A stretch of 26,917 nucleotides of DNA, taken from Oxalobacteraceae bacterium (GTDB lineage: Bacteria; Pseudomonadota; Gammaproteobacteria; Burkholderiales; Burkholderiaceae_D). The notes below the pieces were generated by a model. The model searched no databases, had not been told where the DNA came from, and saw only the letters and a list, made by a program, of their open reading frames with translations. Location: contig JAIXOW010000245.1 of assembly GCA_027486615.1 (NCBI GenBank), forward strand, positions 1-26,917, in the 5' to 3' direction. The stretch's first letter is position 1; the number at the start of each line of letters is the position of its first letter. The position numbers were made by a program, and so were the translations under genes. Shown in pieces: positions 1 through 26,917 of the stretch.

Positions 1-22
1 GACTCGTCTTAGGCTTAAAGTC

Positions 23-1135
23 ATGGTAGGTAAAGTTTGGTCTGTGCCCTCAACAGTTGACACTATCAAGTGGGGTTATCTACCAAATGCAAACGATAAA
101 CCTTTAGTCACTGTGCCATCAGGTGCGATAGTAGTATTTGATACGCTGTCGCATGAAGGATTGCTTGAAGATCAGGGACGTGATGCAAAAAAATATTTTA
201 TGTCTAAAGGTATATCAGAACGTCTAGTTTTGAAGGATGCGATTGCAATTACTCGCTCATCGATACCACATGATTTTGCTAAAGATGGTCCTCATATCAT
301 CACTGGTCCAGTAGCGATAGAGGGAGCGCAACCTGGAGATGTATTAAAGGTTGAGATTCTCGCTGTAACGCCACGTGTGCCTTATGGAGTCATTAGTAAC
401 CGACATGGTAAGGGTGCATTGCCAGGTGAATTTCCAGAAGGTGAAAAACCTGAAGCTGATGCCAGCGCAGAGCATCCAGAAAAATTTCATAACATGTCAG
501 TGTTTACGCCAATTAGAAAAAATCAGCAAGGTGCTTGGGAAGGTGTCATGCAAAATTCACGTGGTGAAGCAGTGCGCTTTCCTACTGCGCCATTTATGGG
601 TGTGATGGGAGTGGCTGCTGCAACAGATGAGCTCGTACATTCGGTACCACCTGGAGTTTTTGGTGGGAACATGGATGTAAAAGATCTAGGCGTGGGAACG
701 ATAGTTTATTTGCCGGTCTTTGTGTCTGGTGCAAATTTTTATACCGGTGATCCACACATGGTTCAGGCAAATGGTGAAGTCGCATTAACTGCGCTCGAGC
801 ATTCTATGCGTGCGACATTTAAGCTAACTCTACTTAAAAAAGGAGATCGTCGAATACCTTCCGCTTCAGGTTCCTTAGATAAGCCATTTGGCGAGACACG
901 TGATTATTGGATTGCGATTGGATTAAATCCCGATCTCGATGAGGCAATGAAAGATGCTGTACGTGAAGCGATGCGCTTCTTAACAGAGAAGCTAGGTATG
1001 GATCGCGCGATTGCACTGGCTTATATGTCAGCCGCAACCGACTTTAATGTTTCGCAAGTAGTTGATCGTACTAAAGGTATTCATGCTTTGATACGCAAAC
1101 GTGACTTCATCAAAGTAAAACAGCGTCCGCGTTAA
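23..1135 (+). CDS. acetamidase/formamidase family amidohydrolase
   Basis: 370-aa ORF with ATG start. Length and sequence resemble the FmdA/AmdA family from memory. Overlapping antisense ORFs look spurious. Confidence 0.8.
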   Translation: MVGKVWSVPSTVDTIKWGYLPNANDKPLVTVPSGAIVVFDTLSHEGLLEDQGRDAKKYFMSKGISERLVLKDAIAITRSSIPHDFAKDGPHIITGPVAIEGAQPGDVLKVEILAVTPRVPYGVISNRHGKGALPGEFPEGEKPEADASAEHPEKFHNMSVFTPIRKNQQGAWEGVMQNSRGEAVRFPTAPFMGVMGVAAATDELVHSVPPGVFGGNMDVKDLGVGTIVYLPVFVSGANFYTGDPHMVQANGEVALTALEHSMRATFKLTLLKKGDRRIPSASGSLDKPFGETRDYWIAIGLNPDLDEAMKDAVREAMRFLTEKLGMDRAIALAYMSAATDFNVSQVVDRTKGIHALIRKRDFIKVKQRPR

Positions 1136-1161
1136 ATAATTCAAGCCATTTAAAAGTCAAG

Positions 1162-1192
1162 AGCACCTAACTCAATAACAAAGTTAGGTGCT
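1162..1192. terminator. 10-bp stem hairpin between convergent genes
   Basis: AGCACCTAAC-11 nt-GTTAGGTGCT lies between the stops of 23..1135 (+) and 1205..1738 (-). The U-tract is weak. Confidence 0.4.
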
Positions 1193-1204
1193 GATTGGCT
1201 TCAG

Positions 1205-1738
1205 TTATTCCTTATGTTGAGCTGGATGGTTTGCATGCATGTCATGATTATTTTCCATGGAGTGCGGCGCTTGATATCCTAAGATGGCAGGATCTAACAT
1301 GCCGCTAATCATGGCAATGTGACCAAATACCAAAAATAAAGCAACGCAAATAGTATGAACTTTCAATTTTTCCATTTGGTCTAAAGTTTTATTTACAAGT
1401 CCACATTCTTGTGCGGCGATCCAAATCAATGGCAAGCCTGCAATCAGATAAGTACCGACTGCGATAATGTCAATCACAGTTCTCCATTCTCCTGCTTGGG
1501 TAATGGGGATGACAGCATGCGTAATAATATAAACAATGATGCCAATGAAGTAGATGCCGACCGTAATCCCAGACCATCTGTTAATGGAATGAACCACGCC
1601 TTCAAAGTGACGCGTAAAAAGTAGATAGAGTTCTGTAATAGCTAAGGTCTCAGCCAAAATTATAGGAATAGCCATAAAGAGGATTAAATTCCAAGGCTGA
1701 TTAACCGCCAATAACTCCATGTAGTGAGTCATGATCAT
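1205..1738 (-). CDS. multi-pass membrane protein of unknown function (possibly DUF6803-like)
   Basis: 177-aa ORF with several long hydrophobic segments and a His-rich C-terminus. The family name is recall only. Confidence 0.6.
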   Translation of the reverse strand: MIMTHYMELLAVNQPWNLILFMAIPIILAETLAITELYLLFTRHFEGVVHSINRWSGITVGIYFIGIIVYIITHAVIPITQAGEWRTVIDIIAVGTYLIAGLPLIWIAAQECGLVNKTLDQMEKLKVHTICVALFLVFGHIAMISGMLDPAILGYQAPHSMENNHDMHANHPAQHKE

Positions 1739-1771
1739 GATGATGCTCCAAAAAGAGGTAAATGGTAGAGA

Positions 1772-2287
1772 TTAATGATGGCGACTATCTAATTTCTCAC
1801 TTAATGCTTCTACAGCTTTGATTAAAGCATAGAGTTCTTTTTCTTTCATCATATCGATTTTTTGATGCAGTAATTCGATTTCTAATTCCGCTTTCACATT
1901 CACTTCAAAATCATTATTCGCCTGTTGTCTGTCAATTTCAGAAAGTCGATTTTGACTCATCATAATGGCTGGTGCGGTATACGCTGCCTGAAATGACAGC
2001 ATAAGATTTAATAATATAAAAGGGTAGGGATCCCAAGTGCTGTCATGATTGATGGAGTTATAAATAATCCAAACGATGATGCAGACGCTTTGCATGATGA
2101 TGAATTTCCATGACCCTACAGTCTTAGCAATGACATCAGACGTTTTTTGACCGGTTGTTAATTGTGGTTTGATAGCTTCTGCGTGTGCTGAAATCTGGGT
2201 AGATAAAACTTCTCTATGTGCCCGCCTATGCGCCCGCAGTGCTTCTAAGGTTTGTAGTTCTTGTTGAGTGGGTGAAATGGTTTCCAT
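1772..2287 (-). CDS. DUF1003 domain membrane protein
   Basis: GSWKFI...WDPYPFILLNLMLSFQAAYTAPAIMMSQNR followed by a coiled-coil tail matches the DUF1003 pattern. Confidence 0.7.
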   Translation of the reverse strand: METISPTQQELQTLEALRAHRRAHREVLSTQISAHAEAIKPQLTTGQKTSDVIAKTVGSWKFIIMQSVCIIVWIIYNSINHDSTWDPYPFILLNLMLSFQAAYTAPAIMMSQNRLSEIDRQQANNDFEVNVKAELEIELLHQKIDMMKEKELYALIKAVEALSEKLDSRHH

Positions 2288-2546
2288 ACTTATCTCCTAA
2301 GGTATTCCCCCCCCACTGTACGCTTTCAAATGACTTGTTTACTGTTTAATTTGCACCTAGTCGATTTTTCTGATTCGGGTTGAAATTTCTCGGCATATCT
2401 GATCGATTCTCGGATTGCAATATGAGATTACGCAAAAAAATGTTCAATTAGTTGATCAAGATCGTTTTTATGCTAACGCTACTCATGGCAATATCGAAGT
2501 TGAAATTCATGTTGTTTAAATCATCACTTCAATTGAAGGAGTCAGA

Positions 2547-3038
2547 ATGAGTGCTAAGTTAAGTCATCCTAAGATAGATATAGGTATAAATGAAAAAGAT
2601 CGTAAAGCCATTGCTAAAGGTCTTTCTGCATTGTTAGCTGACAGCTATTCTTTATATTTAATGACGCATAATTTTCATTGGAATGTGAAGGGTCCTATGT
2701 TTAATACACTGCATACCATGTTTATGACGCAATACACCGAGCAATGGGCAGCACTTGATTTGATTGCTGAACGAATTAGAGCGCTAGGTGAGCCTGCTCC
2801 AGGCACTTACAAAGAGTTTGCAAAGCTGACTTCAATTGAAGAAGTGTCGGGAATTCCTAAGGCATTGGAGATGGTGAGATTACTAGTTAAGGCACAAGAG
2901 GCAACTGCAAAAACTGCGAGAAAATTATTTCCATTAGTGGACAAGGCGAGTGATCAACCCACAGCGGATCTTTTAACTCAACGTCAAGATGTGCATGAGA
3001 AAACTGCATGGATGTTGCGTAGCTTATTGGAAGAGTAA
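2547..3038 (+). CDS. dps: Dps family DNA-binding ferritin-like protein
   Basis: 163 aa with [16 protein letters not shown] and a ferroxidase-type motif layout. GGAG Shine-Dalgarno sequence upstream. Confidence 0.9.
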
Positions 3039-3181
3039 AGATAATCAGCAAACTCGGAAAAGTTAAATTCTCTGCGTGAGGTTTGTTATCGCATTGGCTA
3101 AAAATTGTGGCGGTCTGATGGGATTGGAATTTCTGTCTTACAATCTTGCTTATTCCAATTCAATAAAATAAAAGGCACGCC

Positions 3182-3493
3182 ATGAAAGTATTCCTTATTA
3201 ATGCCAATCTTAAAGTAGTGACTGAGGTGGAAATCGAATCAACGCGCGAAGCAATCCAGGAACTCATCGGTTTTAAAACTATCGATGCAGATGAAATCGA
3301 CTCTAACTTTGATCAATTATTTTTTGATGAAGAATGTTTTATTCGCCAACAAGATCAAAAAGGACGTTTTAAGGTTGATAACTTAGCGCCGGTTGTTGGC
3401 ATGGGTGTGATTGTTAACTCTGCAGATGGTAAAACTTTTGATTCACCAAAAATTAATTTGGCTGAGTTGACTAAGAGAGTGACTTTCCTTTAA
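3182..3493 (+). CDS. small hypothetical protein (DUF3846-like?)
   Basis: 103-aa ORF with a clean start. Weak resemblance to DUF3846 from memory. Confidence 0.45.
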   Translation: MKVFLINANLKVVTEVEIESTREAIQELIGFKTIDADEIDSNFDQLFFDEECFIRQQDQKGRFKVDNLAPVVGMGVIVNSADGKTFDSPKINLAELTKRVTFL

Positions 3494-3513
3494 AGCTGTC
3501 AGCATCAAATAGA

Positions 3514-4167
3514 TCAGCTAAGTAGATGCCCAGTCTTAACAAAGATAGTGCAGCCTTCTTTGCTGAAGGGTTGGTGTGTGCTCATGTGAGGACTTCTTAT
3601 CCATGAGCCTGTTGGATAGCGTCCGTGCTCATCTTCAAAGACACCGTCGACAACAAAGATTTCTTCTCCGCCGTAGTGTCTATGTGGATTGAAATAGGTT
3701 TGAGGTGCCCATCGTACTAAAGTCGATCCGCTGCCTTGACGCATTAGCGGCATGACGTGTAGGCCGGGTACCATGCCCTGATACCAATCCGCTGTTTTTG
3801 TATTTAATACTTCTCGCTCTACTTGATCCGAACCAAGATGGCGTAGCTTTACAAAAAGCGTACAGCCAGTTTTGCTATGCGGTGCATGCGATGATCCAGG
3901 AGGATTCATGATGTATGTGCCTGCTGGAAAGTCTCCAGTCTCATCACTAAATGTGCCATCCAAAACGAATATCTCTTCACCAAACTCATGCGTGTGGGAT
4001 TTAAATGAGGATCCGGGTTCGTAACGAACGATAGAAGTTGCTTGCGCAACTTCATCACCGATACGCTCAAGCATTCGTCTCTCTACACCTGGCAGCGGAC
4101 TTGGAGTCCAAGGTAAGTCATGGTGATTGACCACTATCCTTTTAGTGTAGTCAGAATTTATATTCAT
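3514..4167 (-). CDS. bicupin protein (ChrR-like cupin domains)
   Basis: Two repeats of the pattern H.H..GEE.FV.DG.F.DE.G.YP.G. Confidence 0.7.
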   Translation of the reverse strand: MNINSDYTKRIVVNHHDLPWTPSPLPGVERRMLERIGDEVAQATSIVRYEPGSSFKSHTHEFGEEIFVLDGTFSDETGDFPAGTYIMNPPGSSHAPHSKTGCTLFVKLRHLGSDQVEREVLNTKTADWYQGMVPGLHVMPLMRQGSGSTLVRWAPQTYFNPHRHYGGEEIFVVDGVFEDEHGRYPTGSWIRSPHMSTHQPFSKEGCTIFVKTGHLLS

Positions 4168-4227
4168 AGGTGCAATGTAAAGTAAATCTATATGCGGCTA
4201 ATAGGCTGTGTTGATTTTTTTGGCAAT

Positions 4228-4608
4228 TTAAATGAGTTGATAAACCATCCAAATCATTAATACCCAGATAATGACAACAACTAAAAGACCTAACAAGCTC
4301 TTGGGTTTAGATTGATTTTGTGTAGCCCACGCTCTAGCCTGATCAAGTGACTCATCAAGGATAGATTGGGGTATTAATTTTATTGCTACCCAAATCAAGA
4401 TTGGTAATAAAATAATTTCATCAACAAATCCCAATATGGGAATAAAGTCTGGAATAAGGTCAATTGGGCTTAGGGCATAGGCGACGATGAAAATACAAAT
4501 CACCTTGGGCAGCCACGGTGTTTGTGGATTTTTAGTGGCAAACCAAAGCATGACTATCTTTTGCTTTAGTGATGTAGCCCAGCGTTTTAATTTTTCTATC
4601 AAATTCAT
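4228..4608 (-). CDS. YkvA/DUF1232 family membrane protein
   Basis: YALSPIDLIPDFIPILGFVDE is the DUF1232 signature. Confidence 0.75.
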   Translation of the reverse strand: MNLIEKLKRWATSLKQKIVMLWFATKNPQTPWLPKVICIFIVAYALSPIDLIPDFIPILGFVDEIILLPILIWVAIKLIPQSILDESLDQARAWATQNQSKPKSLLGLLVVVIIWVLMIWMVYQLI

Positions 4609-4664
4609 ACCCGAATCTTAACCTACAGTTTAAAAAATCAACCGAAGCTATTTTTTGTGGATCT

Positions 4665-4693
4665 TGGTGGCCGGTTACGGAAACGAACCGGCC
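4665..4693 (-). repeat. decayed tRNA-3'-end-like remnant (a)
   Basis: ATCTTGGTGGCCGGTTACGGAAACGAACCGGCC shares ATCTTGGTGG and GAAACGAAC with the 13441 fragment. It no longer folds as a T-arm. Confidence 0.4.
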
Positions 4694-4793
4694 TTACCTA
4701 GCATCTGACTAATAGTAGATTTAATTGCTATGTATGTAACGTATGTACATACATGGCGAAGTTATCCAAAATGGATTGCCATTCTTCGCACTA

Positions 4794-5039
4794 TTATTCT
4801 TCTGGGTGTATTGATTCAGGATCGAAAGATATTATCTCTAAAATTCCATCCGAGCTTTCTATGAAATTTGAACTTACATTTTGTTCGTCAAATACATACT
4901 CAATAAATTTCTGAGATATCAGCTTAGTATATTCACCAGCAAAGTCAAAACCAAACTATCAATCTTTAAGTTCTATCCTCGAACAGAATTTACCTCCTTC
5001 ACGAAGATCAATTTCTACCCGTGTTGTATGCCAATCTGA
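4794..5039 (-). pseudogene. SRPBCC/AHSA1-like gene fragment with in-frame TGA-TAG
   Basis: The minus-strand reading is SDWHTTRVEIDLREGGKFCSRIELKD**FGFDFAGEYTKLISQKFIEYVFDEQ... The N-terminus is missing and two adjacent stops sit at 4956-4961. Confidence 0.4.
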
Positions 5040-5064
5040 TTAGCTGAGTTATTTGTACTCAGGC

Positions 5065-5448
5065 TTATTTGCAGCTCGCTATCAACAACACTTCTTCCTT
5101 ACTGCCTCGTTCTGGTGTGGTCCATGCCCAAGCACCTTCGCTGAAATACACTATCATGTCAGTAGCCATCTCACCTTTGTGCCAAGTATGACCAATCTCG
5201 CGAAACAGTGATTTTTCACAGTCATATTCAAAGCGAAACATCTCAGAACGAAAATCTTTCCCATTTATATTCTGAATCTGCGCGTAATTGGCAATGTGAT
5301 AAACCTGTGGTCTTCCGGGTATAGTCGTTTTTATTGAATCGTGATCTATATAAAGCTTTGGATCATTTAAGGATGATGCTATGGGAGTCCAATCAGCATG
5401 TACAAATCCAGCACTAAAGAGAAGAAAAAAAGGGAGAAGTTTTTTCAT
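5065..5448 (-). CDS. secreted protein, surface-adhesin protein E-like
   Basis: Signal peptide MKKLLPFFLLFSAGFVHA, then W..I...YIDHDSI...EYDC...C near the C-terminus. Confidence 0.6.
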   Translation of the reverse strand: MKKLLPFFLLFSAGFVHADWTPIASSLNDPKLYIDHDSIKTTIPGRPQVYHIANYAQIQNINGKDFRSEMFRFEYDCEKSLFREIGHTWHKGEMATDMIVYFSEGAWAWTTPERGSKEEVLLIASCK

Positions 5449-5664
5449 AGAAGGAAATAAAAAAAGAGAGTGATAAAAAAATTAAGTAAGTAAAAAACTT
5501 TACTCTATTTATATGATACTACTAGGTGAAGGTTAGAGAATAAAACTAATAATTCATATTCTAGAATATATAGTGGAACATGCGACTACATGGGCTTTGA
5601 CTCAACCATGATGCTTCTATTTAAAATTATTTTTTCTACTAAGCTCAAGCTGTAGAATCTAATA

Positions 5665-6240
5665 ATGAAAACAATTATCCGTTGCCCTTGGTGTGAAGGT
5701 TTTGATCTCTACCGCCAGTATCACGACACAGAATGGGGTGTTCCACTTCGAGATAGTCAAAAGCTTTTTGAGCTTCTGATATTAGAAGGTGCTCAAGCAG
5801 GGCTTTCTTGGTCTACGGTTTTAAAGAAGCGAGAAAGCTATCGTGAGGCCTTTGATGGTTTTGATCCAAAAAAGATTGCAAGATATGGAGAGAAAAAAGT
5901 TGCGGAGTTAATGGCTAACCCTGGCATTGTTAGAAATCGATTAAAAGTGTCGGCAACTATTGGCAATGCTAAGGCTTACTTAGCTTTAGAAAAAAATGGA
6001 GAACCCTTTGATCAATTTTTATGGTCATTTGTACAAAACAAACCTATTCAAAATAAACGCCGCTTATTAAGCGAAGTTCCATCGAAATCTTTAGAATCTG
6101 ACGCAATGAGTAAAGCATTATTAAAAGCGGGATTCAAATTTGTAGGATCAACTATTTGTTATGCATTTATGCAGGCATCCGGAATGGTCAATGATCACCT
6201 CATTTCATGTCACAGATACTCAGTAGTAAAGAAACTTTAA
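5665..6240 (+). CDS. tag: DNA-3-methyladenine glycosylase I
   Basis: CPWC...YHDTEWGVP...LILEGAQAGLSWSTVLKKRE is the canonical Tag pattern. Confidence 0.9.
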   Translation: MKTIIRCPWCEGFDLYRQYHDTEWGVPLRDSQKLFELLILEGAQAGLSWSTVLKKRESYREAFDGFDPKKIARYGEKKVAELMANPGIVRNRLKVSATIGNAKAYLALEKNGEPFDQFLWSFVQNKPIQNKRRLLSEVPSKSLESDAMSKALLKAGFKFVGSTICYAFMQASGMVNDHLISCHRYSVVKKL

Positions 6241-6284
6241 TATCAACCGTCCCGTAACTAAATTCTTCCAAGCCTAAAAACAAA

Positions 6285-6322
6285 AAGACCTCGTTATTGC
6301 TAACGAGGGCTTTGCTTTTTTT
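6285..6322 (+). terminator. rho-independent terminator after tag
   Basis: CCTCGTTA-TTGC-TAACGAGG followed by a T-rich run. Confidence 0.55.
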
Positions 6323-6323
6323 G

Positions 6324-6348
6324 TGGTGTGGGGCGGAATCGAAACGAG
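6324..6348 (-). repeat. decayed tRNA-3'-end-like remnant (b)
   Basis: TGGTGTGGGGCGGAATCGAAACGAG matches TGGTGGCCCGGGGCGGAATCGAACCACC at 13441. Confidence 0.5.
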
Positions 6349-6376
6349 ATGAGGATGTCTGAACTGTTTATCTGAG

Positions 6377-6640
6377 TTACTCGTAGTGATATCGACAAGC
6401 GATCACAATGATTTGGTCTTTCTCAATGGCGTAGACAAGCCGATGCGTGTCATCAATTCGCCTTGACCAAAATCCCGCAAGGTTTTCTCGTAAAGGTTCT
6501 GGCTTACCTATACCGACTTCTGGGTCGCGCATCACTTCTTTAACAAGTAAGTTAATACGCTTAAGTGTTTTCTTATCTTGACTTTGCCAGTACACATAGT
6601 CTTCCCACGCTGCGTTGGTCCAGACTAACTTACTCCGCAT
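6377..6640 (-). CDS. yoeB: YoeB/Txe family toxin (mRNA interferase)
   Basis: WEDYVYWQ...GKPEPL...WSRRIDDTHRLVY...CRYHY. Confidence 0.9.
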   Translation of the reverse strand: MRSKLVWTNAAWEDYVYWQSQDKKTLKRINLLVKEVMRDPEVGIGKPEPLRENLAGFWSRRIDDTHRLVYAIEKDQIIVIACRYHYE

Positions 6641-6887
6641 CGACCAATCCCTTGGATTTGGTCTGACCTTTACGATATTGAGTGATAGATTTTTCTAAAT
6701 GTTTGGCGTTTGCAGGACTTTTCATCAGATGGAGTGTTTCCATCAAACTGTTGAAGGTGTCCAGAGACATCACGACTGCATCTTGTGCATCGCGTCTGGA
6801 AATCACAGTGAAGTCAGCGTCGTCCACGACTTGATCGATCACTTGTTTGAGTTGATTTCTTGCATCGGAAAAGTTGATCACTCGCAT
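6630..6887 (-). CDS. yefM: YefM/Phd family antitoxin
   Basis: MRVINFSDARNQLKQVIDQVVDD... overlaps yoeB by 11 nt. I start it at the internal Met (6887), not the ORF-track start (7001). Confidence 0.85.
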   Translation of the reverse strand: MRVINFSDARNQLKQVIDQVVDDADFTVISRRDAQDAVVMSLDTFNSLMETLHLMKSPANAKHLEKSITQYRKGQTKSKGLVDAE

Positions 6888-6990
6888 AGAGTCTCCGTAA
6901 GTACTTGTTCTATAAATAGTACAAGTATACGGACTATAAAGCAAGCTACAAGAGACAAAAAAACTATCTAAAGATGGATTTTGTACATCT

Positions 6991-7013
6991 TGGTGGCACA
7001 AGGTGGAATTGAC
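6991..7013 (-). repeat. decayed tRNA-3'-end-like remnant (c)
   Basis: ACATCTTGGTGGCACAAGGTGGAATTGAC. The ACATCTTGGTGG prefix is identical to the 13436 copy. Confidence 0.4.
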
Positions 7014-7132
7014 TAGCGCATAGGATGCTCAATTCTGTCTAATTACAGAGTTTTGATGGTTACAGCTTTCCCTGTAAAGTAGGCTAGAGTTAAGATTGCT
7101 TCATCTCATTAATATTTTTATATTTTCTAACT

Positions 7133-8095
7133 ATGCTAATTAATTGCGCCTCTTACCTAAACGGTAAAAAAATCGCTGATATTGAAATTGAACATATTAG
7201 CGATTACCTTGCCAATAAAGATTCTTTTGTTTGGGTGGCGCTGCTAGACCCAACTGTCGATGAGATTATGAAAATGAAGGAGGAGTTTGATCTTCATCCT
7301 TTGGCTGTGGAAGATGCGTTAACTGGTCATCAAAGACCTAAGATTGAAGAGTATGGTAATAGCTTGTTCGCCGTGATTCAGGTATTGAAGTATGACGATG
7401 ATATTTCAGTTGGTGAATTAGATATTTTTGCGGCGTCTGATTATGTTCTATCTGTTCGTAATCGATCTGATGTGACTTTCTTAGGAGTTAGAGAACGTTG
7501 TGAGCAAGAGCCGCAACTATTAAGACAAGGCTCAGGTTTTGTTCTCTACGCTCTTATTGACGCTGTTGTAGATCGCTATTTTCCGATTGTTGAAAGGTTA
7601 GAGCTGGAGCTAGAAAATATTGAAGAAACTCTTTTTGATGGGCGTTATACCAAGTCTAATATTGAAAGACTTTTTGCGCTTAAAAGAAAAGTGATGGTCG
7701 TTAAGCATGCCGTCTCTCCGCTAATGGAAGCAGTAGGAAAATTGTCGAGTGGTCGAGTGCCACCCATTTGCGCCAATAGCACTGAATATTTTCGAGATAT
7801 CTTAGATCACTTAACTCGTATTAACTCTGTTATTGAAAGCATACGAGATGCTATCGGGACAGCAATTCAAGTCAGCTTATCTGCGATTGCACTTGAACAA
7901 AATAATATTCAAAAACGCTTAGCATCTTGGGCGGCTATATTCGGTGTGGCAACTGCTTTTGCTGGAATTTGGGGCATGAACTTTGAACAGATGCCAGAAT
8001 TAAAGTGGGATCTAGGTTATCCAGTAGCAGTAGTTATTATCGTATCTGCTTGCTCATTCTTGTACTGGCGCTTTAAACGATCGGGCTGGCTATAA
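7133..8095 (+). CDS. corA: CorA family Mg2+/Co2+ transporter
   Basis: 320 aa with a GMNF motif followed by two C-terminal TM helices. Confidence 0.9.
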   Translation: MLINCASYLNGKKIADIEIEHISDYLANKDSFVWVALLDPTVDEIMKMKEEFDLHPLAVEDALTGHQRPKIEEYGNSLFAVIQVLKYDDDISVGELDIFAASDYVLSVRNRSDVTFLGVRERCEQEPQLLRQGSGFVLYALIDAVVDRYFPIVERLELELENIEETLFDGRYTKSNIERLFALKRKVMVVKHAVSPLMEAVGKLSSGRVPPICANSTEYFRDILDHLTRINSVIESIRDAIGTAIQVSLSAIALEQNNIQKRLASWAAIFGVATAFAGIWGMNFEQMPELKWDLGYPVAVVIIVSACSFLYWRFKRSGWL

Positions 8096-8149
8096 GTTTG
8101 TCCTTGCGCTTTAAACGATCGGGCTGGCTATAAGTTTGTCCTTGCGCTT
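8069..8149. repeat. perfect 38-bp tandem duplication (2 copies plus 5 nt) spanning the corA stop
   Basis: CGCTTTAAACGATCGGGCTGGCTATAAGTTTGTCCTTG occurs at 8069-8106 and again at 8107-8144, then CGCTT. Confidence 0.9.
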
Positions 8150-8150
8150 A

Positions 8151-8747
8151 TCAAATTTGTAGCTGGAAACTCAAATGGGCATCTACCGAAGGAAATTCAC
8201 TTACCAAAATGCTGTACACGCAAGTATCTCGAATACTTTCCTTAGCATCTGGATGTCGATTAATTTGGTGGCTTCGTAATATGCCGTCTAGCTTCGCTCC
8301 TAATCTCTCAATACCTCTACGACTTTGATGATTAAAAAAATGTGTTCGGAATTCCACAGCAATACAATCTAACCTCGTGAATGCGTAACGCAACAGCATC
8401 AATTTACATTCCGTATTAATCGCCGTTCGCTGAACCGACTTCCTATACCAAGTAGATCCTATTTCTAGTCTACGATTTTCTTGGTCAATATTCATGTATG
8501 TTGTCATTCCAATGGGGTTGCTATTGGCATCCAAAATACAAAATGGATTCATGGAGCCTAACTGCTGTAAGCCCAAACGTCTCTCAATCTCTTTTGCCAT
8601 TGTCGTGGGTGATGGAATACTCGTATACCAAAGTTTCCAAAGTTCACCATCTCTAACGGCAGCACATAAACCATCATGATGCGCCATAGTTAATGGCACC
8701 AATGAGGCATGCTTACCTTGTAGGGTTACTGGATCAGAGAATTTCAT
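8151..8747 (-). CDS. GNAT family N-acetyltransferase (RimJ/RimL-like)
   Basis: 198 aa with an Acetyltransf_3-like layout, including L.PL...H...L and E.G..W. Confidence 0.75.
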   Translation of the reverse strand: MKFSDPVTLQGKHASLVPLTMAHHDGLCAAVRDGELWKLWYTSIPSPTTMAKEIERRLGLQQLGSMNPFCILDANSNPIGMTTYMNIDQENRRLEIGSTWYRKSVQRTAINTECKLMLLRYAFTRLDCIAVEFRTHFFNHQSRRGIERLGAKLDGILRSHQINRHPDAKESIRDTCVYSILVSEFPSVDAHLSFQLQI

Positions 8748-8916
8748 AACGTTTCATATCTAAGGCTGTTTGACTTAATTCTGCCATAGACAAAGATGCT
8801 ATGTGTTGTCATGACTGCTTATATTAAATATGCGAACTGATTTGAATGATGGGTTAAATACGATTTTAAAAACGGAATATAGTATATTTACGTATCGCTA
8901 TTATTAAGGAGTTCTG

Positions 8917-9312
8917 ATGCGTTTCATCTTGCCGATTATGCTATTAGTGGTAGGCATTATTCACATCTTGCCACTATCTGGAGTGCTCAGTGCTGCTAGG
9001 TTATTTGAACTTTATGGAATGACGTTTGATGATCCGAATTTAGAAATTTTGATGCGTCATCGAGCTGTTTTATTTGGATTACTAGGAATTTTTCTTATCT
9101 GTTCTGCTTTTATGCCTAGCCTTCAACTTCCTGCTCTGATTGCAGGATTTCTAAGTGTAGTTTCATTTTTATATTTGTCCTATACAGTTGGTGGATATAA
9201 CGAACAAGTGAATCGTATTGTTATAGCTGACAAGATAGCGTTAGTTTGTCTAGTAGTGGCTCTAGTTTCTTATCTAGTAAAAATTTTTAATACAGAACAA
9301 GTGGCTATGTAA
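8917..9312 (+). CDS. hypothetical 4-TM membrane protein
   Basis: 131-aa hydrophobic ORF with a GGAG Shine-Dalgarno sequence upstream. Confidence 0.5.
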   Translation: MRFILPIMLLVVGIIHILPLSGVLSAARLFELYGMTFDDPNLEILMRHRAVLFGLLGIFLICSAFMPSLQLPALIAGFLSVVSFLYLSYTVGGYNEQVNRIVIADKIALVCLVVALVSYLVKIFNTEQVAM

Positions 9313-9338
9313 AAAGTCACCTAGTTGGGAATTCATAA

Positions 9339-9355
9339 AGTCTAGTTACTGGGCG
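9339..9355 (+). repeat. 17-nt hairpin palindrome, copy 1 (degenerate)
   Basis: aGTCTAGTTACTGGgCG lies 27 nt after the stop of 8917..9312. Confidence 0.5.
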
Positions 9356-9512
9356 CTTGTTGATTGTTTAATGATGAGTTAATTATTTATATAAATTTTG
9401 CAATCATTGCGACTTAGTTTCTGAACATTTTCCGATATCATAATAAATGTATTAATAATTAGCTCCTTTTTAATTACAGATAAATTTAAAAATTTTTATT
9501 AGGAATCAAATC

Positions 9513-9860
9513 ATGTTTGCAGAATTAATAGACAAACTTATTGATGAATACAATTCTGACCCAAGAAATAAAATCTTTATCAATGAAGAAATTTTATTGG
9601 CTTCAGCAAAAGAAGAAACTGGTAATGATGTTTCTACTGACCAATTACGAAGTGCAATAAAAAATTTCCTATCTGGCGAAATGGAAGATGACGATTATTC
9701 CATTTATGACGGTGCTATCTATGCATGTGCGGTTGCCTCAAATAATTGCTTTGGTAATCCCGAAGAACATGAAGATGATGACGACTACAGCGTAGATTAT
9801 GAAATTGATTGGATTGAAAGTGACGACGGTTCATTTTGTGCCGAGATTCGTCCGTCTTAA
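9513..9860 (+). CDS. very acidic small hypothetical protein
   Basis: 115 aa rich in D/E (EDDDY and EHEDDDDY runs), with a GGA Shine-Dalgarno-like sequence upstream. Confidence 0.45.
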   Translation: MFAELIDKLIDEYNSDPRNKIFINEEILLASAKEETGNDVSTDQLRSAIKNFLSGEMEDDDYSIYDGAIYACAVASNNCFGNPEEHEDDDDYSVDYEIDWIESDDGSFCAEIRPS

Positions 9861-9990
9861 CCAATGTGCGATTTATCGTTTTAAACGACAAAGGGGGCAC
9901 GCTAATCAGGATTGAGTATCGCCACTATAAGGATTTAATGCCTAATAACTGTCTGGACTTTTAGCAGGGTGAGCTAATTGGTGATGTGAC

Positions 9991-10020
9991 AAAAAAAAGA
10001 CTGTCTAGGCAGTCTTTTTT
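9991..10020. terminator. bidirectional rho-independent terminator
   Basis: A8-GACTG-TCTAGG-CAGTC-T6. Confidence 0.6.
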
Positions 10021-10027
10021 CATATCT

Positions 10028-10054
10028 TAGAGGCACAAGGCGAAATCGAACCGG
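10028..10054 (-). repeat. decayed tRNA-3'-end-like remnant (d)
   Basis: ATATCTTAGAGGCACAAGGCGAAATCGAACCGG shares GGCACAAGG with remnant (c). Confidence 0.45.
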
Positions 10055-10167
10055 TTTTCGGAAACTCCAACTTTTGAGAGAATGGAGCCATTAATAATAC
10101 GAATAAACTTTACCTGAAGTCTGGGATCGCGCAATACGACTGGAGCAGGAAGACTAAGTAAGCCCTC

Positions 10168-10671
10168 ATGATCGAGCTTAAATCATTGAACAAAGACCAT
10201 ATGGCTGATGTCCTGCGAATTCAGGAACACTGCTATACCGAGATAGAGCCTGAATCGCTCGAGTCACTTCAGGCGAAGATTTTGTCGTCGCCTAGTACTT
10301 GCCTGATCGCTGAATCCTGCGAAGGACCGGTTGGGTATCTGATTGCGGTACCCATTATTTATCCTCACTTACCAGCTTTAAACTCTCCAACTTTTGAGAT
10401 TTTAGAAGGTGCAGATACGCTCTACATCCACGATCTTGCCGTTGTGAGTGCCGGACGAGGGAAAGGTGTAGCTCAGGAGTTGATGCGTGCTTCAATCAAT
10501 GCCGCGAAAAGCAAGGGACTATCGCATGCCTGCCTAGTAGCGATTCAAAGCTCACAAAAATTCTGGGAACAGTTCAGATTTGAGGTGGTGGCGGAACCGG
10601 CCAAAGAGCTTATGCCCAAGCTGGCGAGTTATGGCGCCAGTGCACAGCTTATGCGCGCTTCGAAAATATGA
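10168..10671 (+). CDS. GNAT family N-acetyltransferase
   Basis: The acetyl-CoA motif IHDLAVVSAGRGKGVAQELM is present. GC is about 50%, higher than the flanks. Confidence 0.8.
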   Translation: MIELKSLNKDHMADVLRIQEHCYTEIEPESLESLQAKILSSPSTCLIAESCEGPVGYLIAVPIIYPHLPALNSPTFEILEGADTLYIHDLAVVSAGRGKGVAQELMRASINAAKSKGLSHACLVAIQSSQKFWEQFRFEVVAEPAKELMPKLASYGASAQLMRASKI

Positions 10672-10802
10672 GCTTGGCTTCTGACAGAACTTTGTGGCGG
10701 AAACTATCGGGTGCGGTGAAGTTGTGGGACAGTTATGGAGCGGCTCAGGCGCTAAAATAAAAACGCCAAGCAGAGTAGCTTGGCGCGCTATGCCAATGTT
10801 CT

Positions 10803-10836
10803 TGGAGGCTAGGGGCGGAATCGAGCCGCGCTGATG
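10803..10836 (-). repeat. decayed tRNA-3'-end-like remnant (e)
   Basis: TTCTTGGAGGCTAGGGGCGGAATCGAGCCGCG. Its reverse complement reads like a T-arm plus acceptor plus CCA. Confidence 0.5.
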
Positions 10837-10898
10837 ATGCCTGATCCTAGGCCTAATCGGTAGATTTAAATGATGAATATCATTTTGGTTTTTTAGAA

Positions 10899-11993
10899 TT
10901 AAGGAACTATGACAGTGAAAAGATAAACTGCAAAGATTACCAAATGGACTGTACCCTGCATGATAGTAGTACGTCCTGTACCTAAAGAAATTGATGCTAC
11001 AAGTAGTGATAGAAGCAAAAGTACAGTTGATTTAGCATCGATACCTAGTGAGAGGGTTAGTCCGTACATTAAAGAAACAATTGCAACAGCAGGAATCGTC
11101 AATCCAATACTAGCCAATGCTGAACCTAGCGCTAGATTAAGGCTAGTTTGTAATCGATTGGCTCGCGCTGCTTGGTAAGCAGCAATACTTTCGGGTAGCA
11201 AAACTACCGTGGCAATGATAACGCCAACAAGTGATTTTGGCGCACCAACACTTGCTATAAAACTTTCTAAAGTGGGGGAGAGAGCTTTAGCTAACAACAC
11301 TACCGCAACTAGGCATGCAAGCATAAGAACGGCGCTGAGTTGAGTCATCTTTTTTGTTGGCGGAGGTGCGTGAACTGTTTCATCTGCCACCTCAGTTATT
11401 GGTAGAAAATAGTCTCTATGTCGTACAGTCTGAACTAAGATGAAAGTAGCATAAAGTATGAATGAGACAATTGCGATAAACGATAATTGACTGCTACTGT
11501 AAAAAGGACCTTGGGTAGTTGTTGTGTAATTGGGTAGGACTAGGGTGAGAACTGAAATCGCAGCCAAGGTCGCTAATGAAGCAGATACACCAAGTAAGCC
11601 AAAAGATTGTTCTAGATGCCGACTTGCGCCACTTAGCAAACAAATCCCAACCAAGCCATTAAGTATGATCATCACTGATGCAAAAACCGTATCTCGAGCT
11701 AAACTGCTTTCGGATTCACCTCCAGCAATCATAAGCGATACGATAAGCGCAACTTCGATTGCAGTGACAGCAAGTGCAAGTACCAATGTACCGTAAGGCT
11801 CGCCAACCTTATGAGCTACCACCTCTGCATGAAATACTGCAGCCAGAATACTAGCAATTAGGCTAGCTATTAGTAGAAACTTAAATACGCTACTGAGTGT
11901 GAATTCGCTGGCAGTTAATAAGAGTCCCAAAAATAACCAAGCCACAATTGGGGATAATATTGTCCATGTAGGTAATCGATAAGATAATTTCAT
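10899..11993 (-). CDS. CaCA family calcium/cation:proton antiporter (ChaA-like)
   Basis: 364 aa with about 10-11 TM segments and a GEPYGTLVLALAVTAIEVALIVSLM alpha-repeat-like motif. Confidence 0.8.
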   Translation of the reverse strand: MKLSYRLPTWTILSPIVAWLFLGLLLTASEFTLSSVFKFLLIASLIASILAAVFHAEVVAHKVGEPYGTLVLALAVTAIEVALIVSLMIAGGESESSLARDTVFASVMIILNGLVGICLLSGASRHLEQSFGLLGVSASLATLAAISVLTLVLPNYTTTTQGPFYSSSQLSFIAIVSFILYATFILVQTVRHRDYFLPITEVADETVHAPPPTKKMTQLSAVLMLACLVAVVLLAKALSPTLESFIASVGAPKSLVGVIIATVVLLPESIAAYQAARANRLQTSLNLALGSALASIGLTIPAVAIVSLMYGLTLSLGIDAKSTVLLLLSLLVASISLGTGRTTIMQGTVHLVIFAVYLFTVIVP

Positions 11994-12071
11994 GTATTAA
12001 TTTTATATCAGTCTTAGCTTAAATTTTTGAATAAGTGAACATATAAAAATCTAATATTTGAGCATTCATTC

Positions 12072-12088
12072 CGCCTAGTTACTGGACG
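12072..12088 (+). repeat. 17-nt hairpin palindrome, copy 2
   Basis: CGCCTAGTTACTGGACG in the divergent intergenic region. Confidence 0.6.
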
Positions 12089-12127
12089 CGATAATCGATA
12101 GAATCAGCTTAATGTTAGGACCAATTA

Positions 12128-12475
12128 ATGAATCAAGTTAGAAAAAACAAAATTACCTTTTTCGCCATTACGTATTTTGCGTTATTGATGGCATTCAGCT
12201 TAATTTTTGATAAACCAATCAGGAGTATTTTTCTTTACGCTATTCCTGTTGTTATCATTGCAGCTCGTAGCGGTTGGCGTGCAGGTTTTTTTCTATCACT
12301 TCTTGCAACGCTTATTGCTTGGTTTGGACAAGCTTTTCCTACCGTTCCAGAAAATGCTGGTCTTGAATTTGAAGAAGCACTTATTACGCTAGCAGAACTT
12401 GTTATTGCTTCAGTTGTTGCATCAGCAGTTGCAAGAAAAATTTCTGGAGTGTCAAAAGATAAGCTTTTTGACTAA
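12128..12475 (+). CDS. hypothetical membrane protein
   Basis: 115-aa ORF with 3 hydrophobic segments. The overlapping 12207..12392 ORF is rejected. Confidence 0.45.
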   Translation: MNQVRKNKITFFAITYFALLMAFSLIFDKPIRSIFLYAIPVVIIAARSGWRAGFFLSLLATLIAWFGQAFPTVPENAGLEFEEALITLAELVIASVVASAVARKISGVSKDKLFD

Positions 12476-12597
12476 GACATTCAAAGTAATTTTATAGAGC
12501 TTAAGTTATAAAGTTACTTACTGATTTTTGAATTAGATATCGTCTCTTAACGAGATGCTTCCAAGTCTCAATTTCTCTATTGCGGACTTTGCCTACT

Positions 12598-12621
12598 TGG
12601 TGGCTCTAGAGGTAATTGAAC
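12598..12621 (-). repeat. decayed tRNA-3'-end-like remnant (f)
   Basis: CTACTTGGTGGCTCTAGAGGTAATTGAAC. Confidence 0.4.
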
Positions 12622-12632
12622 TAAATTAAGAA

Positions 12633-12916
12633 TTTACTGATCTCAATCTATCTCATCATTGTTCAAAAGCGTAACTTATATCTTGCTCTTGTAGACGTAA
12701 AGATGAATGAGAATATTTCAAAAAATTTTCTTTATGCCTTCTGTAATACAAAAGTCCTTCTTTGATGCTTGCTACTGTTGCGCCTTGTTCTAGCATTTTG
12801 TCCCACAAGTTCCAATCCTCTTGAGGATGAACGCCATCTTCATATCTTTTTTTGTAGCCAATTTTTTGTCCAAAATCTGTACGGTACATCATGGATCCAT
12901 GATGCTGGCCTTGGCG
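12633..12916. repeat. direct repeat copy A (3' part of the GT2 gene plus 23 nt downstream)
   Basis: Collinear with 26634-26917 with no indels. I count about 13 mismatches in 284 positions by eye. Confidence 0.9.
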
Positions 12917-13330
12917 ATTCCAATACAAGTCACCTTTATAAGGGCGCGTCTCACCAGGCACTCTCGTTAAGATTTCTTCCTTTAATTCACCAGTTACAAC
13001 AATGTCGTAGGTGACGATATCGGTGCTGGCATTAGAAAGTAATTCAATTGCATCTGAACGCAACCAATTATCAGCGCCTATGAAAAGCACATACTCTGTA
13101 TCCACCTTAGACAGCATGTTGTGAAAGTTATCTACAACGCCCAAATTTTTTTGTCTGAAAATGTATTCAATATCTGGATATAGACTTGGTAGGTGGCTGC
13201 AATCTAAACCTCCGTCATCGACGAATAAAATTCTTGAGGGGAGGGTTGATTGAGATAGCAATGACTCTATGCAATGCGCTGCAAGATGTCCGTATCTATA
13301 AGAGGCGATGATGACTGTAATCATATTCAT
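12656..13330 (-). CDS. family 2 glycosyltransferase
   Basis: [27 protein letters not shown]...FVDDG is the GT2 N-terminal pattern. The ORF-track start at 13375 is an alternative. Confidence 0.8.
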
Positions 13331-13406
13331 TGGCACGAGAGCATGAGGGCATAAGAAAACGACTTTGCCGCTCATTGGAGCTCTTTTGGCAACTTTTCAT
13401 CGCAAT

Positions 13407-13432
13407 AAAAAAACCACCCGAAGGTGGTTTTA
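13407..13432. terminator. bidirectional terminator hairpin (ACCACC-CGAA-GGTGGT)
   Basis: A-run, 6-bp GC stem with GNRA-like loop, then a T-run. The same unit recurs at 26565 and a variant at 25555. Confidence 0.6.
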
Positions 13433-13440
13433 TTACATCT

Positions 13441-13485
13441 TGGTGGCCCGGGGCGGAATCGAACCACCGACACAAGGATTTTCAA
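13441..13485 (-). pseudogene. tRNA-Phe(GAA) 3' fragment (anticodon loop to CCA), likely an att-site remnant
   Basis: Reverse complement is TTGAAAATCCTTGTGTCGGTGGTTCGATTCCGCCCCGGGCCACCA, giving an intact T-arm, acceptor 3' strand and CCA. The sequence where the 5' half should be (13486-13516) is unrelated. Confidence 0.75.
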
Positions 13486-13629
13486 CTCTGTTAATAGACT
13501 GATAACTATAATTAATTCAGTGCGATAACTTGCCGTGAATTTGCTGTCCTATCTACAATGCACCAACTGGTACGCTCAGGATCGCACTGGCGATGCCCTC
13601 ACTTAAGCACCTATCTCAGCGGGTTCAAG

Positions 13630-13646
13630 CGTCCAGTTACTGGACG
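13630..13646. repeat. 17-nt hairpin palindrome, copy 3 (perfect, C-G at the variable pair)
   Basis: CGTCCAGTTACTGGACG. Confidence 0.7.
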
Positions 13647-13701
13647 GTGACCGACTCAAGGATTCCTTCTCCTTGGGTTCGTGGACTTTGCTATGGCGCA
13701 C

Positions 13702-13718
13702 CGTCTAGTTGCTGGACG
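13702..13718 (+). repeat. 17-nt hairpin palindrome, copy 4 (TTG loop)
   Basis: CGTCTAGTTGCTGGACG. Confidence 0.7.
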
Positions 13719-13963
13719 ATGAAGTAGGGAAAGGCTGGTCATCTTGCGGCACTTACGTATTGAGCAGCGGAGTCAATTAATAGTGTTGCCTCAATGCAGT
13801 TCTTGAAACTTTTAGTTGTATGGATGACCCAGGGTAGCCTATGCTTATCATTATAAAGAAAGTATGCAGAGCTGAATTAGTGAGTCGTCTATAGTTTATG
13901 TGGCAAGTTCGCCAGACTGGGCAATAAAGTCAAAGTAGAAAAAAAGAAAAAAAACGCAATTAC

Positions 13964-14731
13964 ATGACTAAGAAAATTATTGAACCTTCAGAGTACACAC
14001 GCCCACCAATTACTGAGGCTGTAATTGAGATTGTCTTCGCAGGAGAAGTAAAAAATGATGTCGTAAATAAAGTCTCGAAAAAATTCAAAAAATACTATAC
14101 AAACGACATACCAGTAACTCAATATGATGTTCGAGTGGATGTGCAGCCAAGTACAGCTGGGGGGGCGACAGCAAATCTAAAAAAAGAAAAAAAGGGGCAG
14201 CGTTTATCGACCTCGGATGAGACAGAAATATTGGTAATATGGCCGAATTCAATTTCTGTCTCCCAAATTGCCCCATATAAAGGTTGGGATATATTTCACA
14301 AAAGATTCGCTAGAGATTTTAAACTTCTTAAAAAAGAAGTGGGTATACGAGAGATAAAGCGAATTGGAGTTCGCTATATCAATAGAATTGATATTCCGGC
14401 AGTCGAGCCAATAGTTGAGCACGAAGAATATATAAATATTTTCCCCAAGCTGCCAGATAATTTGACCCCACTTACAGCCTATATGGTGCAAGCCGAACTT
14501 CAGCTGCTTGATGTAGGTGCAAACTTGCGTATCAATTCCTCCGCTGTACCTTCGCCGATAGCTGATCATGCATCTTTTGTTATTGACTTAGATTTTTATC
14601 GAATCCACGATATGCCGAGTAGTGATAAAAAATTAAATGAATATTTAAATCTCATAAGAGAAAAAAAGAACGAAATATTTGAATCTTTGGTGAAGGACAA
14701 AGCTCGAGGATTGTTTAAGAACGAGAAATAA
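13964..14731 (+). CDS. hypothetical protein, TIGR04255-like (recall-based)
   Basis: 255 aa. The N-terminal YTRPPITEAVIEIVF resembles the N-terminal hallmark of the TIGR04255 family as I remember it. First gene of a tightly packed operon. Confidence 0.55.
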   Translation: MTKKIIEPSEYTRPPITEAVIEIVFAGEVKNDVVNKVSKKFKKYYTNDIPVTQYDVRVDVQPSTAGGATANLKKEKKGQRLSTSDETEILVIWPNSISVSQIAPYKGWDIFHKRFARDFKLLKKEVGIREIKRIGVRYINRIDIPAVEPIVEHEEYINIFPKLPDNLTPLTAYMVQAELQLLDVGANLRINSSAVPSPIADHASFVIDLDFYRIHDMPSSDKKLNEYLNLIREKKNEIFESLVKDKARGLFKNEK

Positions 14732-14738
14732 AAGGTAA

Positions 14739-15371
14739 ATGGTCATGGAATATCAACACAAACTCGAAACTAATAAAGTGTCCAATCGCATGTCGATAGG
14801 CGGGTTTCCAATTCCAAGAGATGTAGATGCAAATTCGAGCACGCCAAACTACTCTCAAGAATTAATTTCAAAATTTCGAGATGGAAAAAACACCACAGCA
14901 CTTCCGTCAAAAGAAAGTATTTTGAAGGAAGGTGATACTAGACTCGAAATTTTCAATGCTACGGCGGCTGCCAAGATGCTGACTTCCTATGTATCGATGC
15001 ATCTAAAAGACGAATGGAGAAAAAATATTTTTTTTCAACTAGACTTGATACACGAATTTGAAGAGTGGGATGACGAATTAAGCCCGATAGGGCGTGACTC
15101 AATGACAACCTTCTTGAAAGCGATGCTAAAAGTCAACCTAAAGAAATATCCGGGACTAGGTCTGACCAATAAAGGGTATTTAATTGCCGCGTGGACAGAA
15201 AATCAAAAAAAACTCACTTTGGAATTTCAGCCAAAAGATAAGGTTAAATGGATTGTGTCTCAAGAATTGAGCCCAGAAGAAACTGAAAGGGCGGCAGGCT
15301 TTACAAATATCAGAAGGCTATACAGGTGCATTGCTCCTTATGGGGTGCAGAGTTGGTTCACAGAGAAATAA
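14739..15371 (+). CDS. hypothetical protein (no recognisable motif)
   Basis: 210-aa ORF starting 8 nt after the upstream stop. Its TAA stop (15369-15371) runs into the A16 tract. Confidence 0.5.
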   Translation: MVMEYQHKLETNKVSNRMSIGGFPIPRDVDANSSTPNYSQELISKFRDGKNTTALPSKESILKEGDTRLEIFNATAAAKMLTSYVSMHLKDEWRKNIFFQLDLIHEFEEWDDELSPIGRDSMTTFLKAMLKVNLKKYPGLGLTNKGYLIAAWTENQKKLTLEFQPKDKVKWIVSQELSPEETERAAGFTNIRRLYRCIAPYGVQSWFTEK

Positions 15372-15829
15372 AAAAAAAAAAAAAAGGGAGTTTGATACCT
15401 GACAGAGACCATGTAATAAGACATGTTCCTCTAGCTAAAACCCGTCGCGACTCGGATGGAAAAGTGTGCGGAATATTGCCGCAAGCTATAGAGCGTCGCG
15501 ACAGTGAAGAATATTTGTCAGTCAGTCATTATGAGCATTTTTCTGGCTCGCAAGTTCAAAAATTGTTTAGCGTCAAAAATGCGATAGCTTCTGGCAAGCG
15601 AAGTGGAACTCTAGGAATTAAAGGGCTCCTTGCAAAGGCAAACGTTGGTAATCTTAAGCAATCTGTCGAGAAAAAGACTGCGAAAAAAATTCGCGTTGCT
15701 TATTTGCCTACCAAAAAAGACTCTTCGCATTCAGGTGTATATAAACTTCCTGAAGAGGATTCCGAGTTAATGGATGCTTTGGCAAGTGAGGTTTTTTCGG
15801 AAATTTTTTTCTTGAATGATATAAAGTGA
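15326..15829 (+). CDS. hypothetical protein with an A16 tract in its 5' coding region; start uncertain
   Basis: The open frame begins at GTG 15326 (or TTG 15353) and overlaps the upstream gene. There is no usable start with a Shine-Dalgarno sequence downstream of the A-run, so the run is probably coding (KKKKK). Confidence 0.45.
   Translation: MHCSLWGAELVHREIKKKKKGSLIPDRDHVIRHVPLAKTRRDSDGKVCGILPQAIERRDSEEYLSVSHYEHFSGSQVQKLFSVKNAIASGKRSGTLGIKGLLAKANVGNLKQSVEKKTAKKIRVAYLPTKKDSSHSGVYKLPEEDSELMDALASEVFSEIFFLNDIK
15370..15385 (+). repeat. homopolymeric A16 tract
   Basis: Counted directly: one A at 15370, ten at 15371-15380 and five at 15381-15385. Confidence 0.95.
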
Positions 15830-15883
15830 AAACGAAATCCTTGAGTAAATACTTTAGTAATTACAAGCTCAAGGAGACAGCAA

Positions 15884-16243
15884 ATGCGTTTTTACGAATT
15901 CGCCTCACAACCCAGACCAGTCCTGAAGATCAGCCAGCAGCAAGCTGCGAATCAAAGCAACAAACTACCCACGCCCTTCCCAACAAATAAACAACCAACT
16001 CCCGCACCAGCATCAATTAATGTCTATCCAGAAGAATGGCAGCATAAGTGGGTACAAAAATATCTAGCTGCAAAGATAGCCCGTAACGCACAGACCATTA
16101 AGCCAACTGAAGAAGATATAGTGCGGGCACAGATGATGTATGCAGATGCTAAACGTAAAGCTGATCAAGAGTACGAAGAAGTAAATGGAAAGTCAGACGA
16201 AGAATCTGGCTGGCAAGGTGAACATCGTTGGGTCAAGCGATAA
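15884..16243 (+). CDS. hypothetical P/Q-rich then charged small protein
   Basis: 119-aa ORF with a strong AAGGAG Shine-Dalgarno sequence 6 nt upstream of the ATG. Confidence 0.5.
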   Translation: MRFYEFASQPRPVLKISQQQAANQSNKLPTPFPTNKQPTPAPASINVYPEEWQHKWVQKYLAAKIARNAQTIKPTEEDIVRAQMMYADAKRKADQEYEEVNGKSDEESGWQGEHRWVKR

Positions 16244-16250
16244 ATTCAAA

Positions 16251-16277
16251 CTCAGCGTCCAGCAACTAGACGCTGAG
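16251..16277 (-). repeat. 17-nt hairpin palindrome, copy 5 (reverse orientation, TTG loop, extended to a 12-bp stem)
   Basis: CTCAGCGTCCAGCAACTAGACGCTGAG between convergent stops. Confidence 0.75.
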
Positions 16278-16290
16278 CATCTGTAAAGAA

Positions 16291-16731
16291 CTACTTCTTG
16301 AAACCGGACTTCAATCCTGCGGAAGCAGTTTCAATCTGTGCATCTAACTCACCAGCTTCTACTGCTCGTTTAATCGTCTCTAGCGCAACGACTAAATCAT
16401 CTGCACTGGCTACTTCAACACTAGGCTTGCCCTTTGCTAGTTCTAGCGTCCAGCTTCCATATCTAATTGATACACAGACTTTGCCATTTTCAGTAACAAA
16501 CCACCAAGGACGTATACGTTTGGGCATTTCTACTTGTTTACGCAAACCAGTGTCTCTATCTTTAACAGAACGAAATCGAGTAACAACAAATGGCTGTCCG
16601 TTTATTTGACTTCTAGCTAACTGTATCTGCTCCCACAGTTTGCTGCTTAATTTATTTCTCCGAAGTTGGATAGTGGGCATCTGCTGTGGCTTTTTTATAG
16701 CTACTAATTTCAACGTACTCAGTGTGCTCAT
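16291..16731 (-). CDS. conserved hypothetical island protein (DUF6641-like, recall-based)
   Basis: 146 aa with RPWWF...GK..VSIRYGS..LELAKGK...AGELD. I associate this pattern with genomic-island proteins. Confidence 0.5.
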   Translation of the reverse strand: MSTLSTLKLVAIKKPQQMPTIQLRRNKLSSKLWEQIQLARSQINGQPFVVTRFRSVKDRDTGLRKQVEMPKRIRPWWFVTENGKVCVSIRYGSWTLELAKGKPSVEVASADDLVVALETIKRAVEAGELDAQIETASAGLKSGFKK

Positions 16732-17134
16732 AACGTGATCCTTTCATAAAGTTGGAAGAGCACACTTAAGTTAAGCCCGATTCGCCGAAATGGACAACCT
16801 CAATTTGTCCGAAATCACTAAAAACCACCTAATTTCCCCCTATAAAACCAATGGTTTTCTTGTATCAGGCATAAATATTTTTGCGAGTTGCTTGGTTACG
16901 ATGTAAGGGTCGCCTAAGAAAAGCAGTCGCTGGCGTATAGCCGAGTAGTTGTGCTTAGTGAGTAACTCAAGTGACAAATGAGTAACTCTGACAAGCAACA
17001 AGACCTAGTAACTTCCCCTTTGGGGTTTGCAACTTCTTACTCGACTCGACTACACGTCGGCAACATTTTTTCTTCTTCTCGCAACTGCAACCAAACCAGC
17101 AACATAGCGATGAGAAACTACAAGGAAAAATCAA

Positions 17135-17605
17135 ATGACAATCATCACAGAACGAGAAATAGCAGTAAGAGGATTTAATAATGAACGCATCAATACCAGC
17201 TTTGGCAAGGGATTATTTCGTAGAGCTATCTATAACTGCTCTGTTGAGCTACGAGACCCTAATGAAAAATACTTAATTGATCTCTATGACTTCGCTCACT
17301 GGCAGCATCAAGCAAGAACAGACTTCCAAATCGACATAGTTAGAAAGATGGCAAATGAAGGTGCTGAAGATGAAAGTGACTTACTTTTGTCTTGGATACA
17401 GCACTACAACCCATTAAGTAAAACCAAAACACCAGTAGAGGGCTACTGCATCTATTTACTCTCTTCCAGAGAGTTGTATGTAGAAATCAATGACCCAGTA
17501 AATAATACCATCGGGGATTGGTCGTTGCGAGTTCAGCAATGTAAAACTGAAGGAGTTGGCAAACCTGTTTTTATTGCAACGAATGTAGATTTGGGTAAGT
17601 GGTAA
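17135..17605 (+). CDS. hypothetical protein
   Basis: 156-aa ORF with an AAGGAAA Shine-Dalgarno sequence, divergent from 16291..16731. Confidence 0.5.
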   Translation: MTIITEREIAVRGFNNERINTSFGKGLFRRAIYNCSVELRDPNEKYLIDLYDFAHWQHQARTDFQIDIVRKMANEGAEDESDLLLSWIQHYNPLSKTKTPVEGYCIYLLSSRELYVEINDPVNNTIGDWSLRVQQCKTEGVGKPVFIATNVDLGKW

Positions 17606-17650
17606 ACAGCCCAGCACATACAACTAGCTCAGCTTAGTAATACATCAAAC

Positions 17651-17724
17651 AAGCCCTACAGTAAGCGCAAATTAAAAATACAACGTCTAGTTGCTGGACG
17701 CTGCAATAAACGCTTGTAGGGCTT
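17651..17724 (+). repeat. nested hairpin: outer stem AAGCCCTACA..AGCG/CGCT.TGTAGGGCTT enclosing palindrome copy 6 (17684-17700, TTG loop)
   Basis: Both stems were read directly. The inner core is CGTCTAGTTGCTGGACG. Confidence 0.65.
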
Positions 17725-17743
17725 AATTTAAAATCAATTGAAG

Positions 17744-17766
17744 TTATCCACAAAATCTGTGGGTAA
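17744..17766. promoter_or_regulatory. inverted pair of DnaA-box-like 9-mers
   Basis: TTATCCACA (a perfect consensus) at 17744-17752 and TGTGGGTAA (reverse complement TTACCCACA) at 17758-17766, followed by an AT-rich stretch. Confidence 0.4.
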
Positions 17767-17885
17767 AGTCCCATATTAAAAATATAAAACAAGCAAAAGC
17801 AATACTCTTATCGGTGTGCATAAAATCTAAGCAGTCAAATCCTGCGAAATTCATAACGAAATACGATAAATAATTAGATGTAAAA

Positions 17886-17917
17886 CTGCATAAGAAAATT
17901 GTACTTTTCTTATGCAG
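17886..17917. repeat. perfect 13-bp inverted repeat with a 6-nt loop
   Basis: CTGCATAAGAAAA-TTGTAC-TTTTCTTATGCAG, 128 nt upstream of the small recombinase start. Confidence 0.7.
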
Positions 17918-18044
17918 ATTATTTAAGTCATTGATTCTTGGAAGATCTCGGCTTTTTACTACCCAATAAAAAAGAGGTCGTCCATTTTGGAAAAAGAAAA
18001 CACAATAAAAGCATGTGTTTTATTTATCTAAAAAGGACAAAAAC

Positions 18045-18611
18045 ATGGCACAAGCTAAAACCCTAACCCAAGCAGAATTTGATCAAGCACTTCGTTATAT
18101 CAGCACGAGAAACTTTGCAATTCGTAATCGCACTTTATTTTTAATTAGTCACTGGTCGGGAATGAGAGTGGGAGAAATCGCAAGTCTCACAATTGCTGAT
18201 GTTGTTAATGCAGATGGCAGCATCAAAGCTGAAATACGCTTAACAGCAGAGCAAACCAAAGGCAGACACCCCAGAACAGTCTATTTGCCACAAAAGCTCA
18301 TAGAAGAAATCCAGTATTACCTACGTCATCGCTGCGTCAATAGCACAAGTGAATCCTTGTTCTATACAGCAAATGGCAAGCCATTTACTGCAAATAGTCT
18401 CTGTCAGTACTTTTTTTGGATGTACAGAAAAGCTGGTATTGCGGGAGCAAGCAGTCACAGTGGACGCAGAAATTTTATTACTTCATTGGCTGCTAAAGGT
18501 ATATCAGTTCGTGTACTTGCAAGTCTTGCAGGACACCGTGATATCTCAGTTACACAAAAGTATATCGACGTATCAGACGATATGAAGCGAGCCGCAGTGG
18601 AATTGGTTTAG
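18045..18611 (+). CDS. small (FimB/FimE-sized) tyrosine recombinase, catalytic domain only
   Basis: GMRVGEIASL (Arg I), HSGRRNF (HxxR) and GHRDISVTQKY (His/Tyr). I start it at ATG 18045, which has an AAGGA Shine-Dalgarno sequence. Confidence 0.85.
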   Translation: MAQAKTLTQAEFDQALRYISTRNFAIRNRTLFLISHWSGMRVGEIASLTIADVVNADGSIKAEIRLTAEQTKGRHPRTVYLPQKLIEEIQYYLRHRCVNSTSESLFYTANGKPFTANSLCQYFFWMYRKAGIAGASSHSGRRNFITSLAAKGISVRVLASLAGHRDISVTQKYIDVSDDMKRAAVELV

Positions 18612-18632
18612 GGAGTGATGAAATAAGAAGTA

Positions 18633-19574
18633 TCAATTAATCGATGACTTGCTTAACCAAATTTCGCGTAATCGTTCTTTTTCTTTTGTTTCCCAAGTAT
18701 TTTTGGCTCGAATACGTTTTGCTAGTGCAGCATATTCGAAATCAATCATCTCAACTGGTTCAGCACAAGGGAATCGTCCTCTAGCAGCATTCTCTGCTAT
18801 CAATTCGAATTTTCTAAGTGCTCGACCAGTGATCTTTGTCATCATTTCACGATCATAAGATTCTAATGTGTTACTAGTTTTTCTTTCACTATTGGGATCC
18901 AATGTCTCTGCATAAGATTTACTAAATTTAGAAGATGCACCAAGACGCCAATATTCCCATTTAGGTTTAGCTGCTCTAAACCACAATAAACGCAAGCCAT
19001 TCATTAGCTCTTTTTTCCTCAATCTCTTTCCGTATAGCTTAAGAGTGGGCTGCTTTTTTGATGGACTAGTATCTGCTTTTAGTTCATCAATAATTGCTCC
19101 TATTTGTTTCATCAAGTCTGCTCGCTTTAATTGCACTGGAAGCGCAATCAAAACTGATTCAACTAATCCTTCGCTCTTTCTTGTATCTAATAAGTAATCC
19201 TTTAAGGCAGGCGATATATCTTGACTAGCGATATCAACACCACCTTTTAGGGCAACTATCTTGTGAACTTTGGGCTTGTCGTGTGGATTACCAAATACCT
19301 TCAAGCCATATTTAATCCACCACTGCCTAAATAGAATCCTTTGTACATCGCCAAGTAGACGATACGTCTCCATCACTTGGTCAAAATCTTTGGGAAGGCG
19401 CAGCTTTTCCGCTTCAGTCAGCAGACCTTCACTGGACTTCCTAGCTAGTTCATAGCTAGGGCTAAGTCTCAAAAACTCAAACATCAGCTCAAAAGCCAAA
19501 GTTGGCTCTGCATGCAGGCCAGGCTTGAAGAAATCAGTAGTTCTGAGGTGCCAAGGTAGTAATTTGGTCTTCAT
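18633..19574 (-). CDS. hypothetical 313-aa basic protein
   Basis: Long ORF. I use the internal Met (MKTKLLPWHL) because the upstream extension looks non-coding. No motif recognised. Confidence 0.5.
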   Translation of the reverse strand: MKTKLLPWHLRTTDFFKPGLHAEPTLAFELMFEFLRLSPSYELARKSSEGLLTEAEKLRLPKDFDQVMETYRLLGDVQRILFRQWWIKYGLKVFGNPHDKPKVHKIVALKGGVDIASQDISPALKDYLLDTRKSEGLVESVLIALPVQLKRADLMKQIGAIIDELKADTSPSKKQPTLKLYGKRLRKKELMNGLRLLWFRAAKPKWEYWRLGASSKFSKSYAETLDPNSERKTSNTLESYDREMMTKITGRALRKFELIAENAARGRFPCAEPVEMIDFEYAALAKRIRAKNTWETKEKERLREIWLSKSSIN

Positions 19575-19712
19575 ATATCTACAGATAATAACAAAAAATA
19601 ATGTGTATACGGTTTTAATTGTAGCTAATGTTCTAATGCACTTCATCAGCAAGACATCACTTACAGGCAATTCCGCCACCCGTTGCGCTGATTCTTTTAT
19701 AAGGAGCCCATC

Positions 19713-20522
19713 ATGGCTAATGCAACAAATACAGTAGTAGTAAAAAACGCAGTTTTCACTCCATCTGCTGCTGATACCACTTTTGCAAATAGCAGCGTCC
19801 AGACTCTGGACGGTTTAGTTCAGCGTCGTAAGCAGTGGGAAGCCACTGACTACAAAAAAGCTAACGAAGGACTTTATGCCTTGTTAGCTGATTGTTTGGA
19901 ATTGTTTCAAAACCAGTTCGTTTCAGCAGATGCTAATGCTCAAAAAACTTTGCGTCTTGAAATAACAGACAAGCTAAAGGCTGATGGAGTAAAGGTACAA
20001 AAAACTACGCCAACATTAACTATGTTTGTACGTTTTGTATTTGGCTCAGATCGTAAACGTGCACATGGCTACGCTTACGTGCTTAAAGCTGCTATTTCGC
20101 AAGGTGTAAGTGCTGCAGACTTGTCTGCATACATTGCTGCTGAAGGCGGCATTGAAGAAGTTAAGCGCAAGATGGTTGTATCTGAAACAGCGCAAGTTAA
20201 TCGCGCCAACTTAGCGTCTGCTAAAGCTGCTGTTGTTAGTGCAGTCGAACAAGCCGCAGTAGCACCTCTGGCACGTATTGCGATGGCAGGTATTACTGGC
20301 AAGTTTGCATTGCTGTTAGCGCAACCTACACCTGATGGCATGGTAAACATCGTTGGTGTTTTACCAGAGGCACAAGATGCTTTAGTGGATGCGCTCATTG
20401 CAAAGATGGCTAAGCGCAAGGTTGACGGCGATGCAGCAGAGGCTGCGCTTAATAAAGAAGCTACTGATTTGATGGCTGGTTCAGTTGCTGTCAATGCACC
20501 TGTCTACGCCAAGCAAGCGTAA
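19713..20522 (+). CDS. hypothetical Ala-rich protein
   Basis: 269 aa with a strong AAGGAG Shine-Dalgarno sequence and about 50% GC. The antisense ORF 20075..20494 is rejected. Confidence 0.55.
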   Translation: MANATNTVVVKNAVFTPSAADTTFANSSVQTLDGLVQRRKQWEATDYKKANEGLYALLADCLELFQNQFVSADANAQKTLRLEITDKLKADGVKVQKTTPTLTMFVRFVFGSDRKRAHGYAYVLKAAISQGVSAADLSAYIAAEGGIEEVKRKMVVSETAQVNRANLASAKAAVVSAVEQAAVAPLARIAMAGITGKFALLLAQPTPDGMVNIVGVLPEAQDALVDALIAKMAKRKVDGDAAEAALNKEATDLMAGSVAVNAPVYAKQA

Positions 20523-20534
20523 TGAAACGTAATT

Positions 20535-20563
20535 GGGGAGAGCTATGTGCTCTCCCTTTTTTT
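20535..20563 (+). terminator. rho-independent terminator/attenuator between 19713..20522 and the ATPase gene
   Basis: GGGAGAGC-TATGT-GCTCTCCC followed by T7. Confidence 0.7.
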
Positions 20564-20590
20564 ATTCAATCATCTCTGAAAGGAATCCTC

Positions 20591-21292
20591 ATGAAAGTCG
20601 AAATTAAATATGCACCACAGTCACTTGGTGATGTTGTGTACACAAGCGCAGCGCAAGATATACGTATTAATGCTTACGCTCAATCTGGGCTTAATGGTCA
20701 CATCATCCTGTGGGGACCGAACGGCACTGGCAAGTCCACAGTAGCAAAGCTTTTACCTAATGCAATCGCAGGCACTCAAGCAATTATCGAGTCTAAAAGT
20801 TTGGAAGATCTTCTAGCTATTAAAGATCTTAAAACGTATTTAATGAGAGAAGCACATTCAGCCAAAGTGGTTTTTGGTGGGAAGTATTTCTTAGTCTATG
20901 ACGAAGCAGATGCTACCAAAGGCAGTATGGCAAAGTTTTGGACTGCAGTTGATTATTGCGGGGATGATCTAATGATGATTCTCACAACCAACAATCCTAT
21001 GTCAATTGCTCAAAGTGTTCGCTCACGCTCGGACGAGATTGAGTTTCCAGCATTAACTCCGCAGCAGTTTTTGTCACGTGCTCAGTACATGCTTAGTGCT
21101 GAAGGCGTCAATCTTCCCAATGCACAAGTTCTGCATTATCTAGTGCAAATTCAGCACACACCTGACTTACGCAAGTACTGCCGAAAGGTAGACGAACTGA
21201 TTTATCTAGTTCAGAACAATTTACCTTTACCGCCTTTTCCTAACGTGGCAGCTAATCAGCCTCAAATGAAAATTGTGGTGGGCAGCAAGTAA
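20591..21292 (+). CDS. AAA+ ATPase, clamp-loader (RFC small subunit/gp44/HolB)-like
   Basis: KYAPQSLGDVV, Walker A GPNGTGKST, Walker B LVYDEAD, sensor-1 TTNN and an SRC-like RSRS. Start set at the Met with an AAGGA Shine-Dalgarno sequence. Confidence 0.75.
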   Translation: MKVEIKYAPQSLGDVVYTSAAQDIRINAYAQSGLNGHIILWGPNGTGKSTVAKLLPNAIAGTQAIIESKSLEDLLAIKDLKTYLMREAHSAKVVFGGKYFLVYDEADATKGSMAKFWTAVDYCGDDLMMILTTNNPMSIAQSVRSRSDEIEFPALTPQQFLSRAQYMLSAEGVNLPNAQVLHYLVQIQHTPDLRKYCRKVDELIYLVQNNLPLPPFPNVAANQPQMKIVVGSK

Positions 21293-21301
21293 CTACAACT
21301 T

Positions 21302-21334
21302 AAATGAACCGTCTAGTAACAGGACGGTTCATTT
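21302..21334 (+). repeat. 17-nt hairpin palindrome, copy 7 (TAA loop, 12-bp extended stem)
   Basis: AAATGAACCGTC-TAGTAACAG-GACGGTTCATTT between convergent stops. It overlaps the integrase stop codon. Confidence 0.75.
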
Positions 21335-22574
21335 ATGCTAGTTTCTCAGCGTTCAGCATAGGCGTTATTTTGCTGTAATGTTTTTCAATCATTCCAATCG
21401 AAGTTCCCATCTGTCGTGCAAGTGTGTGTATATCAACACCACTTGATAGTGCAAAGGTCGCATAAGTGTGACGTAAACTATATAAAGTTCTATTGCGACC
21501 AGCAGTATCTAGTGCTAGACCAGAATCCCGCATTAAAGTTCGAAATACGCCTTCCATTTGATAAGGTGTACCGCCATTAGGATAAGCAAACACGAGTTTA
21601 TCTATTCGAGCGTTAATGACATCATTCAAATCAGTGCAACCCAAATCCTGCCAATCAGCTAATCGCTCTAGCACAGGAATAGTTTGATGTTTAGCGATTA
21701 AATAGCGTGGTCCTGTTTTGCCTGAGACCCACAGACGCAAATATTTTTGTTCACCAGTGTAGTGCCACTGCAAATGCCGCCAGCGCAAAGCTCTAGCTTC
21801 TGTTCCATGTCTAATGCCTGTGTATAACAAGAACTCGACATACGATCGACATAAGCGGCGCATTAAGCGAGACATCTGTAGTCGTCCACCTAATTCCCAA
21901 TTAACCATAAAAGCTAACAATTCATCAATCTCAGATTGTGAAAAAGCTGGGCGGGCTTGACTCTTTTCTCCATCGATGGGTAGATCAGGAAATGCTCTCT
22001 CCGTCGAAATAAGTCCTTGTTTGCGGGCAAGTTTGATTACACGGTTATAGGCACTGGCGTGATTACGCATGGTACTGGCTTTGGGCTCACGTCCCATAAT
22101 CATTTCACGCCATGCTGAAAAATCTTCAATCGTTTCGTCTCTTATATCAACGATAGGTATTTTTCCGAAAAAAGGTATTAGATACTTATTGATTGCGAAG
22201 ATATAGTCTTTATAAGTTATTGGTGCTCGAGAGTTATCTAATGCTCGTCGCATAGCTGCAAGTTCTTCTTGTGCCACCGCACTAAATGTCTTCTTAGAGA
22301 TAGATTCGCCAGCAGCTAGTTGGCTCAGAATCTGGTGCTGAACTTCTATGCCCGCAGTTTTGGCTAAGTCAAGATTGCTTTGGCCAGTACTCGCAGAGTG
22401 CCAATTGCCAGAAGGTAGTTTGAAGCGAACTTGCCATCTGCTACTCGTTGACCGTTTATAGAGAGTTGCTGTGTGGTCAGCCTGAGATGCCGTTAATTCA
22501 ACGGACTTGGAGATGATGTTGAAAAGTGCATTTAGATTTTGCAAAGCAAGCGTCCAGTTACTAGACGCTTGCAT
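21333..22574 (-). CDS. tyrosine-type site-specific integrase
   Basis: C-terminal LYSLRHTYATFAL...GTSIGMIEKHYSK. The N-terminal start is uncertain because the first codons are palindrome copy 8. Confidence 0.9.
   Translation of the reverse strand: MQASSNWTLALQNLNALFNIISKSVELTASQADHTATLYKRSTSSRWQVRFKLPSGNWHSASTGQSNLDLAKTAGIEVQHQILSQLAAGESISKKTFSAVAQEELAAMRRALDNSRAPITYKDYIFAINKYLIPFFGKIPIVDIRDETIEDFSAWREMIMGREPKASTMRNHASAYNRVIKLARKQGLISTERAFPDLPIDGEKSQARPAFSQSEIDELLAFMVNWELGGRLQMSRLMRRLCRSYVEFLLYTGIRHGTEARALRWRHLQWHYTGEQKYLRLWVSGKTGPRYLIAKHQTIPVLERLADWQDLGCTDLNDVINARIDKLVFAYPNGGTPYQMEGVFRTLMRDSGLALDTAGRNRTLYSLRHTYATFALSSGVDIHTLARQMGTSIGMIEKHYSKITPMLNAEKLA
22546..22572 (-). repeat. 17-nt hairpin palindrome, copy 8 (reverse orientation, TAA loop, extended stem)
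   Basis: GCAAGCGTCCAGTTACTAGACGCTTGC. The minus strand reads CGTCTAGTAACTGGACG. Confidence 0.75.
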
Positions 22575-22616
22575 AATATTTGAAATTAAAGAAAGAGGGC
22601 AATGAAAAAATAGATA

Positions 22617-23921
22617 TCAATTTCTTCCAATGGCGGTCCGCTTACTCTGAAGTAATTGAATATTCATTTCAGCAGTTAAATTTGATGCGTAAAATTGTTC
22701 AATCATTTGGACAGATGTTCTTGAGTTTCTTGCTAAAGTTAATAAATCTATTCCCTGTCCATAAAGCAAACGAAACATAATTGCTGTGTGTCGTAGGCTA
22801 TAAAGTGATCGACTCTGGCCAAGTGGCCCCGTCTTTAGATTTGATTCAGATAAAATTTTATTGAAGTGAACAGATAGTAGTGGCCCTACGATTTTTCTAT
22901 TTTTGATTTGAGGTAGAAATAAATAATCCTCTTGTGAGGCTAGTCCGATTCTATCCATGTATTTTTTTAACTTTTCATAAACTCGAACCGCAGGTCTTAG
23001 AGTGACAATTTGAGCTTTATGTCTTTTGGTCTCTGGGAGGGTTAATCGTAAGTATGTATTTTCTTGTCTAATTATTTCTACATGCTTATGCTGAATATGT
23101 ATGACATCGCTGGGTCGCATAAAGCCATTGACCATAAATCGAATAATCCAAATCATTTCCTTTGGTACGTTTTGACTTCTAGTGAATGCACCTCCAGCAC
23201 GATTTCTATGAGTGGGTATCGTATTTGCAGTAGATATTTTTGATAGTTTACGGGCAGTTTTTGTTAATAGAAGATATTCTTTAGTAGTAAATCCTCCTCT
23301 TGGAAGAAATTGTTTTCTGATCTTTGGAAATAAAGGTATACGATAAATTAATTCATTTTCTAATGCATAGTGAAGTATTTTCTTTAGAGATTGTAGATGT
23401 TGGGAAACTGAAATTGATCCTAATTGTCTATCACTTAATGTTGTGATTAGATGGTGTATGTCTTTCTGATTTATTTCCTTAATATCTCTATGTCCAAACA
23501 TTGGTAATAAACAGCCATTCACTCGATATCTAAAATTTTTAAAGGTTGTTTCAGATATTTCGCCAAATAATTGTCTTTGGTGTTCAAAGGCGATGACTTT
23601 ATCTGCTATGTCAGTAAATTGTGTGGATTTGCCATCAACAGATCGCTTATCTGTATCGTGTGGTTTATACCGAAAACCTATTAGCTGATTAAAAAAAGAC
23701 TTCGCTCTTTCCTCTGCAATATTCAAATCAACTACTTTTGAAGATTTGGTAATGACGTGGCTACCAAATCTTATATGTATTTGCCAGAAAGGGCTGTTGG
23801 TAACCTGATAAAGTTTAAGTGATTTAGGGTAACCTTCAATTTTATGTCTCGCCGAGCTTACTGATTTCAATATCTCTTGATTTTTAAATGGTATTGAGAG
23901 CGAAGGAGTAGTTGATGGCAT
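22617..23921 (-). CDS. tyrosine-type site-specific integrase (second, tandem)
   Basis: LYSLRHTAIMFRL...SRTSVQMIEQFYAS, with a WQIHIRFG arm-type N-terminus similar to WQVRFKLP in the neighbouring integrase. Confidence 0.9.
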   Translation of the reverse strand: MPSTTPSLSIPFKNQEILKSVSSARHKIEGYPKSLKLYQVTNSPFWQIHIRFGSHVITKSSKVVDLNIAEERAKSFFNQLIGFRYKPHDTDKRSVDGKSTQFTDIADKVIAFEHQRQLFGEISETTFKNFRYRVNGCLLPMFGHRDIKEINQKDIHHLITTLSDRQLGSISVSQHLQSLKKILHYALENELIYRIPLFPKIRKQFLPRGGFTTKEYLLLTKTARKLSKISTANTIPTHRNRAGGAFTRSQNVPKEMIWIIRFMVNGFMRPSDVIHIQHKHVEIIRQENTYLRLTLPETKRHKAQIVTLRPAVRVYEKLKKYMDRIGLASQEDYLFLPQIKNRKIVGPLLSVHFNKILSESNLKTGPLGQSRSLYSLRHTAIMFRLLYGQGIDLLTLARNSRTSVQMIEQFYASNLTAEMNIQLLQSKRTAIGRN

Positions 23922-24162
23922 ATTTATAATCCCTGAAAAAATGGAAAAATAAATAACGATGATTATGTTTTCTTTTTATGTCTTATTTTGTAAAAATATA
24001 CTTCAAATTGCAACCATTTAAATATACAAAAAAATATATTGTCTTTATAAAATTTAGTTAAATATGACTTAAAAGGTTGTAGTGACATGATCAAAAAACT
24101 TTTATTGTTCTCAATATTTTTGTAATGTTTGAAGATAAGCGTCGATTTAAGGGACACCGACA

Positions 24163-24187
24163 ACCTGCTGGGATGGCAGGTTTTTTT
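24163..24187 (+). terminator. orphan plus-strand terminator in the AT-rich gap
   Basis: ACCTGC-TGGGATG-GCAGGT followed by T6-7. No annotated plus-strand gene lies upstream. Confidence 0.5.
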
Positions 24188-24258
24188 ACGTTCGAAATAT
24201 TTGAGCGAGAGATTTAGATTGGCTTCATACGGTGATGTGTAAGCTTTGAATGAGCAAT

Positions 24259-24288
24259 AAAAAAAGCCACTCCGAAGAGTGGCTTTTA
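24259..24288 (-). terminator. porin terminator (bidirectional)
   Basis: AGCCACTC-CGAA-GAGTGGCT flanked by A/T runs, 45 nt beyond the porin stop. Confidence 0.75.
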
Positions 24289-24332
24289 AGTACAACGTTT
24301 CTAAATCAAATCGGTATTAAACCGACTTGAAA

Positions 24333-25412
24333 TTAGAAACCTGTAACGAGACCAACAGCGTAACCTTTGGTGCTGCTTGTAGCATCACCAGCGGTTGCGT
24401 AGATTGGACCAACTGCAGTCTTGTTGCCTTGACCGCCAGTTGCGTAAAGGTATGTTGTACCTTTGCTGTTCAAGTTATATTGCAAACCAATGTTCAGCAT
24501 TGAAGCCTTGGTTGTTGCATTATTTTGAGCATAGCCTAAAGAAGCAATCAAAGTGTCGCTAACTTTTTGAGAAACGATACCGTAAAATACATTTACTTTG
24601 GTTGAAGCAGTAGCGGATGTATTTACGTCATGGCTGATATAACCAGCGCCGAGTGTTGTTGCGCCCATAGCATAGCTACCAGATACAGTCATACTGCTGT
24701 AGTTGGTTGAAGGTGCAGCTGCAGTACCTGCAGTGAATGTGCCGTCACGCTTTTGATAACCAGCGTTGATAGTTGCGTCACCCATTGCATAGCTAGCAGC
24801 ATATGCATTGTACTTGCTGTCATTGGTGTCATTGGTGTTAGAGGTTGAACCTGTAACTTGGCTTAACACTTTAGCTGAGAAACCACCGATACTTGGTGTT
24901 GAGTAAGAAATTGCATTTGGAATAAAAAAGCCAGTTGATGCGTTGGCTGTAGCACCACCTGCACCAGATACGTTTGAGCCAGCTAAGCCCAACGAAGTAA
25001 CGTAGAAAGATTGGTTGTTGGTGATAGCAGAACCACCAATTGCAGCACCGACGAATGGTGTAAATTGCAAACCAGCAGTTACTGTGCCGAATTCACCAGA
25101 CAAGCTAGCGTTAGCTTTACGATTGAAAAAAGGGTTGCCAGCTGCTACACCACCGTTGGCACCGTTGTTGCCTGAGCCGAGGTCATAGCCTAATTCAAAG
25201 TTGGCAGAAGCTTTCATGCCGTTATCTAAGTCTTGGGAAGCATTTAAGCCCATGATGTTACCTGCCCAGCTACCAAAGCCACCAAAAGATGTTTTGCCGC
25301 CGTCAACTTGGCTTACGCCTGCGTCTACTACGCCATATACACTTGCTTGAGCCATTGCTGCGGTCGAAGCTACTAAAGCCAAGACTGCTAATGCAATTTT
25401 AGTATTTCTCAT
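24333..25412 (-). CDS. Gram-negative general porin (Omp32/OmpC-like, Burkholderiales type)
   Basis: Signal peptide ending AMAQA, then SVYGVVDAGV. It is Gly/Ala/Ser/Thr-rich with beta-strand periodicity and a C-terminal ...GLVTGF. Confidence 0.9.
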   Translation of the reverse strand: MRNTKIALAVLALVASTAAMAQASVYGVVDAGVSQVDGGKTSFGGFGSWAGNIMGLNASQDLDNGMKASANFELGYDLGSGNNGANGGVAAGNPFFNRKANASLSGEFGTVTAGLQFTPFVGAAIGGSAITNNQSFYVTSLGLAGSNVSGAGGATANASTGFFIPNAISYSTPSIGGFSAKVLSQVTGSTSNTNDTNDSKYNAYAASYAMGDATINAGYQKRDGTFTAGTAAAPSTNYSSMTVSGSYAMGATTLGAGYISHDVNTSATASTKVNVFYGIVSQKVSDTLIASLGYAQNNATTKASMLNIGLQYNLNSKGTTYLYATGGQGNKTAVGPIYATAGDATSSTKGYAVGLVTGF

Positions 25413-25467
25413 TTTTTAATCTCCAAAATAAGTGACTATGTAAAAAATCACTTATTTGGAAATTCAA

Positions 25468-25488
25468 ACCGTCTAGTTACTGGACGGT
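25468..25488 (+). repeat. 17-nt hairpin palindrome, copy 9
   Basis: ACCGTCTAGTTACTGGACGGT, 58 nt upstream of the porin start codon. Confidence 0.75.
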
Positions 25489-25554
25489 GTAAAAAGTTGT
25501 TCTATTTCTTGAAGAAAAATAATATTTAGATTGATAAAAAAATATATTTCACCA

Positions 25555-25585
25555 AAAACAAAAAACCACCCTGAGGTGGTTTTTG
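25555..25585 (-). terminator. terminator after the T5orf172-like gene
   Basis: ACCACC-CTGA-GGTGGT with flanking A/T runs. Confidence 0.65.
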
Positions 25586-25589
25586 TAGA

Positions 25590-25617
25590 TCTAGACAGCT
25601 CGGGGGGATATCTAATT
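25590..25617 (-). repeat. possible very decayed tRNA-3'-end-like remnant (i)
   Basis: ATCTAGACAGCTCGGGGGGATATCTAAT matches about 18 of 29 positions of ATCTTGGTGGCCCGGGGCGGAATCGAACC by eye. Weak. Confidence 0.25.
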
Positions 25618-25635
25618 TGGCAGTAGATGCTGAAT

Positions 25636-26016
25636 CTATTTTTGAGTTATCTTTCTCAACGTGGTCCACCGCTCTTTTTTAGCCTCTGGCCGAACACCTG
25701 CTAGCTTAGCCGCACTCAGAGCTTTTTCTATTTCTCGCCACTCCAACTTGTGTACCTCAGTTCCACCTAGAAAGGGTATGTCTGCGAGATGAGTGTTACC
25801 CCAAAATACCGATTCAGCCCAATATGGATCTGGAACAAGGTGGTATTCTTTAAGCTCCCATTTCTGACCAGTTTCTTCAACTATGCGACCAGCCGCTTTA
25901 GTGAAATCACGATTGTGCTGAGCCAAACGCTTCATCGGATCCCGAATCGTCACACCAATTTTGTATAAATTCGGATCCGATGGATGAGTCAATACGTATA
26001 TAAATCCTTGTTTCAT
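25636..26016 (-). CDS. T5orf172 / GIY-YIG-like (MUG113) domain protein
   Basis: GFIYVLTHPSDPNLYKIGVTIRDPMKRLAQHN is the typical N-terminal core. Confidence 0.7.
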   Translation of the reverse strand: MKQGFIYVLTHPSDPNLYKIGVTIRDPMKRLAQHNRDFTKAAGRIVEETGQKWELKEYHLVPDPYWAESVFWGNTHLADIPFLGGTEVHKLEWREIEKALSAAKLAGVRPEAKKERWTTLRKITQK

Positions 26017-26118
26017 TTGGCGGCATTAAAATTGAGAGTGGTTTTTCGCTAATGTTAAATCCGTCGAGTACTAGCTTGCTCTTTTCGAATTTATCTTTAA
26101 CTTAAATAGACAATCCAG

Positions 26119-26490
26119 ATGAGAAAAAAACAAATTACACTTCAAGCAAAATTAAAACAAATAGTTCTCGCTATTAATTTTATAGCTTGTCCAATCGCTT
26201 TTGCCTATGATCCTTTAGATTGCCTTAACGATATATCAAAAATCGATCCAAAAATTATTGTTGGATTAGCTGTAAAACTTTGTTCTGGAGCATATTCGCC
26301 AGAACCAGTAAAGTGCTATGAAAAAATCGGTATTATCGACGACGGTATGATCAGAGGAATTGCGATTGACCTTTGTGCTGGTTCTATGGATGCTAATCAA
26401 ACTACTGATTGTTATGTAAAAGCTGGCAAGGAAAAACTCAATAGAGGTTTGGCAGCAACACTTTGTGGCGTAAAAAAGATTGAAAAATAG
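26119..26490 (+). CDS. secreted Cys-repeat protein
   Basis: Signal peptide followed by about 3 repeats of G(L/I)A..LC.G.......CY.K.G. Confidence 0.5.
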   Translation: MRKKQITLQAKLKQIVLAINFIACPIAFAYDPLDCLNDISKIDPKIIVGLAVKLCSGAYSPEPVKCYEKIGIIDDGMIRGIAIDLCAGSMDANQTTDCYVKAGKEKLNRGLAATLCGVKKIEK

Positions 26491-26530
26491 TTGACGCCAA
26501 AATTGAACTGTCTGATCCTACAATTGCCAC

Positions 26531-26547
26531 CGTCTAGTTACTAGACG
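26531..26547. repeat. 17-nt hairpin palindrome, copy 10 (perfect, T-A at the variable pair)
   Basis: CGTCTAGTTACTAGACG, 40 nt after the stop of 26119..26490. Confidence 0.7.
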
Positions 26548-26564
26548 CTTTGATTCATCGCAAT

Positions 26565-26592
26565 AAATAAACCACCCGAAGGTGGTTTATTT
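26565..26592. terminator. terminator hairpin, second copy of the 13396-13432 unit
   Basis: TTCATCGCAATAAATAAACCACCCGAAGGTGGTTT is nearly identical to 13396-13430. Confidence 0.6.
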
Positions 26593-26633
26593 ATACCTCG
26601 TTGAACATAAGTGAAATCAACTAGAGTTGAGCG

Positions 26634-26917
26634 TTTACTGATCTCAATCTATTTCATCATTCTTCTAAAGCGTAATTTACATCTTGCTCTTGTAAGCGTA
26701 AAGATGCATGAGAATATTTCAAAAAATTTTCTTTATGCCTTCTGTAATACAAAAGTCCTTCTTTAATGCTTGCTACTGTTGCACCTTGTTCTAGCATCTT
26801 GTCCCACAGGTTCCAATCTTCTTGAGGATGAACGCCATCTTCATATCTTTTTTTGTAGCCAATTTTTTGTCCAAAATCTGTACGGTACATCATGGATCCA
26901 TGATGCTGGCCTTGGCG
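26634..26917. repeat. direct repeat copy B
   Basis: See 12633-12916. It runs off the window edge. Confidence 0.9.
26657..26917 (-). CDS. family 2 glycosyltransferase paralogue, 3' part only (truncated by the window end)
   Basis: Its 78 C-terminal residues are nearly identical to the C-terminus of 12656..13330. The frame stays open to the window edge. Confidence 0.8.
   Translation of the reverse strand, partial: RQGQHHGSMMYRTDFGQKIGYKKRYEDGVHPQEDWNLWDKMLEQGATVASIKEGLLYYRRHKENFLKYSHASLRLQEQDVNYALEE

What the first reader, a model, noticed from the sequence alone, without database searches (positions are those of the whole stretch)
4665..13485. Chain of decayed tRNA 3'-end remnants partitions 8.8 kb into single-function gene packets, ending in a fresh tRNA-Phe fragment
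Seen in sequence, on the minus strand: 13441-13485 is a clean tRNA-Phe(GAA) 3' portion covering the anticodon loop, variable loop, GGTTCGATTCC T-arm, acceptor strand and CCA. Its 5' half is replaced by unrelated DNA.

Progressively degraded look-alikes occur at about 12598, 10803, 10028, 6991, 6324 and 4665. They share (A)TCTTGGTGG and GGCGGAATCGAA-type cores, and most lie right after a terminator hairpin. There may be further copies at 25590 and 26593, plus a very weak candidate near 3107-3135.

The intervals hold the following content.
- An adhesin-E-like gene plus tag.
- yoeB-yefM alone.
- corA, a GNAT and two small ORFs.
- One GC-rich GNAT.
- A CaCA antiporter plus a small ORF.
- One GT2 gene.

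Established knowledge: integration into a tRNA 3' end duplicates that end, and repeated integration leaves arrays of att remnants.

Inference: this is an accretion hotspot at tRNA-Phe. The packets are unusually small and lack integrases, so either extensive decay or a cassette-like capture mechanism acting on the tRNA-derived site is possible. Two sequence subtypes, GGCACAAGG versus GGGGCGGAATC, hint at more than one source.
Basis: partly seen in the sequence, partly recalled or inferred. Interest (0 to 1): 0.68.

Follow-up and report, generated by a model that had tools for sequence, protein, structure and literature searches.

The report
Gene-cassette array anchored at tRNA-Phe
The chain of tRNA-like remnants is real: it is an old, decaying array of small gene cassettes at the tRNA-Phe gene of a freshwater Oxalobacteraceae bacterium, and relatives carry intact, reshuffled arrays made mostly of toxin-antitoxin genes, an integron-like arrangement with no integrase next to it.

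Summary
13441-13485(-) is the exact 3' 45 nt of tRNA-Phe(GAA). A 96%-identical strain contig (L002) has the intact tRNA at that spot, so the window's tRNA was split by an island carrying integrases (13486 rightwards).

All six look-alikes (4665, 6324, 6991, 10028, 10803, 12598) match a repeat profile built only from other species, at 15.8-67.6 bits. The best score in 200 shuffled windows was 9.9 bits. The candidate at 25590 is marginal, 26593 is supported only by homology, and 3107 is not supported.

There are two repeat types. Class A is the exact tRNA 3' part and marks classical island ends. Class B is a conserved unit of about 100 nt: a left arm, a 25-nt core identical to the tRNA, then a terminator. 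Class B bounds 0.55-6 kb cassettes without integrases.

Related genomes and about 80 lake metagenome contigs carry co-oriented class-B arrays beside tRNA-Phe (mode 600-700 bp). Most cassettes are toxin-antitoxin modules, and their order is permuted between contigs. Several synteny breakpoints fall on the repeats.

The best reading is an additive island built by site-specific insertion of cassettes at the tRNA 3' end, with a recombinase supplied in trans. That recombinase is inferred, not shown. This is a new variant of a known kind.

The parts
13441..13485 (-). Class-A repeat: exact 3' 45 nt of tRNA-Phe(GAA), anticodon loop to CCA. It is the distal attachment-site copy of the island inserted to its right.
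13410..13431 (-). Intrinsic terminator hairpin (AAAACCACCTTCGGGTGGTTTT) directly after the tRNA fragment; head of the GT2 cassette.
12656..13375 (-). GT2 glycosyltransferase cassette. It holds the first position after tRNA-Phe in L002, L004, L019-L021, L024, L025 and L052.
12574..12626 (-). Decayed class-B repeat, the tail of the GT2 cassette. The recurrent synteny breakpoint lies just upstream at 12639.
10899..12475 (.). CaCA antiporter (10899-11993, -) plus ORF115 (12128-12475, +). The same packet lies between class-B repeats in L134 and L164.
10763..10849 (-). Class-B repeat (10788-10849) followed by a terminator hairpin (10763-10786).
10168..10671 (+). GNAT acetyltransferase packet.
10019..10064 (-). 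Decayed class-B repeat; L020 synteny breaks at 9998 in its terminator.
7133..9860 (.). CorA, GNAT, ORF131 and ORF115b block. It is composite: 8135-9389 is shared at 93.5% with the distant L052, and its internal breakpoints are not at tRNA-like repeats.
6969..7037 (-). Decayed class-B repeat plus a decayed terminator; head of the yefM-yoeB cassette.
6377..6890 (-). yefM-yoeB toxin-antitoxin cassette. It is absent as a unit in L020 and occupies other array positions in L029, L038, L102, L167 and L171.
6273..6365 (-). Best-preserved class-B repeat, with the conserved terminator AGCAAAGCCCTCGTTAGCAATAACGAGG.
4746..6240 (.). Tag glycosylase (5665-6240, +), adhesin-E-like gene (5065-5448, -) and an AHSA1 pseudogene with in-frame stops (4746-5040, -).
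4663..4694 (-). Class-B repeat belonging to the AHSA1 cassette, homologous to L025 8312-8402. L001-type strains break at 4655.
4228..4660 (-). DUF1232 cassette with its own head terminator. In L021 it sits between repeats at the second position.
13486..23921 (.). Integrated island that split tRNA-Phe. It carries tyrosine recombinases at 22617-23921(-), 21333-22574(-) and 18015-18611(+), an AAA+ clamp-loader-like gene, DUF6641 and a TIGR04255 gene. Its right end was not found in the window.
25552..25635 (-). Possible very decayed class-B repeat plus terminator after the GIY-YIG gene (marginal, 7.2 bits).
26553..26917 (-). Second, partial GT2 cassette copy with its decayed repeat and terminator. 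It suggests the intact tRNA-Phe lies about 0.5 kb beyond the window end.

Best explanation
This is a tRNA-Phe-anchored additive genomic island: an array of small cassettes that carry no integrase.

Structure of a cassette (shown by comparison). In tRNA sense, each cassette has its own terminator hairpin, then one to a few genes, then a conserved left arm (GGATCAGRCATCCTCAGCCCGG). Cassettes are joined through a core of about 25 nt that is identical to the T-loop-to-CCA end of tRNA-Phe.

How it grows (inferred). A circular or incoming cassette carrying left arm, core and terminator recombines with the 3' end of tRNA-Phe or with an existing repeat. This regenerates the tRNA, gives it a new terminator and pushes older cassettes away from the tRNA. 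The recombinase is not encoded in the array, so it must act in trans. The only candidates seen at this locus are the tyrosine recombinases of tRNA-Phe-specific islands like the one at 13.5-24 kb.

State in this genome. The array is old: cores are mutated and AHSA1 is a pseudogene. It is largely fixed among close strains. The newest event is the integration of an integrase-bearing island whose 45-nt identity block starts in the anticodon loop, which split the tRNA and left the fresh fragment at 13441-13485.
For: Real repeats, one orientation. The intact tRNA sits at the fragment's position in a sister strain.

The same repeat family forms co-oriented arrays next to tRNA-Phe in at least 15 species-level genomes and about 80 lake metagenome contigs. 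None were found in viral contigs.

160 non-identical copies give a roughly 97-nt consensus, with 70-99% conservation across the left arm and core.

Of 189 inter-repeat intervals, the median is 777 bp and the mode is 600-700 bp.

There are 88 cassette types and their order is permuted:
- tRNA|YefM-YoeB|BrnTA in L029, against tRNA|BrnTA|YefM-YoeB in L171.
- ParE then BrnTA in L035 and L116, against BrnTA then ParE in L125, L178 and L182.
- Types 23|24 in L139, against 24|23 in L149.

The terminator after a repeat usually travels with the distal cassette, and left-arm variants travel with the proximal cassette. This places the junction in or just after the tRNA-identical core. The L001/window junction and the L020 hybrid repeat agree.

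Cassettes are far more similar between lineages than a housekeeping gene. yefM-yoeB is 84-89% identical where ubiH is about 66%. GNAT+ORF131 is 93.5% and GT2 88% identical where ubiH is 63%.

Toxin-antitoxin identities were confirmed by Pfam. No recombinase was found in arrays or in their distal flanks, but int413-type islands recur at this tRNA. In L122 a cassette sits between the tRNA and an older island, as the insertion-at-the-tRNA model predicts.
Against: No recombinase has been tied to class-B sites. The island's own identity block starts in the anticodon loop, whereas class-B identity with the tRNA starts only at the T-loop, so the island integrase may not be the enzyme.

No excised circle or circular contig was seen.

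The hairpin that the repeat could form (GCCCGG/CCGGGC) shows no compensatory changes.

Some cassette-terminator linkages have exceptions. Some window breakpoints (8100-8135, 9389-9449) are not at repeats.

GT2 stays at the first position in several lineages while variation occurs distal to it. That needs either repeated recent arrival of GT2 or recombination at internal repeats.

The metagenome contigs were selected with a class-B pattern, so one copy per contig is biased towards the consensus.
Confidence: 0.6

Rival explanations
1. Homologous recombination only. The roughly 100-nt repeats, together with the conserved tRNA/ubiH flank, act as portable homology. DNA taken up from relatives replaces, inserts or deletes cassettes through RecA-dependent crossovers, as with Neisseria minimal mobile elements. 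No dedicated site-specific recombinase is involved.
For: No integrase is found in or beside the arrays. The repeats are long and 70-99% conserved between species. The deletion or insertion of yefM-yoeB between two repeats is equally what repeat-mediated homologous recombination would give. Some breakpoints lie away from the repeats.
Against: It does not explain where the repeats came from, or why every new cassette type carries the same left arm. Junctions cluster in a core of only about 25 nt although the terminators are often also shared. Many different cassettes are joined directly to the intact tRNA, which is always regenerated. Cassettes move between lineages whose flanks are only about 65% identical.
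Confidence: 0.2
2. Classical serial integration of full-size integrative elements or prophages at tRNA-Phe, each later whittled down by deletion to one or two cargo genes.
For: Class-A fragments and integrase-bearing islands do integrate here (window, L024, L120, L160). Truncated integrases exist in L104 and L122. AHSA1 is a pseudogene in the window.
Against: Unit sizes peak sharply at 600-700 bp. Repeats flanking toxin-antitoxin cassettes are well conserved. No integrase fragments lie inside the small cassettes. The same cassettes occur in permuted orders. The class-B left arm is a distinct conserved sequence, not the island end seen next to class-A copies.
Confidence: 0.12
3. The repeats are functional RNA elements: tRNA-like 3' structures plus a terminator that process or stabilise cassette transcripts. 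They would be maintained for that role rather than as recombination sites.
For: Each unit ends in a terminator. About two thirds of small cassettes have their main ORF in the tRNA sense, with the repeat just after the stop codon.
Against: One third of cassettes are antisense to the repeat. There is no covariation in the candidate helices. No Rfam family matches apart from the true tRNAs. The T-stem is disrupted in the consensus.
Confidence: 0.03

Closest known systems
Additive flexible genomic islands with recurring tRNA 3'-end repeats, for example fGI-2 of 'Ca. Methylopumilus' (last 20 bp of tRNA-Lys repeated; PMC10872708)
   Same: Freshwater planktonic Betaproteobacteria. A variable island sits beside a tRNA and is punctuated by direct repeats of the tRNA 3' end. 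Island size ranges from one gene to tens of genes, and no bona fide integron is present.
   Different: Here the repeat is a conserved unit of about 100 nt (left arm, 25-nt core and terminator), not just 20 bp of the tRNA. Units are mostly 600-700 bp toxin-antitoxin modules. Cassette permutation and cassette/terminator linkage are documented here. The target is tRNA-Phe.
Prochlorococcus genomic islands and tycheposons (bioRxiv 10.1101/2020.12.28.424599)
   Same: Integration at an island-specific tRNA. New arrivals push older material away from the tRNA. Partial tRNAs are scattered through the island, and tyrosine recombinases are specific to one tRNA.
   Different: Tycheposons are integrase-carrying elements, many with replication modules. 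The class-B cassettes carry neither. The window's island has tyrosine recombinases, but no primase or helicase was detected, and its integrase clade was not compared with tycheposon integrases.
Sedentary chromosomal integrons and CALINs (clusters of attC sites lacking an integrase)
   Same: Arrays of co-oriented repeats bound single-gene cassettes of about 0.5-1 kb. They are rich in toxin-antitoxin modules, the order is shuffled between relatives, and there is one fixed insertion point.
   Different: There is no intI. The repeats are tRNA-derived and conserved in sequence rather than being attC hairpins. The insertion point is a tRNA gene. Cassettes bring a terminator, not a promoterless ORF behind a Pc promoter.
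Cis-mobilizable elements (CIMEs) and site-specific accretion in Streptococcus ICEs and IMEs (review PMC5704250)
   Same: Elements without an integrase, flanked by attachment sites, sit in tandem with an integrase-bearing element at a tRNA or other 3' gene end and could be mobilised in trans.
   Different: CIMEs are viewed as deletion derivatives of ICEs or IMEs and are kilobases long. Here there are dozens of uniform mini-cassette types with no sign of ICE ancestry.
Dehalococcoides ssrA-specific genomic islands (PMC3146451)
   Same: Tandem islands are separated by direct repeats of the 3' end of a small RNA gene, and a shared mechanism mobilises different cargo.
   Different: Those islands each have an adjacent integrase and are much larger. 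The target there is tmRNA.

Membership tests
tRNA-targeted additive genomic island (tandem attachment-site remnants) | [quoted passage not shown] | tested here: met
   An intact tRNA-Phe sits at the fragment's position in L002 and beside the arrays in more than 30 related genomes and contigs. In the window itself the tRNA is split and its 5' half is absent.
tRNA-targeted additive genomic island (tandem attachment-site remnants) | Direct repeats derived from the tRNA 3' end, all in the tRNA's orientation | tested here: met
   Seven copies lie on the minus strand, above every shuffle control.
tRNA-targeted additive genomic island (tandem attachment-site remnants) | Presence or absence of segments between relatives, with breakpoints at the repeats | tested here: met
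   Breakpoints at 4655, 6342/6989, 9998, 12639 and 13485-13490. Exceptions occur at 8100-8135 and 9389-9449.
tRNA-targeted additive genomic island (tandem attachment-site remnants) | A cognate integrase encoded by the inserted units | tested here: not met
   This is met only for the class-A island. No recombinase was found in any class-B cassette or in the distal flanks of the arrays.
Integron | An intI integron-integrase gene adjacent to the array | tested here: not met
   Pfam and NCBIfam found none at the array. The conserved flanks are ubiH on one side and cupin or NHase genes on the other.
Integron | attC sites: imperfect palindromes with R''/L''-L'/R' boxes, conserved in structure rather than sequence | tested here: not met
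   The repeats are conserved in sequence and tRNA-like. The only candidate hairpin shows no compensatory changes. By inspection there is no GTTRRRY core.
Integron | Arrays of short, mostly single-gene cassettes whose order differs between relatives | tested here: met
   The size mode is 600-700 bp, there are 88 cassette types, and orders are permuted. ORF orientation is only about 2:1 in one sense.
Tycheposon | A tycheposon-clade recombinase plus a replication module (primase or helicase) within an element flanked by a full and a partial tRNA | tested here: inconclusive
   The island has three tyrosine recombinases and a clamp-loader-like AAA+ gene, but no primase or helicase hit. [quoted passage not shown]
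CIME (cis-mobilizable element) | Flanked by attachment sites, with no recombination or transfer genes | tested here: met
CIME (cis-mobilizable element) | Excision or mobilisation by the integrase of a co-resident element | not testable with these tools
   This needs an experiment or read-level data. No circular contigs were found among the held loci.

The most novel reading that the evidence does not exclude
Freshwater Oxalobacteraceae possess an integron-like gene-capture system that is independent of IntI. The 3' end of tRNA-Phe serves as the fixed insertion site. A conserved tRNA-derived site of about 60-100 nt, with its own terminator, marks free-standing mini-cassettes that are mostly toxin-antitoxin and small accessory genes. 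A recombinase encoded elsewhere, perhaps by transient tRNA-Phe islands, excises, reinserts and exchanges these cassettes between lineages.
Probability: 0.45. Interest if true: 0.78.

Novelty: new variant of a known kind. Interest (0 to 1): 0.6.

Why it matters
tRNA-linked additive islands are a main source of strain-level gene content in small-genome plankton, yet how single genes get in and out of them is mostly unknown.

Here the unit of exchange can be defined to within about 25 nt. It consists of a terminator, cargo genes and a conserved arm. The same units turn up in different orders, and in lineages whose ubiH housekeeping gene is only about 65% identical.

That gives a concrete model to test. 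The site sequences, candidate recombinases and natural empty and occupied alleles are all in hand.

It would also be a second, tRNA-based route to an integron-style cassette bank. And it would offer an explanation for why toxin-antitoxin modules pile up next to a tRNA gene.

Tried and rejected
- Chance similarity was rejected by two shuffle controls.
- No intact tRNA, and no tRNA-Phe 5' half, was found anywhere in the window.
- The candidate at 3107-3135 was not recovered by either test. The 20/33 match at 3212-3244 lies inside an ORF and is at chance level.
- A structural (attC-like or RNA) role for the GCCCGG/CCGGGC and GGAT/ATCC helices has no support, because there are no compensatory changes. 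There is no Rfam hit either.
- I looked for the recombinase with tblastn and jackhmmer using the window's integrases, with motif scans, and by listing ORFs of distal flanks and of large inter-repeat intervals. Recombinases appear only in class-A islands.
- The class-B pattern and int413 relatives gave nothing in viral contigs.
- Exact-protein look-ups for GT2, the porin and int434, meant to extend the window rightwards, found nothing on record. The ORF123 contigs were too short to help.
- No circular contigs that could be excised cassettes were found.
They are not the class A/B split, and why two repeats share them remains unexplained.

Full report
**1. What is in the window**

ARAGORN finds no tRNA gene. 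On the minus strand, 13485-13441 reads TTGAAAATCCTTGTGTCGGTGGTTCGATTCCGCCCCGGGCCACCA and is followed by a strong terminator hairpin.

- DUF1232: 4228-4608
- Adhesin_E: 5065-5448
- Tag: 5665-6240
- YoeB/YefM: 6377-6890
- CorA: 7133-8095
- GNAT: 8151-8747
- two small ORFs
- GNAT: 10168-10671
- Na_Ca_ex: 10899-11993
- a small membrane ORF
- GT2: 12656-13375

To the right lies a block with three tyrosine recombinases (18015-18611, 21333-22574, 22617-23921), a clamp-loader-like AAA+ gene, DUF6641 and a TIGR04255 gene. After that come a porin, a GIY-YIG gene, a small ORF and a second, partial GT2 copy.

**2. Are the remnants real?**

Two independent tests say yes.

First test. Ungapped comparison with the 33-nt 3' end of tRNA-Phe gave 25, 25, 23, 22, 22 and 20 matches at 10803, 4665, 10028, 6324, 6991 and 12598. 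All are on the minus strand. The 99th percentile of the best score in 200 dinucleotide shuffles was 21.

Second test. I built an nhmmer profile only from repeats of other species. It hits the window at these positions, all on the minus strand:
- 6365-6273: 67.6 bits
- 10849-10788: 29.4 bits
- 12623-12574: 18.5 bits
- 7037-6969: 17.0 bits
- 4694-4663: 17.0 bits
- 10064-10019: 15.8 bits

The best hit in 200 shuffled windows scored 9.9 bits.

The three extra candidates fare differently. 25590 is marginal at 7.2 bits. 26593 is recognisable only because it lies next to the 95% duplicate of the GT2 3' end and resembles the equivalent repeat in L025. 3107 is not supported.

Decay is not progressive with distance. 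The copy nearest the tRNA (12598) is the worst preserved.

**3. The tRNA and the fresh fragment**

Exact-protein look-up of Tag returned strain-level contigs 94-97% identical to the window. L002 is collinear with window 5032-13490. It carries an intact tRNA-Phe(GAA) exactly where the window has the 45-nt fragment, followed by a ubiH-like monooxygenase gene.

tRNA-Phe next to ubiH is conserved throughout Oxalobacteraceae. The window has no similarity to L002's right flank and no tRNA 5' half anywhere.

So an element of at least 13.4 kb has integrated into tRNA-Phe, with an identity block that starts in the anticodon loop. The same island type (int413, int198, DUF6641, AAA+) sits at tRNA-Phe in L024, L120, L155 and L160. 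It is truncated in L104, L122 and L180.

The second GT2 copy at the window's right end is closest to the GT2 that abuts the tRNA in L019 (93%). By that synteny the intact tRNA should lie about 0.5 kb beyond the window. This is an inference.

**4. Two kinds of repeat**

I printed every tRNA-Phe-like copy in the related loci. They fall into two classes.

Class A is the exact 45-nt tRNA 3' part. It is found at the far end of integrase-bearing islands (window 13441, L024, L052, L063, L067, L073, L092).

Class B is a distinct conserved unit. Its consensus, from 160 non-identical copies, is:

AGCC GGATCAGGCATCC TCA GCCCGG TTCGATTCCGCCCCGGGCCACCA AGTA AGCAAAGCCCTCGTTAGCGATAACGGGGGCTTTTTGC

It consists of a left arm that only loosely resembles the anticodon arm, a roughly 25-nt core identical to the tRNA from the T-loop to CCA, and a terminator hairpin.

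The window's remnants are decayed class-B copies. The one at 6324 still has the typical terminator.

**5. How widespread**

Class-B arrays occur in many species-level genomes of freshwater Oxalobacteraceae (L022, L025, L027, L029, L034-L038, L052, L077, L087, L097). Massilia, Collimonas, Janthinobacterium, Herbaspirillum and Undibacterium show only the tRNA or class-A copies.

A class-B-specific pattern found 89 stretches in metagenome contigs, nearly all from lakes, and none in viral contigs. On these contigs the repeats are co-oriented. Whenever the contig reaches far enough, the array starts at tRNA-Phe, with up to 5-6 units per contig.

Of 189 inter-repeat intervals, the median is 777 bp and 70 fall between 600 and 700 bp.

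**6. What the cassettes are**

Clustering gives 88 cassette types. The commonest are BrnT/BrnA, YefM/YoeB, ParE/RHH and a zeta-toxin pair. MazEF, HigBA-like and VapBC-like modules also occur, along with adhesin-E, DUF1993, AHSA1, GT2 and CaCA.

In 51 small types the main ORF is in the tRNA sense in 34 and antisense in 16. The repeat is therefore a DNA-level boundary, not a 3' UTR element.

No recombinase lies in any small cassette, in the 4-6 kb intervals, or in the conserved distal flanks, which hold cupin, NHase, UDP-glucose dehydrogenase and similar genes.

**7. Evidence that cassettes behave as units**

(a) Order is permuted between contigs:
- tRNA|YefM-YoeB|BrnTA in L029, against tRNA|BrnTA|YefM-YoeB in L171.
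- ParE then BrnTA in L035 and L116, against BrnTA then ParE in L125, L178 and L182.
- Types 23|24 in L139, against 24|23 in L149.
- At least ten different types are joined directly to the intact tRNA.

(b) The hairpin after a repeat usually goes with the cassette distal to it. For example, the CCACCTTCGGGTGG hairpin always heads YefM/YoeB whatever lies upstream. Left-arm variants go with the proximal cassette. The boundary therefore lies in or just after the tRNA-identical core.

(c) Breakpoints against the window:
- L020 lacks exactly the yefM-yoeB unit, with 6342 joined to 6989 in one hybrid repeat.
- L019, L020 and L021 all break at 12639, at the start of the GT2 cassette's repeat.
- In L021, tRNA|GT2|DUF1232|class-B replaces everything from 4665 to 12638.
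- L001-type strains break at 4655, between the core and the DUF1232 cassette's terminator.
- L025 has the AHSA1 cassette plus its repeat (equivalent to window 4663-5036) at the second position.

(d) Cassettes are much more similar between lineages than the ubiH housekeeping gene:
- yefM-yoeB is 84-89% identical where ubiH is about 66%.
- GT2 is 88%, and GNAT+ORF131 93.5%, identical to L052, where ubiH is 63%.
- The CaCA packet is 84% identical in L134 and L164.

**8. Mechanism**

Shown: a repeat family derived from tRNA-Phe; cassette modularity; junctions in the core; horizontal spread; and island integration into the tRNA.

Inferred: cassettes insert by site-specific recombination between their site (left arm, core, terminator) and the 3' end of tRNA-Phe or an existing repeat. 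This regenerates the tRNA, supplies a terminator and pushes older units distally. L122 fits this, since a zeta cassette sits between the tRNA and an older, truncated island.

The enzyme is unknown. The int413/int434/int198 islands are the only recombinase carriers seen at the locus. However, their own identity block begins in the anticodon loop, so they may not act on class B.

Homologous recombination between the repeats cannot be excluded and probably contributes. Serial decay of full islands fits poorly with the size distribution, the conserved repeats and the permutations.

**9. The window's own array**

It is a fossilised example. Its cores are mutated, AHSA1 is a pseudogene with in-frame stops, and the array is nearly invariant among the strain contigs.

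Not everything is bounded by remnants. The GNAT+ORF131 segment (8135-9389) begins at a 38-nt tandem duplication of the corA 3' end, and its breakpoints (8100, 8118, 8135, 9389, 9449) lie away from tRNA-like repeats.

**10. Relation to what is known**

Additive flexible genomic islands beside tRNAs, with recurring tRNA 3' repeats, are established. Examples are the tRNA-Lys 20-bp repeats of 'Ca. Methylopumilus' fGI-2 (PMC10872708) and the Prochlorococcus islands shaped by tycheposons, with partial tRNAs and proximal insertion. Tandem accretion with integrase-less CIMEs, and the ssrA islands of Dehalococcoides, are also described.

My searches found no description of a conserved roughly 100-nt tRNA-Phe-derived cassette site, or of toxin-antitoxin mini-cassette arrays at tRNA-Phe. 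The library is incomplete, so this is not proof of novelty.

It is not an integron. There is no intI and there are no attC sites.

I rate it a new variant of a known kind, with interest 0.6.

Noticed in passing
window 12072, 13630, 13702, 16256, 17684, 19796, 21310, 22551, 25470, 26531 (each 17 nt); imperfect copy near 9339: A 17-nt palindrome, CGTCYAGNNNCTRGACG, occurs 10 times where 0 are expected in 100 shuffles. The copies are mostly intergenic (at least one overlaps the start of int413) and are concentrated in the island and the right part of the window. One also precedes int413 in L160. Its role is unknown; it could be a terminator, a REP-like element or a recombinase site.
   Followed up: partly
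window 8060-8135: A 38-nt tandem duplication of the corA 3' end lies exactly at synteny breakpoints 8100, 8118 and 8135. The adjoining GNAT+ORF131 segment (8135-9389) is 93.5% identical to a distant genome (L052) and is not bounded by tRNA-like repeats.
   Followed up: partly
window 18015-18611, 21333-22574, 22617-23921: The island carries two adjacent, divergent tyrosine recombinases (413 and 434 aa) and a 198-aa recombinase that is a catalytic domain only. The 413-aa and 198-aa genes recur together at tRNA-Phe in L024, L120 and L155.
   Followed up: partly
window 4746-5040 (-): An AHSA1-family pseudogene: 74% identical to the intact gene of L001 over residues 34-131, with in-frame stop codons. 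L001-type strains have the intact gene plus nitrile hydratase alpha and beta in place of window 4656-4745.
   Followed up: yes
window 9293-9355 and 25424-25486: A 63-nt segment, 83% identical between the two sites and including the palindrome, follows both ORF131 and the porin gene. The two otherwise unrelated packets therefore share a 3' flank.
   Followed up: no
window 26553-26600 versus 13395-13440: The terminator and the first roughly 15 nt of the GT2 cassette head (ATTGCGATGAA) are repeated after the second GT2 copy's decayed repeat and then break off. This suggests a former tandem GT2-GT2 arrangement that was later truncated.
   Followed up: no
window 2432-2874: Strain contigs L001 and L002 lack this part of the Dps/ferritin gene region, so only a 54-aa ferritin fragment is called there. 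This is variation outside the tRNA-linked array.
   Followed up: no
L099 283-6417 and L135 739-6872: A 6-kb unit flanked by two complete class-B repeats carries a 544-aa P-loop ATPase and four ORFs of about 190 aa, with no integrase. It may be a defence-type cassette.
   Followed up: no
window 6987-7019 and 10024-10056: Two non-adjacent repeats share the derived acceptor variant CCTTGTGCC. L019 has it too, but L020 does not. Neither simple decay nor the insertion model explains this, and gene conversion between repeats is possible.
   Followed up: no

Follow-up and report, generated by a model that had tools for sequence, protein, structure and literature searches.

Almost all gene boundaries of a mobile island in freshwater Betaproteobacteria carry a short conserved palindrome (17–21 bases), and the most likely explanation is that a recombinase of the island cuts and rejoins the DNA at these palindromes to swap gene cassettes. 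Comparison of related loci establishes a conserved family of sites whose pairing covaries, which is restricted to one kind of element, coincides with breakpoints and bounds one cleanly inserted cassette. We propose, at a little short of an even chance, that the palindromes are where recombination takes place in a cassette system resembling integrons or pdif modules; no description of such a palindrome-punctuated island was found in the literature searched.

Palindrome copies in the window

The window (the whole stretch of DNA analysed, 26,917 nt) carries 11 copies of CGTCYAG-NNN-CTRGACG, against 0–0.07 expected. An exact search with CGTCYAGNNNCTRGACG returned 8 matches (0.00 expected), and allowing ≤2 mismatches raised this to 11 (0.07 expected; at most 2 in shuffles of the window). 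Both searches found zero copies in positions 1–9300, in agreement with the initial annotation, which had placed none in the first 9.3 kb. The ten copies that it listed were all recovered by the pattern search, although the one given as 22550 begins at 22551, and an eleventh, at 19796 with the loop ACT and within the ORF 19713–20522, had been overlooked. Its description of the family as intergenic and restricted to accessory DNA holds up. The palindromes, together with the element genes discussed below, are as follows.

9339–9355, unstranded: degenerate copy AGTCTAGTTACTGGGCG, from the search with ≤2 mismatches
9874–9890, unstranded: degenerate member TATCGTTTTAAACGACA of the sister GTT class, classed by middle triplet
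12072–12088, unstranded: copy CGCCTAGTTACTGGACG, in a divergent intergenic region
13630–13646, unstranded: perfect copy CGTCCAGTTACTGGACG, exact match, fold z −3.7
13702–13718, unstranded: copy CGTCTAGTTGCTGGACG, exact match, weak fold
16256–16272, unstranded: copy CGTCCAGCAACTAGACG, exact match, 5-bp stem extension, fold z −6.4
17684–17700, unstranded: copy CGTCTAGTTGCTGGACG, exact match, 79 nt past ORF 17135–17605
18015–18611, + strand: smallInt, single-domain tyrosine recombinase (Pfam Phage_integrase)
19713–20522, + strand: p269, conserved pair with the AAA ATPase (23 loci)
19796–19812, unstranded: copy CGTCCAGACTCTGGACG, inside p269 near its 5′ end, where it encodes VQTLD
20522–21292, + strand: AAA ATPase, conserved pair with p269 (23 loci)
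21310–21326, unstranded: hybrid copy CGTCTAGTAACAGGACG, 8-bp stem extension, fold z −6.4
21333–22574, − strand: Int413, tyrosine recombinase, with inverted sites on either side (21310 and 22551)
22551–22567, unstranded: copy CGTCCAGTTACTAGACG, exact match, 5-bp stem extension, fold z −6.4
22617–23921, − strand: large P4-type tyrosine integrase Int434
25470–25486, unstranded: consensus copy CGTCTAGTTACTGGACG, exact match, fold z −3.7
26531–26547, unstranded: perfect copy CGTCTAGTTACTAGACG, exact match, fold z −5.0

Six copies had been said to follow a stop codon, and in the ORF table 9339, 16256, 17684, 21310, 22551 and 26531 do so at distances of 7–79 nt. The complementary stem extensions reported earlier were likewise confirmed (CTCAG/CTGAG, AAATGAAC/GTTCATTT and GCAAG/CTTGC). 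Single-strand folding was significant for 7 of the 11 copies, with none detected at 9339 and 12072. A 63-nt unit (9293–9355), which recurs at 25424–25486, ends on its right with copy 9339, and a partial copy of this unit adjoins copy 12072; the degenerate site 9874 lies 14 nt past the stop of ORF 9513–9860. Copy 13630 is located within a 470-nt non-coding stretch beside a tRNA-Phe 3′ fragment. Convergent genes surround both 16256 (15884–16243 on the plus strand and DUF6641, 16291–16731, on the minus strand) and 21310 (AAA and Int413), the latter combining a standard left arm with a right arm of the CTG class. Copy 17684 is enclosed by a larger inverted repeat (AGCCCTACA...TGTAGGGCT), an arrangement that recurs at position 5288 of the Polynucleobacter locus L040. 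Copy 22551 lies 50 nt past the Int434 stop and directly 3′ of the Int413 ATG, 25470 immediately precedes a promoter-like TTGAAT-17-TTACAT and a porin gene's SD (minus strand), and 26531 lies 41 nt past ORF 26119–26490 and is followed by a canonical terminator.

Architecture and distribution of the sites

The consensus of 216 sites with unique contexts is AG-CGTCYAGTWACTRGACG-CT. Sites of the standard class are true palindromes (8-1-8, 17 bp) that can be extended to 21 bp, and in the wider family, GTC-N3-loop-N3′-GAC, the middle triplet falls into seven fully complementary classes, which single arrays combine. Stem pairs 1/17, 5/13, 6/12 and 7/11 covary, the flanks covary too, and perfect stem extensions reach up to 20 bp (L159); base pairing of the wider family is thus supported. 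The initial annotation had derived selection for pairing from compensatory change at the fifth stem pair. Selection for pairing is supported by the triplet classes and the covarying pairs, but the fifth-pair argument fails: among 171 related, loop-oriented sites all four Y/R combinations occur (T.G 73, C-G 51, C.A 27, T-A 20) without covariation, the chi-square of ~3.7 tending away from Watson–Crick pairing. Nor does the proposed switch of C/A copies to U.G on their transcript strand generalize: with each site read in the direction of the gene ending there, U.G numbers 40 and C.A 30. About 30 sites carry inner mismatches without compensation, and mutated half-sites nearly always stand opposite a consensus half (CCG/TAG 8, CAG/CCG 7, CCA/TAG 4; CCG/CCG 0). 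Loops are free to vary in loci retrieved via the recombinase protein.

The sites are restricted to one integrative-element family, found in Polynucleobacter, Limnohabitans, Methylophilaceae and Zwartia. Among loci retrieved by recombinase protein, not by site, L255 has 8 sites inside a 12-kb element and 0 in 8.5 kb of flanking core, and L256, L260 and L261 have 7, 4 and 3. The 17 nt are near-invariant across four bacterial families, with adjoining proteins down to 45–60% identity. Sites show enrichment at gene 3′ ends and between convergent genes (convergent 46, tandem 45, divergent 16; background 151, 489 and 149), at a median of 47 nt from the upstream stop codon, and gene-free clusters of 5–6 hairpins of mixed classes also exist. 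No enrichment of sites was found at metagenome contig ends. Separately, an unrelated high-GC phage contig carries at least 13 copies of the same palindrome, mostly a few nucleotides upstream of an SD-like motif and start codon (detailed for two copies); it has no protein in common with the islands.

Breakpoints, cassettes and candidate recombinases

Between related loci, synteny breaks at a palindrome about tenfold more often than by chance: 38 of 352 internal homology ends lie ≤12 nt from a site centre, against 3.6 expected and a random maximum of 9. Within the window, homology stops 4 nt past copy 9339 (to L121), 19 nt past copy 13630 (to L197) and 9 nt past copy 25470 (to L198). Flanks are also exchanged across sites, 30 of 92 flank clusters being joined to at least two different partner flanks, and in pairs homologous on one side only the half-site by the shared flank was kept in 16 and the far half in 5. 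L197 carries an inserted 456-nt cassette with a single ORF at the exact position of window site 21310; a site lies on either side of it, and the two are reciprocal hybrids (left, CTG-like/standard; right, standard/CTG). The L238 array reads p269, AAA, site, ORF, site, gene pair, site, gene pair, site, recombinases, site, site, where the gene pairs are toxin–antitoxin-like in size only and each site lies 12–18 nt past a stop codon; in L073, a 96-nt two-hairpin unit flanks a toxin–antitoxin-sized gene pair (no annotation) on both sides. Several segments are inverted between loci with a boundary at a site. Counting against recombination, of ~8 indels that distinguish close relatives, just 1 is bounded by sites on both sides; 5 have no site and 2 lie just beside a single site, one of these two (L229 versus L162/L244) belonging to the unrelated high-GC phage contig.

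The sites hold fixed positions relative to recurring element genes (smallInt in 31 loci, p269 with AAA in 23, DUF6641 in 20, Int413 in 18 and Int434 in 15). A site lies 7–93 nt past the stop in ~20 of 31 smallInt homologues, 13–49 nt past the stop of DUF6641 homologues in 12 of 19 loci and at the same gene-start place in 7 of 11 Int413 homologues. The in-gene site occurs at the same place of p269 in L006, L030, L061, L068, L113, L255, L257 and L260, and is absent from L040 and L103; the predicted structure of p269 is all-helical, and its model gave no fold match and no recognizable DNA-binding fold. The smallInt protein, ~188 aa counted from its conserved start MAQAKTLT, can be aligned along its entire length with NF007370, the FimB/E-type invertase model, and matches XerA, XerC and XerD over the catalytic domain only, and its catalytic R, K, HxxR, H and Y are kept in 27 homologues. 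Plasmid homologues of 39–45% identity (Legionella, Azospirillum) have no such sites nearby, so the link to the sites belongs to this element family and not to the whole enzyme family. Int434 probably acts at the tRNA-Phe attachment site and not at the palindromes; in L001, its 86% homologue sits within a ~17-kb stretch without palindromes.

In the mechanism that we propose, the crossover sites would be the ~21-bp palindromes AG-CGTC-N3-loop-N3′-GACG-CT, with conserved outer arms, self-complementary middle-triplet classes and a 3-nt centre, and an element-encoded tyrosine recombinase would pair two sites and exchange strands near the centre. The best candidate enzyme would be the 188-aa single-domain recombinase, whose gene nearly always has a site just past its stop; the Int413 type, with its gene flanked by sites, is the alternative candidate. 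Because the sites are near-symmetric and lack polarity, one reaction could insert, excise or invert a segment, and genes or small groups with a site near the 3′ end would act as cassettes whose order and orientation vary between elements. We infer that exchange is enzymatic and site-specific and that one of these enzymes is responsible; the substrate may be duplex or cruciform DNA or a folded single strand. Once transcribed, copies are probably also 3′ hairpins, a few of them acting as bidirectional terminators. Among the possibilities raised by the initial annotation, the one favoured is that of a hairpin site for recombination or binding that spread together with the accessory DNA.

Tyrosine-recombinase core sites such as lambda attB BOB′ have 7-bp arms flanking a 7-bp centre, and the palindromes can be read in the same layout, which counts towards recombination. 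Other points weigh against it. Recombination at the sites is deduced from sequence comparison, and rare homologous recombination between identical 17–21-bp repeats could yield the same junctions. A duplex recombination site needs no self-complementary middle triplets in seven classes, simple cassette boundaries do not explain the gene-free 5–6-hairpin clusters, and neither the site-free surroundings of the distant plasmid smallInt homologues nor the lack of contig-end enrichment is in its favour.

Alternative readings and known systems

The enrichment at 3′ ends and in convergent regions fits a role at transcript 3′ ends equally well. It is possible, but in our judgement unlikely, that the sites are mainly RNA 3′ hairpins that block exonucleases or terminate or insulate cargo-gene transcription, so that at module boundaries each gene would simply carry its own 3′ hairpin along. 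The short median distance from the upstream stop codon, the 12–18-nt spacing in L238, the covariation at stem positions and flanks, and the long stem extensions and A/T-rich tails of some copies (for example, 21310 and 16256) all suit such hairpins, and a near-identical reading on both strands would suit convergent genes. However, near-invariance of 17 nt across four families exceeds what structure alone demands, 16 of 107 classified sites are divergent and others lie upstream of genes or inside p269. Transcript-strand C.A is close in number to U.G, ~30 sites tolerate uncompensated inner mismatches, hairpin clusters occur without genes, and the hybrid arms of L197 and the flank-linked half-sites are left unexplained. 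The position matrix contains no T-run, and real terminators of the region look different. The terminator suggested initially failed its defining test, and canonical terminators were rejected, since most copies lack a T-tail; four window copies (9340, 16256, 19796 and 26531) are weakly terminator-like, and the earlier caution that the family is not purely a terminator was sound.

An improbable reading is that an element-encoded protein binds the sites as duplex DNA, using them as roadblocks or silencers, partition sites or origin sites, with p269 as candidate binder and its in-gene copy a counterpart of the parS carried by parB genes. An operator would suit the true palindrome of the standard class, the uncompensated half-sites opposite a consensus half, the three window copies directly upstream of a −35-like box, the copy conserved within p269, towards its 5′ end, in most elements and the phage-contig copies, most of which precede an SD-like motif and start codon; yet seven triplet classes within single arrays would require several binding specificities per element, loops vary freely in protein-retrieved loci, flanking pairs covary, most sites lie 3′ of genes and not at promoters, p269 has no recognizable DNA-binding fold, and phage contig and islands share no protein.

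Slightly less probable still is a REP- or MITE-like selfish repeat that copies itself, by transposition or template switching, into hairpin-prone 3′ intergenic DNA with breakpoints as a by-product: BIME-like mosaic arrays of mixed extragenic imperfect palindromes, copies within the loop of a larger stem that predates them (17684; L040 5288), two different short insertions directly beside a site and perfect stem extensions of ≤20 bp (L159), which could stem from template switching, would fit, but neither the window nor the sampled loci hold an HUH/RAYT or other transposase, there is no GTAG-type 5′ motif, each genome has one element instead of genome-wide copies, and several genera share the family, whereas REP families are species-specific. 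The REP-like option of the initial annotation, and REP identity with it, was rejected on the confinement to a single element and the missing RAYT and GTAG motif.

Several known systems come close. As in integrons with their IntI, a tyrosine recombinase gene adjoins an array of small, often toxin–antitoxin-sized cassettes, each ending, as with attC, in a hairpin-capable imperfect inverted repeat, conserved at the stem base alone and variable, with compensation, in the middle; in one case (L197) the insertion of a cassette duplicated the site. Unlike attC (57–141 nt), the island sites are 17–23 nt long, have no evident extrahelical bases and lack polarity, with cassettes pointing either way; the 188-aa recombinase consists of a single domain and scores 42 bits against the integron-integrase model (cut-off 265), and no attI or Pc was identified in the island. 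The sites also lack GTTRRRY/RYYYAAC boxes; they are not integron attC sites, nor are they uptake sequences.

Acinetobacter plasmid pdif sites similarly are many short inverted-repeat-type sites that bound modules of one or a few genes, commonly toxin–antitoxin pairs, whose order and orientation differ between related replicons. They are, however, dif-like, 28 bp long (11-6-11) and thought to be served by host XerC/XerD, whereas the island sites are 7-3-7 (or 7-7-7), unrelated in sequence and located in chromosomal islands with their own recombinases. REP/BIME elements share the short extragenic imperfect palindromes past stop codons, the occasional mosaic clusters of several types and the ability to serve as mRNA 3′ hairpins; unlike REPIN–RAYT, the island family is not genome-wide, has neither RAYT nor GTAG and is shared across genera on a mobile element. 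Symmetric and variant lox/FRT sites also have inverted arms flanking a short centre; symmetric centres permit inversion and excision, and variant centres would make classes that recombine only among themselves. FimB/FimE match smallInt in size and single-domain layout. Unlike these two systems, the island reaction is a proposed one, involves many dispersed sites and not one pair, and has sites with a self-complementary middle, which those systems do not require.

The host locus of the window is itself an island of the tycheposon or additive flexible genomic island kind, with at least seven tRNA-Phe 3′ fragments, one or two genes between them and a large tyrosine integrase, in agreement with the tRNA-fragment-repeat islands described previously (10.1101/2020.12.28.424599, PMC10872708). 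The attachment repeats in those reports are tRNA fragments only, and text searches of both for hairpin or palindrome sites came up empty. Alongside its tRNA-fragment repeats the island carries the palindromes as a distinct second repeat system.

Palindrome copies and their island

Searching the window with the pattern CGTCYAGNNNCTRGACG returned eight exact matches and eleven with at most two mismatches, against 0.00 and 0.07 in shuffled sequence. The ten copies of the initial annotation are all present (the one placed at 22550 begins at 22551), the stem extensions quoted for them were found, and the first part of the window is indeed without copies, since the scan at up to two mismatches gave none in 1–9300. 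An eleventh copy, at 19796 (loop ACT), sits within the open reading frame (ORF) at 19713–20522. As single-stranded DNA, seven of the eleven copies form significantly stable folds (z at or below -3.6), 9339 and 12072 form none, and copies with C.A or A.A at an inner position fold solely through their flanking extensions. Rfam gave no match at gathering thresholds over the whole window and only noise at E<=1 over 13300–14000. A GC-rich, non-coding 470-nt stretch at 13485–13963, with two palindromes inside and no Rfam match, is kept only in L197, one of the related genome or metagenome loci (L-numbers) compared with the window.

The window represents a flexible island from a low-GC freshwater betaproteobacterium, and its closest relatives are lake-metagenome contigs. 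It carries at least seven 3′ fragments of tRNA-Phe(GAA), on the minus strand between ~4.6 and 13.5 kb. The tRNA fragment is matched by a Burkholderiaceae isolate at 100% and by Polynucleobacter at 96%.

tRNA-Phe fragments in the window
~4652–4689, minus strand, 3′ fragment
6317–6345, minus strand, 3′ fragment
6978–7015, minus strand, 3′ fragment
10015–10052, minus strand, 3′ fragment
10799–10827, minus strand, 3′ fragment
12596–12619, minus strand, 3′ fragment
13428–13484, minus strand, 3′ fragment
near 25590–25615, degenerate copy
near 26596–26621, degenerate copy

A canonical terminator comes before most of the fragments, neighbouring fragments are separated by one or two genes, and the 47 nt at 13438–13484 match the 3′ end of an intact L022 tRNA-Phe at 100% identity; the window itself contains no intact tRNA or tmRNA gene. 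This alternation of fragments and genes is the pattern of additive islands or tycheposons, in which one tRNA is the target of repeated integration (PMC10872708; 10.1101/2020.12.28.424599), and neither of these papers mentions hairpins or palindromes. From 13.5 kb on, the window encodes three tyrosine recombinases, a DUF6641 protein, the protein p269 with an AAA ATPase, and a porin.

Several further repeats were observed. A 63-nt unit flanks one side of three palindromes (window 9293–9355, 12045–12088 and 25424–25486) and also occurs in L121, L198 and L001 (5736–5846); on the minus strand it consists of the palindrome, TTGAAT, 17 nt, TTACAT, a second small hairpin and an SD motif. The unit at 25424 is the porin upstream region, and the other two window copies resemble stranded remnants. 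Two such units lie just ~200 nt apart in L121 with one tRNA-Phe fragment between them, where the window has 16 kb. A 291-nt direct repeat (12626–12916 and 26627–26917, 95% identity) comprises the 3′ part of a glycosyltransferase gene and leaves the window at its right end, and a 38-nt tandem duplication (8060–8135, 95% identity) spans the stop codon of a CorA-like gene (7133–8095). Finally, a 32-nt inverted repeat at 17886–17917 (13-bp perfect stem, 6-nt loop (CTGCATAAGAAAATTGTACTTTTCTTATGCAG)), ~100 nt 5′ of the gene for the small recombinase smallInt, is unrelated in sequence to the palindrome family.

Conservation and pairing in the wider family

A genome scan returned mostly chance singletons in high-GC genomes, together with multi-copy loci in Limnohabitans, Polynucleobacter, Methylophilaceae, Zwartia and unnamed Burkholderiaceae, and a metagenome scan returned at least 120 stretches, the majority of lake origin. 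The two scans yielded at least 216 sites with unique contexts, whose position matrix gives the consensus AG-CGTCYAGTWACTRGACG-CT. At stem pair 5, oriented by the loop, we counted 73 T.G, 51 C-G, 27 C.A and 20 T-A. These counts contain no covariation (chi-square ~3.7, leaning away from Watson–Crick pairs), contrary to the compensatory change described earlier, and the proposal that C/A copies become U.G on the transcript strand did not hold either, as U.G and C.A occur 40 and 30 times along the gene ending at the site. The arguments from G.U tolerance and from strand-corrected C/A copies therefore fail.

Pairing is evident elsewhere in the site. At the first flanking pair, 82 sites have G:C, 19 have C:G and 13 have T:A, and 116 are paired against 75 expected. 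When the middle of the stem was relaxed to the superfamily GTC-N3-TWA-N3′-GAC, 81 fully complementary sites were found in 618 kb, against 0.05 in shuffles, and these fall into seven classes by middle triplet (GTT 22, TAG 19, GCG 15, CAG 13, CTG 5, GTG 4 and CTT 3). Two to four Watson–Crick types occur at each of the pairs 1/17, 5/13, 6/12 and 7/11. An alignment of 59 sites that we picked by hand, and which is thus supportive and not independent, has 87.9% of cells paired against 72.7% when shuffled, and 80 double-change cells against 30.8 (none of 500 shuffles as high). In about 30 sites a mutated arm faces a consensus arm, uncompensated, which counts against strict pairing. Loops vary freely in loci retrieved through the smallInt protein, so that the conserved part of the site is its stem.

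Clusters or pairs of palindromes of different classes also occur in gene-free DNA (L192 1101–1460; L073 1107–1202 and 1960–2055; L188 5740–5795; L232 3185–3240 and 5357–5459; L238 5420–5475), spaced ~39–43 nt apart by AT-rich linkers ending in TCAAG; the L192 cluster had no match in the plasmid collection. The palindrome is further found in viral contigs. An unrelated, phage-like high-GC contig (IMGVR_UViG_3300013105_000008, 56 kb, GC 0.67; L244, L246, L247 and L249, also L229, L162 and L179) carries at least 13 copies of YGTCCAGTWACTGGACG, most of them a few nucleotides 5′ of where the next small gene has its SD-like motif and start codon, as traced in detail for two; phmmer found no protein in common between this contig and the betaproteobacterial islands. 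Three related IMG/VR contigs of GC 0.35–0.37 (L248 at 9300, L252 at 2345 and L253 at 5552) each have one consensus copy, CGTCTAGTTACTGGACG, whose context is conserved among the three.

Association with one mobile element and with gene ends

Genes of the element in the window (tyrosine recombinases by Pfam), with the number of site-bearing loci that encode each
18015–18611, plus strand, smallInt, a 188-aa single-domain tyrosine recombinase: 31 loci
19713–20522 and 20522–21292, plus strand, p269 (269 aa) and the AAA ATPase paired with it: 23 loci
16291–16731, minus strand, DUF6641 protein: 20 loci
21333–22574, minus strand, tyrosine recombinase Int413: 18 loci
22617–23921, minus strand, P4-type tyrosine recombinase Int434: 15 loci

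Sites keep fixed places beside these genes: one follows the smallInt stop codon by 7–93 nt in ~20 of 31 loci and the DUF6641 stop codon by 13–49 nt in 12 of 19, and in 7 of 11 loci one lies at the same place at the Int413 start. A set of loci retrieved through the smallInt protein and not through the site shares the module DUF6641, 155-aa ORF, smallInt, 250-aa ORF, p269 and AAA, and its sites are confined to the element (eight in 12 kb of L255 and none in its 8.5-kb core flank; seven in L256, four in L260 and three in L261).

The smallInt protein aligns over its full length to a FimB/E-type invertase model and over the catalytic domain only to XerA, XerC and XerD; 27 homologues conserve its catalytic residues R, K, HxxR, H and Y, and the family comprises 4,530 protein clusters in metagenomes. 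Distant homologues (39–45% identity) on Azospirillum and Legionella plasmids have no sites nearby. In a 45%-identity subfamily of the small recombinase, the stop codon is regularly followed by a variant-class hairpin and then by a standard hairpin. Int413 and Int434 contain generic phage-integrase domains only (Pfam), p269 has no sequence match in Pfam, PHROG, NCBIfam or PDB, and a check for known defence systems with PADLOC gave only a weak TRIP13-like match, for the AAA protein. We rejected p269 as an HUH/Rep-type hairpin nickase, as its AlphaFold model (pLDDT 76) is all-helical, which is not the HUH fold, with no fold match at E<0.7. Most elements carry a perfect family palindrome 55–130 nt into the p269 coding region, at residues VQxLD (window 19796–19812, L006, L030, L061, L068, L113, L255, L257 and L260; absent from L040 and L103), which could be a functional site within the gene or the ancestral copy of the family.

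Across the loci, only 32% of sites lie inside crudely called ORFs, though ORFs cover 81% of the DNA. Intergenic sites are found between convergent, tandem and divergent genes in 46, 45 and 16 cases, against a background of 151, 489 and 149, and the median distance to the upstream stop codon is 47 nt; the six window copies reported downstream of stop codons do lie there, at 7–79 nt. These positions are what would be expected of RNA 3′ hairpins brought by each cassette, an explanation that we nevertheless consider unlikely. A G+C-rich stem with an immediate T-run, as a terminator would have, is not seen: the position matrix of 197 sites has no T-run at +18 to +32, and only 4 of the 11 window copies (9340, 16256, 19796 and 26531) attract weak terminator-like flags, whereas the canonical terminators of the region have different stems and clear T-tails. 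The terminator option of the initial annotation was dropped on these grounds. Co-oriented, site-ended cassettes adjoin an integrase gene in L238 and L073; in the window and most loci genes run both ways, and the orientation of a site shows no relation to that of the genes.

Possible exchange at the sites and comparison with known systems

Loci were compared at identities of at least 85%. Internal ends of homology fall within 12 nt of a site centre in 38 of 352 cases, against 3.6 for random positions (largest value 9), and within 30 nt in 63, against 8.9. Across a site, 30 of 92 flank clusters have at least two different partner flanks. In L197, relative to the window and L198, a 456-nt segment with one small ORF is inserted exactly at the position of window site 21310 and has a site on each side, the left one with a CTG-like left arm and a standard right arm (that of the original consensus), the right one with a standard left arm and a CTG-class right arm. 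Such reciprocal hybrid arms are the expected product of a putative central crossover between cassette site and target site. Where homology of a pair is limited to one side, the conserved half-site is the one beside the shared flank in 16 cases and the far one in 5. An array of sites and small ORFs in L238 ends in two recombinase genes, a 96-nt two-hairpin unit stands on both sides of a gene pair in L073 that is of toxin–antitoxin size (judged by size, not annotation), and several segments are inverted between loci, with one boundary at a site. Of eight insertion or deletion events between close relatives, only one has sites at both ends and two lie beside a single site; one of these two is in the unrelated high-GC phage contig. 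Metagenome contig ends, taken as a sign of population heterogeneity, are not enriched at sites (8 sites within 200 nt against 9 expected, KS p = 0.99). A non-coding, GC-rich 218-nt insertion, unrelated to the 470-nt stretch of the window, lies 3–4 nt after a palindrome in L225 (3235–3454) and L183 (310–532); three close relatives lack it.

The sites are strictly conserved in sequence between genera and restricted to one element, recombinase genes adjoin them, breakpoints fall at them, and a cassette insertion has hybrid arms. These points lead us to a tentative reading, held at a little under an even chance, of the palindromes as recombination sites of a cassette system, the recombination itself being putative. 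Binding and strand exchange by a cognate enzyme would be indirectly indicated by the breakpoints, the one hybrid-arm cassette and the flank-linked half-sites. A generic tyrosine-recombinase core site has two inverted binding arms about a crossover region of 6–8 bp and lies beside or inside an element with a gene for such an enzyme, and ordinary sites of this kind have 7-bp arms around a 7-bp centre; the palindromes show this generic 7-7-7 layout, and the window holds three recombinase genes, among them smallInt with an intact catalytic set. The near-symmetry of the sites would remove polarity, so that inversion and excision would both be possible, which fits the mixed gene orientations. By analogy with the attC sites of integrons, the site may act extruded or single-stranded, as the self-complementary middle classes and covarying flanks suggest; alternatively, their palindromic form may be maintained by template switching. 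Duplex sites bound by a protein of the element, such as p269, would accommodate the uncompensated arms and the copy within the p269 gene, and sit less easily with those complementary classes; we regard this option as improbable.

Streamlined freshwater plankton (Polynucleobacter, Limnohabitans, 'Ca. Methylopumilus') diversify mainly through small flexible islands. A bolder possibility, to which we give about one chance in three, is an undescribed minimal integron-like system, with a 188-aa recombinase, polarity-free, hairpin-capable sites of 17–23 nt and compatibility classes set by the middle triplet, by which Polynucleobacter, Limnohabitans, Methylophilaceae and relatives would capture single-gene cassettes, invert them and exchange them with one another. 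If true, it would explain how these abundant lake bacteria come to share an interspecific gene pool. Should the palindromes prove to be recombination sites, the cassette system so defined would be distinct from integrons and tRNA-targeting integrases, its sites very short and its enzyme very small, and of interest for gene flow in lakes and as a possible compact recombination tool; even as RNA or protein-binding elements, they are a handy marker for this element family in metagenomes. None of the papers searched, on Polynucleobacter or Limnohabitans with cassettes or palindromes, on tycheposons and on Methylophilaceae islands, mentions such sites.

A REP-like selfish repeat is very improbable: REP/REPIN–RAYT systems have tens to hundreds of copies over one species' chromosome and a RAYT gene flanked by REPs, whereas Pfam found no Y1_Tnp (RAYT, Y1 HUH transposase) in 30 window proteins and 10 related-locus proteins, the core DNA flanking the element (window, L255 and L260) has no copies, and two complete chromosomes have one 8-kb palindrome stretch each among the matches listed, a weak basis. 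DNA uptake sequences (DUS/USS) occur at ~1 copy per kb genome-wide, are enriched in core genes and are lineage-specific; they were rejected because the palindromes are absent from core flanks and common to four families on one element, and the likeness to the Neisseria DUS core (CCGTCT) is only 6 of 10 bases. pdif/Xer sites are 28 bp long and dif-like, with 11-bp XerC and XerD arms and a 6-bp centre; on inspection against this layout, the palindromes differ in length and sequence, and a pdif/Xer module was rejected. Integrons have an IntI-type integrase of ~320 aa with an integron-specific insertion that passes TIGR02249/PRK15417, whereas smallInt scores 42 bits with TIGR02249 (cut-off 265) and 20.7 bits with NF011946 (cut-off 435), over the catalytic domain only. 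Integron attC sites are 57–141 bp long, with R″-L″...L′-R′ boxes and R′ = GTTRRRY, whereas the palindromes here have 17–23 nt and no GTTRRRY/RYYYAAC ends in their position matrix. Although the palindromes differ on these points from both integrons and pdif modules, their working mode is most like that of integron cassettes or Acinetobacter pdif modules, and we file them as recombinase-served cassette boundaries with a putative mechanism.

What the first reader, a model, noticed from the sequence alone, without database searches (positions are those of the whole stretch)
13964..16243. Tightly packed AT-rich operon of unknown genes at the insertion-proximal end of the island: candidate undescribed defence or abortive-infection module
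Seen in sequence: four same-strand ORFs are tightly spaced and closed by the 27-bp hairpin at 16251-16277.
- 13964..14731.
- 14739..15371, after an 8-nt gap.
- 15326..15829, overlapping the previous gene.
- 15884..16243, with its own AAGGAG Shine-Dalgarno sequence.

Sample lines here are about 25-35% GC, against about 50% in 19.7-20.5 kb of the same island, so this is a separately acquired cargo block. Only the first protein reminds me of a named family, TIGR04255, a sporadically distributed family of unknown function. The next two proteins have no motif I can place.

Inference: the block sits next to the att fragment in an integrase-bearing island, is surrounded by TA and nuclease-like genes, has translationally coupled genes and carries a hypermutable tract. 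This context is typical of phage-defence cargo. No function can be read from the sequence.
Basis: partly seen in the sequence, partly recalled or inferred. Interest (0 to 1): 0.72.

Follow-up and report, generated by a model that had tools for sequence, protein, structure and literature searches.

The report
Widespread mobile three-gene cassette, function unknown
The flagged block is one copy of a conserved three-gene operon (a TIGR04255 protein plus two unnamed partners) that travels between distant bacteria on genomic islands, prophages and plasmids and looks like an undescribed phage-defence or toxin-antitoxin-type module, although no function has been demonstrated.

Summary
The four ORFs, the Shine-Dalgarno sequence and the hairpin are at the stated coordinates, and gene 1 is a TIGR04255 member (110 bits, cutoff 30). 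Several supporting claims are wrong.

- GC is 39.6%, the same as the core and the island.
- The gene 2/3 overlap and the A16 "hypermutable tract" are private to this assembly. Four other assemblies read TAATG there.
- The hairpin is one of 10 copies of a lineage-specific palindrome.
- Gene 4 is a local passenger, and no TA or nuclease gene flanks the block.

The real unit is genes 1-3. In one-genome-per-species data, 59 of 68 gene-1 loci carry genes 2 and 3 directly downstream on the same strand. All three genes are under purifying selection (dN/dS 0.10-0.21). Their contexts vary widely and include prophage accessory regions and restriction-modification, AbiE, GmrSD and TA neighbours.

An empty-site comparison places the island at tRNA-Phe, 480 nt upstream of gene 1.

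Genes 2 and 3 match no Pfam, NCBIfam, PADLOC or PHROGs family. Gene 3 (pLDDT 94) has no fold relative in the PDB.

The most likely reading is an undescribed conflict (defence or abortive-infection-like) cassette. I put this at about 0.45. The mechanism is inferred, not shown.

The parts
13441..13485 (-). 3' 45 nt of tRNA-Phe(GAA). This is the displaced att remnant that marks the left end of the island.
   Evidence: The segment is identical to the 3' part of the intact tRNA-Phe in the island-free relative (L099 16290-16365). The alignment and BLAST synteny both stop at window 13485. ARAGORN finds no complete tRNA in the window, and the 5' half is absent.
13630..13718 (.). Two copies of the island/lineage-specific palindrome CGTCYAGNNNCTRGACG, lying upstream of the cassette (13630-13646 and 13702-13718).
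   Evidence: The copy at 13696-13722 is 89% complementary to the one at 16252-16278.
13964..14731 (+). Gene 1: a TIGR04255-family protein of 255 aa. It is predicted to be a pseudo-dimeric beta-alpha-beta4-alpha x2 (TBP-like/helix-grip-like) protein with conserved charged residues: E18, R80, R133/R137/R141/D143, D208/D210 and K235/E240.
   Evidence: NCBIfam gives 109.7 bits against a cutoff of 30. There are 639 homologues. Invariant columns are listed. The AF2 model has pLDDT 89.7. Foldseek's top hits are TBP, with probability 1.0 but TM only 0.26-0.43. dN/dS is 0.10.
14739..15371 (+). Gene 2: an unnamed protein of 208-210 aa (gene callers use the ATG at 14745). It has a variable N-terminal third and a conserved C-terminal domain of about 140 aa (ATAxAK...EWR...LD..H...EWD...P...PGLGL..G.L.AAW...LT.EF...W...AG.T...RL...PY...WF).
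   Evidence: It has no Pfam, NCBIfam, PADLOC or PHROGs hit. Only 6 word-indexed homologues were found, but it sits downstream of gene 1 in 59 species. The alignment is A2. A PDB profile search was negative. dN/dS is 0.21.
15370..15385 (+). A16 tract that replaces the native TAATGAAACGCAAAAAA junction and removes the gene 3 ATG. It is probably an assembly or consensus artefact.
15371..15829 (+). Gene 3: an unnamed alpha/beta protein of 152 aa (MKRKKGSLIPDRDHVIRHV... in relatives). In this window the native ATG reads AAA, so ORF callers extend the gene back to the GTG at 15326. R17 and S50 are invariant, and A39, R43, L49, E55 and H120 are nearly invariant.
   Evidence: The family has 414 representatives at 50% clustering, almost all 140-160 aa and standalone. 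Conservation is given. None of 128 members shows a consistent Pfam hit. The AF2 model has pLDDT 93.9. There is no PDB fold match; the best E-value is 1.3. One unnamed phage protein matches in BFVD. dN/dS is 0.11.
15884..16243 (+). Gene 4: a 119-aa Q/P-rich protein with its own AAGGAG. It is a lineage-specific passenger in the same transcription unit and is not part of the conserved cassette.
   Evidence: It is present only in the window's lineage and the closely related L007 (L001, L002, L007, L110/L111) and absent from all other triad loci. It has no significant family hit.
16251..16277 (.). A palindromic hairpin between the cassette and the convergent DUF6641 gene. It is one member of a 10-copy family in the window.
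   Evidence: The same element lies 17 nt after gene 3 in Polynucleobacter loci.

Best explanation
Positions 13964-15829 are one copy of a self-contained, translationally coupled three-gene operon, gene 1 - gene 2 - gene 3. Gene 1 is a TIGR04255 protein, gene 2 is an unnamed protein of about 210-230 aa, and gene 3 is an unnamed protein of about 150 aa. The operon is conserved as a unit and moves horizontally as cargo of tRNA-integrating islands, temperate phages and, in variant form, plasmids. Here it sits 480 nt inside the left end of an island of at least 13 kb inserted into tRNA-Phe. A lineage-specific fourth gene is appended to it.

The most likely function is that of a conflict system: anti-phage defence, abortive infection or a toxin-antitoxin-like module.

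Proposed working model (inferred, not shown):
- Gene 1 is a pseudo-dimeric sheet-plus-helix protein with rows of conserved Arg/Asp/Glu. It acts as the sensor or ligand (nucleotide or nucleic acid) binding subunit.
- Gene 3 is a small, structurally novel alpha/beta protein with invariant Arg17/Ser50 and near-invariant Arg43/Glu55/His120. It is the enzymatic effector.
- Gene 2 has a variable, probably disordered N-terminus and a conserved C-terminal domain. It couples or restrains the other two.

What is shown: operon conservation, purifying selection, mobility, and the lack of any relationship to characterised families. What is inferred: the defence role and the division of labour among the three proteins.
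For: Operon conservation
- A search seeded with gene 1 in one genome per species found 79 loci. Of the 68 with at least 1150 nt downstream, 59 carry genes 2 and 3 immediately downstream on the same strand. These span Alpha-, Beta-, Gamma- and Zetaproteobacteria, Bdellovibrionales and CPR bins.
- The three proteins diverge in parallel: 100/84/65/64%, 100/76/55/54% and 99/80/66/59% identity.
- dN/dS is 0.10, 0.21 and 0.11.
- Gene 3 begins before the gene 2 stop codon in 45 of 54 loci.

Mobility
- Two close relatives with an identical CorA protein have GT2 - intact tRNA-Phe - UbiH-like genes and no island.
- All 7 IMG/VR contigs with enough sequence carry the full triad. Terminase, portal, head protease and integrase genes lie within 8 kb, and in L102 the triad abuts the integrase.
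- A variant triad lies in the portal-proximal accessory region of a P2-like Ralstonia prophage. That region is the gpA-gpQ locus reported as a defence hotspot in PMC9122126.
- The identity ranking ignores taxonomy. A Spartobacteria bin is 60% identical, whereas Polynucleobacter is 52%.

Defence-type neighbours in individually inspected loci
- MvaI/BcnI + Vsr + Dcm next to an integrase.
- GmrSD, a PIN-FitA pair and a DUF1016 gene.
- AbiEi plus a DprA-like gene.
- A pair of SLFN-type helicases.
- VapBC + methylase + Cas6 on a Thermus plasmid.
- A census of 150 flanking ORFs also found a type III R-M system, AbiEi/AbiEii, PD-Lambda-2_B and PDC-S05.

Modularity
- Distant gene 1 relatives (26-30% identity) are followed by two other small coupled genes of at least two different kinds. 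This is the pattern expected of a conserved core paired with swappable partners.
Against: - No component hits any PADLOC v2 model, and no phenotype exists.
- The neighbour census (3 ORFs on each side in 25 species) is dominated by diverse housekeeping genes. Only a minority are defence genes, and no matched control was run, so enrichment is not demonstrated.
- The family is rare on sequenced plasmids (2 distant hits) and in the phage database (1 distant hit).
- Nothing in the sequences identifies a nuclease, NADase, pore or any other familiar effector.
- The TBP-like similarity of gene 1 is topological only (TM 0.26-0.43).
- In this particular window gene 3 lacks its ATG. If that is real, this copy may be impaired.
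Confidence: 0.45

Rival explanations
1. The cassette is an addiction or stabilisation module (a tripartite toxin-antitoxin-like system). It persists on islands, prophages and plasmids through post-segregational killing and has no specific anti-phage role.
For: - The genes are small and their reading frames overlap.
- Distribution is sporadic and horizontally mobile, with carriage on integrative elements, prophages and plasmids.
- TA pairs are frequent neighbours: VapBC, PIN-FitA and AbiE.
- 6 of 59 loci show split or frameshifted genes, as is common for dispensable selfish modules.
Against: - None of the three proteins matches any toxin or antitoxin family in Pfam, NCBIfam or PADLOC.
- No protein has a detectable DNA-binding antitoxin domain.
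- At about 255 aa, gene 1 is large for a TA component.
- TA and abortive-infection roles are not mutually exclusive, so this rival overlaps the main reading.
Confidence: 0.2
2. The cassette is a non-conflict accessory operon, for example a small-molecule-binding or enzymatic stress or metabolic function. It happens to be mobile.
For: - Most immediate neighbours in the 25-species census are housekeeping or metabolic genes.
- Gene 1 has the helix-grip/TBP-like architecture typical of ligand-binding proteins, with weak fold hits to AdoMetDC and SRPBCC cyclases.
- Purifying selection is strong.
Against: - No metabolic neighbour or pathway gene is conserved in any locus.
- Species occupancy is very low, about 117 confirmed hits among 185,579 species.
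- The cassette occurs in prophage accessory regions and next to integrases.
- The partner genes are swappable.
Confidence: 0.15
3. The cassette serves the mobile element itself, for example in counter-defence, superinfection exclusion by prophages, or regulation of excision or transfer.
For: - It sits next to integrases and att sites (this window; L011; L102).
- It lies in a P2-type hotspot alongside a PAAR/Tox-REase-5/Imm52 competition cassette.
- In this window and in Polynucleobacter islands it co-occurs with the phage-associated DUF6641 (phrog_31551).
Against: - Many loci have no detectable mobile-element gene within +/-3 ORFs.
- DUF6641 is restricted to the Polynucleobacter-like lineage.
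- Superinfection exclusion would itself count as defence.
Confidence: 0.1
4. In this particular genome the cassette is a decaying, non-functional copy, because gene 3 has lost its start codon to an A-tract.
For: - The ATG reads AAA at 15371-15373, and the only upstream in-frame start is a GTG with no Shine-Dalgarno sequence.
- 6 of 59 other loci show frameshifts.
Against: - All eight clustered differences from four other assemblies are changes to A inside A-rich runs, with no length change. This is the signature of a consensus error, not of evolution.
- The rest of gene 3 is 98-99% identical to intact copies and has no stop codon.
Confidence: 0.12

Closest known systems
TIGR04255 / NCBIfam 'TIGR04255 family protein' (sporadically distributed, function unknown)
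   Same: Gene 1 is a full-length member, at 109.7 bits against a cutoff of 30. Public annotations of its homologues use this name.
   Different: The family definition covers a single protein with no function assigned. The obligate two-gene downstream partnership found here, and its alternative partner sets, are not part of any description I could find. No paper in the searchable library mentions the family.
Accessory anti-phage systems of prophage and island hotspots (for example P2 old/tin and the gpA-gpQ hotspot systems of Rousset et al. 2022, PMC9122126)
   Same: It is a small multi-gene cassette of unknown-domain proteins. It is carried at the att- or integrase-proximal end of islands and in the portal-proximal accessory region of a P2-like prophage, and it is sporadic and horizontally mobile.
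   Different: It has no sequence relationship to any validated system in PADLOC v2. The P2-like example is a distant variant (27% identity in gene 1) in Ralstonia, not E. coli. No phenotype has been tested.
Tripartite toxin-antitoxin / abortive-infection modules (for example AbiE and TAC-type systems)
   Same: It is a compact operon with overlapping reading frames on mobile DNA, it often neighbours other TA systems, and its components co-evolve.
   Different: None of the defining domains is present: no nucleotidyltransferase, PIN, RelE/ParE, HTH or RHH antitoxin, and no SecB-like chaperone.
TBP-domain / helix-grip (SRPBCC, AdoMetDC-like) pseudo-dimeric alpha+beta folds
   Same: The gene 1 model is a duplicated beta-alpha-beta4-alpha unit. 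TBP chains are the top Foldseek hits, with probability 1.0.
   Different: TM-scores are only 0.26-0.43, sequence identity is 8-11%, and the protein is about 70 residues larger. This is a shared topology, not demonstrated homology or DNA binding.

Membership tests
TIGR04255 (NCBIfam) | Whole-protein HMM score above the curated cutoff, with full-length coverage | tested here: met
   109.7 bits against a cutoff of 30. Residues 11-252 match profile positions 2-252 of 252.
Conserved 'TIGR04255 triad' operon (defined here) | Homologues of gene 2 and gene 3 lie directly downstream of gene 1 on the same strand, in unrelated genomes | tested here: met
   59 of 68 species loci, 7 of 7 viral contigs, and metagenome loci L004-L015.
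Conserved 'TIGR04255 triad' operon (defined here) | Gene 4 (15884-16243) belongs to the unit | tested here: not met
   Gene 4 occurs only in the window's lineage and the closely related L007 (L001, L002, L007, L110/L111) and is absent from all other loci.
Known anti-phage defence systems (PADLOC-DB v2.0.0, including PDC candidates) | HMM match of at least one component to a system model | tested here: not met
   Genes 1-3 give no hit at E <= 0.1. Gene 4 gives only a 12-bit chance hit.
Defence-island gene family (guilt by association) | A majority of homologues lie within about 10 genes of known defence genes, above the background rate | tested here: inconclusive
   Defence genes appear in most individually inspected contexts. 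In the +/-3-ORF census of 25 species they appear in only a minority of loci. No control set was run, and the census output does not map hits to individual loci.
Type II/tripartite toxin-antitoxin systems | A recognisable toxin and antitoxin domain pair | tested here: not met
   Genes 1-3 have no Pfam, NCBIfam or PADLOC toxin or antitoxin family.
Type II/tripartite toxin-antitoxin systems | One component is toxic and is neutralised by a cognate partner | not testable with these tools
   This needs expression experiments.
TBP-domain superfamily | Structural superposition at fold level (TM of about 0.5 or more) or sequence-profile homology | tested here: inconclusive
   Foldseek gives probability 1.0 and E 2e-4, but TM is 0.26-0.43. 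A PDB profile search found nothing.
Phase-variable (contingency) locus | A homopolymeric tract conserved in relatives, with length variation that switches the reading frame | tested here: not met
   The tract is absent from L001, L002, L007 and L110. It has the same length as the non-repetitive sequence it replaces, and it lies after the gene 2 stop codon.
tRNA-integrated genomic island | An empty site in close relatives, a displaced tRNA 3' fragment at the junction, and a tyrosine integrase | tested here: met
   L098 and L099 carry an intact tRNA-Phe and no island. Identity with the window ends at 13485. Integrase genes are at 18015-18611 (truncated), 21333-22574 and 22617-23921. The right-hand junction lies beyond the contig end.

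The most novel reading that the evidence does not exclude
The TIGR04255 triad is a previously unrecognised family of anti-phage (abortive-infection-type) systems built from three protein families with no characterised relatives. Its effector (gene 3) has no fold relative among solved structures. The TIGR04255 protein is a conserved sensor core that pairs with at least three alternative downstream two-gene partner sets: type A as here, type B in the P2-like Ralstonia prophage, and type C with the QGD/TQSCDL protein.
Probability: 0.35. Interest if true: 0.75.

Novelty: new variant of a known kind. Interest (0 to 1): 0.55.

Why it matters
If the triad is a defence or abortive-infection system, it would add a widespread system whose three proteins have no relationship to any known immune component. 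The gene 1 family has more than 600 members and the gene 3 family has 414 clusters at 50% identity, spread across many phyla, prophages and islands. One of the three proteins would also have a fold not yet represented in the PDB.

The family would give TIGR04255 its first functional context. TIGR04255 has been catalogued as a "sporadically distributed" protein of unknown function.

The apparent swapping of partner genes around a conserved gene 1 would offer a natural experiment in sensor-effector modularity.

Even if the function proves different, recognising genes 1-3 as one conserved unit corrects the annotation of hundreds of loci that currently carry "hypothetical protein" labels.

Tried and rejected
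Family and structure searches
- Pfam, NCBIfam, PADLOC and PHROGs scans of genes 2, 3 and 4 found nothing meaningful.
- A Pfam scan of 128 gene 3 homologues gave only three unrelated single-member hits.
- Pfam scans of the variant partner proteins found nothing.
- PDB sequence and profile searches for genes 1, 2 and 3 found nothing.
- A Foldseek search of gene 3 against the PDB had a best E-value of 1.3. DarT, at rank 6 with probability 0.03, was rejected as noise.
- Against BFVD, gene 3 matched one unnamed phage protein, probably a homologue.
- Gene 1 against the PDB showed TBP-like topology only. I considered a triphosphate-tunnel (CYTH/Pct1) reading, but the hits had probability of about 0.2 or less and there is no ExExK motif, so I did not adopt it.

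Other tests
- hhalign of gene 2 against genes 1 and 3 showed no internal paralogy.
- hhalign of the type-B partners against genes 2 and 3 aligned the same motifs, but the statistics were weak (probability 1-13%), so homology is left as suggestive.
- Rfam and tRNA scans of the window found nothing.
- Literature searches for TIGR04255, IPR026349 and CHP04255 returned zero papers.
- Cluster look-ups did not return organism names.

Ideas rejected on the evidence
- Compositional evidence for separate acquisition was rejected.
- Programmed frameshifting or phase variation at the A-tract was rejected.
- I considered whether the palindromes mark recombination-type cassette boundaries. They are confined to one host lineage and behave like REP or terminator elements, so I left this as an aside.
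Full report
**1. Observation**

All four ORFs exist at the stated coordinates on the + strand. AAGGAG precedes gene 4, and a stable hairpin lies at 16251-16277.

Several supporting statements fail.
- GC of the block is 39.6%. The chromosomal core is 39.9% and the island 40.0%. The comparison stretch at 19.7-20.5 kb is 45%. There is no compositional anomaly.
- The nearest TA pair (YoeB/YefM, 6380-6887) is in the core, 7 kb away. The GIY-YIG gene is 9.4 kb away. No island gene matches a PADLOC model beyond generic AAA hits.

**2. The gene 2/3 junction and the A-tract**

In four other assemblies of this lineage (L001, L002, L110 and the 80% relative L007) the junction reads GAAATAATGAAACGCAAAAAAGGGAG. 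This is a TAATG stop-start overlap, and gene 3 is 152 aa, beginning MKRKKG.

The window has A16 in exactly the same length, with five substitutions, all to A. Over 3318 aligned bases the window differs from L001 at 12 positions, and 8 of these are changes to A inside two A-rich stretches (13939/45/48 and 15372/73/77/78/79). That pattern points to a consensus artefact. The tract also lies after the gene 2 stop codon, so it could not fuse or switch the two frames. The "overlap from GTG 15326" is an ORF-calling fallback.

**3. The hairpin**

The core palindrome CGTCYAGNNNCTRGACG occurs 10 times in the window, with 0 expected by chance. Nine of the ten copies are in the island. It is absent from 21 kb of the island-free relative L099. 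It is present in Polynucleobacter island loci, where one copy lies 17 nt after gene 3. The T-run of the 16251-16277 copy is on the minus strand. It is a lineage-specific REP or terminator-like element, not a feature of the cassette.

**4. Island context**

Two metagenomic relatives encode an identical CorA protein. They are collinear with window 1-13485 at 95-97% identity and then continue GT2 - tRNA-Phe(GAA) - UbiH-like - DsbC - ADH. The window retains only the 3' 45 nt of the tRNA (13441-13485) and then diverges. The tRNA 5' half is not in the window.

The island therefore begins at 13486, and gene 1 starts 478 nt inside it. The island also carries:
- DUF6641 (phrog_31551) and a 156-aa protein, both shared with a Polynucleobacter island;
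- a truncated integrase;
- a 348-aa and a 269-aa protein, and a RarA/clamp-loader-like ATPase;
- two full tyrosine integrases, a porin and a GIY-YIG gene.

**5. What the unit is**

Genes 2 and 3 are near-orphans in a word-indexed search, with 6 and 3 hits. Every locus containing them nevertheless has the order gene 1 - gene 2 - gene 3. Gene 1 relatives at about 50% identity in Polynucleobacter and other Betaproteobacteria are followed by proteins that align with genes 2 and 3 at about 33% identity.

A gene-1-seeded scan of one genome per species returned 79 loci. Local HMMs for the three proteins found genes 2 and 3 directly downstream in 59 of the 68 loci with enough sequence. Further observations:
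- The three proteins diverge in parallel.
- dN/dS is 0.10, 0.21 and 0.11.
- Gene 3 usually starts before the gene 2 stop codon.
- An exhaustive HMMER search gives 414 gene 3 representatives at 50% clustering, almost all standalone proteins of 140-160 aa.
- Gene 4 is confined to the window's lineage and the closely related L007.
- The three proteins are not paralogues of one another.

**6. Variant architectures**

The nine most distant gene 1 relatives lack genes 2 and 3, but each is followed by two small coupled genes.
- One type (L079, L083 and the Ralstonia prophage) has partners whose motifs line up with genes 2 and 3, although the profile statistics are weak.
- Another type has an unrelated third protein with QGD..L..CP, TQSCDL and PY.EHL.QAFARY motifs.
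- None of these partners has a Pfam family.

**7. Mobility and neighbourhoods**

The 150 nearest flanking ORFs from 25 species share no conserved partner. They are mostly diverse housekeeping genes, plus two integrases, a type III R-M system, AbiEi/AbiEii and a few candidate defence proteins.

Individually inspected loci show the following neighbours:
- MvaI/BcnI-Vsr-Dcm next to an integrase;
- GmrSD and a PIN-FitA pair;
- AbiEi and a DprA-like gene;
- SLFN-type helicases;
- VapBC, a methylase and Cas6 on a Thermus megaplasmid;
- HNH, ParB-N and a methyltransferase on a Crinalium plasmid.

All seven informative IMG/VR contigs carry the full triad among terminase, portal, protease and integrase genes. 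In a P2-like Ralstonia prophage the order is portal - Imm52 - Tox-REase-5 - DUF4123 - PAAR - variant triad. This is the portal-proximal accessory region that Rousset et al. describe as a defence hotspot between gpA and gpQ (PMC9122126).

**8. Structure**

The gene 1 model (pLDDT 89.7) is a duplicated beta-alpha-beta4-alpha unit. TBP chains top the Foldseek list with probability 1.0, but TM is only 0.26-0.43. AdoMetDC and SRPBCC di-domain proteins follow. Conserved Arg, Asp and Glu residues alternate along strands beta1, beta6 and beta9 and on the two long helices. By inference this suggests a polar binding pocket or surface.

The gene 3 model (pLDDT 93.9) has no significant PDB match, with a best E-value of 1.3. 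It has one unnamed phage match in BFVD. Its invariant or near-invariant residues are R17, R43, S50, E55 and H120, which are compatible with an enzyme but not diagnostic.

**9. Interpretation**

Shown: a conserved, selected, translationally coupled three-gene operon that is horizontally mobile and unrelated to characterised families.

Inferred: a conflict function (defence, abortive infection or TA-like), with gene 1 as sensor, gene 3 as effector and gene 2 as coupler.

I put the defence or conflict reading at about 0.45. The remainder is split between pure addiction, mobile-element-serving and non-conflict accessory roles. No paper in the searchable library mentions the family, and PADLOC v2 has no model for it. 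The operon therefore appears undescribed, although newer catalogues could not be checked.

**10. Verdict**

This is a real and reasonably interesting candidate, but it is one of many uncharacterised accessory cassettes.

Noticed in passing
window 12072, 13630, 13702, 16256, 17684, 19796, 21310, 22551, 25470, 26531 (17-nt cores); L016 11853, 15220, 18849, 20214; L008-L010: The palindrome family CGTCYAGNNNCTRGACG has 10 copies in the window (0 expected by chance), and 9 of them are inside the island at gene or module boundaries. It is absent from 21 kb of the island-free relative L099. It is present in Polynucleobacter island loci. It looks like an island-enriched, lineage-specific REP or terminator element.
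   Followed up: partly
window 26627-26917 versus 12626-12916: The contig ends in a 95%-identical second copy of the 3' end of the glycosyltransferase gene that flanks the tRNA-Phe site. It also matches the same core locus in L099 at 94.7%. This suggests the island carries a captured copy of the flank, with the intact tRNA just beyond the contig end. It would also explain why the assembly breaks there.
   Followed up: partly
window 13939, 13945, 13948 and 15372-15379: Compared with four other assemblies, this contig has clustered substitutions to A inside A-rich runs (8 of 12 differences in 3.3 kb). This suggests systematic consensus errors elsewhere in this assembly too.
   Followed up: yes
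window 4655-4687, 6317-6362, 6980-7013, 10799-10844 (minus strand): The 'core' part of the window contains several further sequences resembling tRNA 3' ends (TGGTGGC... / GGGGCGGAATCGA...), each next to a terminator-like hairpin. ARAGORN finds no tRNA gene. They may be remnants of older integrations or a repeat family.
   Followed up: no
window 22617-25412; L098 841-4295: The 434-aa integrase has an 83%-identical homologue beside a porin gene (35% identical to the window's porin) at a different chromosomal site in relative L098, next to the ferritin/Dps gene. An integrase-plus-porin module therefore appears to occupy different sites in closely related strains.
   Followed up: partly
window 6380-6887; L098 9232-9734; L099 9245-9755: The intergenic site between tag and corA holds YoeB/YefM in the window and in L099 but BrnT/BrnA in L098. 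This is a small TA-swapping hotspot in otherwise collinear core DNA.
   Followed up: partly
L097 (Ralstonia phage YO139_2, record 30.5-36.6 kb): This P2-like prophage carries a complete PAAR - DUF4123 - Tox-REase-5 - Imm52 (T6SS-type effector/immunity) cassette between its portal gene and the TIGR04255 variant triad.
   Followed up: partly
L078, L082, L087, L088, L092, L093 (about 10.7-11.8 kb in each): Distant TIGR04255 genes are followed by a different pair of small genes. The third protein (175-225 aa) has QGD..L..CP, (L/I)TQSCD(L/I) and PY.EHL.QAFARY.MRVGLP motifs and no Pfam family. It may be an alternative effector.
   Followed up: partly
L036 (uncultured Spartobacteria MAG, 2712-3149): The highest-identity genome hit to gene 1 (60% over 146 aa, at a contig end) is in a Verrucomicrobiota bin, above any betaproteobacterium (52% or less). 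This is either cross-phylum transfer or bin contamination.
   Followed up: no
window 8060-8135: There is a perfect-register 38-nt tandem duplication (95% identity) that spans the corA stop codon and runs into the intergenic region downstream.
   Followed up: no
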